DNA of 64,000 nucleotides from Patescibacteria group bacterium (GTDB lineage: Bacteria; Patescibacteriota; Gracilibacteria; UM-FILTER-43-11), in assembly GCA_018813295.1 (NCBI GenBank), contig JAHJBZ010000033.1, positions 7,422 through 71,421 of the forward strand, given 5' to 3'. The translations under genes were made by a program, and so were the position numbers. Below the pieces are notes generated by a model. The model was not told the origin of the DNA and made no database searches. It worked only from the letters and a program-made list of their open reading frames with translations. Below are positions 1 to 64,000 of this stretch, piece by piece (the first letter of the stretch is position 1; the number at the start of each line of letters is the position of its first letter).

Positions 1-13
1 AGTTATTAAGAAT

Positions 14-1186
14 TTATAAATAATCGAATTTTAATTTCCATACCCAATACGCAACTTCTGCACGAGTTACAAACTGGTCTGGTTTTAATTCGCTAACAAT
101 ATTGTCGAGTAATCCATTATCAATTGCCACACGTACAACTGGGTATATATCATCTTGTGGAGACACATCCGTAAACGGCAAGATAATAGGTTTTACTTCT
201 TCGTTAGCTTCGTTAGCTTCGTTAGCTTCATTAGAATATGGAATTTCAATCTCAAAAATAGTCAGAATAGTTTTTAATGCTTCAATACGACCAATCTCCT
301 GGTCAGGATGGAACAGGCCTACATCATCACCTTCTGCAATGCCCATCTGGCTTGCCAATTGAATATATTGATAATGCCAATCCTTCTCTGAAAGATCGAT
401 GTATTGTTTATATTCATCTATGCTAATGGTGTCGTTAGATAAAAACTCAAATAATGCGACCTTAAAAAATTCAGCGCGATTAATACTGTTATCTGGCCTA
501 AAGTAGCCATCTGGATACCCCTCGATTGTACCTGCAATGGTTAAATCACGAATTGCCTGTGCGTAATATGCATGAGAATCCACATCTGGATAAGGCATTG
601 GATTTTGCCAGAATTCAGGATCAAGATCTGTCTGAAGTACAAAAGAATAAATATTCTCAAAGTAGTTATACCAACTGGATGTAACTTGGCGAGGTGTACG
701 CTGCGCCCCAGATGGAATTTTAACCTCGGTAAACAAATCCGAATCTTTAAAGCTCTTAAGCACACGACCGAGTGAAGCATAGTCGACCGATTCTATAGGC
801 AAGGTCACCAGGCCTTTGTTGTTTATCTGAAATTTAGTAACTCGTGCGTCTTGAGGTAATAAACGACGCAAATCATTAAGAACTTGTGTGAAGTCAAAAA
901 CTAAATATGGATTTTCCTCATCGCTTCCACTTATTACATTTTTTCTAGCTTCCAAAATCAGATTTAATGCATATAATCCTTCGCGATATGTATTGATTTG
1001 ATCTAATAAATCGGTTTGATCACTTTGGGTTGCGGTCAGTTCTTCTATAGTCTGATTTCCATCTTCAAAATCTGCTCTTAACGGCCTAAGCACACCTATG
1101 CGGATGTAAATATAGCCAAAAACAAAGAAGCAGATGAGAATAGCTAGGATTATTGTTGTGAATTTAGATTGTTTACCTTTAGTCAT
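14..1186 (-). CDS. PilN-like membrane-anchored pilus assembly protein fused to C-terminal S-layer homology (SLH) domains
   Basis: N-terminal TM, coiled coil, LRRLLPQDARVTKFQI...SDLFTEVKI PilN-like segment; SLH motifs IEGYPDGYFRPDNSINRAEF, FHPDQEIGRIEA, LKPDQFVTRAE; lies next to prepilins. Confidence 0.65.
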   Translation of the reverse strand: MTKGKQSKFTTIILAILICFFVFGYIYIRIGVLRPLRADFEDGNQTIEELTATQSDQTDLLDQINTYREGLYALNLILEARKNVISGSDEENPYLVFDFTQVLNDLRRLLPQDARVTKFQINNKGLVTLPIESVDYASLGRVLKSFKDSDLFTEVKIPSGAQRTPRQVTSSWYNYFENIYSFVLQTDLDPEFWQNPMPYPDVDSHAYYAQAIRDLTIAGTIEGYPDGYFRPDNSINRAEFFKVALFEFLSNDTISIDEYKQYIDLSEKDWHYQYIQLASQMGIAEGDDVGLFHPDQEIGRIEALKTILTIFEIEIPYSNEANEANEANEEVKPIILPFTDVSPQDDIYPVVRVAIDNGLLDNIVSELKPDQFVTRAEVAYWVWKLKFDYL

Positions 1187-1189
1187 TGT

Positions 1190-1227
1190 GTGAAATGTTA
1201 AATGTCAAAAGTTAAAAGTCAAATGTT
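1190..1227. repeat. Degenerate 7-nt tandem arm (AAATGTC/AAAAGTT type)
   Basis: tgaaatg ttaaatg tcaaaag ttaaaag tcaaatg; same unit as 28367, 43646 and 43954. Confidence 0.6.
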
Positions 1228-1974
1228 GTTTTTATAACTACTAGGAAGAGTATTTCGCAATGTATAAGTTGTTTGGTAAGAGGCTCTAACCGTTTGATAT
1301 GCCATCAATTCATTTTCATCGGCCGCTTCCCCAAATGGATAACGATGACGAGCTCTTACATAAATTTGAACATATGGTTGCAAATCCCGATCACCACTAA
1401 CGCGTGGATCAGCTGGCACTTCAATGTCAAAATCTTCAATTACGGTTTCTGATGAGTGTAACGGAAATGCATCTCCATTGCTAAACGCGATCATTAAACG
1501 AGCGGTATCTCCGTTATCACCACTTGAGGTATATGGTTCGCGGTAAATAGTAAAATACTGGGTTTCAGCACGGTCGGAAAAAATTGATATCTTATCAGTT
1601 TCTTGATTAATTCCTTCGCTCGGTTGGTTGCTATTGCTTTCGATTGTATCCGCATAATTAATTGCAAATCCTGAGCGTACAAGGCCGGGAATCCCATTAT
1701 TTAAGGCAATACTGGTTTCAAAATTTATATCTTTTTTATAACGAATAACTTCCTTAAAGTGGTATACGGAAAATAAATTCTGCATAACGATCGCGGAAAG
1801 GAATCCAAAAAATCCCATTACAATTATTAATTCAATTAAGGTAAAACCCTTATTATTAGGACTTTTAAGATTATTAAGACTATTACGACTATTGGGATGT
1901 AACCTATTAGAGATATCCATCCTAAAAGTCGTAAAAGTCGTAAAAGTCCTAATCGTCTTAATAAAATTTTTCAT
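1219..1974 (-). CDS. Type IV minor prepilin with long repeat-derived leader
   Basis: KGFTLIELIIVMG class III signal after a ~43-aa leader. Confidence 0.8.
   Translation of the reverse strand: MKNFIKTIRTFTTFTTFRMDISNRLHPNSRNSLNNLKSPNNKGFTLIELIIVMGFFGFLSAIVMQNLFSVYHFKEVIRYKKDINFETSIALNNGIPGLVRSGFAINYADTIESNSNQPSEGINQETDKISIFSDRAETQYFTIYREPYTSSGDNGDTARLMIAFSNGDAFPLHSSETVIEDFDIEVPADPRVSGDRDLQPYVQIYVRARHRYPFGEAADENELMAYQTVRASYQTTYTLRNTLPSSYKNNI
1853..1963. repeat. 9-nt periodic inverted-repeat hairpin inside the prepilin leader
   Basis: ttaggactt ttaagatta ttaagacta ttacgacta ttgggatg ... catcctaa aagtcgtaa aagtcgtaa aagtcctaa tcgtcttaa. Confidence 0.85.
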
Positions 1975-1990
1975 TTAGAATTTGTAATTG

Positions 1991-2482
1991 CTATTGTGTA
2001 TTATCAGCCAGATAAGTACTGTACGAGATAACTTCATTACCTTCACTGCAATCGATTGGGTCACCCCAGCGAACAGTTACGGCAACCTGTTTTATCAGCT
2101 GACTATCTCCGGTGAAAGCAACCGTTCTGCAGTAAGTTGTATACGGCTCTTCCTCCATTTCAATATTTTCATTCTCACCATATGTCAGAGTGAATTCATC
2201 TCCACTTTGACCCAATATGTAATTACCAGATTTACTACCTATTGCACTGACAAAGCCATTTTCACGATTTCTATTTACAGCAGTTTGGCGAATTTGCATT
2301 ACGCGCTCTACCCCCTCTGTAACCAGGAAGTGGGCACGGGTTCTTACTATCTGTTCGGTTGTTTTAAGTAACAAAAAATTTACAGTTGCCCATGTTAGAG
2401 CGAGAAAAATTCCAACTATGGAGAAAGTTATTAAGCTTTCCACGAATGTAAATCCCGATTTTGAGTTGATAATTTTTCGCAT
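1991..2482 (-). CDS. Type IV minor prepilin (PilV-like)
   Basis: SGFTFVESLITF class III signal; RAHFLVTEGVERV; VAVTVRW. Confidence 0.8.
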   Translation of the reverse strand: MRKIINSKSGFTFVESLITFSIVGIFLALTWATVNFLLLKTTEQIVRTRAHFLVTEGVERVMQIRQTAVNRNRENGFVSAIGSKSGNYILGQSGDEFTLTYGENENIEMEEEPYTTYCRTVAFTGDSQLIKQVAVTVRWGDPIDCSEGNEVISYSTYLADNTQ

Positions 2483-2498
2483 AATGTAAAAGGTAGAT

Positions 2499-2527
2499 AT
2501 GCTAGTAGTTTATATGCAGGATGTCAA
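2499..2527 (-). promoter_or_regulatory. Putative sigma70 promoter for the prepilin genes
   Basis: TTGACA-17-TAGCAT on minus strand. Confidence 0.45.
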
Positions 2528-2575
2528 GTATATTTCCTGATATATAGAGATATGCTAAAAAAACCTAAATTCTTC

Positions 2576-2640
2576 AAAGCCTTAAGTCTTAAGTTTTAAG
2601 CTATAAGCCTAATCCTTAAAACTTAATCCTTACAGCTTAT
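2576..2640. repeat. 7-nt periodic inverted hairpin (TAAG/CTTA family)
   Basis: ttaagtc ttaagtt ttaagct ataagc / cttaaaa cttaatc cttacag cttat. Confidence 0.75.
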
Positions 2641-2647
2641 CTAGTAA

Positions 2648-4414
2648 CTAACTAGACAGCACCGCATTATTCACCTCTTCAAATGTGGTAAGTCCGTTTA
2701 ACACCTGCAGATAGCCATATTGCTGGATGGTAAGCATTCCATTTTTCTCCGCAGCTTCTTGTATTTTATCCTCATTTCCTTGCTCAAAGTTGATTATGCG
2801 ACGTATATCATCATTAACTTTCATAATTTCCATAATACCCATACGTCCTTTATAACCTATGTCATTACAAGTTTTACATGTATCACCATTAGCATAAGGA
2901 GCGTAAATTTTTGCATCCTTTTTAGCTTCCAAAAAAAGATCTTTTACAGGCTTGGATGTATTTCTAAATGCTTCAGTAATTTTCTCCATTATCATTTTTT
3001 CATCGGGATGACTACGACGGCAGTCGGTACATACACGTCTAATCAACCGCTGTGCAAGAACAAACTTAAGCGATGAACTAATAAAATAATAAGGTACATT
3101 CATCTGAAGCAGGCGCGTAATAGAGGAAGCAGCTGTATTGGTATGCAGGGTTGAAAACACCAAGTGACCTGTGTTGGCAGCCTCAAAAGCTTTGGAGGCA
3201 GTTTCCTCGTCACGCATTTCCCCCACCATAATAATATCCGGATCTTGACGCAAAATGACCCTTAGCCCCGAAGCAAAATCATAGCCAATGCGATGGAATG
3301 TTTGAGATTGATTTACAAGTGGAATTTCGGCTTCAATCGGATCTTCCAATGTAATAACATTACTGCTAACTCTATCGATCTGCTGAAGTAATGCATAAAG
3401 TGTTGTAGTTTTACCGGAACCTGTTGGACCCGTCACACAAATAAATCCATGCGGATATGTTATTGATTCTTCCAACAGGTTTAATTGATAAGGCAAAATG
3501 TCTAAGCCGTATAAATCACATTTTTCAACATCTGCCATCTGCCTAAGAACTATTTTCTCCTCTTGTGCATTTCTTACAGTGCTTGGCATAAAGGAGAGAC
3601 GAAAGTTATAAACTCTACCATTAAGCTCAAATGAAATACGGCCATCCTGAGGAAGTCTTCTCTCATCTATTTTTAGGCTAGCATCGAGCTTCAGTTTATT
3701 CACTATTCCTCGATACAGCATAATGTCATCATAAAAATTTTCATCTGAACATTTGCCATCAACTCTATAACGCAATTTAAAACCAGCTTGCCCTTTGTCA
3801 TCCAGCGCTAAATCGATATGTATATCCGAAGCATCACGTAATATGCTTTCTTTTAACATCTTATAAACAAAGGCATTTGCATCTGCAGCCTGCGCGTCGT
3901 CAACTTCCAGTATTTCTATTTGGCTCTTTGCGCCTAATGCTCCCTTGTCTTCTACATTGCTCAATAGCAAATTATTAAAATTGTCATTGATGTAATTACA
4001 TGTGATTTGTGACATTACGGTGAGTGGAGTGCTTATAAGATCGGCTTGTTGAATTGAATCTTGTAACTCGCTATGCAGTGGATCAAGGCACAGAATCCTA
4101 TCCCCATTATCATCTCGTATCAAAAACGCTCCGTGATTTGATAGGTTCTCAAGGGAAAAAACATCATGTTCGATAATAATTATATCTTCAGTGTGTGGAA
4201 AATATGAAAGATCTAGTAAATGGGCTATAAGTTTACCCATTTTTTCCGATAATCCCGGATTTTCATTTATAAAAACACGTAGAGATGAGAGCTGATTTTC
4301 TTCAGCCTTTCTTTCTAATTCATTTAAATCCCCTTCAGACAAAAAACCATTTTCAAGCAAATAATCAATTACTTTCTTACTAATTTGTGGAGAATATCGA
4401 AAAGATTTTTGCAT
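2648..4414 (-). CDS. pilB: GspE/PilB family pilus assembly ATPase
   Basis: ASDIHI, RLPQDGR, Walker A GPTGSGKTT, LRQDPDIIMVGEMRD, TLHTN, tetracysteine motif. Confidence 0.9.
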   Translation of the reverse strand: MQKSFRYSPQISKKVIDYLLENGFLSEGDLNELERKAEENQLSSLRVFINENPGLSEKMGKLIAHLLDLSYFPHTEDIIIIEHDVFSLENLSNHGAFLIRDDNGDRILCLDPLHSELQDSIQQADLISTPLTVMSQITCNYINDNFNNLLLSNVEDKGALGAKSQIEILEVDDAQAADANAFVYKMLKESILRDASDIHIDLALDDKGQAGFKLRYRVDGKCSDENFYDDIMLYRGIVNKLKLDASLKIDERRLPQDGRISFELNGRVYNFRLSFMPSTVRNAQEEKIVLRQMADVEKCDLYGLDILPYQLNLLEESITYPHGFICVTGPTGSGKTTTLYALLQQIDRVSSNVITLEDPIEAEIPLVNQSQTFHRIGYDFASGLRVILRQDPDIIMVGEMRDEETASKAFEAANTGHLVFSTLHTNTAASSITRLLQMNVPYYFISSSLKFVLAQRLIRRVCTDCRRSHPDEKMIMEKITEAFRNTSKPVKDLFLEAKKDAKIYAPYANGDTCKTCNDIGYKGRMGIMEIMKVNDDIRRIINFEQGNEDKIQEAAEKNGMLTIQQYGYLQVLNGLTTFEEVNNAVLSS

Positions 4415-4493
4415 AAATTGTTATTATGAAGGGCTAATATTTATTCGTAGGTAATTGCGATTATACATGACTGACTAACTGATTTCCAGATTC

Positions 4494-4652
4494 TAATTGT
4501 CTGAACTGTGATTCATGTGATTAAAATGATTTCTTGATTTCCATTACGCCCTCCATTCGTAAGCGAGGATAGCTATCCTCACCTGCGGGTTTGTGCAATG
4601 GAAAAATCATATTAATCAATACAATCATAAATAATCACAGTTCAGACAATTA
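4494..4652. mobile_element. MITE-like palindromic element (TTGTCTGAAC family) copy 1, with nested REP-like core
   Basis: Perfect 20-bp TIR TAATTGTCTGAACTGTGATT/AATCACAGTTCAGACAATTA; ~9-nt GATT/AATC periodic arms; core GAGGATAGCTATCCTC at 4565-4580. Confidence 0.8.
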
Positions 4653-7178
4653 ATACCCATCCAGTACTTCACCAGTCGACGGATTTACCTGCCTCCAAAT
4701 TGTGTAATCATCCGGCAGTTCTGTATCCCCAGGAGGCGGAACTACATATTTACGCATATCTTCAATGATGTGCTCGGATGGTTTATTGAATTCAATAGGA
4801 TCAAATTCCAACAATGGTTCACGCTCCCAATACGATTGCCCAGCTATCACATCACCCAAAATGCGTAATTGGTTTTTGCTTTGTCCGCTATGGAAGCTTT
4901 CGCGCGCGAGAAGCATCACCTCTAAATCCGTAACTTCTCCGGAAACATATATATTGCGTGCATCTATGCGAACTGAGGTTATTTCGTTATAGCTTGCCGC
5001 CTGATTTATATAATAAAAAATATTAGCATTTATATAAACATCACCTGTCGTGTAAATTCGAGCCTGCCCCCCGTAAAATGCAACGGTGTCATTTATGCCT
5101 GCCTGGCCGATAATTATGTCACCTGTGTTGCTCCAGATAATATCATCGCCTAAATCAACAACACCTGTTAATACTGATGGGAGTCCATCTACTATAACCT
5201 CTCCATACATTTCACGGGTCAGCAGATCATCGTAATAATCACGGGAATTGTTTTCTCTGTCATATGCCTCCCCGCGCTGCACAAAAGGGAATTCTGTGCC
5301 GGTTACTTTCCAGTCATCACCGGACTCGGACTGAAACGTGCCGGTGCCATTATTTCCAAAAATCATATACTCGGAATTGGTTTCTCCCGGAGGTGTGTAG
5401 ATATCAGAAGGGGTTAAATGACTTGGAATTATCACCGGATTACCACCGATATCAACATAGTTTGCTATGGTGTCCGCATTATTTGTAAAATTATCATTGG
5501 TTCCAATATGCCCGCCCTCCGTTTTTAGCCAGGCGGTTGAAGTGTAAACAGTAATATCGGTTTCATCTGTATCCGCAAGGTTTACTGTGCCCGACGACAT
5601 CTTCTTCCACTCATAAACAGGCCTGTCATAATTCACACAATAGGTACATCCGAGACCGCAGGAGTAACATCTTGTACATAAATACACGTCATAATCTGCA
5701 TATACATATTGCCACCTGTCTTCTGCAACAGAAGCAGATACTGTGGAGGACACAAAACCTAAAGCTCCATTCTCTACCGCACGACTTTGTGTGAGAAAAT
5801 CAGGTATTGTAAACATGCTCCCTAAATTCATATATGAGTTAATTGCGGAAGTGGAGCTTCCATGGCTGTATGTGGGAATGTTAGTTGTAAATTCTAAACG
5901 CGGAGCGGCTTCAGGTAAAACTGTATCAATATTAAAAACTATTGGAGAACTGGAAATCGGACACATATTGATATCTTCACACCCTCCACCACTGCTGTTA
6001 TAAGCATAAAAATATGCTCCAAATTCATTACCGTGATAAAAGTTTCCACAGGGTCTAGAAGTCACGCTTTGTGCACTGCTGGAAAGTGAAGGATAGGTGG
6101 GATTTCTGTGCCTTCCGTCATAAGTTAAAGTGTATACCGTTTCAGTTACATCTGCCTGATCGTATCTGGCGCTAGACCCATCTGAAGAATTTAAGATGAT
6201 ATCCGGGATTTGAATGATATCGACTATAAATTCCCCCTCATCTTCCACTGCGTCTAGGTCAATAGGGTGAATTATGGATTCACGATTTTGAGTGGCCGCA
6301 AAATTACTTCCGCCGCAATCAAAACCGATATTGGTTATTTCGCTGACTCCTTCCAAATTGGACTCCACTAACACAATCATTGTTATATACACCTTAAAAT
6401 TAGGCTCTATTTCACCAATGTTAAAGAGACCGCACCCACTTTCACAGTAAGTATGATCTGGCAGGAAGGTGGTAAAAGTAACATCTGAGGCTGTTACTCC
6501 GCCCACGTTGTGGAGTGTATAGCTGTAAGTTATGTAGAATCCGGAATTAACAGATTCACCAACCTCCGGATAAGCTAATGTTTCAACTTGTATGGTAGGC
6601 ATGGCTTCTCCGGAAATTGTATTTTCGATTACTTCACTGGTAATTGGAATGGCGCTGTACTGCCCGAACACACTTGCCCAGGCAACTGTGTAAAGCGGGT
6701 CATCTGGAACAGTTTCGGGCACACTGATTTGGTATTGAACCAAAAAATATACTGAAGATCCGCCGCTTAAACTCTCAACTTCATAACCTATTTCGAGTCC
6801 GCTGACACCGTCGATGTCGAGAACCTGAAATGCTTCTGGTGATGAAATCTCTTGTACATAAGTCGTTTCCGGCACATATACCATGTAATCGGGAGTATCC
6901 ATCAGCACAATCAGATTTTCATGGGTATTAGTTCCGTTATTATGCACTGCAATCTGATAAGTCATGAACCGCCCTTTTTCAATAGTAGTATCCGCATCAT
7001 CAAAATCAATAAACTCATTACCAACCTCAACTCCCAATTCAATTTCTATATCTTCCAAGGTAGTTTCAGCATAGGTGGATGCTGAGTAAATCGCAAAAAA
7101 CAGCATAAAAAGTGCAGCCACAACAAAATATCTGATCAAATTACCGCATGCTGTTTTTAAGAGTTCTCGTTTTTGCAA
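4650..7178 (-). CDS. Large secreted/surface protein with DUF11-like Ig domains and Cys-rich segment
   Basis: Signal peptide; YQIAVHNNG and YTLHNVGG...ASDVTFTTFLPDHT DUF11-type motifs; CTRCYSCGLGCTYC. Confidence 0.6.
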   Translation of the reverse strand: MQKRELLKTACGNLIRYFVVAALFMLFFAIYSASTYAETTLEDIEIELGVEVGNEFIDFDDADTTIEKGRFMTYQIAVHNNGTNTHENLIVLMDTPDYMVYVPETTYVQEISSPEAFQVLDIDGVSGLEIGYEVESLSGGSSVYFLVQYQISVPETVPDDPLYTVAWASVFGQYSAIPITSEVIENTISGEAMPTIQVETLAYPEVGESVNSGFYITYSYTLHNVGGVTASDVTFTTFLPDHTYCESGCGLFNIGEIEPNFKVYITMIVLVESNLEGVSEITNIGFDCGGSNFAATQNRESIIHPIDLDAVEDEGEFIVDIIQIPDIILNSSDGSSARYDQADVTETVYTLTYDGRHRNPTYPSLSSSAQSVTSRPCGNFYHGNEFGAYFYAYNSSGGGCEDINMCPISSSPIVFNIDTVLPEAAPRLEFTTNIPTYSHGSSTSAINSYMNLGSMFTIPDFLTQSRAVENGALGFVSSTVSASVAEDRWQYVYADYDVYLCTRCYSCGLGCTYCVNYDRPVYEWKKMSSGTVNLADTDETDITVYTSTAWLKTEGGHIGTNDNFTNNADTIANYVDIGGNPVIIPSHLTPSDIYTPPGETNSEYMIFGNNGTGTFQSESGDDWKVTGTEFPFVQRGEAYDRENNSRDYYDDLLTREMYGEVIVDGLPSVLTGVVDLGDDIIWSNTGDIIIGQAGINDTVAFYGGQARIYTTGDVYINANIFYYINQAASYNEITSVRIDARNIYVSGEVTDLEVMLLARESFHSGQSKNQLRILGDVIAGQSYWEREPLLEFDPIEFNKPSEHIIEDMRKYVVPPPGDTELPDDYTIWRQVNPSTGEVLDGY

Positions 7179-7213
7179 TATGTTTAGTTAAAAGCAAGGA
7201 GATCATTATAGCC

Positions 7214-7275
7214 TTTGTCATTTCTGTGTCAATGTTATGACGATATGACGTTACAACGAAACGACGAAACAACTA
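7214..7275. repeat. 8-nt periodic repeat (ACGAAACA family)
   Basis: tgacgata tgacgtta caacgaaa cgacgaaa caac; short opposite arm upstream. Confidence 0.65.
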
Positions 7276-7332
7276 CGTTTGGAAATTCACGCAGACTGTT
7301 GTATCTTTATCTCGTAATAACATTCAAAAAAC

Positions 7333-8454
7333 ATGCCAAAAAACCATTCTATTGTAGAAAATATTCAAAAGTATTTTTTACTGGGTATTTTAATAATACT
7401 TGTTATCACCTTTTTTAAATTTATAGGCGCTTTTATTGTGAATCTGTTAATAGCTGGAATTATTGTGACAGCGGTTTATCCGGTTCACAAAATTCTTAAT
7501 AAAAAGATTCATATTCCCCGTACATTTTCAGCTTTGCTTTCGCTTTTAATTACAGCCGCTGTTGTACTTCTTCCTTTTGTCCTTTTTATCTTTTTTGTTG
7601 CGGAACAAGCTACTGATGCATATCTGGTTGTCAGCGATAAAATAAATGTGATAGTTGAAAATAAGGATTATACCTCGCTGCCTAAAATAATTGAGCAGCT
7701 CCCTTTTAGTGATCATATTGAAAAAATTCTTGCCTATTCGCCGTTTTCAACTGCGGATATTTTGCAGACTGCAGGAGATTTAGTTGGAACAATTAGTTCA
7801 TTTTTACTTGGTCAAACTACGAATGTTTTAAAACATCTATCGCTATTCCTGATTCATATAGTGGTTTTCCTGATGGCGATGTTTTATTTTCTTCGCGACG
7901 GAAGAAGACTTATTTATTACCTTCACGCACTTCTTCCGCTTTCTGAAGAATATCGCAAAGCACTTTTCACAAAATTACATCATTTAAGTTATGGAATTAT
8001 TTATGGAATTTTTGGCGCAGCGATACTTCAAGGCATATTTGTCGGAATAGGTTTTACAATTGTAGGTATTCCTAATGCTGCTTTTTGGGGGGCAATTGCG
8101 GCTTTATTTTCTCCGCTTCCTTATATCGGAACATCACTTGTGTGGATCCCCGCCGTTGCTGCCTTAGCAATTGGAGGACATTGGGTTGCCACATTGTTTT
8201 TATTGATTTGGAGCATAGTTCTTGTGGGAATGGCTGATAATGTCATAAAACCTTATCTAATCGGATCCACTTCCGCACTGCATCCAATGGCTGTTCTTCT
8301 CGTTTTACTTGGCGGAACATTTGCTTATGGTTTAAAAGGTTTGATTCTGGGACCATTCATTCTTACATTAACTCTCGCATTCCTCCATATTTATCAATTG
8401 GAGTATAAAAGTGTGCTGGGTAAAATTCCAAAGCCTGTGGTGAAGAAGAAATGA
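7333..8454 (+). CDS. AI-2E family transporter
   Basis: Multi-TM; FYFLRDG, PYIGTSLVWIP, DNVIKPYLIG, LHPMAVLL, GLILGP. Confidence 0.9.
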   Translation: MPKNHSIVENIQKYFLLGILIILVITFFKFIGAFIVNLLIAGIIVTAVYPVHKILNKKIHIPRTFSALLSLLITAAVVLLPFVLFIFFVAEQATDAYLVVSDKINVIVENKDYTSLPKIIEQLPFSDHIEKILAYSPFSTADILQTAGDLVGTISSFLLGQTTNVLKHLSLFLIHIVVFLMAMFYFLRDGRRLIYYLHALLPLSEEYRKALFTKLHHLSYGIIYGIFGAAILQGIFVGIGFTIVGIPNAAFWGAIAALFSPLPYIGTSLVWIPAVAALAIGGHWVATLFLLIWSIVLVGMADNVIKPYLIGSTSALHPMAVLLVLLGGTFAYGLKGLILGPFILTLTLAFLHIYQLEYKSVLGKIPKPVVKKK

Positions 8455-8456
8455 CG

Positions 8457-9086
8457 CTATATGGATTGATCGATTAAATCCTCATATTTGTCGTTTAAAA
8501 ACATGTACGGCCAATTTTCGGGGAGGTTGTGTTTTTCGGGGTTGCGTTTGATGTACTCCCAATGGCTATCGAAATCGTTGTCGTCGCGGATGTAATGATC
8601 GTGGTATGATTTGTGCCATTTGAATTTGGGGTATGGATTGCGATTTGAATATTCGGTTTTGAAACGGAATTTTAACAATTTTAATTTTTGATCATGTTCG
8701 TCGATAATTTGTCGAAAACATTCATACTCACTCCCCCGAAGGCGCGATTCGCGAATCGCGCCTTCGGATTTGGGATAATCGAGTTGATTATGACCAATAA
8801 CGTAATTCATATCACGGGTTACATGCCGTTTCAAAAATTGCATTATTTTCGATAAACCAAATTCCTCCCCCGGTTTTAACAGCAAATGAAAATGATCATA
8901 ACCCAAAAACCACGCATACAAATAAAATTCTTTTAATTTTTTACATAACCTTAAATTTTCGACAAATAAATCACAAAATATCCGTTCTTTAAAATACGGA
9001 CATCAATTAAATGTGTTTGTTGTAACAAAATACGTGCCGTCTTCGACGTAAATACGTTTTTGAGAATCGCGATGTTTTTTCTTCAT
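8457..9086 (-). pseudogene. REP-associated tyrosine transposase (RAYT, IS200/Y1 HUH family) with in-frame TGA at 9003-9005
   Basis: ATG at 9086 gives MKKKHRDSQKRIYVEDGTYFVTTNTFN*CPYF... in frame with DHFHLLL (HUH), WHKSYHDHYIR and YIKRNP. Confidence 0.8.
8736..8767. repeat. Perfect 32-bp REP-like palindrome within the RAYT CDS
   Basis: CCGAAGGCGCGATTCGCGAATCGCGCCTTCGG. Confidence 0.9.
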
Positions 9087-9229
9087 ACAAAATATTCATT
9101 AAATACTAATAACTCATTTAAATTCAAAACAGGTTACTTTTGCATCACGATTATACAATGGATGTCAATAACCGCTTGTACACAACGGTTTTATTCGTTA
9201 AAATGTGCCTAGCTTATAAACAAAAATAA

Positions 9230-11371
9230 ATGGCAAGAAGAGTAACGTCTGCCAGACACAACAGACGACTTAAAAAAAAGGATTTTAAGATTGAATTGGA
9301 ATCTCATGTTGCACGCGAGGTTGGTGCGATTATTTATTTAGGTTTGGCCGCTGTTTTTTATCTGGTGATTAGTGGTAGGGCAGGGATTCTTGGCGAATGG
9401 GTAAATACCTATCTCAGACTTATTTTTGGAATAGGAATCCTAGCGCTTCCGGTACTTTTTTTGGCACTGGCGGTGACCTTATTTGTATCCAGGCGGATCA
9501 GGTTGGATACAACTCGTTATTTAGGGATTGGATTACTGCTTTTTTCGGGATTGGGACTTGTGCACATGCGTACTCCTATGGACGCGATGCTAGATAATGT
9601 TGAATTACATGGAGGATATGTCGGTTTTTTGGCATCTGTTTTGCTTCGTATATTTATCTCCGATGTTGCCACAAGAGTAATACTTATTGTCGTTCTTATT
9701 ATCGCGATTTTGATCACCTTTGAGGTATCAATTAGGAAGTTAATCGCCTTAGTAATTCCTGATCGCCAAATAAAAGTTGGCACTAAACTACCTACTGTGG
9801 ATAGAAAAGCCAGGATGCTTAAAAAAGGTGAGGAGGAATTAAATATTGTAAAACCGCTTCTTAACAATAAGACGGAGGAGGAGGCCCAACCATTTAAAAT
9901 CAATAAGTCCCAACCAGTTAAAAAAGAGGAGGCGAAAATGAAGGTTGATGAAGCCGATTATAGTGATTGGGAATTCCCACCGTTCGACCTTCTTAGTTCA
10001 GCAAGTTCTGAGGTTTATGTAAGTGATAAAATTTTAAAGGAGAATGCGGAAAAGATTAAGGAAAAACTTATGCAGTTTGGTATCGATGTAACGATGAAAG
10101 ATGTAAATATCGGACCAACGGTTTTGCAATATACTCTTCAGCCTCATGAGGGAATTAAGCTGAATAAGATTACAGCTTTAAAAAATGATTTGGCTTTAGC
10201 TCTTGCTGCAAAGTCGATAAGAATGGAGGCGCCAATTCCTGGTAAATCCTTGGTGGGTATTGAGGTGCCGAATGAAAAAAGGATGATCGTACACCTGAGG
10301 GAAATGATCGAAAGCGAGGAGTTTAAGAGTGTTGATTCAAAGTTGCGTTTAGTTGTTGGCCGTGATGTTAGCGGCGCGCCTGTTATTGATGATTTGACTT
10401 TTATGCCGCATCTTTTAATTGCAGGTGCAACTGGTTCCGGTAAATCAGTTGGTATGAATGCGTTTTTGATTTCTTTGCTCTATCAAAATTCTCCGCGTGA
10501 TCTTAAGTTTATTATGATCGATCCAAAACGTGTGGAGCTTACAACTTACAACGGTATTCCGCATTTGCTCACTCCTGTTATAACTGACCCTGAAAAGGCG
10601 CATACGTCTCTTAAATGGGCAGTTGCAGAAATGAATCGTCGCTACAAGGAATTCCAGGAAAAGAAATATAGAAATATTGAGGAGTATAACGAAGGTGAAG
10701 AGAAAAAAATGTATAAGATTATTATTGTTATCGATGAGCTCGCTGATTTGATGATGCAGGCAACCAAAAAGGAAACGGAAGCTTTGATTTGCCGCATTGC
10801 CCAAATGGCTCGCGCTGTTGGCATTCATTTGATTATTGCAACACAAAGGCCAAGTGTGGATGTAATTACCGGTGTCATTAAAGCAAACATTCCTACCCGT
10901 ATTGCTTTTACTGTGACATCCGGTGTGGATAGTAGAACTATTATTGATACTGTTGGCGCTGAAGATTTACTTGGAATGGGTGATATGCTTTATCTCCCGG
11001 GCAATATGAGCAGGCCAATTAGAGTGCAGGGTGTTTATGTATCCAGTAAGGAGATAGAGAGGGTTAGCAATCGCGTAAAACTGACTATTGAACCAAGTTA
11101 TGATGAAAGTATTACAGAAATTTCATCTTCCGGTACTGGTATGGTTGGTTCTGATGGTGATGGATCGGATCAAGACAATTTGTTCGATGATGCTGTTCAG
11201 GTTATAAAGGACACAGGTAAGGCTTCTGCATCTTTACTTCAAAGACGTTTAAGTGTTGGTTATGCTCGTGCCGCAAGAATTTTGGATATAATGGAGGAGC
11301 ATGGACTTATTGGGCCGGCGAATGGAGCGAAACCACGTGAAATTTATATCACTGATAGTGATACTGATTGA
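9230..11371 (+). CDS. ftsK: DNA translocase FtsK/SpoIIIE
   Basis: 4TM N-terminus, PHLLIAGATGSGKS, IDELADLM, gamma domain ASLLQRRLSVGYARAAR. Confidence 0.97.
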   Translation: MARRVTSARHNRRLKKKDFKIELESHVAREVGAIIYLGLAAVFYLVISGRAGILGEWVNTYLRLIFGIGILALPVLFLALAVTLFVSRRIRLDTTRYLGIGLLLFSGLGLVHMRTPMDAMLDNVELHGGYVGFLASVLLRIFISDVATRVILIVVLIIAILITFEVSIRKLIALVIPDRQIKVGTKLPTVDRKARMLKKGEEELNIVKPLLNNKTEEEAQPFKINKSQPVKKEEAKMKVDEADYSDWEFPPFDLLSSASSEVYVSDKILKENAEKIKEKLMQFGIDVTMKDVNIGPTVLQYTLQPHEGIKLNKITALKNDLALALAAKSIRMEAPIPGKSLVGIEVPNEKRMIVHLREMIESEEFKSVDSKLRLVVGRDVSGAPVIDDLTFMPHLLIAGATGSGKSVGMNAFLISLLYQNSPRDLKFIMIDPKRVELTTYNGIPHLLTPVITDPEKAHTSLKWAVAEMNRRYKEFQEKKYRNIEEYNEGEEKKMYKIIIVIDELADLMMQATKKETEALICRIAQMARAVGIHLIIATQRPSVDVITGVIKANIPTRIAFTVTSGVDSRTIIDTVGAEDLLGMGDMLYLPGNMSRPIRVQGVYVSSKEIERVSNRVKLTIEPSYDESITEISSSGTGMVGSDGDGSDQDNLFDDAVQVIKDTGKASASLLQRRLSVGYARAARILDIMEEHGLIGPANGAKPREIYITDSDTD

Positions 11372-11476
11372 GGGACTAATTGAAGGACCAATAGAAGGAC
11401 CATTGTTGAACTAATGGTTGAACTAATCGATGAGTCCACCAATAAGTTCACCAATAAGTTCACCTATTAGTACAAC
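11370..11476. repeat. ~12-nt periodic inverted hairpin
   Basis: attgttgaacta atggttgaacta / aagttcaccaat aagttcacctat. Confidence 0.75.
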
Positions 11477-11485
11477 AATAGAAAA

Positions 11486-12202
11486 TTGCATAGATTTTAC
11501 CTCCCATCACTGGAAATTAAGGACAAAATGCTGATTATCAGCGATAAGCGTATCGTACACCAGACTGGTAAGGTTCTTAGAATGTGGAAGGAGGATAGAT
11601 TCCAGGTTTTTGATGATAATGGGGATGAGTTTGTGGTGGAAATTGAAAGTATTAATAAATTCAGGATCATAGCGGAAATTGTTGAAACCGTTAAAAGCGA
11701 TACCGAGCCATCTGTTGAAGTCAGCCTTTATCAGGCCGTTCCAAAAAAACCCGCCCTCTTTGAACTTGTAGTACAAAAAGCGACTGAGCTTGGGGTCGCC
11801 AGGATCTTCCCATTAATAACTGAAAGAACGGAAAAGAGGCGTATTACAAAATTCGAAAGGCTGTTCTCTATTGCCATGGAGGCAACCGAGCAAAGCGGAA
11901 GGACTAAGATTCCTGTAATACAACATCCGGTTACCTTTGAGGATGTGATTGGGGGCCTCAGCAATCCTTATATCGGATATGAGTATGAGGGGAAGAAATA
12001 TTTGCTGAATTACGGTGACTCGCTTTATAAAGGTAATGAACTTCAGATTATAATCGGACCCGAAGGAGGTTTATCTCAACATGAAATAGACTTAGCTAAA
12101 GAAGCAAAAGTAAAACCATTTACCTTGGGGCCTAGGATTTTAAGGACGGAGACTGCGGCAATTAGCGCGCTTAGTTTGGTGCTTTTGAGCAAGAAGGTTT
12201 AA
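11486..12202 (+). CDS. rsmE: 16S rRNA m3U1498 methyltransferase RsmE
   Basis: MHRFY, QKATELGV, EATEQSGR, IGPEGGL, LGPRILRTETA. Confidence 0.95.
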   Translation: MHRFYLPSLEIKDKMLIISDKRIVHQTGKVLRMWKEDRFQVFDDNGDEFVVEIESINKFRIIAEIVETVKSDTEPSVEVSLYQAVPKKPALFELVVQKATELGVARIFPLITERTEKRRITKFERLFSIAMEATEQSGRTKIPVIQHPVTFEDVIGGLSNPYIGYEYEGKKYLLNYGDSLYKGNELQIIIGPEGGLSQHEIDLAKEAKVKPFTLGPRILRTETAAISALSLVLLSKKV

Positions 12203-12203
12203 G

Positions 12204-12290
12204 CCGACGGAGCATGGGCTCTTCCTTGGTTCGACGGCTGTCAGCTTACAGCTGAGGAACCAGGGTATCCGCCGCGGCGGACTCCATCAG
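12204..12290. repeat. Modular GC-rich repeat (CCGACGGAG...TCGACGGCTGTCAG plus CCGCCGCGGCGGA module)
   Basis: Both modules shared with 56301-56380; first module shared with 16877 and 25761. Confidence 0.8.
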
Positions 12291-12295
12291 ATAAA

Positions 12296-12778
12296 TTACT
12301 CAGCTACCTCTTCTCCACACTCCCCTTTCACATAAGTATCGACGTTTCCACTTGCACATGCTCCGCAGGCATTTCCGTATGTAACTCCGTCATCACCACA
12401 AACCGGGGTGTAATCCATTGTGCAGATTTCCGCTGCTTTTTGTTCTTCGGTACATGTTTGTGAGGAGGTTTCCTCCTCATCAGCCTCTTCTTCATCATCA
12501 CCAAAAACATTGCTGACCTTGTCTACGGTTTCACCCACAGCATCCACAGCATCGCTAACTGTATCAATTGCATCCTCAACACCTTCTTTGGTGTCTTCGA
12601 CTTTATCCACAACATCAGATACTTTGTCTTTTACCCGATCATACTCCTCAGCAACATTATCCCGTTTTTCCGTAAAGCTATCCTTTACGCCCTGAACATA
12701 TTCATCAACAGAAGGTATTTGAAGTAAAACAAAAGCGATAACAAATATTGAAACAAGTATTAGTAATTTTTTAGCCAT
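12296..12778 (-). CDS. Membrane-anchored protein with amphipathic helical repeats and C-terminal Kazal-type domain
   Basis: CTMDYTPVCGDDGVTYGNACGAC...GEC Kazal signature; N-terminal TM. Confidence 0.8.
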   Translation of the reverse strand: MAKKLLILVSIFVIAFVLLQIPSVDEYVQGVKDSFTEKRDNVAEEYDRVKDKVSDVVDKVEDTKEGVEDAIDTVSDAVDAVGETVDKVSNVFGDDEEEADEEETSSQTCTEEQKAAEICTMDYTPVCGDDGVTYGNACGACASGNVDTYVKGECGEEVAE

Positions 12779-12842
12779 GATTATTTTGGTTAATTGACGC
12801 AACAATTATATCAATTACCGATGCTTAATGTCCAATGACCGA

Positions 12843-12883
12843 TATTGTTGTTTCGTCGTGTCGTCGTTTCGCTGTATCGTTAT
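12843..12883. repeat. 8-nt periodic arm (ACGAAACA family, reverse orientation)
   Basis: tgttgttt cgtcgtgt cgtcgttt cgctgtat cgtt. Confidence 0.65.
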
Positions 12884-12938
12884 TATTGCTCTTTTAAAAA
12901 AAACACATTAATTTAATATTAGCTAAAGAAATATAAAT

Positions 12939-13706
12939 ATGTCCCAATTTTCAAGCAGCATAATCCCATCACTTTTATTTTTCTTATTATTTTTTGTCGC
13001 TTTTTCCCTGATTGAGCTAATTATAATTTTTGTTTTAAACCGCTTGGGGAAGCGATATTGGGAGTTTGTGATAGATAAATTAATCAGGCTTAAGGTGCAT
13101 CATGGCAGGGCAATTGAGCTATTGGCTGCTGCCGGAATTTTGATTGTTCTTGGAATTGTTTATTTTGCTACGCCGTTTTTTGAAATTCTGGGGGCAGCGA
13201 CTCCTACAATGAAGATTTTGATCATTTGTTTACTTGCGGTGATGCTTTTGATTTATATAACGACTACCAGAAAAGTGACCAGAATGGTGCTAGAAAAAAA
13301 AGTTCATCGATATATTTATTTTATTTTATCGATAATTTTCTTTGTTTTTATCGTAATAATGGCGGATCAGAGTTTTAATTCTTATCAAAATTACATAAAT
13401 ACCCAATTTGTTGATCCAACTATTAAAAATATACAGTTTGAACTAGATGAGCGGGAGGAGAAAAGATTACTTACTTTGTTTAGGGAAGATTATTTGGAAG
13501 GTAGATGTGAGCAGGTTGATTATAGCGAAAAGGAGGAAGCAGGACTTACTCATTTTGTATATATTACTACCGATATAGAATTTGCGACTATGAAAACATT
13601 GGAGCAAAGTATGGGCGCTCCTACTATTGGTTATGAATGTACGGATGGTATAAACAGCTTCATTCTGACTGATGAAGGTAAGTGGTATTGGGTTATTGCT
13701 GAATAA
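12939..13706 (+). CDS. Hypothetical multi-pass membrane protein
   Basis: 255-aa ORF with 4 hydrophobic segments and a soluble C-terminal domain. Confidence 0.7.
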   Translation: MSQFSSSIIPSLLFFLLFFVAFSLIELIIIFVLNRLGKRYWEFVIDKLIRLKVHHGRAIELLAAAGILIVLGIVYFATPFFEILGAATPTMKILIICLLAVMLLIYITTTRKVTRMVLEKKVHRYIYFILSIIFFVFIVIMADQSFNSYQNYINTQFVDPTIKNIQFELDEREEKRLLTLFREDYLEGRCEQVDYSEKEEAGLTHFVYITTDIEFATMKTLEQSMGAPTIGYECTDGINSFILTDEGKWYWVIAE

Positions 13707-13709
13707 AAC

Positions 13710-13737
13710 TTGACAATATCCGACAATAGTATACAAT
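13710..13737 (+). promoter_or_regulatory. Putative sigma70 promoter of orphan gene
   Basis: TTGACA-16-TACAAT. Confidence 0.5.
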
Positions 13738-13765
13738 TATCATCCTTACCACTAATAAAATTAGT

Positions 13766-14218
13766 ATGCCCACTCATGTATTAGGCGGAGGACCAGTTGA
13801 GGATGACTATGATAAAAAGCCGCCGGAAAATTCAGAAATACCACCAAATGTTCAAGAAATTTATGATCTTTTTTTAGCTGCTGGATACAAAGATGCTCCT
13901 GATTCAATGCCTGGATTAGATGATGAAATTCTTATGGTAAATCGTGATGGAGTTCTTGTGCGGATTTATTCTATTGGTGGAAAAGTTGAATTATGTACTA
14001 GCAAAATGCATACAGATTCGATTGTAGATCTTTTTGATGGTGCAGAAGGATATCCAGCAAAAACACCTGATGAAGTATTGGATTCTACAGGAAAATTTTA
14101 TCTAGACAGCAAAGGTCCAGGAGCCCGTGGCCAATTATATTCTGTTGAAGCAATTGGCAGTTCCCGACTTGCTCGGCTTGCACATAGAGGTAGAAAATTA
14201 CTGGATAAAGTTCTTTAG
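13766..14218 (+). CDS. Hypothetical protein (orphan-like)
   Basis: 150-aa ORF with own promoter; no recognisable motif. Confidence 0.6.
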   Translation: MPTHVLGGGPVEDDYDKKPPENSEIPPNVQEIYDLFLAAGYKDAPDSMPGLDDEILMVNRDGVLVRIYSIGGKVELCTSKMHTDSIVDLFDGAEGYPAKTPDEVLDSTGKFYLDSKGPGARGQLYSVEAIGSSRLARLAHRGRKLLDKVL

Positions 14219-15375
14219 AACTCAAATTCTATCTCATCCTCATGCATCTGTCCGTAGATGTCGTATTGTCTGATGATTAATGTTAGATCTTCTCCTTGGC
14301 GGCTGTCTTTTTTTAGTACGCGCATGTAGTTTTTATACCAATTGTAATATATAAATTCCCGCTCACCATTTACTTCAAAAATTACGGTTTGCCTTTGGTA
14401 AGAATCAACCTTATCCCAATCAAAAAGGAATGAGCTGGATGTTTCTTCTGTTTTGGTTAAATTTATTTCTGTTGGTTCAGCTGCCTCTGTTCGTCTGACT
14501 GAACCGCTTGGTGCAGTACTTACTTCTTCGCTCCAATCGGAACTCATGTTGCCGCTTGTGTCGACGGATAGAACGTAGAAATAATAAGTATCATTGTTTT
14601 CTAAACCGGTGACTTCGTAATTTAATCCGTTAACTATTATCTGATTTGGCATTTCGCTAACTTCATAATTATCGAGATTAAGGTTGTGTGTGGAATAACT
14701 GACTATGTAATATGCAATGCCGACGTTATCGGTTGCCGCATCCCAAGAAAGGAAAACTGATTCGTCTCCGGGAACAGCTAATACATCGCGGACCATATCG
14801 GGCGACATTGTATCTTCGCCGGATTCTGAGCTTGCCTGCGAATCATCCTCCTCAATTTCATCAACATTGCTTAAATAGCATTGTCCCTCGTTATCCGGTA
14901 GATAGATTATGTCGCTTTTACGTAACTGGCTGCTGGACTGAAGATAGTAAATTGATGAAAGCCCCCATACATCACTACACTGCGATCCATAATAAATTCT
15001 GAATTGATTGTTATCCTCAGTTGTAACAATTGCGCTTGTTTTGGAGGTATATACGGAATTGATGGTAAGCTGTCCAGTAATTTCCTCTGCCTGATCTATA
15101 TCACATTGGCGATAGGAATTTACTATTAAAGAATCTCCGCTGGTATCTAAAGTGTTACGGATGTTGATAGTAACAGTTGATTCGTTACTTACCTCATCGC
15201 AATTGCCATCATAATGAAGCAGCCATTTTTCGTCATCGCCTCTGCGCTGGATAATCAGATTATTTTCCCTTTCATCGAAAGAAAGAACTGTAACTCGCTC
15301 TGTTTTTTCATATGCCGCATTAGCAAGCGGAGCGATTAGTATCAGGGTGATGAGTGTGAGGAGTAATTTTTTCAT
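14215..15375 (-). CDS. Secreted protein with fibronectin type III domain (paralog family A)
   Basis: Signal peptide; AVPGDESVFLSWD...VTGLENNDTYYFYVLSVD FN3. Confidence 0.8.
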   Translation of the reverse strand: MKKLLLTLITLILIAPLANAAYEKTERVTVLSFDERENNLIIQRRGDDEKWLLHYDGNCDEVSNESTVTINIRNTLDTSGDSLIVNSYRQCDIDQAEEITGQLTINSVYTSKTSAIVTTEDNNQFRIYYGSQCSDVWGLSSIYYLQSSSQLRKSDIIYLPDNEGQCYLSNVDEIEEDDSQASSESGEDTMSPDMVRDVLAVPGDESVFLSWDAATDNVGIAYYIVSYSTHNLNLDNYEVSEMPNQIIVNGLNYEVTGLENNDTYYFYVLSVDTSGNMSSDWSEEVSTAPSGSVRRTEAAEPTEINLTKTEETSSSFLFDWDKVDSYQRQTVIFEVNGEREFIYYNWYKNYMRVLKKDSRQGEDLTLIIRQYDIYGQMHEDEIEFEF

Positions 15376-15389
15376 AATAATTTTTTAGT

Positions 15390-15450
15390 ATTAAGTTATA
15401 AGTCTTAAGGATTAAGCCAGCTTACAACTTAGGACTTATAACTTATAGCT
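15390..15450. repeat. 7-nt periodic inverted hairpin (TAAG/CTTA family)
   Basis: ttaagtt ataagtc ttaagga ttaagc / cttacaa cttagga cttataa cttatag. Confidence 0.8.
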
Positions 15451-15479
15451 CGTTACATTCTACAGCTCAAAACAAAAAT

Positions 15480-16331
15480 TTAAAAACTGAATGATATTTC
15501 ATCCTTATACATTTGCCCGTAAATGTCATATTGTTTGACAATTAATTTTAAATCTTTCCCTCCACGGTTATCCCGTTTAAGTATTCGCATGTAGCTCCTC
15601 CTCCAGTTATAAGCAATAAACAATCTTTCCCCATCTCCTTCGAGGATAATAGTCTGCCTTTGGTAATTATCAACCATATTCCAGTTGAAAAGGAAGGATT
15701 CAAATGTTTCCTCGGTTTCTGTTAAATTAATTCCCGTTGGCTCCGTGGTAATGATAACACTTTCCTCTTTTATTTCTTCTTCCTCCTTTTCTCCTTCAAC
15801 TGCCGGCGCGGAATATCTCTTTTTAACGTATGACAAAGTGCAAGAGCCTTGATTATTCGGAAGATAAATTATATCTGCAGTTGCAATATTAAAGCCGACT
15901 TTATAAAGATAAATTTCATCTCTCCAATATCTAGGCATACTAAGACATCTTGCATCGTATTCAATATCGTACCCATTCCCTTTTTCGTCTGTAACAAGTG
16001 CAGTTCTGTTTGCAAATACCTGATCCAGGATCAGCAGGCCGTTTATTTCCACTGCTTGATCGATATAACATGTATCATGATTTTCATCTACAAGCCTGTC
16101 TCCATTTGAATTTAATGTGCCGCGTATGGCTATGGTGACCTGGTCAGCCCCTTCTAAATCACAACTACCCATGTAATGAAGGAGCAGAGTTCCCCCTTCA
16201 TGTTCTATGATTAAATTATTTTCTCTGGAATTTAATGAGAGTATGTCGAAGTCCTGCGTGTACTCATATTCTGCACTCGCGAATGGTGCGAGTAGCATTA
16301 AAGTGATAAGTGTTGCAATAAATCTTTTCAT
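15480..16331 (-). CDS. Secreted protein, paralog of 14215-15375 lacking FN3
   Basis: Shared RENNLII, IDQA, DIIYLP.N.G.C and near-identical C-terminus QYDIYGQM. Confidence 0.8.
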   Translation of the reverse strand: MKRFIATLITLMLLAPFASAEYEYTQDFDILSLNSRENNLIIEHEGGTLLLHYMGSCDLEGADQVTIAIRGTLNSNGDRLVDENHDTCYIDQAVEINGLLILDQVFANRTALVTDEKGNGYDIEYDARCLSMPRYWRDEIYLYKVGFNIATADIIYLPNNQGSCTLSYVKKRYSAPAVEGEKEEEEIKEESVIITTEPTGINLTETEETFESFLFNWNMVDNYQRQTIILEGDGERLFIAYNWRRSYMRILKRDNRGGKDLKLIVKQYDIYGQMYKDEISFSF

Positions 16332-16339
16332 AATATTGT

Positions 16340-16390
16340 GTTAGCGTTAAGGATTAAGCGTTAAGGATTAAGCTGAATTCTGAATTTTTA
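16340..16390. repeat. 7-nt periodic arm overlapping the tilS 3' end
   Basis: ttagcg ttaagga ttaagcg ttaagga ttaagc tgaattc tgaatt. Confidence 0.7.
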
Positions 16391-17613
16391 ACCCCCTCAG
16401 CTAATCTCAAGTCACCGACTGAAACAATAATATCATTTTTATCAACGATGATAGGAATTTGGTGGCGTAAATGGCGAGGGACTTTGCTGTCTACAAAGAA
16501 ATCCTGCAACTTTTTACTGCCTTTCATGCCACTTGGCTGAAATCGATCACCCTTTTTCCATGCACGGACGTAGAGTCCGGACTTGTCGGATTTCAGCTTC
16601 CAGACTCCCCATTTAATGCCCTTGGCGGTGATTTTTGCTGTTGGGAGACTTGGAGTCCGGACTCCAAGTAAAATATTGTCATATTCGATGAAAAAATCCT
16701 TATTTTTAACCGTTAACTGCCTCCCGGACTTGCCGTTTTCAATGAAATCGAGTAAGCGATTGATTGATTTTTGATATAAATCCTTCGCCCCCAAAATTTG
16801 AATCAGGATTTCTGATTTTAGATCATCGGACAGCTTGTTAAATTCACTGCGATTGAATTGGTTGCCTCTGACGGAGTTCCGACGGAGCCCCGCTAAGCGG
16901 GGGTTCGTTCGGCTGTTTTCCATATTTTCCCTGACCCAGCCGTCGGATTTTTTGGAGATAGTTTCCAGTTTTTCCTTCGCCTTTTTGCTAATGCTTTGGA
17001 TTTTTTTAGCGAGATTGGCACCTCTAAAATACGGGATTACCAAATGCCTCCAATAATTCCTGTCATTACTCAAATCATAATTACTGCGATCTGTGCGGTA
17101 TGGGAGGTTGTTTTCCTTTGCATAATTAACGACATCTAGACGCTTTACGTCCAAAAGCGGACGAATGATGTTGCCGCTTTGAAATTCCATTCCAATTTGC
17201 CCACGTAGACCTGCCCCACGAGCCATATGCATTAAAATTGTTTCGATTTGGTCATTAAGGTGGTGTGCAACGGCAATAAAATCAGCATTATGCTTATTTC
17301 GGACTTCCTCTAAAAATTGATAACGGATTTGGCGAGCATTATTTTCCAGGTTTCCGGTTTTTGGAATCGTTGCTTTTTTAGTAACACATTCCACTCCCCA
17401 CTCTTTTGCTAAATTGCGGACTAACTGTTCGTCTGCATCACTTTCCTCCTCTCGCAGTTTGTGGTTTAGGTGGGCAATTACGACGTCGTAATCCAATTGT
17501 AAAAGAACGTGGGCTAGCACCACACTATCCACTCCACCGGACACGGCAATAACTACCTTTTTGAAAGGCGGAATTTTTTTTAGGCCGGATTGGACAGATT
17601 TAGTGAAATTCAT
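16354..17613 (-). CDS. tilS: tRNA(Ile)-lysidine synthetase
   Basis: AVSGGVDS PP-loop, AHLNHKLR, AHHLNDQIET, IRPLL, C-terminal KKLQDFFVDSKVP. Confidence 0.95.
   Translation of the reverse strand: MNFTKSVQSGLKKIPPFKKVVIAVSGGVDSVVLAHVLLQLDYDVVIAHLNHKLREEESDADEQLVRNLAKEWGVECVTKKATIPKTGNLENNARQIRYQFLEEVRNKHNADFIAVAHHLNDQIETILMHMARGAGLRGQIGMEFQSGNIIRPLLDVKRLDVVNYAKENNLPYRTDRSNYDLSNDRNYWRHLVIPYFRGANLAKKIQSISKKAKEKLETISKKSDGWVRENMENSRTNPRLAGLRRNSVRGNQFNRSEFNKLSDDLKSEILIQILGAKDLYQKSINRLLDFIENGKSGRQLTVKNKDFFIEYDNILLGVRTPSLPTAKITAKGIKWGVWKLKSDKSGLYVRAWKKGDRFQPSGMKGSKKLQDFFVDSKVPRHLRHQIPIIVDKNDIIVSVGDLRLAEGVKNSEFSLILNA
16868..16916. repeat. CCGACGGAG/CCCGCTAAGCGGG element inserted in-frame in tilS
   Basis: ttccgacggagccccgctaagcgggggttcgttcggctgt; matches reverse complement of 25761-25800. 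Confidence 0.85.
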
Positions 17614-17659
17614 ACTAAGCCAAGTATACGATTAAAAATGCATGTTGTTAAATTAAGTG

Positions 17660-17688
17660 TTGATAAGTGAACATATGTTTACTAAAAT
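17660..17688 (+). promoter_or_regulatory. Promoter with operator-like palindrome upstream of PemK-like gene
   Basis: TTGATA-17-TAAAAT; spacer is AGTGAACAT|ATGTTTACT (1 mismatch). Confidence 0.65.
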
Positions 17689-17716
17689 GAAGTTGATGAA
17701 TTTTTATGGTATCTAA

Positions 17717-18118
17717 ATGAATAATCAGTACAAAAAGAATTTTTGGGATTGGCATGAGATTAAAAATGCCATACATCATACCAGCAAAAAACAAGTCTAT
17801 TTTTATGAAAGGGAAATATGGTTTTGTTCTTTAGGGGTAAATGTTGGTCATGAGCAAGACGGAGGTAGTAAAACATTTAAAAGACCTGTTTTAGTATTAA
17901 AAAAATTTAATAAAGAAACATTTTGGGGTATTCCAATCACAAGTAAAAACAAAATAGACAAATATCATTTTCAATTCCAGTATAAAAACAGAAGATATTC
18001 TCTTATATTGTCTCAAGTTCGCCTCTTAGATTCAAAAAGGCTAATAAAAAAAATTAATTCACTTTCGAAGAAAGAATTTGATCAGATTAAAGAACAATTT
18101 GTAAAAATTCTTCAATAA
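17717..18118 (+). CDS. PemK/MazF-family toxin-like protein (no adjacent protein antitoxin)
   Basis: EREIWFCSLGVNVGHEQDG, KRPVLVLKK, GIPITSK, LSQVRLLDSKRL. Confidence 0.85.
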   Translation: MNNQYKKNFWDWHEIKNAIHHTSKKQVYFYEREIWFCSLGVNVGHEQDGGSKTFKRPVLVLKKFNKETFWGIPITSKNKIDKYHFQFQYKNRRYSLILSQVRLLDSKRLIKKINSLSKKEFDQIKEQFVKILQ

Positions 18119-18172
18119 AAATGACCCCACTTTCCATGGAAGGGGGATCATTGGAGGCCGAAGCCGATAGTG
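18116..18172 (-). ncRNA. Candidate small RNA convergent with the PemK-like gene
   Basis: Minus-strand TG-a-TAAAAT at 18178-18186, GGC-TTCG-GCC hairpin, then GC-rich hairpin and T-tract. Confidence 0.4.
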
Positions 18173-18201
18173 CCTGTATTTTATCAAAGATTTTAAATAA
18201 A

Positions 18202-19725
18202 TCAATGCAAAAACGCCCTTGTACCTGTAAACACCATCGCAATTCCCGCATCATCAGCGGCTTTAATTACTTCTTCGTCTTTAATTGATCCTCCTGGTTG
18301 AATGATGGCGGTGATTTTATGCTCAGCGGCTTTTTCGACGCTATCCGGGAATGGGAAGAAAGCATCGCTGGCCATTACGGAGTCGTCTTCACGGTTCATT
18401 GCCTTTTTAATTGCAATTTCAACTGCGTCCACACGACTCATTTGTCCGGCACCGATTCCGACTGTCATTCCGTTTTTGGCTAGGACTATGGCGTTTGATT
18501 TAACGTGTTTTACAACGTGCCAAGCAAAAAGCAGATCTTTTAGTTCTTGATCGCTTGGTTTGCGTTTGGTGACTATTTTTAGATCATCTGCTGTAATTTG
18601 TTTGGTGTCGAGGTCTTGGATGAGCAGGCCATTACTCACTTTGCGATAAGTGCGAGCTGGTGGCTGGGGTTTAATTTCGCCTATTTTGAGCACTCGGAGA
18701 TTTGGTTTTGTTGCAAAAGCTGTAAGTGCCTCTTCTTCAAAATCCGGAGCGATAATTACCTCGAAGAATTTACTGACAATACTTTCGGCAATATCTTTTG
18801 TGCATGCTCTGTTAAAGGCAATAACTCCGCCGAATGCGGATTTTGGATCGCCCTGATATGCATTTATAAATGCCTCGTTTAAGTCTTTTGCAGTTGCGAT
18901 GCCGCATGGATTTGCATGTTTGATAAATGCAACTGTTGGCTCTGCAAATTCGCGGACTAAGCTGAGGGCGCCATCGGCATCCATGATGTTGTTGTAGGAA
19001 AGTTCTTTGCCCTGGAGCTGCTCGGCCTTATCCAGAGAAGCTTCTCCGTGACCATTTTTATCGCGATAGAATGAAGCTTTCTGGTGAGGATTCTCCCCAT
19101 AACGCAAATCACCAAGTTTTTCGACTATTATATGTTCGGTTTTACCGCCTGTGAGGTAATTGGCAATAAGGCTATCATAATGAGCAGTGGCTTCAAAAAC
19201 TTTTTCGGCTAAACGTCGCCTGGTTTCCTCTTTTGTATTATCTCCATTTGATTCAATTTCTTTCCAGACTGATTCGTAATCATCTGGATCTGTTATTACA
19301 GTTACATAACGGAAGTTTTTAGCAGCACTGCGGAGCATGCTTGGACCACCAATATCGATTTGTTCGATGGCTTCTGGGAGCGCCACATCCTTTTTCTTGA
19401 TTGTTTCTTCAAATGGGTACAAGTTGACTACTACTAAATCTATTAGACCAATATCGTGCTCTTCAGCCGACTTCATGTGATCGGGATTGTCGCGAAGTGC
19501 AAGGATTGCGCCGTGGATTTTTGGATGCAAAGTTTTAACTCTTCCATCCATCATCTCCGGATGGCCGGTGAATTTGCTAACGTCGACGACATCAACTCCG
19601 TTATCCCGTAGTAATTTGGCGGTTCCGCCAGTTGATAGGATTTCAATACCTTTGTCGTATAGTTTTTTAGCGAATTCAACGATTCCGTCTTTATTGGAAA
19701 CCGAAATCAGGGCTCTTTTGATCAT
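18202..19725 (-). CDS. purH: Bifunctional AICAR transformylase/IMP cyclohydrolase
   Basis: RALISVSNK, GRVKTLHP, IDIGGPSM, LRYGENPHQ, ASDAFFPF. Confidence 0.97.
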   Translation of the reverse strand: MIKRALISVSNKDGIVEFAKKLYDKGIEILSTGGTAKLLRDNGVDVVDVSKFTGHPEMMDGRVKTLHPKIHGAILALRDNPDHMKSAEEHDIGLIDLVVVNLYPFEETIKKKDVALPEAIEQIDIGGPSMLRSAAKNFRYVTVITDPDDYESVWKEIESNGDNTKEETRRRLAEKVFEATAHYDSLIANYLTGGKTEHIIVEKLGDLRYGENPHQKASFYRDKNGHGEASLDKAEQLQGKELSYNNIMDADGALSLVREFAEPTVAFIKHANPCGIATAKDLNEAFINAYQGDPKSAFGGVIAFNRACTKDIAESIVSKFFEVIIAPDFEEEALTAFATKPNLRVLKIGEIKPQPPARTYRKVSNGLLIQDLDTKQITADDLKIVTKRKPSDQELKDLLFAWHVVKHVKSNAIVLAKNGMTVGIGAGQMSRVDAVEIAIKKAMNREDDSVMASDAFFPFPDSVEKAAEHKITAIIQPGGSIKDEEVIKAADDAGIAMVFTGTRAFLH

Positions 19726-19773
19726 GATTGTGAGGTTATTGTGCGCATATTATATCATGAATTAAATACCCTG

Positions 19774-19805
19774 CCGAAGGCGAGATTGGCCAATCTCGCC
19801 TTCGG
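19774..19805. repeat. Perfect 32-bp REP-like palindrome (CCGAAGGCG family)
   Basis: CCGAAGGCGAGATTGGCCAATCTCGCCTTCGG; compensatory changes relative to the 8736 copy. Confidence 0.9.
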
Positions 19806-19856
19806 GGATTGTATTGAATAAATTGAGAATTTCTTTTAAACTACTTCTGCCCTAAT

Positions 19857-19893
19857 TCAACGAAATAACGAGATAACGACACAACGAAACAAC
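19857..19893. repeat. 8-nt periodic arm abutting the lepA start
   Basis: caacgaaa taacgaga taacgaca caacgaaa caac-ATG. Confidence 0.75.
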
Positions 19894-21702
19894 ATGGATA
19901 ACATCCGCAACTTCTGCATCATAGCCCACATTGACCACGGAAAATCGACCCTTGCCGACAGGTTTTTGGAAATTACGAATACCATTCAGAAGAGGGATAT
20001 GAAACATGGGCAGATGCTGGATACTATGGAGTTGGAGCAGGAACGTGGAATTACGATAAAATTGCAGCCTGTGCGGATGGATTATAATGGATATATTCTT
20101 AATTTGATTGATACGCCTGGGCATGTGGATTTTACGTATGAGGTGAGTAGGTCGCTTGCCGCTTGTGAGGGTGCGATTTTGGTTGTGGATGCCACTCAGG
20201 GCATTCAGGCTCAGACTTTGGCGAACTTGTATATGGCGATGGAGCATGATCTTAAAATCATTCCGGTTATTAATAAGATTGATATGCCGGCCGCTGATCC
20301 TGAAAAAGTTAAAGATGAAATTGAGAATATGTTGGCTATTGACCGAAATGAGGTTATTGAAGTAAGCGCAAAGACAGGTGAGAATGTGGAGTTTTTATTG
20401 GATGTAATAATTGACCAGGTACCTTCACCAATTAATGGTGGGCTACGTAAACAACTTGGTATTGAGTCGGATGAAGAGGCCAAAGCTCTTGTTTTTGATT
20501 CGGTTTATGACACTTATAGAGGAGTTGTTTCTTATGTGAGGATGGTGAGTGGAACATTTAAAAAGGGTGAGAAACTTACATTCTTAAATACTAAAACTGA
20601 CATTGAGGTTTCGGATATTGGTTATTTTCGGCCATCTTATGAATCTCAAAAGGAATTGAAGCCTGGTGAAGTTGGTTTTATCGTTACAGGGCTTAAATCT
20701 GTAAGTGAAGCACGTGTGGGTGACACGTTGTGGAGCGGAAAGGATGTAAAAAGTGCCAAAGCGCTTCCTGGTTATAAAAAAGTTGTACCAATGGTGTATG
20801 CGGGAATTTATTGTGTGGATGGGGATGACTATCCGCAACTTAGGGATTCGATGGAAAAGTTAAGCTTAAATGACGCAGCTCTTGCCTATGAACCCGATCA
20901 ATCTCAGGCGCTTGGTTCTGGTTTTAGGTGTGGGTTTTTGGGGCTTCTTCATATGGATATTGTGCAGGAGAGATTGGAGCGTGAGTATGATATGGATATT
21001 ATCACCACTGCACCATCCGTTTCCTACATTATTAAGATGAAAGATGGAAAGGAAATTACTATTTCATCTCCGGCTGAGCTGCCGGACAGGAGCTCCGTAG
21101 AATCAATTTCTGAACCATGGGTAAAGCTGGAGATTGTATGCCCAAAGGAAATGGTTGGTGATGTGATGAAAATAGTGCAGGATCGCCGTGGTTTTCATAA
21201 AAATATTACATATATGGATGCCGACCGCACCTTTATTCTCTTTGAAATGCCGCTTGCAACACTGATTATTGATTTTTATGATGCATTGAAATCGATTAGC
21301 AGCGGTTATGCATCGATGAATTATTATTTTATGGAATACCGGGAAGATCAATTGATTAAATTGGATATTCTTGTTGCTGGTGAAATTATGGAGGGACTTA
21401 GTGTTATGTGTCATAAAACGGAAGCACAGAATTTGGGTGGCAAGCTTTGTAAAAAGTTGAAAGGTATTATTCCGAGAGCTAATTTTGCCATAGCCATTCA
21501 GGCAGCAATTGGAGGCAAAATTATTGCAAGGGAAACTATTTCGGCTTACAGAAAAGACGTAACCGCCGGCTTGTATGGCGGAGATGTCACCCGAAAAAAC
21601 AAGCAGTTACAAAAACAGAAGAAGGGTAAAAAAAGGATGAAGCAAATGGGTAGTGTTTCTATTCCGCAAGATGCGTTTCAGGCAATCCTTAAAAAGGATT
21701 GA
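19894..21702 (+). CDS. lepA: Elongation factor 4
   Basis: IRNFCIIAHIDHGKSTLADR, GFRCGFLGLLH, GGDVTRK. Confidence 0.97.
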   Translation: MDNIRNFCIIAHIDHGKSTLADRFLEITNTIQKRDMKHGQMLDTMELEQERGITIKLQPVRMDYNGYILNLIDTPGHVDFTYEVSRSLAACEGAILVVDATQGIQAQTLANLYMAMEHDLKIIPVINKIDMPAADPEKVKDEIENMLAIDRNEVIEVSAKTGENVEFLLDVIIDQVPSPINGGLRKQLGIESDEEAKALVFDSVYDTYRGVVSYVRMVSGTFKKGEKLTFLNTKTDIEVSDIGYFRPSYESQKELKPGEVGFIVTGLKSVSEARVGDTLWSGKDVKSAKALPGYKKVVPMVYAGIYCVDGDDYPQLRDSMEKLSLNDAALAYEPDQSQALGSGFRCGFLGLLHMDIVQERLEREYDMDIITTAPSVSYIIKMKDGKEITISSPAELPDRSSVESISEPWVKLEIVCPKEMVGDVMKIVQDRRGFHKNITYMDADRTFILFEMPLATLIIDFYDALKSISSGYASMNYYFMEYREDQLIKLDILVAGEIMEGLSVMCHKTEAQNLGGKLCKKLKGIIPRANFAIAIQAAIGGKIIARETISAYRKDVTAGLYGGDVTRKNKQLQKQKKGKKRMKQMGSVSIPQDAFQAILKKD

Positions 21703-21781
21703 TTTAAGATTAACCGATTAGCGATTAGTGATTTACGATTTCAATCTAAAATCTAAAATTGCTAATCTTAAATCGCTAATC
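21697..21781. repeat. 7-nt periodic inverted hairpin (GATT/AATC family)
   Basis: gattagc gattagt gatttac gatt / aatctaa aatctaa aattgct aatctta aatcgct aatc. Confidence 0.8.
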
Positions 21782-21789
21782 AAAACAAG

Positions 21790-22365
21790 ATGTTTACAGG
21801 AATTATCGAAACCACCGGCAAAATTACGAATACCCAAAAGGACAAAATCATAATTGATGCTCCTAAAGTTATTGGTGAACTGAAAATTGGGAGTAGTATT
21901 GCGGTTGATGGAGCGTGCTTAACTGTTGTGGAGACGTCTGACAAATCTTTTACAGCTGATGTGATGCCGGTTACTTTTGAAAAAACGGTTTTAGGTATTC
22001 GGGAAAAAGGAGATTTGGTAAATTTAGAACTTGCTATGAAACATACTGATCGTTTTGAGGGGCATGTTGTTAGTGGTCATATTGAAGGTACTGCTGAATT
22101 AATTAAACAAAAAATTGTTGATAATGCCTACTATTTGACGTTTAGATTGCCAGAAGATTTGACCAGATATGTTGTAGCCCAAGGCTCCATTGCTATAAAT
22201 GGGATAAGTTTGACGGTTATAGATATTGAAGATAGTGAATTTAGTGTCGGAATTATTCCTCACACTTGGGACAACACGAATTTACATGAGTTAGAAGTTG
22301 GTGATAAAGTGAATATTGAAACTGATTTAATGGCGAAATATGCTGAGAAGCTAATGAGTAATTAG
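21790..22365 (+). CDS. ribE: Riboflavin synthase (alpha chain)
   Basis: MFTGIIE, SIAVDGACLTV, VNLE, GHVVSGH. Confidence 0.95.
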   Translation: MFTGIIETTGKITNTQKDKIIIDAPKVIGELKIGSSIAVDGACLTVVETSDKSFTADVMPVTFEKTVLGIREKGDLVNLELAMKHTDRFEGHVVSGHIEGTAELIKQKIVDNAYYLTFRLPEDLTRYVVAQGSIAINGISLTVIDIEDSEFSVGIIPHTWDNTNLHELEVGDKVNIETDLMAKYAEKLMSN

Positions 22366-22394
22366 TTATTAGATTAACCTAAAAAATTATTCAT

Positions 22395-22455
22395 AGGATT
22401 CAGGAAACAGGATTCAGGATTCAGCTGTTTCCAGAGTCCTGAATCCTGAATCCTC
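22395..22455. repeat. 7-nt periodic inverted hairpin (GGATTCA/TGAATCC)
   Basis: aggattc aggaaac aggattc aggattc / gagtcct gaatcct gaatcct. Confidence 0.8.
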
Positions 22456-22459
22456 TAAT

Positions 22460-22930
22460 ATGAGTAAAATTAGCAATAATATCACTGACAACAAGCTGTC
22501 TGCAAAACCCAATACAAAAATCGGAATAGTTAAAAGTGAATATAATTCAAAAATAACTGACACTTTATTCGACAGCTGCAAATCGGAGCTGGAAAAATCA
22601 GGTGTATCCGAAAAAAATATATTTGTGATGACTGTGCCTGGTGCCTATGAATTGCCATTTGGATGCCAAAAAATGATTAAATCAAACAAACCAGATGCTG
22701 TGATTGCACTTGGCGCTGTTATAAAAGGGCAGACTCCTCATTTCGATTATATTGCATCTAGTGCGGCAAACGGTATAATGGATGTAAGTTTAAAAACAGG
22801 CACTCCTATTATTTTTGGAGTTTTAACCACCAATAATCTGGCTCAGGCTAAAGCTCGAATTAAGGGCGGAAGCCGTGGGGACAAAGGAGTTGAAGCTGCC
22901 CAGACAGCCATAAAAATACTTAATACTTAA
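22460..22930 (+). CDS. ribH: 6,7-dimethyl-8-ribityllumazine synthase
   Basis: VPGAYELP, IALGAVIKGQTPHFDY, PIIFGVLT. Confidence 0.95.
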   Translation: MSKISNNITDNKLSAKPNTKIGIVKSEYNSKITDTLFDSCKSELEKSGVSEKNIFVMTVPGAYELPFGCQKMIKSNKPDAVIALGAVIKGQTPHFDYIASSAANGIMDVSLKTGTPIIFGVLTTNNLAQAKARIKGGSRGDKGVEAAQTAIKILNT

Positions 22931-22946
22931 CACTTAAATAAAACAA

Positions 22947-23303
22947 ATGGCAGAAAAATTAGTTATTTCTATAGAAGCACTTTCAGATCATCCTAATGTT
23001 CACGTTGTTGAGTTTGATGGAGATTTTGACGGGTATGCCAAAGAAAATGTTACAGATGTACAAAGTTTTGTAGACAGTGCTACAAATAACACCACATTGA
23101 TTTTTGATTTCAGCAAGCTTAATTACCTAAATAGTTATGCAATTGGGCATTTAGTGGCATGGCATAATCATTTGAGCAAAATGGGCGGTAAAATTTTTAT
23201 AGCAGGCACTAATAAAAATGTTGAAGATATTTTTGCAATACTAGGTATTGCTAAGCTGTTTAAGATTTTTCCTGATGTTAATTCTGTAATCGAAACACTA
23301 TAG
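22947..23303 (+). CDS. STAS domain anti-sigma factor antagonist
   Basis: LIFDFSKLNYLNSYAIG; STAS-type length and pattern. Confidence 0.85.
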   Translation: MAEKLVISIEALSDHPNVHVVEFDGDFDGYAKENVTDVQSFVDSATNNTTLIFDFSKLNYLNSYAIGHLVAWHNHLSKMGGKIFIAGTNKNVEDIFAILGIAKLFKIFPDVNSVIETL

Positions 23304-23306
23304 TAT

Positions 23307-24014
23307 TTAGTATTTCTCGATTTTTTTCTGCCCTTCAACCAATTCTTCAAGGTTTTTAATCAAATTTACGAAAACTGCCTGCATAAATTCCTGAAGGCTC
23401 TCAAGTTCGAAAGTGACTTTTTGGCTTGTTAAGAAGTTGCGCAAAATAAAGGCAGAAAGCTGAGTGAGAACTGGTGAAACTTCACGTACTAGCTGTCGGC
23501 TGGCTGGATCGTCTGAGCGTTTTTTAATTACTATGCTTTCTAGGCATTTATGTGGTTTTTTAGTGGCAACATCGTTGATCAATTTAATCCAGCTATCAAC
23601 TGCACTTTTTTGTTCGGACGAAAGTGACTGAAAATTACGATGCTCTTTTATGGCAAGAGATGCTTCTTGTGGGGTTTCTTGCCGTTCTGAAGATTCTAAA
23701 AGTCCTTTTATTTCCTTTGAGGCTTTTTGATCAATTAATGAAATAATCGCAATAATAAGTTCGGATGGAATGTCCTGTGCTACCGCGCGAGAAATAAGCA
23801 GAAAAAGATCCGTGCTATCAGCTTGATTTAAAAATTGCAAAATTATTTGAACAAGATTGTTGTCGTGAACTCTGGCTTTACCTTCCTCCTGGTATAGCTG
23901 TTGGAGCGCTTGTTGGATCCTGCGCATTTCCTCACGAAATTGCTCATCGCTTTTTTCATCTTGCTCTCTGGCCGCCGGTCCTGTAAATAATTCAGCATCC
24001 CCTGTTTCAGTCAT
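23307..24014 (-). CDS. Hypothetical helical protein
   Basis: 235-aa ORF, no recognised motif. Confidence 0.7.
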   Translation of the reverse strand: MTETGDAELFTGPAAREQDEKSDEQFREEMRRIQQALQQLYQEEGKARVHDNNLVQIILQFLNQADSTDLFLLISRAVAQDIPSELIIAIISLIDQKASKEIKGLLESSERQETPQEASLAIKEHRNFQSLSSEQKSAVDSWIKLINDVATKKPHKCLESIVIKKRSDDPASRQLVREVSPVLTQLSAFILRNFLTSQKVTFELESLQEFMQAVFVNLIKNLEELVEGQKKIEKY

Positions 24015-24021
24015 ATTTTAT

Positions 24022-24119
24022 TAAAAAATTACAAAAATTTAAAATTACAAAATTATTTAATAATGTAACGAAACTATTTTAAACTAATTTTGTAATTTTG
24101 TAATCTTGAATTTTGTAAT
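24022..24119. repeat. 8-nt periodic inverted hairpin (AATTACAA/TTGTAATT)
   Basis: aaattaca..aaattaca aaatta / taattttg taattttg taatcttg aattttg taa. Confidence 0.7.
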
Positions 24120-24149
24120 AAAAAACCACACGACAAGCGTATGGTTTTG
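24120..24149 (-). terminator. Putative intrinsic terminator of rpmA
   Basis: AAAACCATACG-loop-CGTGTGGTTTT followed by T-tract on minus strand. Confidence 0.55.
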
Positions 24150-24171
24150 AAAAATCTAAAAAAATATTGAA

Positions 24172-24450
24172 TTAGGCCGGAACGATATGAACAAGTTTAT
24201 TGCGAAAAATACGGCCATCGAACTTTTTTTGACGTTTTTCGGTAAATTTAACAACGCCTTTTTTTAAAGCAAATAAGGTGAAGTCTTTACCGGTACCAAC
24301 ATTATCACCTGCAAAAAATTTATTACCTTTTTGGCGGACTAAAATGTTGCCAGCTAAAACTTGTTGGCCAGCATAAAGCTTTACGCCTAAGCGCTTTGCT
24401 TTTGAATCCCGACCATTTTTACTGGAACCACCAGCTTTTTTATGTGACAT
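24172..24450 (-). CDS. rpmA: 50S ribosomal protein L27
   Basis: [23 protein letters not shown]. Confidence 0.98.
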
Positions 24451-24513
24451 ATCTACTTTTTCTTAAGTGCGGGGAGATTTTATCTGAATTAATCGAATTT
24501 GGCAAGAAGTTTT

Positions 24514-25683
24514 TCAATATGAACTTTCCCAGAAAATACTATCTGAGTACTTAGTGCCATAACGCTCCTTTGAGTATGAGCGTAGTATAAATCTGAATTC
24601 ACCTCCTTCATACTCAGCTTCAATCGGAATTAACATTTCATTTGCAAGATTGCCGTCGTCATCAGTTTTTAGAATATCGAATAGTGTGCGTTTTCCATTT
24701 ACATATAATTGGACTAAATAAGCTCTCGAGTTATCGCTTTTATCCGGCCATGAAACTTTGTAGTAATCTTTTGTGGACTCCACAAGTTCTATTTCAAATA
24801 AATCAAAATCGGGATTGTTGTGAAAAGCGAGACGTGTTTGTACCGGAGTTATTTCAAACTCAGTCCAGGGTGCTACATTGCCATCATAATCCCTCGCGGA
24901 GAGATAGAAGTAGTATTTTTGGTCATTAGCCAAAGTTTCTACGGTATGTGTATTTTCTGCTGTATATTCTAAATTTGGCATTTGTCTCCAATGGTAATCA
25001 TCCGGATCTATTTGATATTTACTTCGACTTATTAAAAAGATCCATTTATCCTCCTCTTCCGGCGCATCCCAATAAAAATACACCTCGTTGTTTTCCGCTT
25101 TGTAGTGAACATTTGTAATAGGGGTATCAATTGGACTTTCGGCTTCACCGGACAAATATGTAGCTGAGTTGATGGTGCACTGCCCTCTGTTGCTTGGCAG
25201 GTAAAGGGTTGCACCTGTTAGACTGTTAGTCTCGGTGTATATATAAGCGATATCACCAACAAAGTATTTAAGATTTTTACATCCGCTTTCATAATCTATT
25301 TTGTAGGTTATTCCATCCCATTCTATTTCAGCAAGGTGGTCAGCGATTAAAAATGTCGGGCTTTTAATGCGTTTGGTAATAACAATATCATCAGAATAAG
25401 TCCCGGTATTATAGACCTTACAAATTTCATTGGCAGCAACTTTTAATTGCGTGATTTCTTCACCACTCCAAATTAAATCGACAGGGAATTCTGTATCCAT
25501 AGAACTACATAAGCGGTTATGCTGAATAAGAAGCTGTTCACCGCTATTGCGCTCTACGATTAAATCGTGAGTTTCGGTGTCAAATTTAATAACACGTGCT
25601 TTTTCGGTGAAATCAGCAAAGGAGAGTGTAGCTAAAGCTAGTGAAAAAAGAATTGCTATTAAAAAAAGATTTATTTTCTTCAT
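24514..25683 (-). CDS. Secreted FN3-like protein, distant paralog of family A
   Basis: Start re-called at MKKINLF; LYLPSNRGQCTI; NEVYFYWD...LANDQKYYFYL. Confidence 0.75.
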   Translation of the reverse strand: MKKINLFLIAILFSLALATLSFADFTEKARVIKFDTETHDLIVERNSGEQLLIQHNRLCSSMDTEFPVDLIWSGEEITQLKVAANEICKVYNTGTYSDDIVITKRIKSPTFLIADHLAEIEWDGITYKIDYESGCKNLKYFVGDIAYIYTETNSLTGATLYLPSNRGQCTINSATYLSGEAESPIDTPITNVHYKAENNEVYFYWDAPEEEDKWIFLISRSKYQIDPDDYHWRQMPNLEYTAENTHTVETLANDQKYYFYLSARDYDGNVAPWTEFEITPVQTRLAFHNNPDFDLFEIELVESTKDYYKVSWPDKSDNSRAYLVQLYVNGKRTLFDILKTDDDGNLANEMLIPIEAEYEGGEFRFILRSYSKERYGTKYSDSIFWESSY

Positions 25684-25699
25684 GATATTAATGTTAATA

Positions 25700-25800
25700 A
25701 AACGACGAAACAACGATACAACTTTATTTTTCATTTTTCAATTTTCATTTTTCAATAAATTGACAGCCGTCGACTCCCGCTCAGCGGGGCTCCGTCGGAA
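25700..25800. repeat. Stack of three repeat families (8-mer ACGAAACA, 7-mer TTTTCAT, GC-rich CCGACGGAG element)
   Basis: aacgacgaaacaacgatacaac; ttttcat ttttcaa ttttcat; tgacagccgtcgactcccgctcagcggggctccgtcggaa. Confidence 0.8.
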
Positions 25801-25822
25801 AGAAGAATTAAGCAGTGGCTTC

Positions 25823-27745
25823 TTAATCTTTTTCAAGTAGTTTTTCCTGCTCCATATACCTTTGCATTGCTCTTATTTCTTCCAAGTTTAGTTCTACGGT
25901 GCGACCATCTTGAGTTTTTACTGCAAGAGACAAATCGTCGTGACCACCTTCCAGTGTGCTACGATATTTGTTTTTGTGATCTTCAATAAAAAATCTATCC
26001 ATCGCTCTTTCCCGATTTATTTCAACTTGAGCTTTACGATGGGTGTGATCATCTTTTTTCATTTCAACCTGCCTGAAGCCATCTTGATCCACTGCATGTG
26101 CTTTTTTAGTTTTTTCCAGAGTTTTCATTTCGTCTTCAATACCCGTGCGATCAGCATCTTCATTTTGACGCCTGCTCTCTTTAGCGCGGGATTGCCTTAG
26201 CCTTTCTTGCAAATCGATTACATCAGCAGAAGTGTTTTCTTGCTGAGTGACCTGATCTGTTTGTTTAGTTTCTGACTCCTCTCTATCATTACGTAAACGA
26301 GACTGAAAGCCCGAAGCATCGAAATTATCTCTTCGTTCGTTAACAAACATCTTTGTAACTCGATTCAGGAATGAATCTCTTTTATCTGTTCCGCGTTTTT
26401 TCAGATCCAAATTTGCCTGTACTATGGCAGCGCGAGTTGTACCAGAGGTAATTATGCTAAGTGGGTCGGTTGTTGCTGATGACCTTCCGGCATCTGATGG
26501 CACCTTTTCCCCTCTCATGAATTTTTGATATTGTGTATTCATTTCCGTATAACCCCATTCATCTATTTTGGATGCCATGTAGTTTTGTGCTTTCGGAGAT
26601 AGGTTGTTTTGGATGTTGTCGTACAATTTTCTATAACGTTCCATTTGCCCACCTGGGCCATCGTTAAGTTGTTCAACTGCGTTATATTTTGTTTGTAAAT
26701 CCTGATTTTGCATCCAATTCCTAAACTCATTAATGGTGTGATTTCCTATGTATCCTTTTTGCTTGAATGACTGCAAAGAGATTTTATAAGAAGCATCCAG
26801 CCTCTTGTTTTCCTGTTCGCAACTATTCCCAAAGGCAGTAAATAGCTCGGTATACCCTTTTTGATCTCGAAGCGATTCTATGTGATTGAGTGCTTGGCCT
26901 TTTAGGGTTGATCTTATGTTCTTCCATAGAGTTTCGTAGCGCGCCATCTGATTTGGGAATTCCTGGATCCAGTATTTTTTTTCTTTTTGATCGATTTTTT
27001 TAAACCCATCTAAAAATTTTTCATAAGTTTTTTGACCAATAATTTTTTTTGCTTTTGCGTCATCTAACATGCCTTTGTATTTTCCAAATAATTCTAAAGA
27101 TTCTACTTTGCCTGTTTTTTCGGCGTACTCTTCTGCCTTTGGTATGGCTTCTTCGGCTTTTTTAAGAAATGCACGACGTTCTGGAACAGTCATTTCTAAG
27201 AATTTTTTCTCATCAGGGATATCTATTTTTGTGTGTTCATCTACTTTTAAATAACCAACATTGCGGGCAAGCGGATGATTGGCAATTTTATCGTAAGCTT
27301 CCTTATCCTTTTCCATATTGGCAATTTTTTGCAAAATAAGGGTTTCAATCGCCGCAGAATCCTGAACAAATTTGAATTCATTTCCCAAAATCAATTTGGA
27401 CATCAGGAATTCCTCATCTTTTTCTGAAGCGACTTTTGCTTTTATTGCACGTTCAATATGCGTGTGAACTCTATCCGCTTTTGATTCGTGTCTTTGGGCA
27501 AAATCACGCATGCTTTCGAGCAATTTCAAAGTCAATTCGTGATCTTCTTGTCCCATTGCCACTTTTCGATATTCCGAATAGGATTGATCCGAGATAATTC
27601 TTTTCTTTACCGAGCTGTCCGCAATTAATCCAATCTCTTGCCGAAATTCTCTCATGCGGTTAATGGTGAGAACATTATTCAAAACTTCACTCTTTGTTGG
27701 AGCTTCATCTTGCCTTTCTATGTTTTGAGCTAATTCTCCAGCCAT
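25823..27745 (-). CDS. Large hypothetical helical protein with internal repeats
   Basis: 640-aa ORF; repeated units (KKIIGQKTYEKF...QMARYETLW...GYTEL / KGYIGNHTINEF...QMERYRKLY...GYTEM). Confidence 0.75.
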   Translation of the reverse strand: MAGELAQNIERQDEAPTKSEVLNNVLTINRMREFRQEIGLIADSSVKKRIISDQSYSEYRKVAMGQEDHELTLKLLESMRDFAQRHESKADRVHTHIERAIKAKVASEKDEEFLMSKLILGNEFKFVQDSAAIETLILQKIANMEKDKEAYDKIANHPLARNVGYLKVDEHTKIDIPDEKKFLEMTVPERRAFLKKAEEAIPKAEEYAEKTGKVESLELFGKYKGMLDDAKAKKIIGQKTYEKFLDGFKKIDQKEKKYWIQEFPNQMARYETLWKNIRSTLKGQALNHIESLRDQKGYTELFTAFGNSCEQENKRLDASYKISLQSFKQKGYIGNHTINEFRNWMQNQDLQTKYNAVEQLNDGPGGQMERYRKLYDNIQNNLSPKAQNYMASKIDEWGYTEMNTQYQKFMRGEKVPSDAGRSSATTDPLSIITSGTTRAAIVQANLDLKKRGTDKRDSFLNRVTKMFVNERRDNFDASGFQSRLRNDREESETKQTDQVTQQENTSADVIDLQERLRQSRAKESRRQNEDADRTGIEDEMKTLEKTKKAHAVDQDGFRQVEMKKDDHTHRKAQVEINRERAMDRFFIEDHKNKYRSTLEGGHDDLSLAVKTQDGRTVELNLEEIRAMQRYMEQEKLLEKD

Positions 27746-27797
27746 GTCTAAAAATTATAGTGAGTTTTACTATACACTAAAAACTCTAAATTTAAAG

Positions 27798-28364
27798 CTA
27801 TAAGATAAGTTTATCTTTGTCTTCAGTTTCATCATATTGCTCACCTGTTCTGTCTGCATGGGCACGGTTGAGTATTTCTCTTGCCACATATCCGGGATCA
27901 GGAACGCGGTCTATTTCAAATTTAGAAGCATCTCCGGCAGCTGTTTGCACCTCAATGTTCCCATAATTCAATAATGTTGGAAGAACTCCTGTAATATCGC
28001 TGGTTGTATCCTGGATTTGGTTTAACGGTGTTGAAGACACTGTACGTTTCAAAAAGGTCACCTGAGTAATGTCGATTAAGCGCTCATTAGTTAGAACAAA
28101 TAGATCAAATTGTTCATTAATCCAGGCAATACAGGTTAAAAGGAGACCAAAAAGCAGGTAGATACAGGAAAACAAACCAATTCCAATATCCAGATTTCTG
28201 TATTCCGCAAACGGATAATAGCTGAACCAAGCAGCCAAAAAGATAATAAGCGGTGCTGCAACTGTAACTACAAAAGCAATTATAATTCTTACGTAAACAA
28301 TCGCATGCTTGCGAATAATTATTAGAACCTTTTCATTTGGACGTTGACCAGGAAATTTAAACAT
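27798..28364 (-). CDS. Membrane protein with bacterial PH (bPH_2-like) domain
   Basis: 2 TM then LTNERLIDITQ, IQD, LNYGNIEVQTA, VPDP. Confidence 0.8.
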   Translation of the reverse strand: MFKFPGQRPNEKVLIIIRKHAIVYVRIIIAFVVTVAAPLIIFLAAWFSYYPFAEYRNLDIGIGLFSCIYLLFGLLLTCIAWINEQFDLFVLTNERLIDITQVTFLKRTVSSTPLNQIQDTTSDITGVLPTLLNYGNIEVQTAAGDASKFEIDRVPDPGYVAREILNRAHADRTGEQYDETEDKDKLIL

Positions 28365-28366
28365 TT

Positions 28367-28430
28367 TTTGACATTTAACATGTAACAATTAACATATGAC
28401 AGAATTGTCAAATGTTAATTGTTACATGTT
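28367..28430. repeat. 7-nt periodic inverted hairpin (TGACATT/AATGTCA family)
   Basis: tgacatt taacatg taacaat taacata tgaca / tgtcaaa tgttaat tgttaca tgtt. Confidence 0.8.
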
Positions 28431-29045
28431 TTAGGGAATATTTAATCTATGAATATCTTGTAAATAGTCTGTTTGAGGTTTTGGTGAGGCAGGTTGTTCA
28501 GTTATTCCTTTTTGCCGTTGTAATATGTGCTCACGTTTTACCCTATTAGACCATTCTAAATAATAATGAGGATTTGGTACATAACTAATAGCAATCGGTG
28601 GCGCTGACGTAGAAAGTGTAATTATCAATTTACCGTATCTCAAGTAATTTTTAAAAAGACCGTGTGCTTCAACAGCTATATCCTGAATTTTGGTTAGATC
28701 AATAGCATCAGAATTATTTTGTAAAAATACAGTTTTTTTAATGATAAGAATTCTGCAATCGGTAACAATGGTGAGGTCAAAATAGAAGTTGATTATCTGC
28801 AAAAATGCCATTTGCAAAAAAGCAATTGTTACAATCATTGTAAAAAATACAAAAAAGGCTCGTAAAAAAGTAAAATCCACTATAAGTACGAGTCCTCCCA
28901 GAACAATCAAAATGATAGCAATAAGTAGTCCTACCGGAAATAGAAAAAGAATTGGATGTATAAAGCGCACCCAATGACGGCGAAAGAAAAACTTGAAGTG
29001 TTCGTATTTTAATTGCCCTTTGAAGTCGTGCTCTTCTGTTGGCAT
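28431..29045 (-). CDS. Membrane protein with bacterial PH domain (tandem paralog)
   Basis: RRHW, VTDCRIL, KIQDI, LRYGKLII, VPNP. Confidence 0.75.
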   Translation of the reverse strand: MPTEEHDFKGQLKYEHFKFFFRRHWVRFIHPILFLFPVGLLIAIILIVLGGLVLIVDFTFLRAFFVFFTMIVTIAFLQMAFLQIINFYFDLTIVTDCRILIIKKTVFLQNNSDAIDLTKIQDIAVEAHGLFKNYLRYGKLIITLSTSAPPIAISYVPNPHYYLEWSNRVKREHILQRQKGITEQPASPKPQTDYLQDIHRLNIP

Positions 29046-29158
29046 AAATGCTTTTAATAAAACAAACGCTTTAGGAGGGCATTAGTGGATCCTGAATATA
29101 ACATAAATCCCCCCTTTAGTAAACTAGTTATGCAGAGATTTGGTATTTATTTGTGTTT

Positions 29159-29983
29159 TTAATTTTCTTTTTTTGTCCTAAAAATAAATCCAATGAAAAC
29201 AAAAGTTGCGTTCCATATACGTTTAATTCTTTTAGGTTCTTTAATTAATCGCCACAACCATTCTAAACCAATTTGTTGCATAAAGCGAGGAGCGCGTTTT
29301 ACTACGCCGGCTGCAAAGTCAAATGCACCACCAACTCCTACGGCCAATTTTACGGTGTCTAATTTAAATAGATTGTGATAAATCCAAAGTTCTTGTGCCG
29401 GACTGCCGTATGCCACAAAGAGGATGTCAGGTTTTGCATGATTTATCATTTCGCAAATATCATTTTCTTCATCTTTACTTGGTGAGCCGGCATAGCTGCC
29501 TGCAAAAATTGCTTTTGGATATTTTGTTAAAAGTTTATTTATAGCCTTGTGGGCCACGCCTGTTTTTGCTCCAAGAAGGTAAATCTTCCATTTGTGTTCT
29601 TGTGATTGTTCGACAATTTTATAAAAAAGATCCGATCCTGTGACTCGCTCTGGAAGTCTTTTCCGGATTTTTTTTGGTGAGAAAATCACGGAAAAAAGTG
29701 AAGCAATTAACTGAAAAAAACGAGGCATCCAGTATTTATGATGCGGCAGGTGAAGATAGTAAGACGCCCACAAAATACCAATGCCATCCGGGATTGAGAG
29801 GTTTGCGTTATTGAGTACATTTGCAAATTTTTTATCTCTATCCGCATTTAAAACCATTTCAGGATTTGGAGTGGTAATGTAGGCTTTTTTGTTCTGGCTG
29901 ATAAAACCACTTACCTCCTCTAAAACTTTTTCGTAGGTTATTGCATCGAAGGGAACGCCGGCGATTTGGATTCTTTTGTTCAT
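29159..29983 (-). CDS. WecB/TagA/CpsF family glycosyltransferase
   Basis: TTPNPE, IPDGIG, RVTGSDL, VAYGSPAQE, GVGGAFD, GLEWLWRL; start re-called at MNKRIQ. Confidence 0.92.
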   Translation of the reverse strand: MNKRIQIAGVPFDAITYEKVLEEVSGFISQNKKAYITTPNPEMVLNADRDKKFANVLNNANLSIPDGIGILWASYYLHLPHHKYWMPRFFQLIASLFSVIFSPKKIRKRLPERVTGSDLFYKIVEQSQEHKWKIYLLGAKTGVAHKAINKLLTKYPKAIFAGSYAGSPSKDEENDICEMINHAKPDILFVAYGSPAQELWIYHNLFKLDTVKLAVGVGGAFDFAAGVVKRAPRFMQQIGLEWLWRLIKEPKRIKRIWNATFVFIGFIFRTKKEN

Positions 29984-29986
29984 ATT

Positions 29987-30082
29987 TCCGATTGTCGGTC
30001 CCCCGCTAAGCGGAGTAGGCCCGTTGTAGACCCTATTGTCCAATCGGGTCTACTAGTGGGTCCTCTATTGGATCTTCTATTG
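29987..30082. repeat. CCCGCTAAGCGG core plus ~12-nt periodic inverted arms
   Basis: cccccgctaagcggag; gtagaccc / gggtctactagt gggtcctctatt ggatcttctatt. Confidence 0.65.
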
Positions 30083-30790
30083 GAGTTTCCGTGCAATCAG
30101 CACAAGGTTAAAAGACCGTAAGAATGATACTCGATTTCCCTTTCGGGTAAAATAAAATTCTTCAATTTTCCATTTGTCCGACGCAAAATAACTCAGTAAT
30201 TCTTTTGGTAAAAATGCATGGTAGTAGCGCTTCATGGGGTAATTTCCCCATTTAATCCATAAGTCGTTCCACGCGGTTTTAAGCCCAAGGTGCAAGACGC
30301 ATGATCCGATTGCTCTGAGAATTGCCTTTAAATATTTGAATTGAAAAAGATTCCAGACGGTTAAAATTAAAATTCCATCTGTCTTGAGTGTGCGATAGAT
30401 ATCATTGGCTACTTTTTTTCGCATTTTTTTATCAGGGACGTGATGAAAAGCTGCTATACAAAAAATGTTATCGAAAGCTCCTTCTGGTAAATTAGCGTCC
30501 ATCATATCCTCAAGCTGAAAGCGGGCTTCGGGGAAATTTTCTTTTGCCTTTTCGAGCAAATGGGAATTATGGTCGACACCTAAATAATTGACTTTTTTTT
30601 GTTTTAAAAACTCATATAACCGACCGTTGCCACAACCAAGATCCAGAGTATTCCCGCCATGTTTGGTGTATGCTAAAAAATGATTAAACTCCTGCCATGG
30701 TGCTTTTCGGGTTGCATCAAACTCATGCGCAATGGCACTGTAGGAGGTTTTTACCTTTTCTTTGATTTGGTTGATTAATTTTTTACGCAT
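30077..30790 (-). CDS. Class I SAM-dependent methyltransferase
   Basis: LDLGCGNGR, IAAFHHVP, RYYHAF. Confidence 0.9.
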   Translation of the reverse strand: MRKKLINQIKEKVKTSYSAIAHEFDATRKAPWQEFNHFLAYTKHGGNTLDLGCGNGRLYEFLKQKKVNYLGVDHNSHLLEKAKENFPEARFQLEDMMDANLPEGAFDNIFCIAAFHHVPDKKMRKKVANDIYRTLKTDGILILTVWNLFQFKYLKAILRAIGSCVLHLGLKTAWNDLWIKWGNYPMKRYYHAFLPKELLSYFASDKWKIEEFYFTRKGNRVSFLRSFNLVLIARKLQ

Positions 30791-30821
30791 TTTTAACAGT
30801 TATTAGTATAACAACTAATAA

Positions 30822-30886
30822 AGGATTCAGAAATCAGGATTCAGTAAAAACAGCTTAATCCTTAATGCTTAATCCTTAATGCTTAA
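30822..30886. repeat. 7-nt periodic arms (GGATTCA and CTTAATC families)
   Basis: aggattc agaaatc aggattc ag; cttaatc cttaatg cttaatc cttaatg cttaa. Confidence 0.75.
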
Positions 30887-32169
30887 TTAATCGTCGTTCC
30901 AATATAGAAGAATGGAAGCATAACTGCGAGCAAAATTGATCCAACCAATGCGGCTACTATAAAAATCATAATCGGTTCGACGAGAGTAGAAATATTTTTG
31001 AGTGTGTAATCGATACTTTTGTGGAAATTCTTTTTAATTTTAAACAGCATCTCGGAAATTCTTCCTGTTGATTCGCCAATGTGAATTAATTGGGCAACTT
31101 GCAGTGGAAAAAGCTTATTCTTTTTAAATTTTTGAGTTCTGATATCTTCAAGCCCCATCATCTCACTTATCTGTTTACCCATAATTATTCCATGACGAAT
31201 TTTCGCTAAGGCGCGTTGATAATGGAGGTTTGGAATTGTCTTTTCGGTGATTGCAAAAGCATCGCTAATAAGCACTCCACTCTTCATAAGCATTCCCATA
31301 TTGGCTGCAATCATCATTAGATTCTTTTCTTTATTCAATCGACCAACAATAGGAATGATGCTCACAAAGTTTTCCCAAATCAGCCTTCCAATTCGCGTTT
31401 TTACAAAGAAAAGCCATAGCAATACTACAGTTCCAACAATTGATATCAGAAGTATCATCCAGCTTGCTGCAACAAAATCGCTAATATCAATTACCGCCTG
31501 GGTAAGCTTTGGCAGTTCAACTTTGGCCTGATCATACATCGCAGCAATTTTTGGAATAACGAAAGTCATCATTCCGGCTACAAGTGCCATCGACAAACAC
31601 ACCAAAACCACCGGGTAAAACATAGCACCGGTAATCTTCCTCATAAAATCTTGATTGGCCTCCATTTCTTCTGTGAGTTCAATTAATACGACACTAAGAT
31701 TTCCACTTTTTTCCGCCGCTTCAACTAAAGCCGCCTGCATTTTTGGAAAAATATGCGGAAATAAATACATAGATTCAGCTAAGCTCATACCCGTATTTAT
31801 ATGATGGATCATTTCGCCATATAACTTTTTAAGCCCCTTACTTGTTGTTTGGGCCTGCACAAGTGATAGGGAGTCTATTAAAGTTACACTTGAGTCAACA
31901 AGGGTTGCCATTTGATCATAAAAATACAAACGGTCTTTGGATGACATGCGTAACATTTTTAGGCCAAACGATATTTTGGTGGCTTCTTGTTTCATTCCTG
32001 TCACAGCTTTTTCTTCTATTTTCTTTTCTTTATCCTTATCCTTGGACGCGAGATTTCGCGTTCCTACGGTTTCTTTTTTATTTCGATGAAAAATTTTGTC
32101 AAAAAACAGCTCAATTTCGAGCCAAAAATCTGAAAAGGTGTCTCTGATTTTGTATGCTAGTGCTGTCAT
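30883..32169 (-). CDS. pilC: Type IV pilus inner membrane platform protein (GspF/PilC)
   Basis: AAEKSGNL, AMFYP, FVIPKIA, IGESTGR, LVEPIMI. Confidence 0.92.
   Translation of the reverse strand: MTALAYKIRDTFSDFWLEIELFFDKIFHRNKKETVGTRNLASKDKDKEKKIEEKAVTGMKQEATKISFGLKMLRMSSKDRLYFYDQMATLVDSSVTLIDSLSLVQAQTTSKGLKKLYGEMIHHINTGMSLAESMYLFPHIFPKMQAALVEAAEKSGNLSVVLIELTEEMEANQDFMRKITGAMFYPVVLVCLSMALVAGMMTFVIPKIAAMYDQAKVELPKLTQAVIDISDFVAASWMILLISIVGTVVLLWLFFVKTRIGRLIWENFVSIIPIVGRLNKEKNLMMIAANMGMLMKSGVLISDAFAITEKTIPNLHYQRALAKIRHGIIMGKQISEMMGLEDIRTQKFKKNKLFPLQVAQLIHIGESTGRISEMLFKIKKNFHKSIDYTLKNISTLVEPIMIFIVAALVGSILLAVMLPFFYIGTTIN
32044..32067 (-). repeat. GTAG-type REP in-frame in the pilC N-terminus
   Basis: Minus strand GTAGGAACGCGAAATCTCGCGTCC encoding VGTRNLAS. 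Confidence 0.75.
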
Positions 32170-32171
32170 TT

Positions 32172-32600
32172 TTAATTGGGAGTATTGGGATTACTAGGAA
32201 TATTGGGGTCATTGGGATTTTTTTTGGATTCAGATAAGCGACAAAGGAGAAATCCCGTTTTATTAATTAATTCAATTAAATGTTCATAGTCGGATTTTGT
32301 AATATATTCTAATGCAAGAGCTAGTTCGGAATGACTGTCTACTTCTACCAATGAACTATAAGAGATATTGAAGAAATGTAATTTGTCACGCACTCCATTT
32401 CTTTCATTTCCTTCAGCGATATTAGACATGACCGATACTGACGCCCTTTTTATCTGACTACTTAATCCAAATTTTTCATCAGACGGAAATTTTTTTGCCA
32501 ATTGATAGACTTTCAAAGTAAGCTCTTTAGCTTTTTGCCAAACTATCAACTTCCTGAATGTTCTCTGATATTGTTTTTGCATAAATTTGTTTTTTATCAC
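32172..32600 (-). CDS. Four helix bundle protein (23S rRNA IVP/TIGR02436-like, Avd-related fold)
   Basis: FRKLIVWQKA, FPSDEKFGLSSQIKRASVSVMSNIAEG, SLVEV. Confidence 0.92.
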   Translation of the reverse strand: MIKNKFMQKQYQRTFRKLIVWQKAKELTLKVYQLAKKFPSDEKFGLSSQIKRASVSVMSNIAEGNERNGVRDKLHFFNISYSSLVEVDSHSELALALEYITKSDYEHLIELINKTGFLLCRLSESKKNPNDPNIPSNPNTPN

Positions 32601-32642
32601 TCACAATCCTCTTAGTAATCCCAATACTCCTAATACTCCCAA
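32176..32642. mobile_element. Cassette: 9-nt periodic inverted arms enclosing the four-helix-bundle gene
   Basis: Left 32176-32220 ttgggagta ttgggatta ctaggaata ttggggtca ttgggattt; right 32598-32642 reverse complement ttgggagta ttaggagta ttgggatta ctaagagga ttgtgagtg. Confidence 0.7.
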
Positions 32643-32643
32643 A

Positions 32644-33987
32644 TTAAGCCATTACCCGAATAGCTTCTTCAATAGTTATATCACCTGTAACTGCTTTATA
32701 GAGTGCGTCTTTTCGGAGTAGGATCATGCCTTCTTTTACGGCTTGTGCTTCTATTTCGGCATTGGAAGCATTATTGATAATGAGCTCTTCAATAGCTGGT
32801 GACATTTCCAAAACCTCGAATAAACCGATACGGCCGCTGTAACCAATATTATTACATTCTTTACAACCGTTCGCTTTGTAAAAAAAAGCGTTTTTTGGGT
32901 CTATGTTAACTTCCTTTTTAATAAGTTCATGATATTTTTCAGGAACCGGGTATTTTTCGCGGCAGTTTGAACAAACTTTGCGTGCCAACCTTTGTGAAAT
33001 AATTACTTTGACTGCTGCCGAGATTAGGAATCGGTCGATATCCATATTCAGCAAACGCTGAATAGTGCCCACAGCTGTATTGGTATGCAGTGTTGAAAAA
33101 ACCAGGTGACCTGTTAACGCGGATTCAATTGCCAGCGATGCTGTTTTCTGATCACGTATCTCACCGACCATGATAATATCCGGGTCCTGACGAACGATTG
33201 TGCGCAGTCCATCAGAAAAATCAAAGCCTATATCCGGATTGATCTGTGTTTGGGTAACATCTTTAATTTTGTATTCAATTGGATCTTCCAGGGTGGAAAT
33301 ATTGTAGTCTTCCGCATTAAAAGTGGAAAGCATAGAGAAAAGAGATGTAGATTTACCACTACCCGTAGGACCTACAGCCAAAATCATTCCATAAGAGGAC
33401 TTAAGGTGTTCCTCAATTTTCAATAAAATATTAGGAAGCATTCCTAAATCTCTCAACTCCACCATCTTTGGATCTTTTTCTAACAAACGTATAACAACCT
33501 TTTCTCCATATTGAGTTGGCAAAATAGAAACACGCAAATCCACTTCCTTTTTATCCTTGCTTTCAAAGCTGCATTTACCATCTTGAGGCAATCTATGTTC
33601 ATCGATCTTGAGTCCGGAAATAATTTTTATACGTGCGATAATTGGGTGATGATAAATTTTATCGAACACCTTGTATTCCACCATAGTCCCATCTATACGA
33701 AAATAAACCTCAAATTTATTCTCTTTTGGCTTAAAGTGGATATCACTCGCATGTTTTTTTAACGCATGATTAAAAATTTCATCAACGACATCGGGAACTG
33801 TGTCTTCGTCAAAAGTTTCGGCTTCTAGCACTTCTTCCTTTACCTTTTCATCCTTAGACGCAAGATCTTGCGTCTCTACTTTTTCTTTTTCTGAAATAGG
33901 CTCTTTTTCCACCTTTTCTTCAGGTGTTTCAGGTTTTTCTTTCAATGCCTGGTCGCTTTCTTTTTTTAGTGCATCTAATAATGACAT
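32644..33987 (-). CDS. pilB: GspE/PilB family pilus assembly ATPase (short form)
   Basis: ASDIHF, GPTGSGKST, RQDPDIIMVGEIRD, CSNC...CKEC. Confidence 0.9.
   Translation of the reverse strand: MSLLDALKKESDQALKEKPETPEEKVEKEPISEKEKVETQDLASKDEKVKEEVLEAETFDEDTVPDVVDEIFNHALKKHASDIHFKPKENKFEVYFRIDGTMVEYKVFDKIYHHPIIARIKIISGLKIDEHRLPQDGKCSFESKDKKEVDLRVSILPTQYGEKVVIRLLEKDPKMVELRDLGMLPNILLKIEEHLKSSYGMILAVGPTGSGKSTSLFSMLSTFNAEDYNISTLEDPIEYKIKDVTQTQINPDIGFDFSDGLRTIVRQDPDIIMVGEIRDQKTASLAIESALTGHLVFSTLHTNTAVGTIQRLLNMDIDRFLISAAVKVIISQRLARKVCSNCREKYPVPEKYHELIKKEVNIDPKNAFFYKANGCKECNNIGYSGRIGLFEVLEMSPAIEELIINNASNAEIEAQAVKEGMILLRKDALYKAVTGDITIEEAIRVMA
33856..33879 (-). repeat. GTAG-type REP in-frame in the pilB N-terminus
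   Basis: Minus strand GTAG plus perfect 20-bp palindrome AGACGCAAGATCTTGCGTCT encoding VETQDLAS. Confidence 0.85.
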
Positions 33988-34081
33988 TTTTTACTTTTTT
34001 GTTTAGAGTTTAGGATTTCGAATTTAAAGTTTAATATCCATATATTATAGCAAAAAAAAGCCAAAAAATCAATGGAAACAA

Positions 34082-34183
34082 TTGTCTGAACCATGATTTT
34101 CCTGATTAGGGGATTTCTTGATTACTTATTACGTAAAAATTAATCATGTAATCTTTTAATCCTATAAATCAAGGTTCAGACAA
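34082..34183. mobile_element. TTGTCTGAAC MITE-like element copy 2
   Basis: TTGTCTGAACCATGATT...AATCAAGGTTCAGACAA with GATT/AATC periodic arms. Confidence 0.8.
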
Positions 34184-34262
34184 AAGATGACAAAAACAAG
34201 CGAATTTGGTAGTATTTATCCGAAATGAAAGAAGAATTCACGATTTTTTAAATCTTTATTTT

Positions 34263-34646
34263 ATGTCAAAAAAATCACTATTTAAAAGAATAAAAATAAG
34301 ACATGTACTTGCGGTAATTGGCTTATTGTTACCACTAACAGGCTTTTTAGGTTGGAGCAATTTTTTACTTTATCTAAATCCAATCGGCATTGTAATTAGT
34401 GCGATGTTTGCCTTCCTGCTTTCTAATATATTTGAGGGATTTACTGCTTCTTCTTATTATTATTGGTTTACATCTATGTCAATTATTGGTGCCTTGATAT
34501 ATTATCTAATTGGTTTTTGTATAGATAAGCTATTTAACAAAAAGCGCAATATTAAATATGTAGTATTTTTAGTTATTTACAGCGCTTTGCATATATACGC
34601 AGCAAAATTTTTCATTGATCAAGTCACTAGTCAACTGATTATGTAG
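34263..34646 (+). CDS. Hypothetical membrane protein
   Basis: AT-rich ORF with ~4 TM segments; ATG at 34263. Confidence 0.6.
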   Translation: MSKKSLFKRIKIRHVLAVIGLLLPLTGFLGWSNFLLYLNPIGIVISAMFAFLLSNIFEGFTASSYYYWFTSMSIIGALIYYLIGFCIDKLFNKKRNIKYVVFLVIYSALHIYAAKFFIDQVTSQLIM

Positions 34647-34673
34647 TAAAAAATAACTTAATAGAGCAATAAA

Positions 34674-35126
34674 ATAATAAAAATTCAAAAATCACAAATC
34701 AAAGGGGGTTTTAGCCTAGTAGAAGTCCTTTTTACTATTGCATTCCTTTCCGTCATTATTTTCGGCGTAATTAAGCTCCAAACCAGCAATTTAACCCTAA
34801 CTAATGCCCAAAATAATGAAATAAAGGCACATTTTTTGGCAAATCAGGGGGTGGAGATTGTGGAGGGGGTAGGTGTTGCAGGAATTGGCGCTTGTGGGCC
34901 CCCATGCACTAAATATATTAATTTTGATGGTAGTGATTATAGTCTAATTGACGCTGATAACAATCCTTTTGAGGACGATTTTGATCTAACTATTGAAATT
35001 GAAACAGCTGGCACAGCCGGTGATTATTTAGTAACTGCCATTATCGAATGGACCGACAGTGCTGGTACACATAATGTAACCGACGGTGGCGCCGTAATAG
35101 CCAAAAGGATAATTCATAATAATTAA
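34674..35126 (+). CDS. Type IV minor prepilin, apparent non-canonical start (ATA/ATT)
   Basis: Frame extends upstream of TTG 34836 to KGGFSLVEVLFTIAFL; only ATA/ATT/ATC after in-frame TAG at 34662. Confidence 0.7.
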   Translation: MIKIQKSQIKGGFSLVEVLFTIAFLSVIIFGVIKLQTSNLTLTNAQNNEIKAHFLANQGVEIVEGVGVAGIGACGPPCTKYINFDGSDYSLIDADNNPFEDDFDLTIEIETAGTAGDYLVTAIIEWTDSAGTHNVTDGGAVIAKRIIHNN

Positions 35127-35140
35127 ATCTAAAATCGCTA

Positions 35141-37027
35141 ATCGCTAATCTTAAATCTAAAATCAAAGGGGGATTTACATTAGTTGAATTAATCGTTTCC
35201 TTGGCAATTACAGGAATATTGCTGGTGGGCTTGAGTATATTTTTTACCAGCACTTTTCATAATATGTTCACTGCCCAAGAACGAACCTCTGGAACGCAGA
35301 GTCAATTTGCATTAAATGAGATATTGCGTGATAAGTTGACGAGCTTGGAGGAGATTCTTTATATTGCAGCAAATGAAATTGTTTTCCGTAGTGATACAAC
35401 GGACGGCCAGATGCCGTTTACTTATGTTGGACAAGATGGCGATAATATCGTTTTTAAGGATTTCTTTGTGTTTAATGGGCTTTTTGGATCGACTTCGGGT
35501 GATGAATTTGATCCGATAGAAAATCCAGGTGGGATTGTGTATTTAAATGATGAAATGATTGATTATTACTACATTACCGCACCATTGGAAAACAAAATTT
35601 ATAGATGCCCTTCGCCTCCTGCCATGGGCGGTTGTTGGGAACCAAGCCCAGCGATTGAAGGTTTGAATAGACCGACTGATATTACGGCAGATGATATGGA
35701 TTTTAATACTGCAAATTTATATGTCACAAATTCGGGTGATAATACTGTTATCAGAATAAGCAATTTAGAAAATACAAATACTGTTACAACGCTGGTGGAT
35801 GAGGGGTTAAATTTCCCAACGGGTCTTGCTTATTATGACAATGGAACTCAAAAATATCTTTTTATCGCAGATACTTATAATAATGAAATCAAATGGATAC
35901 CAACGAATCTATTATTAAATGACTATCCCACAAATGCAATTACAGCTGTAGGCAATGGCGAAGATACAAGTTGTGATAATACTGCAAAATACTGCCAATT
36001 AAATTTCCCAACTGGGTTGCATGCAAATGATTCTGATCATATTCTTTATATTTCTGATACTGGAAGTAATAGAATTTTGAAAATGAGTGATCCTGATCCA
36101 GCATTGGATGATTATGAAATTGCATTTAATCTTGGTATCGCTTCTCAAATTTCAGAGATTAATTTTGTATTTCCGGATGACGTTACACTAAGCAATGTCT
36201 CAGAAAGCAATCCCAACACATTGCATACTGGGAAATACACTGAAAATGGATCTACGCTCACTTATGAATTGAATGTTCCAATCGAAGATGATGTTATACA
36301 TCCAACTTTAGTTTGTGCTGGTTCACCGCCAGTTTGTATAAATCGTAACTATTTCATAGGATTTGAAGTTATTGCTGAAAATCAAATTTTTGAAGCAAAT
36401 GATTCAATTCAATTGGGTTCTGAATCTTACACTGTTGATGGAATTTCAGATATCGGTGGCGGGATATATCAAATTACCGTTATACCGGCTGATACAGTAA
36501 TTAATTATGCCCAAGGTACTATTGTTACCATCACCAACAACTTCCTTGCTGGTGATTATGAATTTTATTTTGATCTTACCAGTAGCACATTTGCGAGCGA
36601 CTTTAATAACATTGAAACTGAAGTTTCTGACGATACTCCTGTTGTAATTAAAACAGTTGAACAAATGCTTAGAGTTGGTGATGATATTCTCGGCACCTCT
36701 GAGGATTCAATTGAAGTACTTTATGATACAGATTTAAATTTTCCAACGGGCCTAAGTATATCTGGAAGTGATTTAATGACTGCTGACAGCTTAGACGGTC
36801 AGATTTTAGAAGATGGTGCTTTTGATTCAAGCCTAACTCCTTACGCAATTCCCACCTCAAACTTCGACTACACCAGCGACTTTACATTAAATTCACCACT
36901 AAGCTTCACCACTTATAATGGAGGCTCAATTCTTGAATTAGAAATTCATGCCGTTAATGATCTTGGTGATGCAGATCCACTTAATGACATCACCGAAACT
37001 TATACACTGACGACTGCTATTAATTAA
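35141..37027 (+). CDS. Prepilin-type N-terminus plus NHL-repeat beta-propeller protein; start unresolved
   Basis: KGGFTLVELIVSLAI at 35165-35209; LNRPTDI and three LNFPTGL NHL repeats; no ATG/GTG/TTG between TAA 35120 and the motif. Confidence 0.75.
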   Translation: MANLKSKIKGGFTLVELIVSLAITGILLVGLSIFFTSTFHNMFTAQERTSGTQSQFALNEILRDKLTSLEEILYIAANEIVFRSDTTDGQMPFTYVGQDGDNIVFKDFFVFNGLFGSTSGDEFDPIENPGGIVYLNDEMIDYYYITAPLENKIYRCPSPPAMGGCWEPSPAIEGLNRPTDITADDMDFNTANLYVTNSGDNTVIRISNLENTNTVTTLVDEGLNFPTGLAYYDNGTQKYLFIADTYNNEIKWIPTNLLLNDYPTNAITAVGNGEDTSCDNTAKYCQLNFPTGLHANDSDHILYISDTGSNRILKMSDPDPALDDYEIAFNLGIASQISEINFVFPDDVTLSNVSESNPNTLHTGKYTENGSTLTYELNVPIEDDVIHPTLVCAGSPPVCINRNYFIGFEVIAENQIFEANDSIQLGSESYTVDGISDIGGGIYQITVIPADTVINYAQGTIVTITNNFLAGDYEFYFDLTSSTFASDFNNIETEVSDDTPVVIKTVEQMLRVGDDILGTSEDSIEVLYDTDLNFPTGLSISGSDLMTADSLDGQILEDGAFDSSLTPYAIPTSNFDYTSDFTLNSPLSFTTYNGGSILELEIHAVNDLGDADPLNDITETYTLTTAIN

Positions 37028-37134
37028 TTGTCTGAACTATGATTTTTTATGATTATTATGATGGGCATGATTTTTTTATATGCAATTAGTAAATCATAAA
37101 AATCAATTAATCACACAAATCACAGTTCAGACAA
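37028..37134. mobile_element. TTGTCTGAAC MITE-like element copy 3, directly after a TAA stop
   Basis: TAA|TTGTCTGAACTATGATT...AATCACAGTTCAGACAA. Confidence 0.8.
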
Positions 37135-37201
37135 TTTTTATTTGCCTTTTCCCTCAAAACCGCGTTAAAATTACATAAGCTATCAAATTAAAATCAAAAT
37201 T

Positions 37202-37687
37202 ATGACTATTCGCAAAAACAACAAAGGTTTCTCTCTCGTGGAACTGCTTGTGGTGATCACAATCATCGCGATTCTTTCTGTTACAGCATATGTTGCTTTG
37301 GGTGGGCAAACTGCTAAAGCTAGGAATTCGAAAAGAATGCAGGACTTGGATACAGTTCAAAGCGCTCTGGAAATATATTTTCTTGAAAACGTGAATACTT
37401 ACCCTGTTGCTCTTGCTAACTTGGTTCCTGCGCAAATGCCAGAAATACCTGTAGATCCAGCTAATGGCACTTCTTATTACTATGAACCCGGTGTAGCAAA
37501 TAAAACTTATCAACTATCAGCAGCATTAGAAGATCAAGCAGGTGGAACAAATTATGAGGCTTATGTTATAGGAAATGGTACAGGATTACTTGTTGCTGGA
37601 GATTCTGTTGCTGGTGGTGTTTGTACTGATGATAACAGTTGTACAGTTGACGACGGTGATACGAATTGTCTCCCATATTGTATATAA
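37202..37687 (+). CDS. Type IV pilin / GspG-like major pilin
   Basis: KGFSLVELLVVITIIAIL, ARNSKRMQDL, IPVDP, YQLSAALE. Confidence 0.9.
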   Translation: MTIRKNNKGFSLVELLVVITIIAILSVTAYVALGGQTAKARNSKRMQDLDTVQSALEIYFLENVNTYPVALANLVPAQMPEIPVDPANGTSYYYEPGVANKTYQLSAALEDQAGGTNYEAYVIGNGTGLLVAGDSVAGGVCTDDNSCTVDDGDTNCLPYCI

Positions 37688-37702
37688 AATAATAAAACTA
37701 TC

Positions 37703-38353
37703 ATGAAAAAATTTCTCTCTATTTTAACCGTGTTCTCTTTCTTCTTGCTCGCAGGCTGCACAGCAAGCGAACAGGCAGAAATTGGCAAAGTTTATCAGGG
37801 TTCACCTGAAGTATTTAACGCTAACAAAGACGTCATTATGGAAGATTTCGACCAAAGCGCTATGCCCGAGGAGGGTGAGCAAATTGTTGTTATGGAAACA
37901 ACAAAAGGAACTATTAAAATTAAATTATTCCCGGAACTTGCGCCGAAAACCGTTGAAAATTTTATCGGTTTAATTGATAAGGAATATTATGATGGGATTA
38001 TTTTCCATCGTGTAATACCTGATTTTATGATTCAGGGTGGTGACCCATTGGGTACTGGAACTGGTGGTGAAAGCCTGTGGGGCGGAAAATTTGAAGATGA
38101 ATTTAATCCAAATTTACATAATATTTACGGAGCGCTAAGCATGGCAAATGCAGGGCCAAATACAAATGGTAGCCAATTCTTCATCGTTCAAAAAGAAGAT
38201 GGAACTTCATGGCTAGACAACCACCACACTGTTTTTGGGCAGGTGTTTGAGGGAATGGACATTGTAAATGAAATTGCAAATGTTGAACGAGATGGGGCCG
38301 ATAAACCGTTGGAGGATGTTGTGATGGAGAAGGTGACAGTGGAGACGTATTAA
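37703..38353 (+). CDS. Cyclophilin-type peptidyl-prolyl isomerase (lipoprotein)
   Basis: LLAGC lipobox; [31 protein letters not shown]. Confidence 0.95.
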
Positions 38354-38502
38354 TTGTCTGAACCGCTGATTTATCGGATTAAAATGATTACGCAGATTTT
38401 GATTTCGCTGATTTTTTTTGATTAAAATATTGCAAATTATCAATCTGTGTAATCAAAATCAGTGAAATCCGAAAAATCAGCGTGAATCAGCGGTTCAGAC
38501 AA
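38354..38502. mobile_element. TTGTCTGAAC MITE-like element copy 4, directly after a TAA stop
   Basis: Perfect 18-bp TIR TTGTCTGAACCGCTGATT/AATCAGCGGTTCAGACAA. Confidence 0.8.
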
Positions 38503-38547
38503 TTGGTTTTTTCATGTATATTTATTACCGACAAATAATTAATTAAC

Positions 38548-40020
38548 ATGGTTCGTGTTCGCATCGCCCCATCACCGACAGGCTTGTTACATATTGGCAC
38601 CGTAAGGACCGCGCTTTATAACTATCTTTTTGCCAAACATGAGGGTGGGACGATGATTTTGAGAATTGAGGATACGGATAAGGAACGTAGCACTAAAGAA
38701 TATGAAAAGGATATTATCGATGGTTTGGTGAAATTGGGAATTGCCGGAGATGAAGGCGTGCATATACCTGGTGATAAGGGGTATAGGCAGAGCGAAAGGA
38801 CTGAGGCGTACACAAGTGATCTCAAAAAATTATTGGAGGAAGACAAAGCTTATTATTGTTTTTGCAGTAAGGAGAGATTGGAAAAAATGAGGGAAGATCA
38901 GACGGCTAAAAAGCTGCCGCCAAGGTATGATGGATGTTGTGCGGGGCTTGATCCGGCTGAAAGTAGGAAGAAGGTTGATGGTGGGGAGAAAGCGGTTATC
39001 AGACTTCGCATTCCGCAGGATAAAGAGATTAAATTTGATGATGTGATTCGTGGTGAAACGGTTTTTCACTCAAGGGAGCTTGATGATTTTGTAATTGCAA
39101 GGGCGATTGACGATCCACTCTATAATTTGACTGTGGTTTCGGATGATCATGATATGAAAATCACTCATGTTATTCGCGGTGAGGATCATATCAGCAATAC
39201 GCCAAAGCAGATTTTGATTTTTGAGGCGCTTGGGTGGGATTATCCCAAGTATGCTCATCTGCCGTTGATATTGAATGAGGATAAGAGCAAATTGAGCAAA
39301 AGGAAGAATAAAGTTTCAATTGATGACTATTTGAATGAGGGATATTTGCCGGAAGCACTTCTAAACTTCCTCGCACTGCTTGGCTGGAACACGCCGGATG
39401 AGCAGGAGATATTTAGTATGGAGGAATTGATTGAAAAATTTACATTGGACAGAGTTCACAAGGGTGGAGCGGTATTTGATATTAAGAAATTGGATTGGAT
39501 TAATGGTGAATACGTTAAAAAAGCTATTAAAGATGATGTGGATGGATTTTATGAAACGGTTTTGCCGTTTATCGACGGAAAGATTCCGACTGATGATCCC
39601 GATTTGATTAAAAAGATTTTAAGTGATCCTGATTTTGAGGGCAGATTTAAAAAGTTATCGGAGATTCCGGAAGAACTGGCTCCACTGTTTGGTGAAATGC
39701 CGGATTATCCGCTTGAACTGCTAGCCAGGGAGAAATTTCAGATCACACCTGAGATGCTAAAGACTGTTTTACCAAAAGCAAAAGAGGTTTTGGGGGCAGT
39801 GGACTGGGAGAGGGGTGACAGCAGTAAATCACAAGAGATTTCGGACAAGCTGGTGGGCATTGTTGGGGAACTTGGACTTAAAAATGGACAGGTCTTATGG
39901 CCAATTCGCGTTGCGTTATCCGGTTTGGAGAGGTCTCCGAATTTTGCGACGTTAGCTGTTTATCTTGGGAAAGAGGAATGTGCAAGAAGACTGGACATTG
40001 CCTTAGAAAAAGTTGTATAA
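38548..40020 (+). CDS. gltX: Glutamate--tRNA ligase
   Basis: RIAPSPTG.LHIG, RIEDTD, IRGEDH, KLSKR. Confidence 0.97.
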   Translation: MVRVRIAPSPTGLLHIGTVRTALYNYLFAKHEGGTMILRIEDTDKERSTKEYEKDIIDGLVKLGIAGDEGVHIPGDKGYRQSERTEAYTSDLKKLLEEDKAYYCFCSKERLEKMREDQTAKKLPPRYDGCCAGLDPAESRKKVDGGEKAVIRLRIPQDKEIKFDDVIRGETVFHSRELDDFVIARAIDDPLYNLTVVSDDHDMKITHVIRGEDHISNTPKQILIFEALGWDYPKYAHLPLILNEDKSKLSKRKNKVSIDDYLNEGYLPEALLNFLALLGWNTPDEQEIFSMEELIEKFTLDRVHKGGAVFDIKKLDWINGEYVKKAIKDDVDGFYETVLPFIDGKIPTDDPDLIKKILSDPDFEGRFKKLSEIPEELAPLFGEMPDYPLELLAREKFQITPEMLKTVLPKAKEVLGAVDWERGDSSKSQEISDKLVGIVGELGLKNGQVLWPIRVALSGLERSPNFATLAVYLGKEECARRLDIALEKVV

Positions 40021-40030
40021 TCATCACCAC

Positions 40031-40117
40031 ATACTGCTGGCTCAATGTTTTACGTGGGGTCAGCAGTGTCCGTAATTCAGTCTTCGCTGACTCCAGGTAT
40101 AACCATGGAGCCAGCGA
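40031..40117 (+). other. Tandem related hairpins between gltX and murB
   Basis: ATACTGCTGGCTC...GGGTCAGCAGTGT and TCGCTGACTCCA...TGGAGCCAGCGA. Confidence 0.6.
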
Positions 40118-40140
40118 TCAGCTCACAAAAATTGTATAAT

Positions 40141-41040
40141 ATGAAAGGAATGGAGATAAAAGTTGAAAAAAACGTAGATTTAAACCAATTCACCACTTAC
40201 CACACTGGTGGTCCTGCTAAATTTTTTGCACGAGTGCAAAACTGGCAACAGATGTTGGGACTTCGTGAATTTGCAAGAGTGAACAAGATCCCATATTTGA
40301 TTTTGGGTGGTGGTAGCAATATTTTGTTTGCAGATGAAGGGTATCCGGGGTTGGTTATTATGAACCAAATGGATAAGGTTCGCATTCACCAACACACCAT
40401 TACCGCAGAAAGCGCAGTTAACTTGATGAAATTAGTTGTGATTGCTGCAAAAAATAATTTAGGCGGAATTTCCGGTCTTGCTAATGTGCCGGGAAGTGTT
40501 GGCGGTGCTGTTTATGGTAATGCTGGTGTATCGGATGTTTGTATCAGTGATGTATTTATGCATGCTGAGATACTCCCGACAAATGGAAATAAGCCGATTA
40601 TTGTTGGTCAGGACTATTGCCAGTTTGGGTATAGAACAAGCCGTTTTAAAGAGACAAAAGACATTATTCTTTCAGCTACATTAAAACTGCAGCCAGCACC
40701 AGCGCCATTAATTCAGTCTCAGGTTAGTGCATATGTTAAACAAAGGACTTTAAAACAACCGGTTGGAATGTCCTGCGGAAGCTTCTTTAAAAATCCAGGT
40801 GAATTTCCATCAGCCGGGTGGTTAATTGAGCAGAGTGGATGTAAGGGGATGAAGGTTGGAGGTGCACAAGTCTCTGAAAAACACGCCAATTTTATTTTAA
40901 ATACAGGTACGGCAACAAGCTCTGATATTGTGAATCTTGCACTTAAGGTTCATAAAAAAGTGGAGGAGAAGTATAGTGTTAAACTCGAGCCGGAAGTGCA
41001 GATTTTGCCGGGCAGCCCTTTTAAAAACTTGAAAACTTGA
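40141..41040 (+). CDS. murB: UDP-N-acetylenolpyruvoylglucosamine reductase
   Basis: GGGSNIL, PGSVGGAVYGNAG, CGSFFKNP, SEKHANFI, LEPEV; start 40141 or 40150. Confidence 0.95.
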   Translation: MKGMEIKVEKNVDLNQFTTYHTGGPAKFFARVQNWQQMLGLREFARVNKIPYLILGGGSNILFADEGYPGLVIMNQMDKVRIHQHTITAESAVNLMKLVVIAAKNNLGGISGLANVPGSVGGAVYGNAGVSDVCISDVFMHAEILPTNGNKPIIVGQDYCQFGYRTSRFKETKDIILSATLKLQPAPAPLIQSQVSAYVKQRTLKQPVGMSCGSFFKNPGEFPSAGWLIEQSGCKGMKVGGAQVSEKHANFILNTGTATSSDIVNLALKVHKKVEEKYSVKLEPEVQILPGSPFKNLKT

Positions 41041-41080
41041 AAATTATTTTTCAAATTTTTAGATTTTCAGATTTTCATTT
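41024..41080. repeat. 8-nt periodic inverted hairpin (TGAAAA/TTTTCA)
   Basis: aaaacttg aaaacttg aaaatt / ttttcaaa tttttaga ttttcaga ttttcat; similar at 53105-53165. Confidence 0.7.
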
Positions 41081-41109
41081 AAAATAAAACAAATAACAAC
41101 ATTAAAGTT

Positions 41110-41880
41110 ATGGAAAGAAAAATAAATTCACACAAAGGCGATAATGGTAAAGTAATGGTGGTTGGGGGTAGCAAAATGTTCCACGGCGCTCCGATTCTTT
41201 GCTCTCTTGGAGCTGAATATAGTGGTGTGGACTTGGTTTTTCCGTTTATTCCACCCATCCAAGCAGAGGCGGCAAAAACATACTCGCTTAATTTCATTAT
41301 TCAGACTTTTGAGGGAAATGTTTTGACGAATAAGGATGTAAAATCGATTTTAAATTTCAGCAGAAATGTTGATGTGGTTGTTGTGGGTCCAGGTTTGGGG
41401 ACGGACCCAAAGACCAAAACCGCGGTAAAGAATTTATTGAGTCATTTAAATGTGCCGACAGTAGTTGATGCAAGTGCATTGCTTTATACGAATTCGCTTC
41501 CAAAATCCGTAACACTTACACCACATAGAGGTGAGTTTAGGGAGCTGACGGGTGATGATCCTACTCCTGACAATGTGCAAAAATGGGCAAAAAACCTAAA
41601 TGCGACTATTGTTTGTAAAGGACCTGAGGATATTATTGCGGACAGAGACGAACTCGCGATTAATGATACCGGTAATGCCATGATGACCGTTGGCGGAACA
41701 GGTGATGTGCTTAGCGGGCTTATTGGAGGACTGATTGCTCAAGGCATGACACCTTTTGATGCTGGACAATATGCAACTAAAATTTTAGGCAAAGCTGCAG
41801 AAAATCTGGCAGATATTCAAAGCAGTATCCGTGCGATTGACTTAGCGCGTAGTATCCCTGGTATGATGTTTAATAACTAG
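41110..41880 (+). CDS. nnrD: ADP-dependent NAD(P)H-hydrate dehydratase
   Basis: HKGDNGKVMVVGGS, GPGLG, LTPHRGEF, GGTGDVLSG. Confidence 0.92.
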   Translation: MERKINSHKGDNGKVMVVGGSKMFHGAPILCSLGAEYSGVDLVFPFIPPIQAEAAKTYSLNFIIQTFEGNVLTNKDVKSILNFSRNVDVVVVGPGLGTDPKTKTAVKNLLSHLNVPTVVDASALLYTNSLPKSVTLTPHRGEFRELTGDDPTPDNVQKWAKNLNATIVCKGPEDIIADRDELAINDTGNAMMTVGGTGDVLSGLIGGLIAQGMTPFDAGQYATKILGKAAENLADIQSSIRAIDLARSIPGMMFNN

Positions 41881-41887
41881 CTAGCGC

Positions 41888-42001
41888 TGTAGACCTACTT
41901 CGTGTGAACCTGCCTTTGGCGTGGACCTACTTCGTGTGGATTCCACAGGCGTTAGCCTAGGTCAACGCGAAGCTGGTCCACGGGTGTAGCCCAGGTCCAC
42001 A
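41888..42001. repeat. GC-rich periodic inverted hairpin (GTGGACCT/AGGTCCAC)
   Basis: gtagacctacttcgt gtgaacct...gtggacctacttcgt gtgga / tccac aggtcaac ggtccac aggtccac. Confidence 0.7.
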
Positions 42002-42021
42002 TGAAATAGTTAAAATAAAAT

Positions 42022-42282
42022 ATGGAATTCCTCGCTTTCTTCTTAATCAATGTAATTCGAATAATAAAGTACGCGATTTTGGTGCGTATTTTAATGTCCT
42101 GGATACAGACTAATTCTCATGGACAGTTTTATAGGACAATTTATGAAATAACCGAACCGGTGCTCAGAATATTCCGCAGTATTTTGCCGCGTACGGGAAT
42201 GATTGATTTTTCACCAATTCTTGCCTTTTTTGCGCTGGACTTTTTGCAGATTGGGATAGTGAGTTTGTTTGCGGATCTTTGA
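42022..42282 (+). CDS. yggT: YggT family membrane protein
   Basis: RILMSW, ITEPVL, GMIDFSPI. Confidence 0.92.
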   Translation: MEFLAFFLINVIRIIKYAILVRILMSWIQTNSHGQFYRTIYEITEPVLRIFRSILPRTGMIDFSPILAFFALDFLQIGIVSLFADL

Positions 42283-42341
42283 GGTTGTGAGGTTGCTTAT
42301 GGCAGGAAGATTCTTAAATGACTTTTAATTTTTAGAAATTT

Positions 42342-42815
42342 TTACCTTAAAGTTTGGCCAATTTTATTACGAGCCTCAAATTGTCTTCTGTTTTCTTCAA
42401 CTTGTGAAAAAATCCCTTTCGCATATTCATTGCCTGCAACTGCATTTCTTACGTTTTGTTCAAATTCTTCGTCCCAATGTGAGTCTGGAGCGTTTGGAAA
42501 AACAGTGCTTCTGTCCTCTGTCTCAACAGTAATCGTACTCCCTCTAACAATAAGATCAAAATCTCCTGCTTCTATTGCAGGTAGTATTTTATTTTGTATT
42601 TCTTCAATTTGATGGAAGTCTGCATCTGAATGCATTCTCATCATTTTTTCATCCTTTTTTTCATCACCTGAAGATACTGTCATGCCAGCACGTCTCTTTA
42701 CAAGTTTAGCAAATTCTTCGACAATGACTTTTCCTAGTTGGATTTTTTCAGCTAATTCTTTTTGTTCATTATCTTCTGAAATTCCGGGAGCGTTCTTACC
42801 TTGAGGGCTATTCAT
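42342..42815 (-). CDS. Hypothetical orphan protein
   Basis: 157-aa ORF with own consensus promoter. Confidence 0.65.
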   Translation of the reverse strand: MNSPQGKNAPGISEDNEQKELAEKIQLGKVIVEEFAKLVKRRAGMTVSSGDEKKDEKMMRMHSDADFHQIEEIQNKILPAIEAGDFDLIVRGSTITVETEDRSTVFPNAPDSHWDEEFEQNVRNAVAGNEYAKGIFSQVEENRRQFEARNKIGQTLR

Positions 42816-42846
42816 AATATAAAAAGTTAGAAAATATTACATTAAT

Positions 42847-42875
42847 AGTATATCAAATAATTATATTTATGTCAA
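42847..42875 (-). promoter_or_regulatory. Consensus sigma70 promoter of the orphan gene
   Basis: TTGACA-17-TATACT with extended TG. Confidence 0.7.
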
Positions 42876-42881
42876 GTGTTT

Positions 42882-42974
42882 CGCACGGGAATGATTGATT
42901 TTTCGCCAATTCTTGCTTTTTTTGCATTGGATTTTTTGCAGATTGGAATAGTGAGCCTGTTCGACACGATATAA
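42882..42974 (+). pseudogene. yggT: Duplicated 3' remnant of yggT
   Basis: Encodes RTGMIDFSPILAFFALDFLQIGIVSLF, identical to 42190-42270, then DTI*. Confidence 0.9.
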
Positions 42975-43038
42975 CGAAACAACGAGGCAACGATATAACT
43001 ATGTTATTTCGTCGTTTCGTCGTTTCGTTGTCTCGTCA
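42961..43038. repeat. 8-nt periodic inverted hairpin (ACGAAACA family, both arms)
   Basis: acgatata acgaaaca acgaggca acgatata ac / gttatttc gtcgtttc gtcgtttc gttgtctc gtc. Confidence 0.85.
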
Positions 43039-43075
43039 CTATGCGAGTCGATATTCCCTTTTTTAAAATAAAAAC

Positions 43076-43104
43076 TTGACTTTTAAAGTGAACTTTTCTA
43101 AAAT
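43076..43104 (+). promoter_or_regulatory. Putative infC-rpmI-rplT promoter
   Basis: TTGACT-17-TAAAAT. Confidence 0.65.
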
Positions 43105-43139
43105 CAATGGGCTTTGATTTATAGATTAACTTTTTCCAT

Positions 43140-43643
43140 ATAACTAAGCGCTTACGTACTAATCAGGGTATCCGAGTTCCTAAGGTTTTATTAGTTGATG
43201 GGGATTCAGCCGAGGAAGTCACAACCGAAGAGGCATTAAGCCGTGCCCGAGAAAAAGGTCTGGATTTAGTTGAGGTTTCACCATTAAGTTCACCACCGGT
43301 TTGTAAGATTATAGACTATGGTACGTATCTCTACAGCCAAAAGAAGAAAGAGCAAAAGCAAAAACGTGCAACAAAGCAAACTGAAACAAAAACTATTCGC
43401 TTAAGCATTCGCACCGAAAGTCACGACTTGGATGTGAAAGCTAAAAAAGCTCGCAAATTCCTTGAAGATAGGAATACTGTGAAAGTTGTTGTTATCTTTA
43501 GGGGGCGTGAAATGGCTCATGGAGATCTGGCTGAATCAAAAATGAATGAATTCTTTAAGCTGCTAGAGGACATTGCCAACATTGAACAACAGCCTAAAAG
43601 GCAAGGATATCAGATGACCATGATACTTAATCCGCTTAAATAA
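43140..43643 (+). CDS. infC: Translation initiation factor IF-3 (non-canonical ATA start; ATT at 43125 is an alternative)
   Basis: Frame extends upstream of 43428: RTNQGIR...GLDLVEVSP..PPVCKIIDYG; C-domain FRGREMAH. Confidence 0.93.
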   Translation: MTKRLRTNQGIRVPKVLLVDGDSAEEVTTEEALSRAREKGLDLVEVSPLSSPPVCKIIDYGTYLYSQKKKEQKQKRATKQTETKTIRLSIRTESHDLDVKAKKARKFLEDRNTVKVVVIFRGREMAHGDLAESKMNEFFKLLEDIANIEQQPKRQGYQMTMILNPLK

Positions 43644-43645
43644 CA

Positions 43646-43727
43646 TTTGACAATTGACAATTGACTCCCGCTAAGCGGGATCAAATGTCACATGTCAAAT
43701 GTGAAAAATTTTATCTCGTAAAATTTT
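43646..43727. repeat. 82-bp composite hairpin before rpmI
   Basis: 7-mer TTGACAA arms around CCCGCTAAGCGGG, then AAAATTTTAT-CTC-GTAAAATTTT; 4 mismatches to 43954-44035. Confidence 0.9.
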
Positions 43728-43733
43728 TATAAA

Positions 43734-43943
43734 ATGCCCGGAAAAGCCAGACCAGGAAAAATTAGAACTTCAAGCAGTGCTAAAAAGCGCATTAGAAGAA
43801 CAGGAAAAGATACTTTTGTTCATGAAAAAGCTGCTCATAATCACCTGTTGCAACAGAAATCCAAGAGGCAAAAACGCCTTGCTTCCAAAGTTTTGAAAGT
43901 AAATGCTTATAAAAAAACTTTGAAGAGATTATTACCTAACTAA
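43734..43943 (+). CDS. rpmI: 50S ribosomal protein L35
   Basis: KIRTSSSAKKRIRRTG, HNHLL..KSKRQKR; position between infC and rplT. Confidence 0.93.
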   Translation: MPGKARPGKIRTSSSAKKRIRRTGKDTFVHEKAAHNHLLQQKSKRQKRLASKVLKVNAYKKTLKRLLPN

Positions 43944-43953
43944 TAAAATAACT

Positions 43954-44035
43954 TTTGACCATTGACACTTGACTCCCGCTAAGCGGGATCAAATGTCACG
44001 TGTCAAATGTGAAAAATTTTATCTCATAAAATTTT
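43954..44035. repeat. Second copy of the 82-bp composite hairpin, before rplT
   Basis: Direct repeat of 43646-43727. Confidence 0.9.
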
Positions 44036-44040
44036 GAAAG

Positions 44041-44595
44041 ATGTCTAGAGTCAAGAGAGGAGTTACCACGCATCGTCGTCATAAAAAAATCTTGCAGATG
44101 GCCAAGGGGTTCCGCGGTAAACGTAAAAATGTTTTTAAATTAGCCAAAAACGCTGTTATGAAAGCTGGAACTAATGCTTATCGCGATAGGCGTTTAAAGA
44201 AAAGAACTTTTCATCAATTGTGGGTTCTTCGTATTAATGCGGCATGTCGTGAACATGATATGAAGTATAGTCGATTTATTTACGCTTTGGAACTTGCTGG
44301 AATTCAAATTAATCGCAAAATGCTTGCTGAACTTGCGGTTAATAATCCAGATGTGTTTAAGGAAATTGTCGATGCCGCTAAAGCAGCTCTTCCACCGGAA
44401 GGCCAAGCTCCTGATTTGAATGAATTAAAAAAGAAATTTGGCAAAGCCACAAAACCTAAGCCAAAAATGCCGGAAGAAAGCCCTTATGTGAAAAAGGTTG
44501 AGAATGGAGAAAATAAGGAAAAGGAAGAGAAAACTGAGAAAGCTGAGATAAAACCTACTCCTAAAAAGGCTGCTAAGAAAAAGGAAGAGAAATAA
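44041..44595 (+). CDS. rplT: 50S ribosomal protein L20 with long Lys/Glu/Pro-rich C-terminal extension
   Basis: [35 protein letters not shown]. Confidence 0.97.
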
Positions 44596-44670
44596 TTTTT
44601 CAATTTTCAGTTTTCATTTTTCATTGTTACTGACGACTGACTTCCTTTTAAGTGTAAAATGAAAAATTAA
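44594..44670. repeat. 7-nt periodic arms (TTTTCA/TGAAAA)
   Basis: ttttcaa ttttcag ttttcat ttttcat / tgtaaaa tgaaaaa. Confidence 0.6.
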
Positions 44671-44675
44671 GGAGC

Positions 44676-45593
44676 TTACTCCGCCAACCACCTCTCAACA
44701 TCAATCGCTGCCGCACAACCCATTCCTGCAGCGGTTATTGCCTGACGGTAACGGTGGTCTACCACATCACCAGCGGCAAATACACCAGGAATTGATGTCA
44801 TGGTGTTTTCTTTGTGTAAAATAAATCCAACTTTATCTAATTCAATTTGGTCTCTGAATAAATCAGTAGCAGGAATATGACCGATAGCCAAGAACATTCC
44901 GTCGACTGTTATTTCGGATGTTTCGTCTGTTTTGGTGTCTTTAAGGCGTAAACCTGTTACGTTATTTTCGCCAAGCACTTCGTCGACAGCTTTATTTGTA
45001 AGAATTTCAATTTTTTCATTTGCTTTAACGCGTTCCTCCATAATTTTGGATGAACGGAATTCTTCGCGGCGATGGATGAGATAAACTTTTGTAGCGAATT
45101 TTGTCAGAAAGCCTGCTTCTTCCATTGCGCTATCTCCTCCTCCAAGTACTGCGACTACTTTATCTTTAAAAAAGAAACCATCACAAGTGGCACATGCGGA
45201 AACTCCTTTTGCCCATAAGCGGTCTTCGGAAGGTAGGCCTAGGCGGCGTGGTTTTGCACCAGTGGCAATTATTACCGCTTTGGACTGATATTCCTCATCG
45301 CCTGTATAAACTTTAAATGGACGGCTGGAGAAATCGACTTTTGTAATGTCTTTTGAAATGTATTTAGTTCCAAATCTTTCGGCCTGGGCTTTCATTTCTG
45401 TCATTAGCTGTTGTCCATATATTCCTTTGCTGAATCCTGGGAAATTTTCAACTTCTGTTGTAATAGTAAGCTGCCCTCCTGGCTGCCAACCTTCAAAGAC
45501 CAGTGTTTTTAATTCAGCACGGCTGGTGTAAACAGCTGCAGTGTGACCTGCAGGACCAGAACCGATAATAATTACGTCGTATATGTTGTCCAT
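44676..45593 (-). CDS. trxB: Thioredoxin reductase
   Basis: IIGSGPAG, CATCDG, GGGDSAMEEA, FAAGDV. Confidence 0.97.
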   Translation of the reverse strand: MDNIYDVIIIGSGPAGHTAAVYTSRAELKTLVFEGWQPGGQLTITTEVENFPGFSKGIYGQQLMTEMKAQAERFGTKYISKDITKVDFSSRPFKVYTGDEEYQSKAVIIATGAKPRRLGLPSEDRLWAKGVSACATCDGFFFKDKVVAVLGGGDSAMEEAGFLTKFATKVYLIHRREEFRSSKIMEERVKANEKIEILTNKAVDEVLGENNVTGLRLKDTKTDETSEITVDGMFLAIGHIPATDLFRDQIELDKVGFILHKENTMTSIPGVFAAGDVVDHRYRQAITAAGMGCAAAIDVERWLAE

Positions 45594-45654
45594 TTTGTTT
45601 TCAATTTAAAAAATTACCTTAAACATTATAGCAGAAATCTGTTAAATTTATGTT

Positions 45655-46734
45655 ATGAAGATTGCACTTGTTCACGAAATGCTTACAAAACTTGGCGGTG
45701 CTGAACGTGTTTTAAGAACGCTGAGTGATATGTATCCAAAAAGTCCTATTTATACGCTTCTTCATGATGCTGAAAAAACCGAAGATTGGTTTGGCGATAA
45801 AACAATTCATCCTTCTTATTTGCAGACTTATTATAGATGGCTTAAAAGTCCAAAATGGCTGCTTTCTAAAATGCCAAAGGCCATTGAGCAGTTTGATTTT
45901 AGTGATTATGACGTTGTTATTTCCAGTAGTTCTGCATTCGCGCATGGTATAAAAACGAATAAAAAGACCAAGCACATCTGCTATTGCCATTCGCCAATGA
46001 GGTATGCGTGGGATTATACGCATGAGTACACAAAAAATTATTCCGGTGTGATGAAATTTTTAATAGCTAATCTATTAAAACAGATCAGAATTTGGGATTT
46101 TAAAGCTGCCAGTAATCCGGATTTGATTGTCGCGAATTCAAAACACGTACAAAAGCGAATTGAGAAGTATTGGCGGAAGAAATCTACCGTTATTTATCCT
46201 CCGGTTGAGGTTGGGAAGTTTAAGCCGACGGCTGACTGTGAAGATTACTTTTTAATTGTATCCGCTCTTACACCGTTTAAGAAAATTGATTTGGCAGTGC
46301 ATGCTTTTAACAAGTTGAAGAGGAGGCTTGTAATTATTGGGGATGGGGCGCAACGAAAATCACTTGAATCAATTGCAAATGATAATATTGAGTTTTTGGG
46401 CTATAAACCGGACTCGGTTGTACGTGAATATATGCAAAATTGCCGCGCATTTATCTTTCCGGGGGAGGAGGATTTTGGTATTACGCCTGCTGAGGCTATG
46501 GCAGCTGGTAAGCCGGTACTGGCTTATGGGATAGGTGGTGTTACAGAGAGTGTACAGGAGGGGGTTAGCGGTGAGTTTTTTCACAAATTGACATCGGAGT
46601 CGCTTATCGAAGGTTTAACGAGATTGATGATGAATGAGAAGCGTTATGACTACAAAAAAATCAGGCAGATTGCTGAAAAGTTCGATGAAAGTGTTTTTGA
46701 GGAGAAGATTAAGAAGGTAGTGGAGAATAAATAA
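45655..46734 (+). CDS. Glycosyltransferase family 4
   Basis: GGAERVL, YCHSPMRYAW, EEDFGITPAEAMAAGKPV. Confidence 0.92.
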   Translation: MKIALVHEMLTKLGGAERVLRTLSDMYPKSPIYTLLHDAEKTEDWFGDKTIHPSYLQTYYRWLKSPKWLLSKMPKAIEQFDFSDYDVVISSSSAFAHGIKTNKKTKHICYCHSPMRYAWDYTHEYTKNYSGVMKFLIANLLKQIRIWDFKAASNPDLIVANSKHVQKRIEKYWRKKSTVIYPPVEVGKFKPTADCEDYFLIVSALTPFKKIDLAVHAFNKLKRRLVIIGDGAQRKSLESIANDNIEFLGYKPDSVVREYMQNCRAFIFPGEEDFGITPAEAMAAGKPVLAYGIGGVTESVQEGVSGEFFHKLTSESLIEGLTRLMMNEKRYDYKKIRQIAEKFDESVFEEKIKKVVENK

Positions 46735-46744
46735 ACAAAAAATC

Positions 46745-46796
46745 CTTAAGAATTAAGCGTTAAGGAATAAGCTTAGAACTTAAAACTTGCAGCTTA
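46745..46796. repeat. 7-nt periodic inverted hairpin (TAAG/CTTA family)
   Basis: ttaagaa ttaagcg ttaagga ataag / cttagaa cttaaaa cttgcag ctta. Confidence 0.75.
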
Positions 46797-47237
46797 TTTA
46801 TTTTTCGTCTCTTTCTTTGCAGGCGCTTTTTTCTTTTCTGCTTTGGCTTTCTCTTTTGCGGCTTCTAATTCTGCTTTTTCGGCTTCTTTAGCTTCAGTAT
46901 TTTCCCTGGCTTTGCGAGTGACTTTTTCTTCTACTGTTTCTTTTTTTGCTGCTTCTTTTCTCTTTTTGCTTTCGGCATGTTTTGCCTTAAGTTTCTCAGC
47001 AGCCTCCTGGCGAGCTCGGAATTTATCTACACGACCAGCTGTATCGATTAACATCTTCTCTCCGGTGTAAAATGGATGAGAAGCAGATGATATTTCAATA
47101 TTAATTACATAGTGATCAACACCATTAATTTTCTTGGTTTTTTCGGACTTAAGCGTTGAAACAGTCACAAATTCAGCACCACATGAGCTGTCTATAAATA
47201 CGACTGGATTTAATTTTGGGTGAATCTCTTTTTTCAT
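46794..47237 (-). CDS. rpmE: 50S ribosomal protein L31 (type B-like) with long charged C-terminal extension
   Basis: MKKEIHP, EISSASHPFYTG, DTAGRVDKF; lacks the four-Cys Zn motif. Confidence 0.93.
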   Translation of the reverse strand: MKKEIHPKLNPVVFIDSSCGAEFVTVSTLKSEKTKKINGVDHYVINIEISSASHPFYTGEKMLIDTAGRVDKFRARQEAAEKLKAKHAESKKRKEAAKKETVEEKVTRKARENTEAKEAEKAELEAAKEKAKAEKKKAPAKKETKNK

Positions 47238-47316
47238 AATAATTAATTTAGGTGGTAGGTGGTAGCTTTTTAGGATCTAAGAAGCTACAACCCAAAAGAA
47301 GCTATGAGATTTTAAG

Positions 47317-48423
47317 TTATTTCTTTCGTTTAGGCAAGACTTTTTTCTTCTTTTTATCCGGAAAAAGGGATTTGCGGCCTAAAAGTAAAATGATTAATAA
47401 TATGGTTACAGCTATTAGTGCAATGGTTTGCCATTTATAAATAACTTTTATGGTTATGATGCCTTCTCTGTATTCCCCTTTATTATCGGTTACTTTCAGG
47501 ATTACGTTGTAATTTCCCGTATTTTCAAAAACATGATCTATAACAACACCTGTGTCTGTTTGGCCATCATCAAAATACCATTCATACGTTACTATATCCC
47601 CATCAGGATCACGTGAATTTAAAGCATTAAAAGTTACTATGTCGCCTTTGCTGACGGTTGTGTTTTCGGTTTCGATTTCCGGAATAGGACCATGATTTTG
47701 ATTATTTATATCGCTGCTATCCCCGATTCCATCACCATCGTTATCAAAGGATTCGGTAGGATCATTAGGGAAGGCATCTGTATTATCTCCAACGCCATCA
47801 TCGTCACTGTCTACGCTCTCTCTTGTATTAAGCGGGAAGAGGTCTATGGTATCGGCTATGCCATCGTTATCGTCATCTGTATCTGCATTATCTCCAATCC
47901 CGTCAGCATCTGTATCCATTGATTCTGAGGGGTCATATGGAAAAGCATCAAACTGATCTGCTGTGCCATCATTATCGTCATCGTTATCAACGCTATCCCC
48001 AATACCATCTCCATCTGAATCTGTATCAACATAAATTGCTTTGGTGACTTTGTTGTTGGACGGGTCATCCCCTTCGGAATTCCATGGTACAACACGAACA
48101 CTTATGTTGTGACTACCAACTGACTGTCCTGTCCAATCAACGAAAACATCATCCGTTTTATTGGCTAAAACTGAAATTGGCTGATCTGTTCCAATAAATT
48201 CCTGTTTACTTTCATCATAAAACTTCACAACTCCAAAAAGGTCCTGATCGGAATTATTGGTAACAGTTGCATAGACTCGCACTGTTCTTCCTACAAGAAT
48301 ATTGCTTTCTGCCCTCACGCCATCCGAATTTATGGAAAGGTCTTTATTAAAATCCTGGGCGTAAAGTGGTTTCGAGATCAGCAGACAGGCAAAGAGGGCA
48401 ATAAGACGAATGAAATTTTTCAT
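47317..48423 (-). CDS. Surface protein: CARDB-like Ig, thrombospondin type 3-like Ca-binding repeats, PKD domain, C-terminal TM
   Basis: DSDGDGIGD...DAFP repeats; SRDPDGDIVTYEWYFDDG PKD. Confidence 0.85.
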   Translation of the reverse strand: MKNFIRLIALFACLLISKPLYAQDFNKDLSINSDGVRAESNILVGRTVRVYATVTNNSDQDLFGVVKFYDESKQEFIGTDQPISVLANKTDDVFVDWTGQSVGSHNISVRVVPWNSEGDDPSNNKVTKAIYVDTDSDGDGIGDSVDNDDDNDGTADQFDAFPYDPSESMDTDADGIGDNADTDDDNDGIADTIDLFPLNTRESVDSDDDGVGDNTDAFPNDPTESFDNDGDGIGDSSDINNQNHGPIPEIETENTTVSKGDIVTFNALNSRDPDGDIVTYEWYFDDGQTDTGVVIDHVFENTGNYNVILKVTDNKGEYREGIITIKVIYKWQTIALIAVTILLIILLLGRKSLFPDKKKKKVLPKRKK

Positions 48424-48432
48424 AACATTTTT

Positions 48433-48527
48433 TTAGGATTAAGTTTTAAACCTAAGTCATAAGTCCTAGGTCTTAAGTCATAAGTCAGCTTAAAACTTAG
48501 CTTAATCCTTATTTCTTAAGACTTAGG
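48433..48527. repeat. 7-nt periodic inverted hairpin (TAAG/CTTA family)
   Basis: ctaagtc ataagtc ctaggtc ttaagtc ataagtc / cttaaaa cttag cttaatc. Confidence 0.75.
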
Positions 48528-51215
48528 ATTTTTTTGATTCGGATTTTTAGGTTCGACAAGCGGTAATTCCTGCGTTTCAGCCTTATCCTCCTCAATAATG
48601 AGAGAGAGTGAAGCAACTTTATCAGGTCCATTTAAACGCATTACATAAACTCCTTGAGTTGCACGGCCTGTTGTTGGCAATTGATCGAGGGGTAAACGAA
48701 TCATTTGTCCCTGTTTTGACATCAGAATTAAATCGCCTATCATTTTATTATGAATAACCCTTGCTCCAACTACTTTGCCAGTCTTTGCTGTTAGCTGAGC
48801 GGTTTTAACACCACTTCCTCCGCGGCCTTGGAAGCGATAATCTGTAACTTGAGTTGTCTTGCCAAGTCCATTTTCCATCACAACAAGGAAACGACTTATT
48901 TCTTCATCTTTTATCACATCCATTGCAACAACTTCGTCATCATTTCCTTTTAATCTTATTCCGCGGACACCCATACTAGGCCTACCCATTGGCCGAACAT
49001 CACTTTGTTTAAATCGAATACATTGCCCGTTTCTTGTAGCGATAATTACCTGCTGTCCAGATGATGTTGGTAGTACCCAATCGAGCAGATCTCCATCGCG
49101 TAATTTGATAGCAATAAGACCTGATTTTCGTACGTTTTTGAAATCCTCAACTTTCGTCTTTTTTACAGTGCCTTTTGTGGTGGTCATGAATAAGTACTCA
49201 CCTGTATTTTTGGTTTTATCCAACATCGCAGTAACGGTTTCTTCTGGGTCTAGCTGTAATAAGTTGACTATTGCCTGCCCTTTGGTTGTACGACTGGATT
49301 GAGGTACTTCGTATGCCGGCAGACAGAAAACGCGGCCTTTGTTGGTGAAATAAAGGATGTCATCGTGAGTCATAACATGAACGATACTTGAAATTTCATC
49401 CTCTTCTTTTGTGCTCATTCCAATTACACCTTTACCGCCACGACCTTGAGTGCGATATACACTTGGGCTCATGCGTTTGATGTAGCCTCCTTTGGTAAGC
49501 GCAACGATCATCGGCTCATTTGGTATAATGGATTTGGCATTAAACTCACCAATAGCATGAGGTATCACTTCTGTGCGACGTTCGTCACCATATTTATCGA
49601 TAATTTCTTTAGTTTCATCTTTAACAATTGACAATATCTTCTTAGAATCACCTAAAATTGCCTTACACTCTTTGATGAAATCCAATTTTTCTTTAAGTTC
49701 ATCCTCAATTTTCTTTCGTTCAAGACCAGCTAAAGTTTGCAAACGCATTTCGAGTATAGCTTTTGCTTGAATTTCTGTGAGTTTGAATTTTTTAACTAAA
49801 TTTTCTTTCGCAAGCTCTTTGGTTTCGGACTTTTTGATTGTTTCAATAACCTTATCTATGTCATCCAAAGCTATTTTTAATCCCTCTAAGATGTGTGCCC
49901 GTGCTTCTGCCACTCGGAGTTCGTATTCGGTCCGACGAGTAATTACCACTTGGCGATGGCTTATAAATTGTTCTAAGATCGCCTTTAGATCGAGCAATCG
50001 AGGCTGAATGCCATCTATCAAAGCGATTACATTGAAACCGAAAGAGCTTTGAAGCTGGGTAAATTTATATAATTGATTTAAAACTTTTTTTGGATAAGCA
50101 TCGCGTTTTAACTCAATCGCAACTCTTACGCCTTCACGGTTAGATTCGTCACGCAAATCTGAAATGCCAATTATTTTTTTATCACGTACAAGATCGGCAA
50201 TTTTTTCAACTAGTGATGCCTTATTAACCTGATAAGGAATTTCTGTAATTATAATTTGGTGTCTACCTCCTTTCATTTCTTCGATATCTGCCTTTCCGCG
50301 CATAATAACACTTCCACGACCAGTTGCGTATGCTGTTTTAATCGCTTCAGTATCGTAAATCATTCCACCAGTTGGGAAATCAGGACCTTTAATAAATTCC
50401 ATCAAATCATCGATATCCGCTTCTGGATTGTCGATTAAGTGCATAACCGCCCCCATCACCTCTGTAAGGTTATGAGGCGGAATATTTGTAGCCATACCTA
50501 CCGCAATACCCATTGATCCATTGAGAAGAAGTGCCGGAATGCGTGCCGGAAGAACTACTGGTTCTTTTAAACGACCATCGTAATTTGGACGGAAATCGAC
50601 TGTATCTTTTTCGATATCAGCTAGTATTTCATCCGTGATCTTTTCCATTTTAGCCTCGGTATAACGCATGGCAGCAGCATTGTCGCCGTCCATGGAACCG
50701 AAGTTACCCTGGCCATTTACGAGCGGATAGCGCATGGCAAAATCTTGCGCCATACGAACCATAGAATCATATACAGCAGTATCACCATGTGGATGATATT
50801 TACCTAAAACATCACCAACAACCGTCGCGGATTTTCGGAATTTTCCACCTGAGCGCAGACCAATTTCGTGCATGGAATAAAGAATACGGCGGTGAACTGG
50901 TTCTAAACCATCGCGGACGTCGGGAAGTGCACGAGAAACAATCACACTCATCGCGTAATCCAAATAACAATCTTCCATTTCCTTTACGATATCTCGCATG
51001 GAGTCATTTTCTGCTAATTCAGTCGGAGTTATGGTGTTTTTATCACCCCCATCATCCGCCGCGGCGGATGTTTCAGGTTTATCCTCCTCGGACTCAGAAT
51101 CGTCGACTGTTTTATCGTCTTCTTCAGCAGACTCCTCAGGGAGTAATTCTGGTTGTTCATTTTCCTCGGGAATATCATTTTTTTCTTCTTTTGGATCAGT
51201 ATCTTTTTTAGGCAC
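48516..51215 (-). CDS. gyrA: DNA gyrase subunit A with acidic N-terminal extension
   Basis: [26 protein letters not shown], GyrA-box QGRGGKG. Confidence 0.96.
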
Positions 51216-51381
51216 GTTTTTGAATGTTTTAGTTATTAAATAATGCTAGCCAGTAAGCCAAAACTAGGCTAGGTGCTAACCTTGGGAATTGTATCACAAA
51301 GAAAAGTGGAAAAAAAGGGTTTTTTTAGCAAAAAAACTGGACAAAAGAGACATTATTTATCCGATAAGATTTAAGTGCTTG

Positions 51382-52158
51382 TTACTTTGAAACAGATCCT
51401 ACTAATTCTGGTATTGGTGCCGGTTTTGCTGAAGACGCAGAATTATTAGCCGGAGCGGTTTTTGCTTTTTTTGAGGCCATTTCTTCCATTAAATCAAGCT
51501 GTATCTGCTGAATTTCCAAAAGCCTTTGCCATTGACGCCCAAGCAGGTAGTCTAATTTTTCATTAAGCTGACGAATTTCAAGCTCGGCTTTTAAATTAAC
51601 ACGATAATCTTCCTCTGAACGCAATCTGTCACGATCTTCCTGCCTATTTTGGCTCATCATGATTATTGGAGCCTGAATTGCAGCCAGACATGAAAGAACT
51701 AAGTTTAAAAGGATAAAAGGATATGGATCAAAAGGTTTCGCAAGTAATACAAAAGCATTTATAATAATCCAGGTAAATAAAACCCCTCCAAATATCATTA
51801 AAAATCTCCAGCTTCCGCCAAATTCCGCAACTTTATCGGCAGTCTTTTCGCCTACAGTAAGTTGACGGTCGAATGCAGTGTTGATGTTTTGAGCAATAAG
51901 TTCATGTTCTTTCAAACCCTTTAAAACATGGCGCTCAAGCGTTGAAATGTCACCTTTTTGCTTTTTTACAACTTCTTCAACATATTGGTTTCTAAACTGG
52001 TTAAGATCTTCCATACAAATAGAACCAGCCCCATCCCAATCTGGGTGTGCTTTTTTCATCAAGGCAACAACGCCATCACGTATCAAATCAACGCTGGTAA
52101 GCTGTTTAGTGGATTTTTGAAGGCCGCAAAGTGAACATTTAGCCGTAGCCTGTTGCAT
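51382..52158 (-). CDS. DUF1003 domain membrane protein
   Basis: ADKVAEFGGSW, FDPYPFILLNL, QAPIIMMSQNRQ, NLKAELEI. Confidence 0.9.
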   Translation of the reverse strand: MQQATAKCSLCGLQKSTKQLTSVDLIRDGVVALMKKAHPDWDGAGSICMEDLNQFRNQYVEEVVKKQKGDISTLERHVLKGLKEHELIAQNINTAFDRQLTVGEKTADKVAEFGGSWRFLMIFGGVLFTWIIINAFVLLAKPFDPYPFILLNLVLSCLAAIQAPIIMMSQNRQEDRDRLRSEEDYRVNLKAELEIRQLNEKLDYLLGRQWQRLLEIQQIQLDLMEEMASKKAKTAPANNSASSAKPAPIPELVGSVSK

Positions 52159-52187
52159 AATTCTGTTGTGGGGCTATTGTGGTTAAG

Positions 52188-52281
52188 ATGATATCCACGA
52201 TTGCGCCACTATTGCTCCACGCGAAGCAGCGCTGCCATAGGAATATCATTATATTATACCAAAAATAAGCCCCAAAGGCAA
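52188..52281 (-). promoter_or_regulatory. Promoter and structured 5' leader of the DUF1003 gene
   Basis: TTGCCT-17-TATAAT (52281-52253) followed by a ~60-nt hairpin ATGATAT...ATATCAT. Confidence 0.55.
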
Positions 52282-52303
52282 GGAGCGATAATTGATTTTT
52301 ATT

Positions 52304-52397
52304 TAAGAATATCGAATATCCAACATCGAACATCGAATTTTTTAAATACTTCTAAAATCATTATTCGATATTCGGTGTTCGATATTTATTAATATTT
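52304..52397. repeat. 7-nt periodic inverted hairpin (ATCGAAT/ATTCGAT)
   Basis: atcgaat atccaac atcgaac atcgaat / attcgat attcggt gttcgat att. Confidence 0.8.
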
Positions 52398-53061
52398 AAA
52401 TCCACTCAATCTCTTTAAGCCCATTTTCACGCAAATATTTATTCGCTTTACTAAAGTGCTTGCAACCAAAAAATCCACGATGTGCGGAAAGTGGAGATGG
52501 GTGTGGTGCTTTTAGGACAAGGTGCTTGCTATCATCAATCATCCACTCTTTGCTTTGCGCATAAGCACCCCAAAGCATGAAAACAACGTGTTCTTTTTTT
52601 TCGGAGATTAGACGTATAACCTCATCCGTAAACGTTTCCCAGCCTTTGTTTTGGTGGGAGGTCGGCATGCCGGCAACAACACTGAGTATTGCATTTAGGA
52701 GAAAAACTCCTTGCTCCGCCCAGTGCTCCAGATTTCCGTGTTTTGGAATCTCCCCGCCGACATCGGATTGGATTTCTTTATAAATATTAACGAGAGATGG
52801 TGGCATTGGGACTCCCTGATTTACTGAAAAACAAAGCCCATGTGCCTGCCCTGGGCCGTGGTATGGGTCTTGGCCGAGCATTACAACTTTTACTTTATCG
52901 AATGGGCAGAGATCGAAGGCCTTAAAAATATCTTTTGGTGGTGGAAAAACTTTTTTTACCCCATATTCCTCCCGGACGAAGTTTGTGAGTTCTTCGAAAT
53001 AAGGCTTGCTAAACTCTTCTTCTAGTACCTCTTGCCATGATTGCTCTATTTTGACGTCCAT
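52396..53061 (-). CDS. ung: Uracil-DNA glycosylase (family 1)
   Basis: GQDPYH, PPSLVNI, LLNAIL, HPSPLS. Confidence 0.97.
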   Translation of the reverse strand: MDVKIEQSWQEVLEEEFSKPYFEELTNFVREEYGVKKVFPPPKDIFKAFDLCPFDKVKVVMLGQDPYHGPGQAHGLCFSVNQGVPMPPSLVNIYKEIQSDVGGEIPKHGNLEHWAEQGVFLLNAILSVVAGMPTSHQNKGWETFTDEVIRLISEKKEHVVFMLWGAYAQSKEWMIDDSKHLVLKAPHPSPLSAHRGFFGCKHFSKANKYLRENGLKEIEWI

Positions 53062-53066
53062 AATTA

Positions 53067-53165
53067 AAACGATGCGACGATACGACGAAACAACGATACA
53101 ACAGGTTTGAAAATTTGAAAATCTGAAAAATAATTTTCAAGTTTTCATATTTTCATATTTTCATT
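53067..53165. repeat. Adjacent 8-nt periodic repeats (ACGAAACA arm and TGAAAA/TTTTCA hairpin)
   Basis: acgatgcg acgatacg acgaaaca acgataca; tgaaaatt tgaaaatc tgaaaa / ttttcaag ttttcata ttttcata ttttcat. Confidence 0.75.
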
Positions 53166-53177
53166 TACAATTGATTA

Positions 53178-54122
53178 GTGTTCCAATACATTGCTGACAT
53201 CATCACTTACAACTTATTTAGTTTGACGGAAGGTAGTCAGATAGCTTTGGCGACCAATTTTTTCTTTTATGACGTTTTAAAAATTCTGTTTTTGATTTTT
53301 ATGGTTGTAACGGTTATTGCTTTTCTGCGGTCATTTTTTGATCCGAATAAATTTAAACAATCGATGGCTAAATTGAAATGGGGTTCTGGTAATATCGCGG
53401 CTGCTTTGTTTGGTGCGGTGACCCCATTTTGTTCTTGCTCTTCAATTCCGCTTTTCGTCGGTTTTATTGAATCTAAACTTCCGCTTGGGATTGCTTTTTC
53501 GTTTTTGATCACTTCTCCGCTTGTAAATGAGGTGGCTTTTGTGATTATGGGCGGGCTTTTTGGGTGGAAACTTGCATTTATGTATGCTATTTCCGGAATA
53601 GCTTTGGGTGTTGTTGGTGGCTTGATTATTGGTGGACTGAAAATGGAAAAAGAGATTGTTTTAGAAGATGCTGAAGGTAAAAAACTTGAAAGCCAAATGC
53701 CAAAAAGCCTGGATGGCAAAGTTCGTTTTGCCTTTCGTTTTGGCTGGTGGACATTTAAAAAATTGCTTCCTTACGTGATTGGCGGTGTCGCAATAGGTGC
53801 TGTAATTCACGGCTATGTGCCACAAGAATTTTTTGTAAATACCATTGGAAAATATGAATTACTTTCCGTGCCTATTGCTGCAATTGTTGGTATTCCTATT
53901 TATGCTGGCTGTTCAACTGTTGTTCCGATTATATTTTCAATTACAGCAAATGGCGTACCACTCGGAACAGCCCTTGCTTTTATGATGGCTATTGCGGGGC
54001 TTTCGCTTCCAGAGGCTGTAATGCTAAAAAGAGTGCTCAGTTTAAAACTACTCGCCATATTCTTTGGACTTGTGGCGGTTGGAATTGTGATGATTGGGTA
54101 TTTGTTTAACTTTTTAAGTTAA
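53178..54122 (+). CDS. ArsP/DUF318-family permease
   Basis: TPFCSCSSIP, FLITSPLVNE, GTALAFMMA..GLSLPE. Confidence 0.88.
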   Translation: MFQYIADIITYNLFSLTEGSQIALATNFFFYDVLKILFLIFMVVTVIAFLRSFFDPNKFKQSMAKLKWGSGNIAAALFGAVTPFCSCSSIPLFVGFIESKLPLGIAFSFLITSPLVNEVAFVIMGGLFGWKLAFMYAISGIALGVVGGLIIGGLKMEKEIVLEDAEGKKLESQMPKSLDGKVRFAFRFGWWTFKKLLPYVIGGVAIGAVIHGYVPQEFFVNTIGKYELLSVPIAAIVGIPIYAGCSTVVPIIFSITANGVPLGTALAFMMAIAGLSLPEAVMLKRVLSLKLLAIFFGLVAVGIVMIGYLFNFLS

Positions 54123-54599
54123 TCCACCAAAACTCACTGCAATCCATCTTCCCACCCAATTTGTGATAAAGATTACAAGTAAGGCGATGCCCCAATGCTC
54201 ACCGACTATCTTCCAGGCGGGTTCTTTTTGATTTTGTGCCATCCAAAAGCTGATTAGGCCGAGCATAAGCATTCCCCAAATTATGCTAATTATAACCGCT
54301 TGCTGTAGGCCAAAAAATACAACTGGGATAACAAATGTTAAAGCGAACAATAATTTGGCGAGAAAGGTGGCAATTGTGGATTCCCAGACTTCCTTTTGCG
54401 TGTGAACATTTTCGGATTCTTCGGAAATGTGAATTCCAAGAGCGTCGGAAAAAGCATCGGCGATTGCGATTGTAAGTATGCCGCCAAGCACTGCCAGCTG
54501 GGAATGTGTACCGGAATACAGACCCACCATCATACCAAGTGTGGTGATGATACCGGAGGTTAGGCCGAAGCTTATGCCTTTTATATATGATAACTTCAT
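54114..54599 (-). CDS. VIT1/CCC1-like membrane protein
   Basis: SFGLTSGIITTLG, AIADAFSDALGIHISEE. Confidence 0.75.
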   Translation of the reverse strand: MKLSYIKGISFGLTSGIITTLGMMVGLYSGTHSQLAVLGGILTIAIADAFSDALGIHISEESENVHTQKEVWESTIATFLAKLLFALTFVIPVVFFGLQQAVIISIIWGMLMLGLISFWMAQNQKEPAWKIVGEHWGIALLVIFITNWVGRWIAVSFGGLT

Positions 54600-54604
54600 T
54601 CTTC

Positions 54605-54708
54605 GTAATTTTTAATTTTTAATTTTTAATTTTGTAAATAAGTAACAATTTTAAAATTCAAATTTAGAATTTATTTAAAAATTACAAAAATTACAATAAT
54701 TAAAAAAT
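54605..54708. repeat. 7-nt periodic AT-rich inverted hairpin (AATTTTT/AAAAATT)
   Basis: taatttt x4 / aaaaatt acaaaaatt acaataatt. Confidence 0.55.
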
Positions 54709-54725
54709 CGAGTACATTATATACC

Positions 54726-54758
54726 AAAAACAACCCCCATAACATGAGAGTTGTTCTT
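54726..54758 (-). terminator. Putative intrinsic terminator of the RRM gene
   Basis: AACAACTCTCAT-GTT-ATGGGGGTTGTT-TTT on minus strand. Confidence 0.6.
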
Positions 54759-54780
54759 TGAGATAGTTTTAAATAAAAAA

Positions 54781-55038
54781 TTATCTTTCTCGTGGTGGTC
54801 GAGCTTCGTTTACGATGATCTTACGACCGTCGAGTTCTTTTTCATGCCACATATCGATAGCTGCTTGAGCTTCTGCTTCTGTGGCCATGGTAACGAAACC
54901 GAAACCTTTTGAGCGACCAGAAAATTTATCAGTGATGATGATTGCTTCTTCGACTGTACCAGCCTGAGCAAAAGCATCACGAAATGCATCTTCTGTAATT
55001 TTGTAGGATAGATTTCCTACGTATAATTTTCTTTCCAT
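54781..55038 (-). CDS. RRM-domain RNA-binding protein
   Basis: RNP2 LYVGNL, RNP1 KGFGFV, VNEARP. Confidence 0.95.
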   Translation of the reverse strand: MERKLYVGNLSYKITEDAFRDAFAQAGTVEEAIIITDKFSGRSKGFGFVTMATEAEAQAAIDMWHEKELDGRKIIVNEARPPRER

Positions 55039-55168
55039 TATGGTAAAAAATTAAGTAAATAAATGCGAACCTTCTCACTATGACTTCTATCCTTGGTGTC
55101 ATGAGAAGCGTTGATCACACTCATTCACTCAGAGAAAGAAAAACAAACTAGAGAAAAATTACTGCGAA

Positions 55169-55197
55169 AGTATAGTGTAGAAAGGATTTTTAGTCAA
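55169..55197 (-). promoter_or_regulatory. sigma70 promoter of the RRM gene (long leader)
   Basis: TTGACT-17-TATACT. Confidence 0.65.
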
Positions 55198-55311
55198 GTT
55201 GTTTGTAAACTTTAATAAGACTTTAAGTGGATTTTCCTTTGTTCAGATAAAATCCCCCTTTGTTAAATTATCAAAAATAATTTGTCACCTTTAGCGACAA
55301 TATATTTTTGA

Positions 55312-55401
55312 TGGCGGAGAGACAGGGATTCGAACCCTGGAGACCTTTGCAGGCCTAACGGTTTTCAAGACCGCCGCATTCGACCGCTCTGCCATCTCTC
55401 C
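55312..55401 (-). tRNA. tRNA-Ser (anticodon TGA)
   Basis: GGAGAGATGGCAGAGCGGTCGAATGCGGCGGTCTTGAAAACCG...long variable arm...GTTCGAATCC...CCA. Confidence 0.96.
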
Positions 55402-55487
55402 ATATGCAGGGAAAAGTTTAGGGAAAACGATGCTAAAAAGCAAGTTGAGTTGTGCTAAAATGTAGAAGCTCAATTTCGCTACTACCT

Positions 55488-55820
55488 ATGAAAAAACAAC
55501 ACCGCCTTGTTTATTGGCTTCCGAGAGTTTTGACTATTATATATATAGTATTTATCAGTCTTTTTGCTTTAGATACTTTAGGTGAAGAAAATTTTTTCAT
55601 TCCATTACTTATCCATCTCATCCCTAGTTTCGTTTTGATAGCAGTGCTGTGGATGTCCTGGAAGAAAGAAGTGATCGGTGGAATTATGTTTTTGGCATTT
55701 GCAATTTTTTATTTAACCATCTCCTGGGGAAAAGCCGACCCATTTGCATATTTGGTAATGATAGGTCCGCTACTTTTGATCAGCTTCCTCTTTTTTGGAA
55801 ATTATATAATTAAAAAATAA
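55488..55820 (+). CDS. Small hypothetical membrane protein
   Basis: WLPRVLTIIYIVFISLFALD; ~4 TM. Confidence 0.7.
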   Translation: MKKQHRLVYWLPRVLTIIYIVFISLFALDTLGEENFFIPLLIHLIPSFVLIAVLWMSWKKEVIGGIMFLAFAIFYLTISWGKADPFAYLVMIGPLLLISFLFFGNYIIKK

Positions 55821-55823
55821 ATT

Positions 55824-56291
55824 ATGGATCTATTTGAAGCTATAAAAAATCGCCATATGTGCCGGAATTTTGATACGGAAAAAGCTATACCGGATGATGT
55901 TATGGAAAAATTGATTGATGCCGGCAAAAGCGCCCCTTCAGCCGGGGGACTAAAGGATCAGAGGTTTAAAGTGGTATCGGATTGGGAGACAAAAAATATG
56001 CTGGTTGAAGCATCACTGGATCAAAAGCAACTTGCTGATGCTTCAGCTGTAATTGTTGTTTCTTCGGATTTGGATGTGATGGGAGGAAAATATGGCGATA
56101 GAGGGGAAAAATTATATGCCGCACAGGATTGTGCCGCATCTGTTCAAAATATCCTGCTTGCCTGCACAGCTTTAGGATTAGGGGCTTGCTGGATTGGCGC
56201 TTTTGATGCAGAAAGTGTGAAAAAGATTTTGGATTTGCCGGACAGTTATAAGACTACAATTTTGGTGGCGGTTGGATACGAAAAATTGTGA
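55824..56291 (+). CDS. Nitroreductase family protein
   Basis: AIKNRHMCRNF, SAPSAG, QNILLACTALGLGACWIG. Confidence 0.92.
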   Translation: MDLFEAIKNRHMCRNFDTEKAIPDDVMEKLIDAGKSAPSAGGLKDQRFKVVSDWETKNMLVEASLDQKQLADASAVIVVSSDLDVMGGKYGDRGEKLYAAQDCAASVQNILLACTALGLGACWIGAFDAESVKKILDLPDSYKTTILVAVGYEKL

Positions 56292-56404
56292 TTTCTGAAT
56301 CCCGACGGAGCCCCGCGAGCGGGAGTCGACGGCTGTCAGCTGAGGAACCAGGGCATCCGCCGCGGCGGACTGCTCCCTCAGAAATCACGAATCATAAATC
56401 ATAA
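56287..56404. repeat. Nested composite: GTGATTTCTGA/TCAGAAATCAC arms around two GC-rich modules
   Basis: cccgacggagccccgcgagcgggagtcgacggctgtcagctgaggaaccagggcatccgccgcggcggac. Confidence 0.85.
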
Positions 56405-57823
56405 ATTACATGTTCCTTCCGGGTGGGATGAGAGGGCAGTTGCGTAATGAACCGTTACATACACCCAATTATCTGAGGAGTCGATTGCAAAACCAACGCC
56501 TATTTCATTGAAGTAGGAATTTGTTACGCTGTCGTAATGAGCTGTATAACTGGTTCCCTCTTCTGCCATGTAGGCATCAAAAACCATTTTGACTCCGTCG
56601 AGAAGTTCTTGGGTACAATCGGAATCACTGCATCGGTATGTTGCATAACCGATATTTTCGCTGTATGTGACACCGCTGTGATTTTCAAAAGTTAAACCTA
56701 GATCTGCGAACCAATCAGTGATCATACTGTAATCGTAATATTCGGTTTGGCCAGGGCGCGAGTGGCTCATTGTGCCTATATCACGGCAATACTGCGACCA
56801 AACTGCAGCACTGTAATCCAGGTAGCCGTTGTAGGTGTAAGCGTGCAAACCTCGCGTAGCGCGGGCGTCGTTGTACCATGTAAGCCAGGTTTCCCGGACT
56901 TCATCCATGTCGATGGAAGATGGTATGTTGCTATCTGCGCAGGATGTATAACCAGCTTCACCGACCGCCTCTGTAAAATCAAATTGTGTGAATGGCTGAT
57001 CTTTAACTTCCTCTAAAATTCTCCATGTCATTTCCGCCATCTCACCGCGGGTGACATTTTGATCGAGGGCGGAAAAGCTTTGCGGAATGTAACTGTTATT
57101 CTGCATTGCCTCTATATATTCCTGATACCAGAGATTAGATTCTACTGCTGGGATTTCGACTTCCAGAGTATTTACCAGAATCTTTGCCGCTTCGGCTAAG
57201 TTGATATTATTGGACGGCCTGAAATATCCATCGGGATAACCACCAATTATTCCCGCATCTTTTGCGTAACAGACGTAGCTTTCATACCATTCTCCGCTCG
57301 GTACATCGGGGAAGCAGCTGCCGGAATATGAAGTTGGTTCAGCTCCAAGTTTTGCGCCGACAATTATTTTTGTAAATTCGGCACGGTTTACGGTTTTATC
57401 AGGTTGATATGATCCATCGCTATAGCCTTCGATAATTTCGTTACCCCCGAGATAGCGGATCGCAGTTTCATAGTCGTGACCGGTGACATCGTAAAGAGGT
57501 TCTGCTGTTGCTTCTTGTACGCTCTGTTTAAATGCCTGATCTGTGGCGGTAAGAAGCCATTGACCGGACCAGCCAGTGATGCCATCTGATGTTTCAACCT
57601 TATACCATCCATCAGTTTCACCAATAACGTGAACAACCTGACCCACCGGAACAGTTGTGAGGATACTGGAACCTTCCATGCAAGCAATATCTCTAACAAA
57701 CATTCCAGTTATCACCACCCCATTCCAATCACGGTCGTAAATTGGGTCCTGAAAACAATCTCCTGCATAGCTTATGGAGCTTAAGGCAAGTAAAGTGAAT
57801 AGGGTTAGGAGGATTTTTTTCAT
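56399..57823 (-). CDS. Secreted SH3 + SLH + CAP-like domain protein
   Basis: VIGETDGWYKV..GW SH3; GYSDGSYQPDKTVNRAEF SLH; YNDARATRGL...SENIG...AHY...IGVG CAP. Confidence 0.85.
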   Translation of the reverse strand: MKKILLTLFTLLALSSISYAGDCFQDPIYDRDWNGVVITGMFVRDIACMEGSSILTTVPVGQVVHVIGETDGWYKVETSDGITGWSGQWLLTATDQAFKQSVQEATAEPLYDVTGHDYETAIRYLGGNEIIEGYSDGSYQPDKTVNRAEFTKIIVGAKLGAEPTSYSGSCFPDVPSGEWYESYVCYAKDAGIIGGYPDGYFRPSNNINLAEAAKILVNTLEVEIPAVESNLWYQEYIEAMQNNSYIPQSFSALDQNVTRGEMAEMTWRILEEVKDQPFTQFDFTEAVGEAGYTSCADSNIPSSIDMDEVRETWLTWYNDARATRGLHAYTYNGYLDYSAAVWSQYCRDIGTMSHSRPGQTEYYDYSMITDWFADLGLTFENHSGVTYSENIGYATYRCSDSDCTQELLDGVKMVFDAYMAEEGTSYTAHYDSVTNSYFNEIGVGFAIDSSDNWVYVTVHYATALSSHPEGTCNL

Positions 57824-57863
57824 GATTTTTGGGTTAAGTTCAGTTTTATTATAACCCAAAGAT

Positions 57864-58463
57864 TTATTTACGTTTAATAAGCTCATTTTCTACGTCCAAC
57901 AAACTGACATCTTTTTCTGCCATTAAGATAAATAAGTGATAGAGAACATCTGCTGATTCTTCAATAACCCGCTTTTTGGATTCTTTTTTAGCGGCGCGAA
58001 TTACCTCTTCTGACTCTTCTTCTACTTTTTCGCAGATTTTGCCAAGACCTTCTTTAAAAAGCGATGCGGTATAAGAATTTTGAGGCAGATTTTTTTTGCG
58101 CTCAGCGATCAGATTGTAGAGGTTTGTTAAAACGTTTTCGCGATCAATCTCACCAAAACATGACACTTCACCCGTGTGGCATGTCGGCCCTTTTGGATCA
58201 ACTGAAATTAATAGTGCATCCTGATCGCAGTCCAGTCTGATATTAATTAGACTAAGACAGTTCCCGCTTTCTTCCCCCTTCATCCAGAGACGTTTTTTAG
58301 TCCGGCTGTAAAAGCAGACTTTTTTAGTTTTAATTGTCTTTTTAAGGGATTCTTGATTCATATAAGCAAGCATTAGGACTTGGCTAGTTTTGTCGTTTTG
58401 GATAACGGCTGGAATTAGTCCATCAATTTTTTGCCAATTGATTTTTGAAACTAAATTTTTCAT
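57864..58463 (-). CDS. hisIE: Bifunctional phosphoribosyl-AMP cyclohydrolase/phosphoribosyl-ATP pyrophosphatase
   Basis: LWMKGEESG, DCDQD, CHTG..SCF; KVEEE, ESADVLYH. Confidence 0.95.
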   Translation of the reverse strand: MKNLVSKINWQKIDGLIPAVIQNDKTSQVLMLAYMNQESLKKTIKTKKVCFYSRTKKRLWMKGEESGNCLSLINIRLDCDQDALLISVDPKGPTCHTGEVSCFGEIDRENVLTNLYNLIAERKKNLPQNSYTASLFKEGLGKICEKVEEESEEVIRAAKKESKKRVIEESADVLYHLFILMAEKDVSLLDVENELIKRK

Positions 58464-59983
58464 GGTCGTATTTGAATATTATTAGATATAAGGTAGTTTT
58501 TAAGGTCTGGAATACTCAATTCACCGTAGTGAAACAAACTGGCAGCAAGTGCCGCATCTACTTTCCCTTTTATAAATGCCTCTAAAAAATCTTCTTTTTT
58601 GCCGGCTCCGCTGGAAGCAATAATGGGTAAATTTACGTTTTCTGCGATTGCTCTCAGGAGGTCAATGTCATAACCTGTTTTTGTTCCATCGCGATCGAGA
58701 GAGTTTATTAATAATTCACCGGCGCCAATCTCTTCCATTTGTTTTGCAAATTTAACGGCATCATTTTTTGTATTTTCCCGGCCGCCTTTTATGAATACTT
58801 CCCAACGATTATTTACCCGCTTGGCATCGACAGAAACTACGATGCATTGATTGCCAAATTTCTGAGAAGCCTGCCGAATAAATTCCGGATTTTGCACAGC
58901 AATAGAACAAATAGACACTTTATCTGCGCCGTTTTTAAGGAGAGCATTAATGTCATCCAGCGTTCGAATACCACCCCCAACAGTAAATGGAATATTGATA
59001 TTTTCAGCGATCCGGCGAACCAGCTTGTAAAAAGTGGGGCGGTTTTCTATCGTGGCTGTAATATCTAAAAAAATAAGTTCGTCGGCTCCCTGATCCGAAT
59101 AAAATTTACCTAGTTTTACAGGATCGCCAGCATCTTTAAGATTTTTAAAGTTAACCCCTTTTACCGTTCGGCCATTGGCAATATCCATACATGGGATAAT
59201 TCGTTTTGTGAGGGTTGATGGGTTCCCCGAAGACGCAAACCCCCTAGCCCCCTTATCAGCGGGGATATTGCGCCTTCGGGGGCGCGAAATATCTCTGAGA
59301 TTTATCTTTTTCTCGTAAATCGCTTTACCGATAATTGCGCCCTGCACGCCTGTTGATTCTAATGTTCTAATGTCTGACAGATTTGAGACGCCGCCAGCAA
59401 CAATTACCTTAAACCCCATATCCGTAAGATTTTTCCCCAGTTCAAAATTTGGAGAAATGAGAGTTCCGTCCCGCGCAATATCCGTCACAACGACATTGAC
59501 CACACCAAGCCCTTTTAATATTGCAGCAAAATCCAGATAATCTTTTGTTGTTTCCCTCTGCCATCCATTAATGGCAACCTTACCATTTTTTATATCAATT
59601 CCTACAACGATGCGATCCGTACCGTAACGTTGAATTATTTCCTTTAAAAAATTTATGTCTTCAAGAGCCTTAGTGCCGACAATAACACGTTCAATACCTG
59701 ACTTAATGCAGGTTTCAATATCTTGTATAGAACGAATGCCGCCTCCTGTTTGAACAGGTATATTGATGGATTTTTGAATTTGAATAATCAGATCACGATT
59801 GATCATTTTACCCTTTTTTGCCCCATCCAAATCCACAATATGAAGCATCTCAGCCCCCTCTTTCTCAAACTGTTTTGCAACTTTAAGCGGATCGGTGTTA
59901 TAAACCTTTTTAGTGCTGAATTTGCCCTGCGTAAGGCGTACGCATTGACCGCCCATGATGTCTATTGCGGGAATAATTAACAT
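58460..59983 (-). CDS. hisA/hisF: Fused HisA-HisF (ProFAR isomerase + IGP synthase cyclase)
   Basis: N-half IIPAIDI.GG.CVRLTQG; C-half LTKRIIPCMD...GADELIFLDI; single frame with no Met at the HisF start. Confidence 0.9.
   Translation of the reverse strand: MLIIPAIDIMGGQCVRLTQGKFSTKKVYNTDPLKVAKQFEKEGAEMLHIVDLDGAKKGKMINRDLIIQIQKSINIPVQTGGGIRSIQDIETCIKSGIERVIVGTKALEDINFLKEIIQRYGTDRIVVGIDIKNGKVAINGWQRETTKDYLDFAAILKGLGVVNVVVTDIARDGTLISPNFELGKNLTDMGFKVIVAGGVSNLSDIRTLESTGVQGAIIGKAIYEKKINLRDISRPRRRNIPADKGARGFASSGNPSTLTKRIIPCMDIANGRTVKGVNFKNLKDAGDPVKLGKFYSDQGADELIFLDITATIENRPTFYKLVRRIAENINIPFTVGGGIRTLDDINALLKNGADKVSICSIAVQNPEFIRQASQKFGNQCIVVSVDAKRVNNRWEVFIKGGRENTKNDAVKFAKQMEEIGAGELLINSLDRDGTKTGYDIDLLRAIAENVNLPIIASSGAGKKEDFLEAFIKGKVDAALAASLFHYGELSIPDLKNYLISNNIQIRP
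59225..59281. repeat. CCGAAGGCG-family REP with nested hairpin forming the HisA-HisF linker
   Basis: CCCCGAAGACGCAA...TTGCGCCTTCGGGG enclosing CCCCTTATCAGCGGGG. Confidence 0.8.
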
Positions 59984-60561
59984 TTTTCTATAAAATTACG
60001 TATTATTTTTTCTCCAATTTTTCCGGATTTTTCCGGGTGGAATTGTGTCGCATAGAAATTGTCTTTTTGAATGACGGAAGAAAATGAAATTCCGTATTTT
60101 GTTTCCCCAACTGTAAATTCATTAATCGGCATGTAATAAGAATTTACAAAATAAAAATATTCATTATCCGGAATTCCGTCTGTTAGAGGTGATGATTTGG
60201 TAAACGAAACTTTGTTCCATCCAATCTGCGGGACTTTTAGATTATTTGAAAAGCGCTTTATTGCTTCCGGAATTATGCCGAGACATTTTGTACTGTCTTC
60301 CTCGGAAAAATCAGCAAGAAGCTGCAGGCCAAGACAGATGCCCAGAAATGGCTGCTTCGCGTTTTGGACAACCTTTATCAGACTGCGCTTTTTAAGCTCT
60401 TCCATGGCCGGCTTAGCGCGTCCGACGCCCGGAAAAATAATTTTGTCAGCTTTCCGGATTTCATCCGGATTAGATGTAATGATGTAATCACAAGCTAATC
60501 GTTTAAGGACGTTTGTAACAGATGCGATGTTGCCAGCGTTGTAGTCGATTATTGAAATCAT
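59977..60561 (-). CDS. hisH: IGP synthase glutaminase subunit
   Basis: IIDYNAGN, FPGVG, GICLGLQ, QFHPEKS. Confidence 0.96.
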   Translation of the reverse strand: MISIIDYNAGNIASVTNVLKRLACDYIITSNPDEIRKADKIIFPGVGRAKPAMEELKKRSLIKVVQNAKQPFLGICLGLQLLADFSEEDSTKCLGIIPEAIKRFSNNLKVPQIGWNKVSFTKSSPLTDGIPDNEYFYFVNSYYMPINEFTVGETKYGISFSSVIQKDNFYATQFHPEKSGKIGEKIIRNFIEKC

Positions 60562-61605
60562 TTATAAAATTCCTTTAGTGGTGGGTAAAATGTTCTGAGC
60601 ACGTTCATCAGTGTCGCAAGCCTGCCTTAAGGATTTTGCAAAACCCTTAAAAATTGCCTCAATTTTGTGGTGTTCGTTCCGGCCATACCTTAGATTGATG
60701 TGAATAGTGGCTTTTAGCGTGTCGGATAATGATTTGAAGAATTGTTCGATTAATTCCGTTGGCAAATCACCGACTTTTTCACGATTAAAATCAACGTTAA
60801 AAATTAAGTTTGAGCGACCTCCCAGATCTAATGCGACTTCAGCTAGTGTTTCGTCCATCGGCAAAAGGAAACCATAACGATTAATTCCTTTTCTGCTGCC
60901 AAGAGCTTTCAGGAGCACTTCTCCAAGAGCTATCCCGACATCTTCAACTGTGTGGTGCTCATCAACATTGAGATCTCCATCTGCCCGGACGATTAAATCG
61001 ATTAATGAGTGTCTGGATAATTGCTGGAGCATGTGATCGAAGAAATTAAGTCCGGTTTTTATCTGATTTTCACCTTTGCCATCCAGATTGCATTGAATGA
61101 AGATATTGGTTTCATTCGTTATGCGTTCAAGGCTGGCTATACGTGGGAATGAGCTATTTGTTTTCACTAAATAAGCACGTATTCCGATATTTTTCGCAAA
61201 TTCCATGTCGGTATTTCTGTCGCCGACCATAAAGGACTTATTGAAATCAATTTCATTATTTTTCAAAAAATCATTTACCAATCCTGTTTTTGGCTTTCTG
61301 CAGTTGCAGTTATCTTCTGAAAAATGCGGACAGATAAAAATCCCTTCAAATTCAATTCCTTCTTTTTTAAGCCGATTTAATAATTCATTTTGTGGTGCAT
61401 CGAAGTTTTTTTGCGGAAAAGAAGGTGTGCCGATTCCATTTTGATTGCTGACCATAACCAATTTATAACCTTCTAATATAAAACTTTTCAACTGACTGAC
61501 TGCTCCGGGCAGTATCTGGAGTTTGTCGATTGAATCGATTTGTTTTGTGTCAGGCGGTTCGTAAATAAGTACGCCATCCCTGTCTAAAAAAGCAATTTTT
61601 TCCAT
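60562..61605 (-). CDS. hisB: Bifunctional histidinol-phosphatase/IGP dehydratase
   Basis: HAD FLDRDG, CRKPKTG; DEHHTVED, NEHHKIE. Confidence 0.95.
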   Translation of the reverse strand: MEKIAFLDRDGVLIYEPPDTKQIDSIDKLQILPGAVSQLKSFILEGYKLVMVSNQNGIGTPSFPQKNFDAPQNELLNRLKKEGIEFEGIFICPHFSEDNCNCRKPKTGLVNDFLKNNEIDFNKSFMVGDRNTDMEFAKNIGIRAYLVKTNSSFPRIASLERITNETNIFIQCNLDGKGENQIKTGLNFFDHMLQQLSRHSLIDLIVRADGDLNVDEHHTVEDVGIALGEVLLKALGSRKGINRYGFLLPMDETLAEVALDLGGRSNLIFNVDFNREKVGDLPTELIEQFFKSLSDTLKATIHINLRYGRNEHHKIEAIFKGFAKSLRQACDTDERAQNILPTTKGIL

Positions 61606-61607
61606 AA

Positions 61608-62642
61608 TTAAAGATTGTTATAAGCATTGATAAATTTTTTCATCTGGTTTTTTGTGCCAATAGTTAAGCGCAGTTGACCATCTTTCTGCGGACGCAAAAG
61701 TATTCCCTGTTTTTTTAAAGATTTAAAAATTTTCTTATTTTTCGATTTAAACAGAATGAAATTCGATCCGCTTTTTATAAATTCAATCTTTTTTTTACGA
61801 AAAAATTTTTCAACCATAGGCTTGGCTTCATTCATTACCTCGTTGACGTACTTTTTTAAGCCGGCAAGATCATTCAGGGAGGCTTTTGCGGCGATGCAGG
61901 CTAAAAAATTTACATCGTACGGTCCGCGTATTTTCATCATTTCCTGAATATTGGACGGTGATGCAATTGCGTAAGCAATGCGCAATGAAGAAAGCCCGAA
62001 TGCCTTGGAAAAAGTTCTGGTAATAACGATATTCGGATATTTTTTTACAAGAGAAACAGCTGTTACCCCGCTAAATTCATAGTAGGCTTCATCTATGTAT
62101 ATGATGCTTTTTGGGGCTTTTTTTGCAATTATTTCGATGACATCAGGTAATATTAATGTTCCTGTTGGATTGTTTGGATTACAGATAACAATTAATTTTA
62201 TTTTCGGTGTAATGGACTGCAAAACTTCCTCAAGCGGGAAGTTTCCATCTGATTTGTACTCCGGTTTGATAATTGTGTTTCCGGCAATTTCCGCGCACTG
62301 ATAAAACATAGCAAAACTCGGCGAAGGAATTATTACCTGATCATCTGCCTTGGTGAATGTCCGGAAAATTAAATCAATCCCCTGGTCTGATCCGCTGGTT
62401 AGCATTATTTGACCGGATTTTACTCCGGCATATTCAGCGATTCGTTTTTGTAAATCATTATATTCGGGGTAAATTTGGAGATCACCGTTTTGTACAAAAT
62501 TGATTAAGGCATTTCGGACTTTTGGACTGGGGGGAATTGTGCGTTCATTAAAATCCAGGAGTATCCCGTTAAATTTTCTTCGCCCGTCAAGAGGTGGGGA
62601 GTAAGGCTTCATCCCTTGAATGTTCAGCTTGGCAAAATTCAT
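61608..62642 (-). CDS. hisC: Histidinol-phosphate aminotransferase
   Basis: LDFNE, CNPNNPTG, DEAYYEF, RTFSKAFGL; start re-called at ATG 62642. Confidence 0.94.
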   Translation of the reverse strand: MNFAKLNIQGMKPYSPPLDGRRKFNGILLDFNERTIPPSPKVRNALINFVQNGDLQIYPEYNDLQKRIAEYAGVKSGQIMLTSGSDQGIDLIFRTFTKADDQVIIPSPSFAMFYQCAEIAGNTIIKPEYKSDGNFPLEEVLQSITPKIKLIVICNPNNPTGTLILPDVIEIIAKKAPKSIIYIDEAYYEFSGVTAVSLVKKYPNIVITRTFSKAFGLSSLRIAYAIASPSNIQEMMKIRGPYDVNFLACIAAKASLNDLAGLKKYVNEVMNEAKPMVEKFFRKKKIEFIKSGSNFILFKSKNKKIFKSLKKQGILLRPQKDGQLRLTIGTKNQMKKFINAYNNL

Positions 62643-62649
62643 ATAATAA

Positions 62650-63930
62650 TTATTTAAAGCGAATTGAAATGGCATTTTTGTGAGCATCCAGGCCTTCATT
62701 TTCTGCAATGGTTTCAACTGTTTCTTTTAGCTTGCGCAAGCCCTCTTTTGATACTTTCTGAACCTGCATCATTTTCCCGAAAGAATCTGTTGAAAGCGGG
62801 GGAAACATTTTCGCGTAACCGGATGTCGGCAGGGTGTGATTAGTACCGCTGGCGTAATCTCCTAACGGTTCGGAGGTATATTTGCCCAGAAATACGGAAC
62901 CGGCATTTATAATTTTGGGAAGTACAGTATTGGGATTTTTAATATCTATTTCCAAATGTTCGGGTGCATATTCATTACTGATTTTGATTGCTTCATCTAA
63001 ATTTTTAACGATAACAATGAAGCTGACTTGTTCAGATTTTGCGATAATGGATTTTCGTGAAAGTTTTTTAGTCTGTATATCAATTTCCTGACAAACTTTT
63101 TTTGCAAAATCCTGATCCGTTGTTAGTAAAACGGCCTGAGAATCTTCTCCATGTTCGAGCTGGGAGAGTAAATCCGCGGCAACCCATGCCGGATTTGCGG
63201 ATTTATCAGCAATAATCAGTACTTCGGATGGGCCGGCAGGCATGTCTATATCCACATCACCGTAAGCAAGAATTTTGGCAGTGGTTACATACTGATTACC
63301 CGGCCCGAAAATTTTATATACCTTTGGAATGGTTTCAGTTCCGTATGCCATGGCCGCAATTGATTGAGCTCCGCCGACTTTAAATATTTTTTTAACTCCG
63401 CAAATGCTGGCGGCCACAAGAACTGCCGGATTGCATTTTCCTTTTCGGTCTGGCGGCGTACAAATAATCACTTCCCGACAGCCAGCTACCTGAGCCGGAA
63501 TAGCCAGCATTAAAACAGTGGATGGATAAGCCGCCTTTCCGCCCGGCACATAAAGCCCGACTTTTTCTATCGGCCGAAATTCCCGCCAGATTTTAACACC
63601 GGCCTGTATTTTAATAGCAGGTTCTTTTTTGCATAAAATTGCTGTGTGGAATTTTTCGATATTCTTCTTTGCCTGCTTTAATGATTTGAGCAGTTTAGGG
63701 CTGATGTTATCCATTGCTTCCTGAATTTCCTCTTTTGTTACCCGGAGACTTTTCAGACTTACACCATCAAATTTCTCCGTCAGACTGAAGAGGGCTTTAT
63801 CCCCATCCCGTCTGACCTGTTCCATGATTGGCAAAACAACAGATTTAACATCTTCTTTTTTGCTTCGGACGCTTTGTATAAGGTTTATAACTTCCTCTAT
63901 ATTGTTTTGTTGGGTATTGATAATTTGCAT
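62650..63930 (-). CDS. hisD: Histidinol dehydrogenase
   Basis: GLYVPGG, FGPGNQYV, DMPAGPSE, APEHLE, GTNHTLPT. Confidence 0.97.
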   Translation of the reverse strand: MQIINTQQNNIEEVINLIQSVRSKKEDVKSVVLPIMEQVRRDGDKALFSLTEKFDGVSLKSLRVTKEEIQEAMDNISPKLLKSLKQAKKNIEKFHTAILCKKEPAIKIQAGVKIWREFRPIEKVGLYVPGGKAAYPSTVLMLAIPAQVAGCREVIICTPPDRKGKCNPAVLVAASICGVKKIFKVGGAQSIAAMAYGTETIPKVYKIFGPGNQYVTTAKILAYGDVDIDMPAGPSEVLIIADKSANPAWVAADLLSQLEHGEDSQAVLLTTDQDFAKKVCQEIDIQTKKLSRKSIIAKSEQVSFIVIVKNLDEAIKISNEYAPEHLEIDIKNPNTVLPKIINAGSVFLGKYTSEPLGDYASGTNHTLPTSGYAKMFPPLSTDSFGKMMQVQKVSKEGLRKLKETVETIAENEGLDAHKNAISIRFK

Positions 63931-64000
63931 GTGAATAAATTGTTAAATGAATTATTAACAGGGCTTTGAATTAAAACCGCCTGGGATTTTAATATCTCCA
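63897..64000 (-). CDS. hisG: Probable C-terminus of ATP phosphoribosyltransferase (partial; looks short-form)
   Basis: Frame reads EILKSQAVLIQSP... to TAG at 63897-63899; usual position upstream of hisD. Confidence 0.45.
   Translation of the reverse strand, partial: EILKSQAVLIQSPVNNSFNNLFTCKLSIPNKTI

Follow-up and report, generated by a model that had tools for sequence, protein, structure and literature searches.

Inverted short-tandem-repeat hairpins between the genes of a Peregrinibacteria genome and their link to PF05635 four-helix-bundle genes

The intervening sequences (IVS) of rRNA genes and the short tandem repeats of cyanobacterial spacers are the described systems closest to the repeats analyzed here. 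An IVS bearing an S23p gene (PF05635) is excised by RNase III, as described in PMC4990558, and rRNA insertions of CPR bacteria are reported to contain ORFs of the PF05635 family (10.1101/2024.02.27.582315). Heptamers predominate among the long simple repeats of many bacteria, according to the summary of Mrazek (2007) given in PMC4679880. The latter paper (MacGregor, 2015) describes TAACTGA arrays, intergenic heptamers that often lie directly upstream of start codons and were proposed as regulator sites; these arrays are patchily distributed in Beggiatoaceae, Cyanobacteria and Bacteroidetes, the same phyla where PF05635 genes abound. Abundant intergenic inverted doublets able to form hairpins are also known from the REPIN/RAYT system (PMC3116915). 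In the literature that we searched, no paper joined terms for the PF05635 family with short-tandem-repeat hairpins of the kind found here. The main new result of our analysis is that the link between the two is real.

We analyzed a stretch of 64,000 nt, hereafter called the window, together with the whole 1.53 Mb MAG of its host, a member of the Peregrinibacteria (CPR). The original prediction claimed short-period repeats at about 25–30 junctions of the window. With ORFs crudely called, one or more arrays of period 6–13 indeed lie within 30 nt of 37 of the 61 junctions, and the window contains 104 TRF rows, mainly of period 7, 8, 9 or 12, and seven strict inverted pairs. A genome-wide scan against shuffled DNA, which had been proposed as a check, revealed a large excess: 2203 TRF rows in the whole genome compared with 333 after whole dinucleotide shuffling and 579 after segment-wise shuffling, 1199 compared with 39 and 169 in intergenic DNA, and 620 compared with 40 and 82 for period 7. 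Arrays account for 2.8% of all bases in the genome and for 13.7% of those between genes. The period-7 arrays number 582, with 82% outside ORFs, and the 477 intergenic ones comprise 103 distinct canonical heptamers, so the claim of at least eight unrelated units, several of them recurring, holds. Like the cyanobacterial STRR, the heptamers form tandem arrays between genes, and one genome has several types of unit; unlike the STRR of heterocystous cyanobacteria, they reside in a CPR host, and arrays of period 8, 9 or 12 are frequent as well. The 25 commonest heptamer units are AT-rich and bear no likeness to what we take to be the classical STRR units. The TAACTGA arrays differ in having a single unit and in being nearly all direct (in PMC4679880, 169 sets are direct and 1 is indirect), whereas many units occur here, often in inverted pairs.

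A strict inverted pair was defined as two adjacent arrays no more than 60 nt apart whose units are reverse complements with at most 1–2 mismatches. The genome has 84 such pairs and the two shuffles 0 and 1; the hairpins are therefore not plain microsatellites, as had been claimed. Head-to-tail copies of 5–11-nt units exceed chance in the TRF comparison with shuffles, as they do in long simple sequence repeats, but that class leaves the inverted pairing unexplained. An assembly artefact was excluded: contigs from an independent run in another study (X3) span several hairpins with 0–2 differences per contig. The two studies lie eight years apart, and for the several hairpins on the X3 contigs no turnover was visible on that time scale.

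Twelve of the 14 sites that had been named as inverted hairpins fold at z −3.4 to −8.6 against 60 dinucleotide shuffles, whereas those at 41024 (z −1.7) and 46745 (z −0.2) do not fold clearly better than the same number of shuffles. Hairpins of 7-nt period lie between the genes for a pilin and a T2SSE ATPase (2577–2639, z −3.6), in a tandem gap (15387–15447, z −8.6), at 28367–28430 with unit-specific pairing (z −7.3), next to the gyrA stop codon (48428–48516, z −3.4) and at 52307–52386 as a strict pair (z −5.0). Another fills the lepA–ribE junction (21715–21785, z −4.5), and the ribE–ribH junction has an AGGATTC hairpin with a CAGCTG tip (22395–22454, z −8.1; a strict inverted pair with 0 mismatches). 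Elements of 8-nt period comprise a hairpin 3′ of rpmA (L27; 24020–24119, z −5.9), inverted arrays of the AACGAAAC type (42961–43037, z −4.6) and, in a divergent gap (53068–53164, z −4.6), a solo array (53068–53102) followed by a hairpin (53106–53164). Inverted arrays of 12-nt period extend over the 3′ end of the ORF at 9230–11371 (11363–11480, z −4.2), a hairpin of 9-nt period lies at 37038–37124 (MFE −23.4), and AT-only inverted arrays of 7/9 nt are found at 54606–54708 (MFE −14.5).

A fold with z < −3 was obtained for 43% of the 483 tandem gaps in the genome. The 64 tandem-gap hairpins have a median arm of 30.5 nt and a median length of 76 nt; by the crude ORF calls, they start at a median of 2 nt past the upstream stop codon, and 22 of them overlap an ORF end, in line with the claim that arms overlap gene ends. 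Placement exactly between one stop codon and the following start, with 64 of the 84 inverted pairs in co-directional gaps, supports an origin of the hairpins primarily as RNA signals under host selection, evolved for the host rather than as a selfish element. So does the arm length, which fits RNase III, an enzyme whose gene is present in the genome, and so do solo 8-nt arrays ending at start codons, such as the AACGAAAT-type array, detected by TRF and without a hairpin (MFE 0.0), that reaches the start codon of lepA (19859–19893, plus strand) in a manner comparable to the TAACTGA arrays (PMC4679880). Yet arrays are nearly as common in divergent (52%) and convergent (45%) gaps as in tandem gaps (58%). 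Moreover, the G–U strand test of 206 structured tandem gaps was negative: the antisense strand folded better (119 versus 86; mean difference 1.09 kcal/mol) and had more G–U pairs than the sense strand (733 versus 551), whereas selection on an RNA stem of the sense strand would give the reverse. We consider host-selected signals quite unlikely as the primary cause, also because a U-tract is absent. Ordinary intrinsic (Rho-independent) terminators, against which the original prediction had argued, were ruled out: TTTT follows 5 and precedes 4 of the 64 hairpins, and terminator-like consensus sites are not in excess (16 versus 17.0 ± 4.2 in shuffles), with none on an array.

Comparison between gaps by BLAST gave 1119 matches of at least 45 nt and at least 85% identity, and two contigs share one complete hairpin, with 100% identity across 76 nt. 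Where an AGGATTC pair has CAGCTG in its printed loop, the motif stands at the tip in 4/4 cases, with 0.6 expected per 84 loops; a fifth AGGATTC pair, the AGGATTC/CTTAATC hairpin upstream of pilC (30822–30887, a strict inverted pair; window 30822 is C1 38243), is without it. Ten hairpins of 9-nt period have an arm type and a tip in common. As far as sequence comparison can tell, the hairpin families have spread by copying, because arms and tips are common within families and near-identical copies occupy several loci. The recurrence of near-identical whole hairpins with family-specific tips at distant loci makes them more than microsatellites and favors copying or mobility, in keeping with the mobile-element option raised at the outset. 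With regard to MITE-type non-autonomous transposons, inverted arms and a gene-bearing full form were observed, but inspection by eye revealed neither a transposase nor target-site duplications nor any product of excision.

Orthologous junctions, whose comparison had likewise been proposed, are filled in some relatives and empty in others, and their units turn over. The lepA–ribE junction is empty in one relative (L016) and holds unrelated units in three others (L001, L004 and L014), and the ribE–ribH junction is empty in L002, L003, L010 and L016. Such close relatives without hairpins at the same junctions speak further against host-selected signals. Unrelated units at one junction in different genera, with empty junctions in others, would suit a mutational by-product formed in place: slippage in AT-rich spacers would favor heptamers and within-strand template switching would create palindromes, with no mobility, dedicated protein or function, and PF05635 genes would merely reside there. 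The heptamer predominance in many bacteria fits this explanation (Mrazek, 2007, as summarized in PMC4679880), as does the near-continuum of units, 93 of the 103 heptamers joining one single-linkage cluster at 1 mismatch. It also agrees with the missing sense-strand G–U bias and with the weak unit-by-unit covariation inside hairpins, where arm identity is 0.82 in the matching register, 0.79 in shifted registers and 0.84 between neighboring units of one arm. It is at odds with near-identical whole hairpins, loop included, at distant loci and with tips proper to each family. Since inverted arms of the same unit accompany PF05635 genes in three phyla (against 3% for control ORFs), and the arms co-evolve across 400 nt, as described below, we regard a by-product formed in place as rather unlikely.

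The window has a PF05635/TIGR02436 four-helix-bundle gene in the pilB–pilC interval (32172–32600, minus strand; Pfam E 6e-36, TIGR02436 E 1.2e-31), enclosed by inverted 9-nt arrays. One arm (32175–32217) doubles as coding sequence for the N-rich tail at the C-terminus of the PF05635 ORF, and the second (32599–32642), upstream of the start, is its reverse complement. As in the rRNA IVS, complementary ends thus make a long stem around an insert with the optional PF05635 ORF inside. Unlike the IVS, the window elements lie between protein genes instead of in rRNA helix tips, their arms are short tandem repeats, most are without an ORF, and they number hundreds per genome. We know of no catalytic activity of PF05635 proteins, nor of their being transposases; relatives of the protein in the PDB are 2gsc and 2rld. 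The family is homologous to the DGR accessory protein Avd (NF033474, E 1.4e-9; PMC10053308), but in contrast to Avd, none of the seven PF05635 copies in this genome adjoins a reverse transcriptase. The single reverse transcriptase of the genome is located on another contig, in an apparent defence island.

Inverted arms surround four of the five PF05635 copies in this genome that have both flanks present; the remaining copy (C87) has no arms, and two copies at contig ends have one arm each. The gene-less hairpin of 9-nt period at 1853–1952 (MFE −39.8, z −6.7) lies in the leader-coding 5′ part of a prepilin ORF with an N_methyl motif (1219–1974, minus strand). Each of its two arms can be aligned with the cassette arms around PF05635 in a relative (L182), and the hairpin is, to judge from these alignments, the gene-less counterpart of the cassette. 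At the pilB–pilin–pilC site of six genomes, arm complementarity averages 42.7 within a genome and 26.5 between genomes, and in five of the six rows the within-genome value is the highest. The arms of this orthologous cassette, 400 nt apart, change jointly between genera, a point that would also suit host-selected RNA signals.

A PF05635 gene is present in 33 of the 41 relatives' genomes, with as many as 16 copies per ~1 Mb. A flanking inverted repeat with z > 5 was detected at 10 of 28 PF05635 loci in relatives, compared with 3% of 151 control small ORFs, and the arms at the relatives' loci are tandem repeats of unrelated units. From 28 plasmid records with PF05635, chiefly of Nostocales, we fetched 12 loci, nine of which are independent (Cyanobacteriota and Bacteroidota). 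Inverted short-period arms occur at 8/9 of the independent loci and direct arrays at 1/9, while 8 of the 12 have z > 5. Three phyla thus show the association, in which one unit flanks the gene on either side in opposite orientation: the CPR lineage, the cyanobacteria (Nostocales and others) and, on one plasmid, the Bacteroidota. The link to four-helix-bundle genes that had been suggested is borne out by the inverted arms at the loci of this genome, its relatives and plasmids, and by co-occurrence across genomes. The latter correlation, between the density of period 7–8 arrays and PF05635 genes per Mb, is modest (rho 0.41, n = 35, with at most 20 kb per genome and kinship ignored). Arrays are scarce in the 20-kb samples of G001, G016, G022 and G024, although these relatives are rich in PF05635 genes. 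The assembly of the host contains no rRNA genes; unlike the window elements, a 567-nt insertion of one relative (G009) does lie in 23S rRNA, is closed by a stem, and contains a divergent open frame that resembles PF05635 by eye, without PF05635 scoring.

We give an even chance to the reading that the hairpins are IVS-like, STRR-like palindromic cassettes together with their gene-less derivatives or relatives. The intergenic hairpins would then be genome-wide palindromic short-tandem-repeat elements of the same kind as rRNA IVS stems and STRR heptamer arrays. The full form would be a gene for a four-helix bundle of ~120 aa (PF05635/TIGR02436, Avd-like) within two inverted repeat arms, and the far commoner gene-less hairpins, derived from or related to the cassette, would take up the entire spacer from the stop codon to the next start. 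Replication slippage may add and remove units, presumably with period 7 or 8 in non-coding DNA and 9 or 12 where the arm is translated, and gene conversion or template switching between arms may keep them alike. In transcripts, the ~30-nt arms would give long imperfect stems cleavable by RNase III like the rRNA IVS, and such cutting could let the insert be tolerated between cistrons without harm; we infer RNase III processing of these hairpins, which would fit the mRNA-processing option raised at the outset, only by analogy, and the G–U strand test did not support it. Further points against the cassette reading are the low unit-by-unit covariation, the PF05635 copies in this genome (C87) and in relatives that lack clear arms, the relatives rich in the gene but poor in arrays, the modest correlation, the missing transposase, target-site duplications and excision products, the stability of the hairpins between the two studies and the lack of a known catalytic activity of PF05635. 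A wider reading is possible, though on the doubtful side: PF05635 genes with inverted arms may be one unrecognised element class across phyla, located in rRNA helix tips and operon spacers, with STRR arrays and CPR hairpins as gene-less progeny and with the PF05635 protein binding the arms in trans, driving spread, homogenization or RNA processing. If so, two old puzzles, the nature and origin of cyanobacterial STRR arrays and the role of the S23p or "four helix bundle" genes of rRNA IVS, would become one question. The 13.7% of intergenic DNA in this 1.5 Mb genome is made up of gene-less copies. Contigs end at hairpins or cassettes, so assemblies are broken there, and since these elements extend or overlap predicted gene ends, both MAG quality and annotation are affected in CPR bacteria.

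The genome also has five Y1_Tnp/RAYT-like genes, one of them in the window (8457–8921, minus strand, possibly 5′-truncated; NF047646 E 5.4e-13, below the cut-off, and a weak Y1_Tnp match). Their presence raises the explanation that the hairpins are REPIN-like elements moved by RAYT-like Y1 (HUH) transposases acting on single-stranded DNA hairpins. A gene within its own repeats recalls a REPtron, and one RAYT-like gene (C62) is itself flanked by GC-rich palindrome arrays in REPtron-like fashion. Furthermore, the core CCCGC-N(2–5)-GCGGG occurs 75 times in the genome, 55 times in intergenic DNA and 30 times within 60 nt of a tandem array, and stands at the tip of some AT-rich hairpins, for example the 7-nt hairpin at 43643–43706 (a strict pair; core CCCGCTAAGCGGG), which has a near-copy ~308 nt downstream. 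However, the flanks of the five RAYT-like genes contain GC-rich palindromes or nothing and no AT-rich tandem arms, and array density tracks the PF05635 count, not the Y1 count (rho 0.15, p 0.38); neither comparison revealed a link between AT-rich arrays and RAYT genes. The gene enclosed in the cassettes is a four-helix bundle and not a transposase. Whereas REPIN sequence is conserved, the arms here have more than 100 units, and no REP sequence is conserved over the hairpin copies with their 103 heptamers and other periods, though single families are conserved. Movement by RAYT-like transposases is very unlikely, and the RAYT-like gene of the window belongs to a repeat system separate from the tandem hairpins.

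The single mechanism that the original prediction put forward for all unit sequences agrees with the copying and with the four-helix-bundle link, but is too simple, as the genome also houses the REP/RAYT-like system, a family of complex palindromes of higher GC content and solo arrays that precede start codons. In the window, two adjoining, unrelated solo arrays of periods 8 and 7 (25700–25756) are followed by a GC-rich REP-like palindrome near 25776.

We read the elements described here as insertions at gene boundaries that consist of inverted arms of short tandem repeats, whose loop may or may not contain a gene of the PF05635/TIGR02436 family (four-helix-bundle proteins of 23S rRNA intervening sequences); where the gene is present, we speak of a cassette. 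The genome, in which the window is C1:7422-71421, comprises 1.53 Mb in 87 contigs, is 90.5% complete and has about 38% G+C. Its LepA matches in named genomes are Candidatus Peregrinibacteria and Peribacteria MAGs of the CPR, with 90% identity at best. The window carries lepA, ribE, ribH, rpmA, gltX, murB, rplT and rpmE, two genes of the gyrA/parC type, a gene for a WecG-type glycosyltransferase, and type IV pilus genes for two T2SSE ATPases, pilC and pilins. Genes were called crudely, by greedy choice of the longest ORF with a minimum of 80 aa, so that small genes count as intergenic and starts are possibly too long.

The window yielded 104 TRF rows, dominated by periods 7, 8, 9 and 12, and an array was found at 37 of the 61 junctions between crudely called ORFs, in agreement with the original prediction of repeats at many gene junctions. 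Such repeats far exceeded those in two kinds of shuffled sequence, with 2203 TRF rows against 333 and 579 genome-wide, 1199 against 39 and 169 in intergenic DNA, and 620 against 40 and 82 for period 7. The inverted geometry was likewise confirmed, as 84 adjacent pairs of arrays with reverse-complementary units occurred genome-wide versus 0 and 1 in the shuffles. Twelve of the 14 individual sites for which hairpins had been proposed folded with z of -3.4 to -8.6 against dinucleotide shuffles; those at 41024 and 46745 did not. Arrays hold 13.7% of the intergenic bases. Period-7 arrays lie outside ORFs in 82% of cases and periods 6, 9 and 12 mainly within them, the latter as expected if coding DNA retains only frame-preserving periods.

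Among gaps of 30-600 nt, arrays were present in 58% of the tandem, 52% of the divergent and 45% of the convergent class, and the 84 strict inverted pairs were distributed as 64 tandem, 11 divergent, 3 convergent and 6 elsewhere. The 64 hairpins in co-directional gaps have a median arm of 30.5 nt and a median total length of 76 nt, starting a median of 2 nt past the upstream stop codon and ending, by our crude start calls, a median of 13.5 nt ahead of the next start. The hairpin element is in effect the entire spacer of the co-directional gap. We also observed solo 8-nt A/C-rich arrays of the AACGAAAY type directly upstream of start codons at 19859-19893, 25700-25722 and 53068-53102; this recurring array ends at start codons, such as that of lepA, and one also precedes the pilin gene of the relative L187. 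The solo arrays are possibly leader elements of a kind separate from the hairpins.

In line with the original prediction, the hairpins are not ordinary terminators: they lack a U-tract, TTTT following only 5 and preceding 4 of the 64, and consensus terminator and promoter sites occurred at the level of the shuffles. The proposed alternative of a stem acting in RNA found little favor. The arms matched in register barely better than in shifted registers (0.82 versus 0.79), and across the 206 tandem gaps with structure, folding was better on the antisense than on the sense strand (119 versus 86), with more G-U pairs on the antisense side (733 versus 551), all of which argues against an RNA-stem function. 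The genome encodes RNase III, which may cut the hairpins. The RNase P RNA gene of the genome, at 401 nt for 367 model positions, contains no large insert.

Filled and empty states at orthologous junctions, a sign of mobility in the original prediction, were found among relatives at lepA-ribE-ribH-STAS. These junctions carry heptamer hairpins in the window and hairpins of unrelated units in the relatives L001, L004 and L014, and at least one of them is a spacer of 2-26 nt in L016, L002, L003 and L010. Some relatives had a high array density, and others no more than background. In a metagenome scan with RibE, no relative above 50% identity turned up. Within the genome, the all-against-all comparison of 898 gaps yielded 1119 hits that were 45 nt or longer and at least 85% identical, and one heptamer hairpin is identical on contigs C32 and C73 over 76 nt including the loop. 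In each of the four AGGATTC pairs with CAGCTG in the listed loop, this hexamer stood at the tip, with 0.6 expected per 84 loops; a fifth AGGATTC pair is without this tip. Ten 9-nt hairpins share a common arm type together with a GGAT...ATCC tip. These observations point to a spreading of copies and not just to slippage in place.

An assembly artefact was rejected, since contigs of a public sequencing run from another study (X3) match the hairpins, each contig showing 0-2 differences; the independent MAGs of relatives also count against it. The hairpins showed no variation between the two studies, a result that likewise goes against an RNA-stem function. Logan contigs frequently stop at hairpins, and hairpins and cassettes fragment assemblies. 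In the public runs X1-X3, contigs covering 15000-34900 stop at hairpins, for example near 22403-22430, 24093-24114 and 25769-25792, and two contigs of the source MAG terminate within PF05635 genes.

The predicted link with four-helix-bundle genes was substantiated by PF05635 genes enclosed by inverted arms in the genome itself, in relatives and on plasmids. The ORF at 32172-32600 (-), in the pilB/pilC interval, encodes a PF05635/TIGR02436 protein and is exactly enclosed by mutually reverse-complementary 9-nt arrays. The genome has seven PF05635 genes, and inverted arms were present at four of the five with both flanks (three with short-period arrays, one with a CTGTGG palindrome); the two at contig ends have one arm each. 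Among relatives, 33 of 41 genomes contain the gene, in up to 16 copies per approximately 1 Mb, and the cassette arms are again tandem repeats whose unit differs from genome to genome. At 10 of 28 loci of relatives the gene was flanked by an inverted repeat with z > 5, versus 3% of 151 control small ORFs. Requiring at least 9 kb of sampled sequence per genome left 35 of 40 relatives, five being dropped. In these, the density of period 7-8 arrays correlated with the per-Mb number of PF05635 genes (rho 0.41, p ~0.015, uncorrected for kinship) and not with Y1/RAYT-like genes (rho 0.15). The mean number of arrays per 10 kb was 1.0 in genomes without PF05635 and 3.7 in those with at least seven PF05635 genes.

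By tblastn, the gene was found in 28 plasmid records, mainly from Nostocales. The 12 plasmid loci fetched amount to nine independent ones, as the homologous Nostocales loci L207, L208, L210 and L211 were counted once; eight of the 12 had z > 5. Inverted short-period arrays directly adjoin the gene at its start and at its stop in eight of the nine (Nostoc/Trichormus/Aulosira, Anabaena, Calothrix, Picosynechococcus, Geminocystis, Leptolyngbya, Stanieria and Riemerella), and the ninth, from Pseudanabaena, has direct arrays. In the cyanobacterial plasmid loci L209, L213 and L215, the armed genes are located inside CRISPR-cas operons, with cas6/cas4 in two and cas10/cmr3 in the third. In the relative G009, the 23S rRNA (L204, ~1030-1600) bears a 567-nt insertion with a closing stem and a divergent ORF that resembles PF05635 by eye (unscored) and escaped our PF05635 genome search. 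Within the bacterial family to which our genome belongs, this insertion represents a classical intervening sequence.

The pilB-pilin-pilC site, named for the gene order in relatives, allowed a comparison of cassettes with gene-less hairpins. It is occupied by a PF05635 cassette in our genome (L178) and in L180, L182, L188, L195 and L198, by a gene-less hairpin in L196, by other arrays in L187 and L190, and by a plain short leader in L181, L185, L186 and L192. The pilin gene at 1219-1974 in the window has a hairpin at 1853-1952 in its leader-coding region, both arms of which align closely with the two L182 cassette arms, followed by a shared G|F(T/S)LIEL prepilin motif. Judged by this alignment, the gene-less hairpin at 1853-1952 is homologous to the PF05635 cassette. 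Its arm type recurs in the ten 9-nt hairpins at other loci of the genome; as a marker of pilin genes this family was rejected, for just 1 of 11 period-9 pairs adjoins a prepilin motif.

When the six orthologous cassettes are compared, the best partner of arm 1 is the arm 2 from the genome it belongs to (mean local score 42.7 versus 26.5), and the diagonal of the pairing matrix is the row maximum in five of six rows. The arms of orthologous cassettes co-evolve, and either stem selection or arm-to-arm conversion would yield such matched arms. In five relatives, the PF05635 ORF continues in frame through the 9-nt arm, as an N-rich linker, into a prepilin starting with G|F(S/T)L(V/I)E (L180:~478-1515, L182:~460-1494, L188:~155-1213, L195:~415-1479 and, on the minus strand, L198), forming a single open frame of ~345-356 aa. 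Either the four-helix bundle would then serve as a giant prepilin leader, or the pilin would have an internal start.

Our results show that the hairpins are copied, that their arms are coupled and that the elements are tied to PF05635. Both rRNA intervening sequences and STRR arrays are probably relatives of the hairpins and cassettes and probably work in a similar way. Our literature search found no paper joining the PF05635 protein family with such repeats, and nothing relevant on Peregrinibacteria and repeats. For comparison, we drew on the accounts of heptamer arrays (PMC4679880), PF05635-type ORFs in CPR rRNA insertions (10.1101/2024.02.27.582315), Avd homology (PMC10053308) and RNase III with intervening sequences (PMC4990558). 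A link to DGRs or a reverse transcriptase was rejected, because the sole reverse transcriptase lies on another contig amid restriction and defence-like genes. The region C48:36146-45755, without relation to the hairpins, resembles a defence island; besides the reverse transcriptase (PF00078), it encodes a caspase-like protein and a large protein of the methyltransferase/restriction type. No PADLOC model fits the PF05635 protein or the RAYT-like protein.

Two further repeat systems coexist with the hairpins. One is a complex palindrome, richer in GC and ~120-150 nt long, that contains CTGTGGAT motifs as well as small GC side hairpins. At least 10 copies of it occur (C52, C65, C62, C72 and, outside the window, C1:86005-86149), and it flanks the PF05635 gene on C8 too. 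Its assignment to the window gap 8922-9229 was wrong; the match of this gap to C55 adjoins a RAYT-like gene. The other is a REP-like GC-rich palindrome with the core CCCGC-N(2-5)-GCGGG; REPIN/RAYT biology is described in PMC3116915. The palindrome has 75 sites genome-wide, in the window at ~16889, 25776, 43667, 43975 and 56312, forms a cluster next to one of the five RAYT-like genes and at times tips an AT-rich hairpin. Some of the 12-nt repeats in coding DNA contain the core as well. Upstream of rplT, a distance of 308 nt separates two copies that are nearly identical and carry heptamer arms. The RAYT-like (Y1 HUH) genes are located in the window at 8457-8921 (-), where the 5' end appears truncated, and on C62, C18, C65 and C17, the one on C62 being flanked by GC-rich palindrome arrays in a REPtron-like manner. 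Finally, the small protein encoded at 12296-12805 (-) combines a DUF948-like N-terminus with a Kazal-type serine protease inhibitor domain, an unusual feature for a CPR bacterium.

Follow-up and report, generated by a model that had tools for sequence, protein, structure and literature searches.

MazF and PemK proteins are the standard examples of type II toxins, each neutralised by a partner protein. The window analysed here, a 64,000-nucleotide stretch of a Patescibacteria genome, contains a PemK/MazF-family gene that stands without such a partner, and a first-pass annotation proposed that a small RNA, encoded just downstream and convergent with the gene, could serve as its antidote. Does this lone gene form a toxin-RNA module, and if so, by what route could the RNA check the toxin? 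All the features on which the proposal was built (the ORF, its neighbours, the promoters, the palindrome and the hairpins) were present where they had been placed. As judged from the sequences compared below, a lone MazF-like gene with a small structured RNA facing it likely represents an RNA-antidote module, not a two-protein pair.

The PemK/MazF-family gene, its surroundings and its promoter

The PemK/MazF-family ORF (17717..18118, plus strand) encodes 133 aa. Upstream lies the divergent tilS (16354..17613, minus strand), which starts 103 bp from the ORF, and downstream the convergent purH (18202..19725, minus strand), whose stop is 83 bp away. The entire cassette, from tilS to purH, is a 588-bp stretch (17614..18201). 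In most of 22 same-family relatives tilS directly follows purH on the same strand and the cassette is absent; the purH-tilS gaps in these relatives range from 1 to about 700 nt. The cassette is an insertion between purH and tilS. In one relative the same spacer was seen, on reading by eye, to contain a MazF-like ORF preceded by a partner ORF.

The 133-aa protein matched PF02452 (PemK_toxin) over residues 32–131 with an E-value of 6.2e-13 (49.3 bits; cut-off 23.1), and scored 17.4 bits against the NCBIfam MazF equivalog, far below the cut-off of 120. By profile alignment, the closest solved structure was Bacillus subtilis EndoA/MazF (4mdx, E 2.3e-6), and R56 and T75 fell in the same columns as R25 and T48 of 4mdx, which we take to be the catalytic residues of B. 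subtilis MazF. This Arg/Thr pair was retained among 30 relatives, R56 being invariant and T75 present in at least 90% of them. Also invariant in the 30 relatives were W12, K16, F29, R32, E33, W35, G40, N42, G44, E46, G49 and P57. The PemK-like protein is presumably toxic. It belongs to a large subfamily of 127–135-aa proteins, found mostly in Patescibacteria, which keep a basic N-terminal extension of ~30 aa; canonical MazF is without such an extension. The predicted structure of the protein was poor (mean pLDDT 59; residues 22–55 below 50), with residues 9–22 as a helix. The best relative of the protein (80% identity) was on a 1385-nt contig; a first metagenome scan for toxin relatives gave zero and a second gave relatives of 56% identity or less. 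Since close orthologues with flanking DNA were lacking, conservation of the RNA gene was gauged on distant relatives only.

The first-pass annotation had seen no room for a protein antitoxin, and none was found beside the gene. Zero ORFs fitting a protein antitoxin were present in the 103-bp and 83-bp flanks, and 0/24 small adjacent ORFs at 76 homologue loci belonged to antitoxin families. Members of the subfamily stand alone in hundreds of genomes. Three canonical PemK genes in the same genome each had an overlapping upstream partner (RHH_1; HTH_3 with SocA_Panacea; and one unknown), and no MazE/AbrB-type domain was found in this 90%-complete genome.

Of 32 genomes from the order, this one included, four had the toxin gene, and 14 of 150 genomes from elsewhere in the phylum had a gene of its subfamily. 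Full-length homologues that share this layout were found on Campylobacter pVir and on Nitratiruptor plasmids, and a PemK-like cassette on a prophage, besides the plasmids, of Campylobacterota. The patchy distribution, the insertion in a spacer, the carriage on plasmids and a prophage and the conservation of R56 and T75 together suggest a cassette of the addiction or defence type. The PADLOC defence-system library gave zero matches for it.

The toxin promoter (17660..17688, plus strand) consists of a −35 TTGATA (17660–17665), a 17-nt spacer and a −10 TAAAAT (17683–17688), with 10/12 consensus matches in a consensus scan. An 18-bp palindrome, AGTGAACATATGTTTACT (17666..17683, one mismatched pair), fills the spacer, so that the predicted operator overlaps the promoter. 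The palindrome had been read as an operator. It is predicted to be not an autoregulatory site of a toxin-antitoxin system but the LexA (SOS) box of this lineage, common to recA, the lexA operon, radA and rarA. Its core (17667–17682) differed by one mismatch from GTGAAC-N4-GTTCAC, a motif with three perfect sites genome-wide (0.06 expected) and nine one-mismatch sites (2.5 expected). Motif sites were located 7–90 bp ahead of recA, rarA/mgsA, radA-like, vsr, dcm and RhuM genes, the product of the dcm gene being a DNA methylase and that of rarA being MgsA. A perfect site lay 52 bp before recA (RecA match, E 1.8e-133), and two one-mismatch sites lay upstream of an operon whose last gene is lexA. 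The LexA candidate (192 aa, contig 87) matched Peptidase_S24 (E 1.5e-28) and scored 110.2 bits over positions 9–202 of the 203 of TIGR00498 (lexA), 0.75 bit below the NCBIfam cut-off of 110.95. This protein would bind the palindrome.

All four homologues in same-family genomes (4/4) had a LexA-type box inside the promoter spacer, between TTGACA or TTGACT and TATAAT-like hexamers. Among distant homologues, the strict LexA motif (two mismatches or fewer) preceded the gene at 0/76 loci, and an SOS-type box of any kind was found at just 3/135 (the degenerate motif at two, CTGT-N8-ACAG at one), so SOS control does not extend to the family as a whole. The predicted LexA box is lineage-specific. Sanchez-Osuna et al. 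(2017) are said to have described the SOS network of Patescibacteria.

The predicted convergent small-RNA gene and its family

On the minus strand, facing the toxin gene, a covariance-model match marked a small-RNA gene at 18112..18174. Its promoter (18178..18205) comprises TTGATT (18205–18200), a 16-nt spacer, an extended TG (18186–18185) and TAAAAT (18183–18178), and its −35 shares bases with the purH stop codon. A transcript of roughly 57 nt is predicted, starting near 18171 and ending near 18115; it contains, in order, a short leader, hairpin 1, the linker UCCAAUGA, a terminator hairpin and a U-tract. Hairpin 1 (18156..18165) is GGC-UUCG-GCC, with a cUUCGg tetraloop. Hairpin 2 and the U-tract (18113..18150) consist of a GC-rich hairpin (18150–18122) followed by UCAUUUUUAUUG, which reaches into the toxin stop codon (18116–18118). 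They form a predicted intrinsic terminator and, as purH is encoded on this strand too, lie downstream of that gene as well. The window RNA overlaps the toxin ORF solely at the stop codon. Complementarity of this RNA to the toxin 5′ region was within chance (33% of shuffles equal), so trans action at the ribosome-binding site was rejected.

A covariance model, R1, was trained on 21 elements, all from other genomes, with the window copy excluded. It matched the window over its full length (1–60 of 60) at 33.7 bits (E 4.2e-7), the sole match in the window and in the 1.53-Mb genome. Hairpin 1 was separated from the −10 by 12 nt, which is also the family mode (58/77 loci). The window copy departs from the consensus in single-stranded parts (the hairpin 1/linker region).

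Conservation of the motif beside homologues, which the earlier proposal needed, was borne out. Of 135 unique loci, 78 had exact GGCCGAAGCC on the gene strand 3′ of the toxin stop, and none had it in the reverse orientation; the loci without it carried covarying variants. Among 100 loci R1 gave 84 matches at E ≤ 1, of which 83 were on the strand opposite the toxin. The UUCG and GNRA (GCAA/GAAA) loops were readable on that strand only, and the U-tract behind the second hairpin and the TTGACA-16/17-TGnTATAnT promoter ahead of the element were likewise confined to it. Among 77 promoter-bearing loci, the −35 was TTGACA in 46 and TTGACT in 26, the spacer was 16–17 nt in 67, and the TG extension was present in 50.

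The 10-mer of hairpin 1 was identical in 52 of these 77 loci, with covarying GCC-UUCG-GGC and GAC-UUCG-GUC elsewhere. In an alignment of 49 sequences, 8/9 pairs showed changes on both sides, and 0/500 shuffles attained the observed values. The middle pair of the hairpin 1 stem showed 15 double changes among the 49 sequences, and all six pairs of the hairpin 2 helix had both-side changes. The linker of class A was strongly conserved (CUCCGAGA), and class A RNAs lie entirely outside the toxin ORF. In classes B and C the RNA overlaps the toxin ORF, since its terminator is made of the toxin's last codons. The putative RNA family is heterogeneous: R1 at E ≤ 1 found just 6 of 23 copies in an even genome sample (7 matches in total, one extra in L224), and the wider RNA count for this sample was made by eye.

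A scripted rule, namely a convergent promoter plus a terminator ending at the toxin stop, was satisfied by 13/21 even-sample copies and 46/128 of a larger set, against 9/801 other ORFs. When 150 other genomes of the phylum were searched RNA-first, six matches were obtained, and all three at E ≤ 1.7e-5 abutted a convergent PemK-like gene. Zero families of Rfam 15 matched the window (E ≤ 10), 20 loci (gathering scores) or 14 short loci of classes A–D (E ≤ 1).

Candidate modes of action

The proposal of a PemK-RNA module thus came through in part: an RNA gene is conserved beside the subfamily, but the operator palindrome is a predicted LexA box and the type III layout did not hold up. We regard as reasonably probable a self-contained, horizontally acquired toxin-RNA cassette of antisense, type I-like action, made up of a LexA-boxed promoter, a MazF/PemK toxin and a convergent antidote RNA. 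LexA on the spacer operator would keep the toxin gene silent until DNA damage triggers LexA cleavage. The toxin would be an endoribonuclease of the MazF/PemK family, of a distinct subfamily and without a protein antitoxin. Its antidote would be the convergent ~57-nt RNA with its own extended −10 promoter, its 5′ cUUCGg hairpin and its terminator at the toxin stop. Both RNAs are presumably produced, and the RNA presumably neutralises the toxin. Most likely, the small RNA would pair with the toxin mRNA at its 3′ end, to which it is complementary. Because the window RNA overlaps only the stop codon, antisense action needs toxin mRNA that extends past the hairpins, and the toxin mRNA is assumed to run through the RNA gene. 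The RNA-mRNA duplex would then be cut by RNase III, which is encoded in the genome, and the mRNA would decay, as in the 3′-overlap type I design of Bacillus. On SOS induction toxin mRNA would outrun the antidote RNA, and the freed RNase could slow translation during repair or during induction of a mobile element.

The sequence conservation of hairpin 1 and the linker, unneeded for a cis-antisense RNA, hints at some other contact, e.g. with a protein. The structured RNA may neutralise the toxin directly, as a pseudo-substrate in the groove of the MazF-like dimer and possibly by way of the N-terminal extension, a reading that we hold to be unlikely, though deserving some weight. Hairpin 1 is identical at most promoter-bearing loci, the linker motifs are kept though class A RNAs lie outside the ORF, and these RNA motifs persist beside toxins just 40–56% identical to that of the window. 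The basic, conserved N-terminal extension, which canonical MazF lacks, is also in keeping with direct binding, as is the MazF/Kid fold common to type III toxins according to passages of PMC5086642. The type III layout, however, is missing, for there are zero tandem repeats and the RNA gene is read towards the toxin gene from a promoter of its own, and the window RNA is off consensus in just those single-stranded parts that a protein would read. A direct-binding design of this kind, in which an N-extended MazF-fold RNase is bound by a single convergent structured RNA, might be widespread and unclassified, being neither type I, II nor III; we put this forward as a tentative minority view. Lineage-specific operators (LexA here) might in such a design set the timing of toxin escape, a suggestion that is equally tentative.

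That the pair is a regulatory module and not a toxin-antitoxin system, the PemK-like protein processing or partnering the RNA or the RNA acting in trans elsewhere, appears distinctly unlikely. Some genomes do carry three to five copies of the PemK-like gene, and many copies follow a large gene at a distance of a few bases, in operon-like fashion; against such a role stand the patchy distribution in the order and the phylum, the plasmid and prophage carriage, the retention of R56 and T75, and the position of the cassette in a spacer where one relative has the MazF-like ORF and partner ORF read by eye. Control of the toxin by a distant protein antitoxin, the RNA being irrelevant, is very improbable. 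The partners of the three canonical PemK genes could supply such a protein, but in hundreds of genomes the members of the subfamily stand alone and yet keep the RNA gene, and no MazE/AbrB-type domain was found in the 90%-complete genome. It is hardly credible that hairpin 2 and the U-tract are the purH terminator alone, with the minus-strand promoter a chance match in AT-rich DNA. The element is encoded 50–90 nt past purH in the same direction and would terminate purH transcripts, promoter-like sites in the window were at chance level (3 against 3.3 ± 1.8 expected), and the fold of the window RNA had a z-score of −1.16, 26/200 shuffles being equally stable. Nevertheless, R1, built from PemK-adjacent elements in unrelated contexts, matched the element, and the promoter-to-hairpin spacing equals the family mode. 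The element is not merely the purH terminator, because in relatives purH leads straight to tilS without it, and the terminator-only reading is largely refuted.

If the preferred antisense cassette, or a toxin-RNA module of another kind, is real, a large MazF/PemK subfamily has swapped its protein antidote for a small RNA, which would link three classical toxin-antitoxin types. Hundreds of genes annotated as type II toxins would need a different adjacent partner annotated. We know of almost no regulatory RNA in the tiny-genome Patescibacteria, which would gain a defined small-RNA family absent from Rfam. For the window cassette, LexA control would provide a clear physiological trigger. The idea is directly testable, since cultured Campylobacterota carry full-length relatives on plasmids and in a prophage.

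Comparison with known toxin-antitoxin systems

A precedent for such a toxin-RNA module may exist on a plasmid. The single annotated toxin of pVir of Campylobacter jejuni 81-176 is a solo 134-aa PemK/MazF gene. Its product (WP_011117588.1) matched the subfamily profile from end to end (E 1.4e-30). Past the gene, at roughly 31,040–31,130 of NC_005012.1, comes a convergent promoter, TTGATT-17-TATAAT, and the stop is marked by a GC hairpin. Shen et al. (Mol Microbiol, 2016) reportedly described cjrA/cjpT of Campylobacter pVir as an RNA antitoxin and a protein toxin of a novel type I subtype. If cjpT is the PemK-like ORF of pVir, this kind of module was already known on one plasmid, and what is added here would be how widely the family occurs, the conservation of the RNA architecture and control by LexA. 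A literature search, whose reach stopped short of the Rfam pemK motif and the pVir small-RNA supplements, found no module of PemK/MazF with a convergent RNA, and two reviews say nothing of Campylobacter. A passage of 10.1101/2024.10.12.618037 gives 'pemK RNA motif' as the name of a Rfam family.

The toxin shares its family, PF02452, with type II MazEF/PemIK, and its nearest structure, B. subtilis EndoA/MazF, is of that type. Unlike those systems, the cassette has neither an adjacent antitoxin gene nor an autoregulatory antitoxin, and its toxin has the extra N-terminal extension.

As passages of PMC5086642 set out, type III systems (ToxIN, CptIN and TenpIN) pair a MazF/Kid-like endoribonuclease with a structured RNA that checks it, the RNA being a tandem repeat array ahead of the toxin; a single promoter serves both, and a terminator stands between them. 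The first-pass annotation had drawn on this type, but its architecture was not recovered: the RNA is not upstream in the same operon, the RNA gene being downstream and convergent with its own promoter, and zero tandem repeats were found in 17300–18500. The toxin is matched by PF02452 and not by the ToxN family.

Some type I systems combine SOS control with an RNA antitoxin. In Escherichia coli symE/SymR, tisB/IstR-1 and dinQ/AgrB, a Lex box on the toxin promoter accompanies an RNA antitoxin, according to portions of PMC6562991. The cassette resembles them in its predicted Lex box on the toxin promoter and its candidate RNA antitoxin. Their RNAs, in contrast, pair with the 5′ region, and the box here is of the Gram-positive type, GAAC-N4-GTTC. 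SymE is a nuclease-like protein and not a membrane peptide, although with an AbrB/MazE-like fold and not that of MazF, and is thus an exception to the small-peptide type I toxins. The toxin of the cassette, a 133-aa soluble MazF-family protein, is likewise no small hydrophobic peptide. RalR is a type I toxin other than a small hydrophobic peptide, as stated in an excerpt of PMC4041452.

In B. subtilis txpA/RatA, bsrG/SR4, bsrE/SR5 and yonT/SR6, as portions of PMC6562991 describe them, the antitoxin RNA is transcribed convergently from a promoter of its own and base-pairs with the toxin mRNA at its 3′ end, and RNase III cuts the duplex. The cassette shares with these 3′-overlap systems a predicted convergent promoter and terminator at the toxin 3′ end, together with an encoded RNase III, and classes B and C of the RNA family share the overlap with the ORF. 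It differs in that the Bacillus toxins are small membrane peptides, whereas this one is a 133-aa MazF-fold RNase, and in that their RNAs are unconserved across phyla, whereas the cUUCGg hairpin and the linker motifs are kept here. By this comparison, the predicted layout of the cassette is closer to the 3′-overlap type I systems of Bacillus than to type III.

A solo toxin gene inserted between purH and tilS

The toxin ORF (17717..18118, plus strand, 133 aa) matched PF02452 PemK_toxin (E 6.2e-13) over residues 32–131, and a profile search placed ~30 N-terminal residues beyond this match. Identity as the E. coli MazF orthologue was ruled out (17.4 bits versus a cut-off of 120). Its closest solved structure was B. 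subtilis EndoA/MazF (E 2.3e-6), whose catalytic R25 and T48 shared columns with R56 and T75 of the toxin. Nearly all of the 464 clusters found in a protein homologue search (E≤1e-3) were of 127–135 aa and had the N-terminal extension covered; the named clusters were Patescibacteria. Residues W12, K16, F29, R32, E33, W35, G40, N42, G44, E46, G49, R56, P57, F64, P73 and R108 were invariant in 30 aligned members. Among the pattern matches listed, 579 of 601 on one-genome-per-species contigs and 533 of 602 on metagenome contigs encoded relatives. In 150 evenly sampled other genomes of the phylum, the toxin gene occurred in 14, with 23 copies in total (at most five per genome), and in the window's own order it occurred in four of 32 genomes, the window's included. 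The toxin gene is an accessory one.

The start of tilS (16354..17613, minus strand) lay 103 bp upstream of the toxin and the stop of purH (18202..19725, minus strand) 83 bp downstream, and neither gap has room for an antitoxin ORF. The first-pass annotation had described a solo PemK ORF with divergent tilS, convergent purH and no room for a protein antitoxin, together with a palindrome, a minus-strand promoter, hairpins and a U-tract at the toxin stop, and all of these were present in the sequence. Among 76 homologue loci, a small co-directional ORF was found within 60 nt upstream in 15 and downstream in seven, and none of the 24 small adjacent ORFs matched an antitoxin family. Upstream of each of the genome's three canonical PemK genes lay an overlapping partner gene (RHH_1; HTH_3 plus SocA_Panacea; one unknown), and a search of this genome (90% complete) for MazE/AbrB domains found none.

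In at least 15 of 22 relatives from the same family (by eye), a TilS-like ORF followed purH directly on the same strand (gap 1–710 nt), which makes the 588-bp cassette between tilS and purH an insertion. In one relative (G028, locus L203) the purH–tilS spacer contained a canonical MazF-like ORF with a partner ORF upstream, on the opposite strand (by eye), and toxin cassettes appear to have landed repeatedly in this spacer.

A predicted LexA box in the toxin promoter

The toxin promoter found by consensus scan (TTGATA-17-TAAAAT, 17660–17688, plus strand) contained the palindrome AGTGAACATATGTTTACT (17666–17683) in its spacer. In the 1.53-Mb genome, the core GTGAAC-N4-GTTCAC occurred at three perfect sites versus 0.06 expected and at nine one-mismatch sites versus 2.5 expected; two-mismatch sites were not enriched (25 versus 44 expected). 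Downstream ORFs were named by Pfam for the top 12 sites and for a two-mismatch site added by eye; they lay 7–90 bp away. Sites outside the window (contig:position) were C38:4548, C38:83418, C71:1291, C14:9994, C18:43029, C2:11281, C38:72656, C39:32949, C39:39404, C87:1136, C87:1167 and C47:4822. A perfect box lay 52 bp upstream of the RecA gene (Pfam E 1.8e-133), and further ORFs behind boxes encoded MgsA/RarA, a RadA-like ATPase, Vsr, a C-5 DNA methylase, RhuM, a PD-(D/E)XK protein, an IS200-like transposase and an ORF6N protein. Two boxes preceded a small operon whose last gene encoded a 192-aa Peptidase_S24 protein, matching TIGR00498 lexA from end to end (110.2 bits, just under the cut-off of 110.95); this lexA gene followed a 23S-rRNA-intervening-sequence-protein gene, and the two boxes were ~400 bp further upstream. 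The predicted LexA regulon comprised repair genes (recA, rarA, radA-like) and mobile/defence-type genes (RhuM, ORF6N, IS200-like transposase, Dcm methylase, Vsr, PD-(D/E)XK protein).

The same box was found in the promoter spacer of all four toxin homologues from other same-family genomes, between TTGACA/TTGACT and a TATAAT-like −10. From the genome-wide counts, the recA and lexA-operon sites and these homologues, the palindrome is best read as a predicted SOS operator of the window's lineage. Its earlier reading as a toxin-antitoxin operator was given up in favour of LexA, and an autoregulation site was rejected, since the box was common to recA, the lexA operon and repair genes.

A strict LexA motif (≤2 mismatches) was found upstream of distant homologues in none of 76 loci; among 135 unique loci, a degenerate GTRAAC-N4-GTTYAC box occurred in two and a CTGT-N8-ACAG box in one, at −46 to −48. 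The toxin family as a whole does not share SOS control. The CTGT-N8-ACAG palindrome, of Gram-negative LexA type (TACTGTACATATGAACAGTA), lay ~47 nt before the toxin start in a 'Candidatus Peribacteria' locus (L029), matching the position of the window's box. Operator-like repeats of other kinds were seen upstream of the toxin in other lineages. All five toxin copies of one genome, G113 (L234, L240, L242, L244 and L246), had a common motif TTCAGG-N6-TCAGGAC ~45 nt before the toxin start, which suggests a different, lineage-specific repressor.

A predicted convergent RNA gene at the toxin 3′ end

On the minus strand, a consensus scan found a predicted RNA-gene promoter (TTGATT-16-TG-TAAAAT, 18205–18178), with hairpin 1 (GGC-UUCG-GCC, 18165–18156) downstream and then a GC-rich hairpin (18150–18122), whose following U-tract terminated on the toxin stop codon. 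Window-only evidence for an RNA gene was weak; promoter-like sites were at chance level around the locus (3 versus 3.3 expected in 1.1 kb) and the fold of the 101-nt region was unexceptional (z −1.16). An ancestral purH terminator was rejected as the identity of the hairpin, since purH and tilS adjoin in relatives and the cassette was inserted between them; in the window the hairpin must also stop purH transcripts.

The toxin gene was located in 151 loci (135 unique). The exact 10-mer GGCCGAAGCC was found 23–73 nt 3′ of the toxin stop in 78 of the 135 and never in the opposite orientation, and the remaining loci had longer stems or covarying forms (GCCCGAAGGC, GACCGAAGTC, GGCCTAAGCC). On the complementary strand, the −35 was TTGACA in 46 and TTGACT in 26 of 77 loci, the spacer 16–17 nt in 67/77, and the −10 TATACT or TATAAT with a TG extension in 50/77; 12 nt followed in 58/77, with ACAAAUG inside. 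After this leader came a cUUCGg hairpin, a short linker and a second hairpin, often GCAA- or GAAA-capped. The tetraloops and U-tract are meaningful on the strand opposite the toxin only.

Several RNA classes were seen. In class A (linker CUCCGAGA), to which the window copy belonged, the second hairpin was the terminator and its U-tract adjoined the toxin stop codon; in classes B and C the toxin's last codons gave rise to a third hairpin plus U-tract, and RNA and ORF overlapped by ~30 nt. In a class with linker UCGAAAC (L028, L042, L043, L050, L075, L127, L151, L153 and L160), a long perfect hairpin (e.g. AATCTGGTAATTTTTACCAGATT, then TTTGTTTT) lay directly 5′ of the toxin start codon, being either the upstream gene's terminator or an attenuator ahead of the toxin.

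A covariance model built from 21 class A elements matched the window at 18112–18174 (minus strand, 33.7 bits, E 4.2e-7), its sole match in the window and the whole genome, with none beside the three canonical PemK genes. In 100 loci it gave 84 matches at E≤1, 83 of them on the strand opposite the toxin. In a model-fitted alignment of 49 matches, which is biased towards the model, eight of nine pairs were changed on both sides; none of 500 shuffles attained the observed covariation values, and slid partners were far lower. Across 150 other genomes, the model alone gave six matches in four genomes: three (E≤1.7e-5) all adjoined a convergent PemK-like gene, and three (E ~2e-4; two just 29 and 43 nt) had none adjoining. 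A weaker match without a toxin gene (L222, G100:C1:255123-255182, E 2.2e-4), ~940 nt from a complete module, may be an orphan RNA copy or a false match.

The model recovered just six of the 23 copies of the even sample. By eye, ~19–20 of 21 evaluable copies had the promoter, small hairpin and GC hairpin with a U-tract at the stop; a strict scripted rule was satisfied by 13/21 of these, by 46/128 copies of a larger set (classes B and C missed by design) and by 9/801 other ORFs as control. No Rfam 15 family matched the element in the window (E≤10) or in the homologue loci scanned (20 at gathering scores, 14 at E≤1). The conserved downstream element is predicted to encode an RNA, opposite to the toxin in strand. 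The proposed PemK–RNA partnership gained support beside homologues, where the conservation test suggested in the first-pass annotation recovered the exact 10-mer, the opposite-strand matches and the covarying forms.

Proposed action and comparison with known systems

We infer that a LexA-repressed toxin gene is combined with a constitutively made small RNA that would counteract the toxin. Antisense action of this RNA on the 3′ end of the toxin mRNA is favoured, because the two genes converge, the toxin-strand hairpins lack a U-tract so that read-through is expected, class B and C RNAs extend into the ORF, and RNase III is encoded in the window's genome. Possibly the RNA makes a further contact, maybe binding the protein directly in the manner of type III systems (their toxins have the MazF/Kid fold according to a passage of PMC5086642); a purely antisense role leaves unexplained why hairpin 1 and linker are conserved across phyla, and RNA pairing with the toxin's 5′ region was at chance level. 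However, this locus lacks the layout by which type III systems are defined, and the type III analogy first drawn gave way to a predicted convergent, type I-like layout. The favoured antisense action would resemble the 3′-end design established in B. subtilis in having an antisense RNA on the toxin mRNA 3′ end, and Lex boxes are present at symE, tisB and dinQ (both from passages of PMC6562991).

By tblastn, subfamily members were found on a Nitratiruptor plasmid (41% identity, 94% coverage), on Helicobacter and Campylobacter plasmids and in Campylobacter CJIE4 prophages. A subfamily profile matched, over essentially the whole length, ORFs of Nitratiruptor (E 4.5e-47), pVir of C. jejuni 81-176 (E 1.4e-30) and CJIE4-3 (E 7.6e-30). 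The pVir and Nitratiruptor copies had a convergent −10 or full promoter and then hairpins up to the toxin stop; the CJIE4-3 copy had a convergent extended −10 only, and its predicted transcript enters the ORF 3′ end. On pVir, 70 start sites and small-RNA candidates were mapped, as given in a passage of Dugar et al. 2013 (PMC3656092). The CJIE4-3 toxin gene (L250) lay between terminase large-subunit and portal genes. In the Nitratiruptor copy (L249), the toxin −10 region was inside the palindrome ATTACAAA-N14-TTTGTAAT, and a 62-aa 'hypothetical protein' was annotated downstream of the toxin, approximately where the convergent RNA promoter appears.

The PemK-like ORF of pVir was solo and its sole annotated toxin. 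Shen et al. (2016) reportedly described an RNA antitoxin (cjrA) and a protein toxin (cjpT) on pVir and called them a novel type I subtype, and cjpT may be this PemK-like ORF. If the pVir system belongs to the same family, the kind is already known from one plasmid, and the additions are family breadth, RNA architecture and SOS control; if it does not, the PemK–RNA pairing is undescribed. In either case the cassette would be a new variant of RNA-antitoxin system, well worth a bench test.

What the first reader, a model, noticed from the sequence alone, without database searches (positions are those of the whole stretch)
32172..32646. Four-helix-bundle gene sits in the loop of a 9-mer inverted-repeat stem between pilB and pilC
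Seen: five 9-nt units on each side, mutually inverted. One arm starts right after the pilB stop; the other forms the ORF's NPNDPNIPSNPNTPN tail and ends a few nt before the pilC ATG. Established: this family was first found in 23S rRNA intervening sequences, which are stem-loops excised by RNase III, and is structurally related to DGR Avd; its function is unknown. Inference: this is the filled form of the periodic hairpins seen throughout the window, an IVS-like mobile or excisable cassette in mRNA operons whose protein may bind or mobilise the repeats. Best candidate here for an undescribed system.
Basis: partly seen in the sequence, partly recalled or inferred. Interest (0 to 1): 0.85.

Follow-up and report, generated by a model that had tools for sequence, protein, structure and literature searches.

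The report
Four-helix gene inside periodic inverted repeats
A small gene of unknown function sits between two mirror-image arrays of short tandem repeats in a pilus operon. The same packaging surrounds nearly every gene of this family across bacteria, matching the element once thought peculiar to ribosomal RNA genes.

Summary
On the minus strand, a PF05635 four-helix-bundle (hb) gene lies between pilB and pilC, enclosed by inverted arrays of about five 9-nt units.

The pattern is general. 27 of 31 hb genes in this family (Candidatus Peribacteraceae) have inverted flanks above the 95th percentile of mismatched-flank controls. So do 69 of 76 hb genes fetched mostly from other phyla. Units are locus-specific and nearly always 7 nt.

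The cassettes are about 460 nt long, mostly co-oriented with their neighbours, and abut them. The Coxiella 23S rRNA IVS, cut by RNase III, has the same build. No paper found by my searches generalises this.

The 9-nt period here fits translation of the 3' arm. In four sister genera the hb ORF reads through an xPN linker into a type IV pilin at the G|F cleavage site. An empty 9-mer hairpin encodes another pilin's leader at window 1853-1964.

Related hb clades carry the same unit family at different loci, so arms travel with the gene.

RNA excision, DNA excision and protein-repeat binding remain untested. Stem mismatches show no G:U excess, and contigs showed no excised form.

Verdict: a real IVS-type cassette and a new variant of a known kind.

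The parts
32644..33987 (-). pilB/GspE-type ATPase, the upstream neighbour. Its stop codon (32644-32646) abuts the 5' arm.
   Evidence: PF00437 E 7e-122. Orthologues of 68-83% identity in 19 family-level relatives.
32601..32643 (-). 5' arm: about five tandem 9-nt units (TTTGGGAGT ATTAGGAGT ATTGGGATT ACTAAGAGG ATTGTGAGT on the minus strand). Untranslated.
   Evidence: TRF 32599-32642. Inverted repeat I1/I2. Sequence read.
32172..32600 (-). Four-helix-bundle (hb) ORF. The PF05635 domain spans 32247-32555. The likelier ATG start is at 32582 (136 aa); a GTG at 32600 gives 142 aa.
   Evidence: PF05635 E 6e-36 and bAvd-like E 1e-7, below its cut-off. TIGR02436 E 1e-31. PDB 2gsc E 1e-16 and 2rld E 5e-7. 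Family-invariant R, S, N, E, G, S, E residues are present.
32175..32217 (-). 3' arm: about five 9-nt units complementary to the 5' arm, translated in frame as the tail NPNDPNIPSNPNTPN.
   Evidence: TRF period 9, 4.8 copies. Inverted repeat. Translation.
30883..32169 (-). pilC/GspF platform protein, the downstream neighbour. Its ATG lies 2 nt after the hb stop.
   Evidence: PF00482 E 2e-43. Coordinates.
1853..1964 (-). Comparator: an empty 9-mer periodic hairpin of the same style, with an 18-nt loop. It lies inside the leader-coding region of a pilin-like ORF (1219-1974). Its 3' arm encodes HPNSRNSLNNLKSPNNK just before G|FTLIEL.
   Evidence: Hairpin score 22, period 9. ORF and sequence.

Best explanation
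The 475-nt segment is an IVS-type four-helix-bundle cassette. A promoterless PF05635 gene is enclosed by two inverted arrays of short tandem units and inserted in sense orientation between pilB and pilC.

Shown here:
- This packaging is the normal state of PF05635 genes, in this family and in many phyla.
- The cassettes are about 460 nt, abut their neighbours, and are mostly co-oriented with them.
- The arms belong to the cassette and go with the gene to new loci.
- At the pilB junction the unit is 9 nt, a multiple of three, and the 3' arm is translated. In sister genera the arm is the linker that fuses hb in frame to a type IV pilin at the prepilin cleavage site. In this genome the pilin is gone, and the ORF stops 2 nt before pilC.

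Inferred, on the model of the rRNA IVS:
- The cassette is transcribed with the pilB-pilC operon.
- The arms pair in the transcript, and the stem is a substrate for the genome's RNase III.
- Cleavage would release or regulate the hb message.
- Termination of hb translation next to the pilC ATG would couple pilC expression to it.

My confidence differs by part. That it is an IVS-type cassette built to a family-wide plan: about 0.9. That it is processed by RNase III in mRNA: about 0.4.
For: Local anatomy. Predicted closing stem.

Family-wide flanks:
- 27 of 31 Peribacteraceae hb loci with both flanks exceed the 95th percentile of 182 mismatched-flank controls. 19 of 31 exceed the control maximum.
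- 69 of 76 loci fetched from genome contigs (74 of them from other lineages) exceed the 95th percentile of 301 controls. 40 of 76 exceed the control maximum.
- The period is 7 in 45 of the 49 loci scoring 15 or more.
- Tandem arrays occur in 26 of 74 upstream and 25 of 74 downstream flanks, against 5 of 282 control windows.
- In this genome only 37 of 1270 ORFs have flank scores of 15 or more.

Cassette geometry:
- hb is co-oriented with the upstream gene in 74 of 88 loci and with the downstream gene in 68 of 82.
- The median gap is 4.5 nt from the upstream gene to the arm, and 12.5 nt from the arm to the next gene.
- The median cassette length is 464 nt.

Known IVS: the Coxiella element is 428-444 nt, has a 28-bp terminal stem cut by RNase III, and carries GACAGAT heptamers of variable copy number before the ORF (PMC4990558, passages read). 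RNase III is encoded in this genome.

Translation of the arm:
- The hb-pilin ORFs in L010, L011 and L018 carry PF05635 plus N_methyl. L026 has the same reading.
- No in-frame start codon lies between hb and G|F.

Arms travel with the gene:
- The six family-level pilB-junction hb copies form one clade (93/86), all with 9-mer arms.
- The same hb clade and the same unit family occur at loci with unrelated flanks: L042/L052 versus L055 versus L058, the L039 group versus L040, and L065 versus L057.
Against: - No transcript data exist for this organism; no RNA run was listed. Processing is inferred only.
- Stem mismatches show no excess of G:U-type over A:C-type (67 versus 90 of 365; 13 versus 16 in stems with at most 3 mismatches). 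Most mismatches are transversion-type differences in unit order. So strict base pairing in the sense RNA does not look like the selected property.
- In the pilin fusions, cleaving the stem would separate the pilin coding region from its only start codon.
- 7 of 76 wide loci and 4 of 31 family loci showed no significant inverted flanks. At least two of the misses (L117, L153) have N-masked sequence just upstream.
- In the Coxiella study the authors concluded that the protein is probably not made in vivo (abstract).
Confidence: 0.6

Rival explanations
1. DNA-level foldback element. The arms are terminal inverted arrays that act in DNA, as a cruciform, as a single-strand hairpin, or as protein-binding iterons. 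The cassette is moved or copied as DNA by an enzyme supplied in trans. Short-loop periodic hairpins are its gene-less derivatives.
For: - Arms travel with the gene to unrelated loci.
- Mismatches are unit-variant differences with no G:U bias.
- A parallel case exists in the same genomes. PF13366/GxxExxY genes carry a shared terminal motif, TGTCTGAAC..TGATT, plus TGATT repeats. Gene-less copies lie at window 34082-34183 and downstream of L21 in G015, G024, G022 and G017.
- Presence at the pilB junction is patchy. Six hb-bearing rows need six changes on the pilB tree, and G024 (with hb) and G001 (without) have nearly identical pilB.
- In hb-independent loci, genomes with 6 or more hb copies have 11 periodic hairpins in 159 kb. 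Genomes with 2 or fewer have 0 in 82 kb.
- Y1_Tnp occurs in 16 of 18 hb-rich genomes and 2 of 11 hb-poor genomes.
Against: - The cassette holds no transposase or recombinase.
- There is no target-site duplication signal (88 loci, distribution as in shuffles).
- Arm sequence is not conserved between cassettes.
- No contig joins across the cassette, and the sequence is identical in an independent sample eight years later.
- The closest hb pairs are all orthologous loci, so moves are rare.
- The co-occurrence counts are not corrected for kinship.
Confidence: 0.3
2. The hb protein binds the repeat arrays. In solved relatives it is a homopentamer, and it would take one unit per subunit on single-stranded RNA or DNA. 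It would thereby regulate its own message or operon, or protect or expose the stem. This does not exclude the other readings.
For: - Arms typically hold 3-6 units, about 5 here.
- Unit cores are kept while 2-3 positions vary.
- AG occurs in 45 of 56 consensus heptamers, against roughly 47% expected from composition by my own estimate.
- Arms read inward are G-rich and C-poor in 80 of 85 loci.
- hb clade tracks unit family.
- The PDB relatives 2gsc and 2rld each have five chains.
Against: - No binding data exist and no binding test was run here.
- Unit similarity falls to background below about 60% protein identity.
- Clade-unit tracking is equally explained by co-inheritance.
- The match between 7 nt and subunit spacing is my own estimate, not a computation.
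Confidence: 0.2
3. Coincidence. The intergenic DNA of this genome is full of periodic hairpins, and an ordinary small gene happens to lie between two of them.
For: The genome has 363 short-loop hairpins, of which 148 are periodic. Some housekeeping genes also score high because neighbouring AT-rich hairpins share units.
Against: - Only 2.9% of ORFs score 15 or more, against 27 of 31 and 69 of 76 hb genes above control.
- In other phyla, empty periodic hairpins are rare around the hb loci. About 3 independent ones were found in 240 kb.
Confidence: 0.02

Closest known systems
Intervening sequence (IVS) of 23S rRNA with S23p/PF05635 ORF (Coxiella burnetii, Leptospira)
   Same: - The same protein family sits in the loop of a stem formed by terminal inverted repeats.
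- The size is similar: 428-444 nt against 475 nt here and a median of 464 nt.
- Tandem heptamers lie in the 5' part, with variable copy number.
- The ORF is co-oriented with the host transcript (PMC4990558).
   Different: - This element sits between protein-coding genes of a pilus operon, not in helix 25 or 45 of rRNA.
- The unit is 9 nt, and the 3' arm is translated.
- RNase III cleavage is shown for the IVS but not here.
Avd, accessory protein of diversity-generating retroelements
   Same: Same fold family. PF22296 bAvd-like scores E 1e-7, and NF033474 scores E 1e-9.
   Different: Both scores are below their cut-offs. The neighbours are pilB and pilC, not a reverse transcriptase or template/variable repeats.
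REPIN-RAYT systems and MITEs
   Same: A single gene is flanked by inverted hairpin-forming repeats, and many gene-less hairpins of like build lie elsewhere in the genome.
   Different: - hb is not a Y1/HUH transposase.
- Arm sequence differs from cassette to cassette.
- No target-site duplication was found.
Over-represented intergenic heptameric tandem repeats: Xanthomonas GGGAATC, Nostoc GGGGA(C/T)T, Beggiatoaceae TAACTGA
   Same: These are G-rich 7-nt units, mostly about four copies, intergenic, and variable in length. In 70 (Xcc) and 75 (Xac) cases, two arrays lie close together in convergent orientation (PMC4692102, passages read; PMC4679880, passages read).
   Different: In those genomes one unit sequence dominates. 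Neither paper's main text contains '23S' or 'helix bundle'. No link to PF05635 is made, and I did not test one.
Foldback transposons of Drosophila (recalled)
   Same: Long terminal inverted repeats are themselves built of short tandem repeats, and they vary in length between copies.
   Different: They are eukaryotic, much longer, and have a different cargo. This is an analogy only.

Membership tests
PF05635 / TIGR02436 four-helix-bundle protein (23S rRNA IVS protein) | Profile match above the curated cut-off | tested here: met
   PF05635 scores 123.3 bits against a cut-off of 33.8. TIGR02436 scores 109.2 bits against a cut-off of 24.
PF05635 / TIGR02436 four-helix-bundle protein (23S rRNA IVS protein) | Conserved RxxxSxxxNxxE(G) motif, reported as GxxRxxxSxxxNxxE in PMC3936711 | tested here: met
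   R37, S41, N45, E48 and G49 are invariant in 16 aligned sequences including this one. The leading G of the published motif is Q here, by my reading of the ORF.
PF05635 / TIGR02436 four-helix-bundle protein (23S rRNA IVS protein) | Homopentamer of four-helix bundles | not tested
   Only sequence matches to 2gsc and 2rld were obtained; each entry has five chains. No structure was predicted.
23S rRNA intervening sequence (IVS) element | Inserted in a 23S rRNA helix (25 or 45) | tested here: not met
   It lies between pilB and pilC.
23S rRNA intervening sequence (IVS) element | ORF enclosed by terminal inverted repeats that form a stem | tested here: met
23S rRNA intervening sequence (IVS) element | Tandem short (heptameric) repeats in the stem region | tested here: met
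   The units are 9 nt here and 7 nt in most paralogues and homologues.
23S rRNA intervening sequence (IVS) element | Excision from the transcript by RNase III | not testable with these tools
   No RNA run was listed. The rnc gene is present.
Diversity-generating retroelement (Avd) | Avd profile above its cut-off, and an adjacent reverse transcriptase with template/variable repeats | tested here: not met
   NF033474 scores 38 bits against a cut-off of 80. The neighbours are pilB and pilC.
Transposon / MITE with terminal inverted repeats | Conserved terminal repeats, target-site duplication, and a transposase in the autonomous copy | tested here: not met
   Arm units differ between cassettes. 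There is no duplication signal. The only ORF is hb.

The most novel reading that the evidence does not exclude
PF05635 proteins are the long-missing protein partner of the heptameric tandem repeats that are over-represented in bacterial genomes. The pentamer would read or set a roughly 7-nt register. Gene-bearing cassettes, including the rRNA IVS, would be the autonomous form. The solo heptamer arrays and periodic hairpins would be their gene-less offspring. Examples are the empty hairpins here, and perhaps the Xanthomonas GGGAATC, Nostoc and Beggiatoa repeats.
Probability: 0.15. Interest if true: 0.9.

Novelty: new variant of a known kind. Interest (0 to 1): 0.75.

Why it matters
PF05635 is a large, widespread family with solved structures and no known function.

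- **The IVS is the general form.** The rRNA IVS architecture appears to be the usual packaging of these genes in ordinary operons across phyla. The IVS is then one instance of a general cassette, not an rRNA curiosity.
- **The family gains a testable partner.** That partner is its own flanking repeat arrays.
- **A possible link to a known puzzle.** Heptameric tandem repeats are over-represented in bacterial genomes and remain unexplained. This finding may connect to that.
- **An unusual coding arrangement.** The in-frame 9-mer variant places the domain in the position of a prepilin leader peptide. A structural repeat has been recruited into coding sequence.

Tried and rejected
- **RNA evidence:** no RNA holder was listed.
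- **Contigs:** I laid Logan contigs of four DNA runs. No contig joins across the cassette. Contigs drop rare variants, so this says nothing about rare excision. Run X5 holds only a diverged relative.
- **Wobble test:** no G:U excess was found. Because periodic arms can align in several registers, this counts as weak evidence against RNA-level selection, not as disproof.
- **Stops in all three frames of the arms:** 34 of 89 5' arms against 7 of 89 3' arms in the sense direction. The mean is 1.79 frames against 1.35 for shuffled arms. The asymmetry is real but not universal, and it may follow simply from the low C content.
- **G-rich 'polarity':** I first read it as relative to hb. It is intrinsic to any inverted repeat and says nothing about gene orientation. 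The empty hairpins of this genome lack it (79 G-rich against 54 C-rich).
- **Target-site duplications:** none above expectation. Arm ends are fuzzy.
- **Terminator reading of the short hairpins:** periodic hairpins occur in 104 of 885 tandem, 19 of 175 divergent and 9 of 192 convergent gaps. They are not enriched at convergent gene ends.
- **PADLOC defence models:** no match for three hb proteins.
- **MetK and L21 junctions:** tblastn detected hb downstream of MetK only in G000 among 20 genomes. It detected none downstream of L21 among 27. Reading the printed sequence by eye shows a divergent hb after L21 in G000 and G007. The other junctions hold unrelated hairpins, terminators or nothing, so no clean empty-site allele with the same arms was found.
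- **TRF-based pairing of arrays:** too insensitive for short arms and noisy for AT-rich units. I replaced it with direct flank alignment.
- **Literature:** searches found no paper that generalises periodic inverted flanks to PF05635 genes. Subscription journals are not covered. Supplementary tables were closed. The repeat lists of PMC4692102 could show whether Xcc0516 is flanked by GGGAATC arrays.
Full report
**What is there**

On the minus strand the window holds three genes in a row:
- pilB, 32644-33987 (PF00437)
- a 136/142-aa ORF, 32172-32600 (PF05635, E 6e-36)
- pilC, 30883-32169 (PF00482)

The small protein also matches TIGR02436. It matches the DGR Avd model below that model's cut-off. 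It matches two solved proteins of unknown function, 2gsc and 2rld, each deposited with five chains.

Directly after the pilB stop come about five 9-nt units. The last 43 nt of the small ORF are about five complementary units, which encode NPNDPNIPSNPNTPN. The stop codon lies 2 nt before the pilC ATG. Folded as RNA, the two arrays pair and close the whole cassette.

**Is it more than chance?**

The genome is 1.53 Mb in 87 contigs with 38% G+C. Record titles of its relatives name Candidatus Peribacteraceae.

It is rich in hairpins. I counted 363 with a loop of at most 40 nt. Of these, 148 have periodic arms, 95 of them with period 7, and they use 78 different units.

I therefore scored the best ungapped inverted match between the 160 nt upstream and the 160 nt downstream of each hb gene. 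As a control I paired flanks of different loci.

- In this genome and 23 relatives of its family, 35 hb loci were examined and 4 had a flank cut by a contig end.
- 27 of the remaining 31 exceed the 95th percentile of 182 controls, and 19 exceed the control maximum.
- Among all 1270 testable ORFs of this genome, 37 (2.9%) reach a score of 15. These include three hb genes. A fourth hb, broken by a TAA, scores 19.
- The rest are a GIY-YIG gene, a GxxExxY gene, two Y1-transposase-like ORFs, and housekeeping genes lying between AT-rich hairpins that share units.

**The pattern is general**

A scan of one genome per species, using an alignment of six Peribacteraceae hb proteins, returned 80 loci. 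They come from Bacteroidota, Clostridia, Acidobacteriota, Planctomycetota, Proteobacteria, Desulfobacterota, Nitrospirota and others, and include cultured isolates.

- 76 loci had both flanks. 69 exceed the 95th percentile of 301 controls, 40 exceed the control maximum, and 49 score 15 or more.
- Among those 49 the arm period is 7 in 45.
- Scored independently of any inverted match, tandem arrays occur in 26 of 74 upstream and 25 of 74 downstream flanks, against 5 of 282 control windows. The period is 7 in 47 of those 51 flank arrays.
- The unit differs from locus to locus.
- Two of the misses have N-masked sequence just upstream of the gene.

For the 89 cassettes with located arms:
- hb is co-oriented with the upstream gene in 74 of 88 and with the downstream gene in 68 of 82.
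- The arms abut the neighbours, with median gaps of 4.5 and 12.5 nt.
- The length from arm to arm is 420-559 nt (median 464).
- The hb stop lies before the 3' arm in 57, inside it in 23, and beyond it in 9.

**Relation to the known IVS**

I read passages of the Coxiella paper (PMC4990558). It describes a 428-444-nt element in 23S rRNA with these features:
- a 28-bp stem of terminal inverted repeats;
- RNase III cuts in the middle of that stem;
- three or four tandem GACAGAT heptamers before the S23p start, with copy number varying between strains.

That is the same plan. Other papers report hb genes inside cas operons (PMC3936711) and in 16S and 23S insertions of CPR bacteria (PMC11270868). 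None of the papers found by my searches states that periodic inverted flanks are a general property of the family.

**Why 9 nt here**

Most relatives have a type IV pilin-like gene of about 220 aa between pilB and pilC. The closest relative, G008, has pilB and pilC adjacent, with neither hb nor the pilin.

In G015, G006, G024 and G016, hb follows pilB behind a 9-mer arm, as it does here. There the ORF runs on through an xPN-type linker, which is the translated 3' arm, into the pilin. It joins exactly at ...KKG|FSLVEL, and no in-frame start codon lies in between. Pfam finds PF05635 plus the N-terminal methylation motif in the three ORFs tested. All five genomes, this one included, encode a prepilin peptidase.

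In those genomes hb plus arm therefore occupies the place of the pilin leader peptide. A period that is a multiple of three keeps the frame. In this genome the pilin is missing and the ORF ends at pilC.

A second pilin-like ORF in the window (1219-1974) has a leader encoded by an empty hairpin with the same kind of 9-mers (1853-1964). Its 3' arm reads HPNSRNSLNNLKSPNNK before G|FTLIEL. This is the clearest filled/empty pair.

**Stable or mobile?**

Both, on different time scales.

- The six family-level pilB-junction hb proteins form one clade (93/86), all with 9-mer arms. This lineage of the cassette is old.
- Its presence is scattered on the pilB tree: six hb-bearing rows, counting the divergent hb-like gene of G025, need six changes. 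G024 (with hb) and G001 (without) have almost identical pilB.
- Between those two genomes the whole stretch from the pilB stop to the pilin G|F codon differs. It is arm-hb-arm in one and a 43-nt array of 8-mers in the other.
- hb pairs of 70% identity or more share their heptamer (mean 6.5 of 7), but all such pairs are orthologous loci.
- More telling, members of one hb clade carry the same unit family at loci with unrelated flanks. Examples are 8-mers with a GTGC core in L042/L052, L055 and L058, AGCG units in the L039 group and L040, and AGGACTA in L065 and L057. The arms therefore go with the gene.
- No target-site duplication was detected.
- No contig lacking the cassette was seen, and the cassette is identical in an independent sample taken eight years later.

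**RNA or DNA?**

For an RNA role:
- the IVS precedent;
- sense orientation within operons;
- the predicted closing stem;
- an rnc gene in the genome.

Against an RNA role:
- Mismatches in the stems are not enriched for G:U (67 against 90 A:C-type of 365).
- The mismatches are mostly differences in the order of unit variants.
- The pilin fusions need an uncut message.

What is conserved looks like two inverted arrays of one unit family rather than exact pairing. That would also suit a protein that reads the units. I could not test this.

**The hairpin background**

- Of the 18 short-loop hairpins in the window, 13 are periodic.
- They include AT-rich 7-mers, 8-mers and 12-mers, and gene-less copies of a second cassette type.
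- That second type is the PF13366/GxxExxY gene, which in this family is flanked by a shared terminal motif, TGTCTGAAC..TGATT, plus TGATT repeats.
- The periodic hairpins are not concentrated at convergent gene ends.
- In three kinds of loci chosen without regard to hb (around pilB, MetK and L21), genomes with 6 or more hb copies hold 28 hairpins, 11 of them periodic, in 159 kb. Genomes with 2 or fewer hold 2 hairpins, none periodic, in 82 kb (Spearman 0.44, not corrected for kinship).
- Y1-transposase-like genes are found in 16 of the 18 hb-rich genomes and 2 of the 11 hb-poor genomes.

These are leads, not proofs. Two papers document that G-rich heptameric repeats are over-represented in some bacteria, often as convergent pairs, and remain unexplained (PMC4692102; PMC4679880). 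Neither mentions this gene family.

**Verdict**

The finding is real. The element is best described as an IVS-type hb cassette in a pilus operon, with a translated 9-nt variant of the arms. The general rule behind it is that PF05635 genes come packed between inverted arrays of short tandem units. I did not find that rule in print, and it gives the family its first concrete, testable partner. How the cassette acts remains open: RNase III processing, repeat binding, or DNA-level mobility.

Noticed in passing
L010:2893-3930, L011:2764-3798, L018:2725-3783; also L026: In four sister genera the hb ORF is fused in frame to a type IV pilin-like protein. The join is at the G|F prepilin cleavage site, so hb plus linker stands where the leader peptide should be.
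   Followed up: partly
window 1219-1974 (-), hairpin 1853-1964: A pilin-like ORF has a roughly 41-aa leader encoded by both arms of an empty 9-mer periodic hairpin. An ATG in the loop would give a 24-aa leader.
   Followed up: partly
G000:C38:72168-72575; window 34082-34183 and 38386-38469; L219-L235: PF13366/TIGR04256 (GxxExxY, PD-(D/E)XK) genes are flanked by inverted repeats with a shared terminal motif, TGTCTGAAC..TGATT, followed by TGATT repeats. Gene-less foldbacks with the same ends occur in the window and downstream of L21 in four relatives.
   Followed up: partly
G000:C2:9484-9801: A 105-aa GIY-YIG gene is flanked by a 52-nt, non-periodic inverted repeat (score 27).
   Followed up: no
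G000:C47:8911-10560; window 11402-11479: A 549-aa ORF with treble-clef zinc-finger matches at both ends is flanked by a 52-nt inverted repeat of 12-nt units (CTAATTGGTGAC-like). Hairpins with 12-nt units also occur in the window.
   Followed up: no
family genomes G000-G046: Y1_Tnp (IS200-like) matches occur in 16 of 18 genomes with 6 or more hb copies and in 2 of 11 genomes with 2 or fewer. This is not corrected for kinship. Two such ORFs in G000 (C18:43085-43642, C69:30654-31157) are themselves flanked by inverted repeats.
   Followed up: partly
G000 contigs C13, C23, C25, C52, C53, C78, C82; window 41024-41077: There are recurrent pairs of inverted 8-mer arrays (TTGAAAAC / TTTTCAGA) separated by about 80-150 nt. 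The content of the loops was not examined.
   Followed up: no
G000:C45 end and G000:C82 start: Two contigs end inside hb genes. Public contigs of other runs also break inside the pilB-pilC hb. Paralogous hb sequence seems to fragment assemblies.
   Followed up: no
L099 1295-1393, L117 1381-1477, L153 1371-1469: Runs of N (masked stretches) lie just upstream of hb in three fetched loci. They hide the expected 5' arm and account for some low flank scores.
   Followed up: no
G000:C2:20054-20329: The hb copy downstream of ribosomal protein L21 has an in-frame TAA and belongs to a divergent subtype, as does the copy on C87. G007 appears to have the same subtype at the same junction, by my reading of the sequence printed.
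   Followed up: partly
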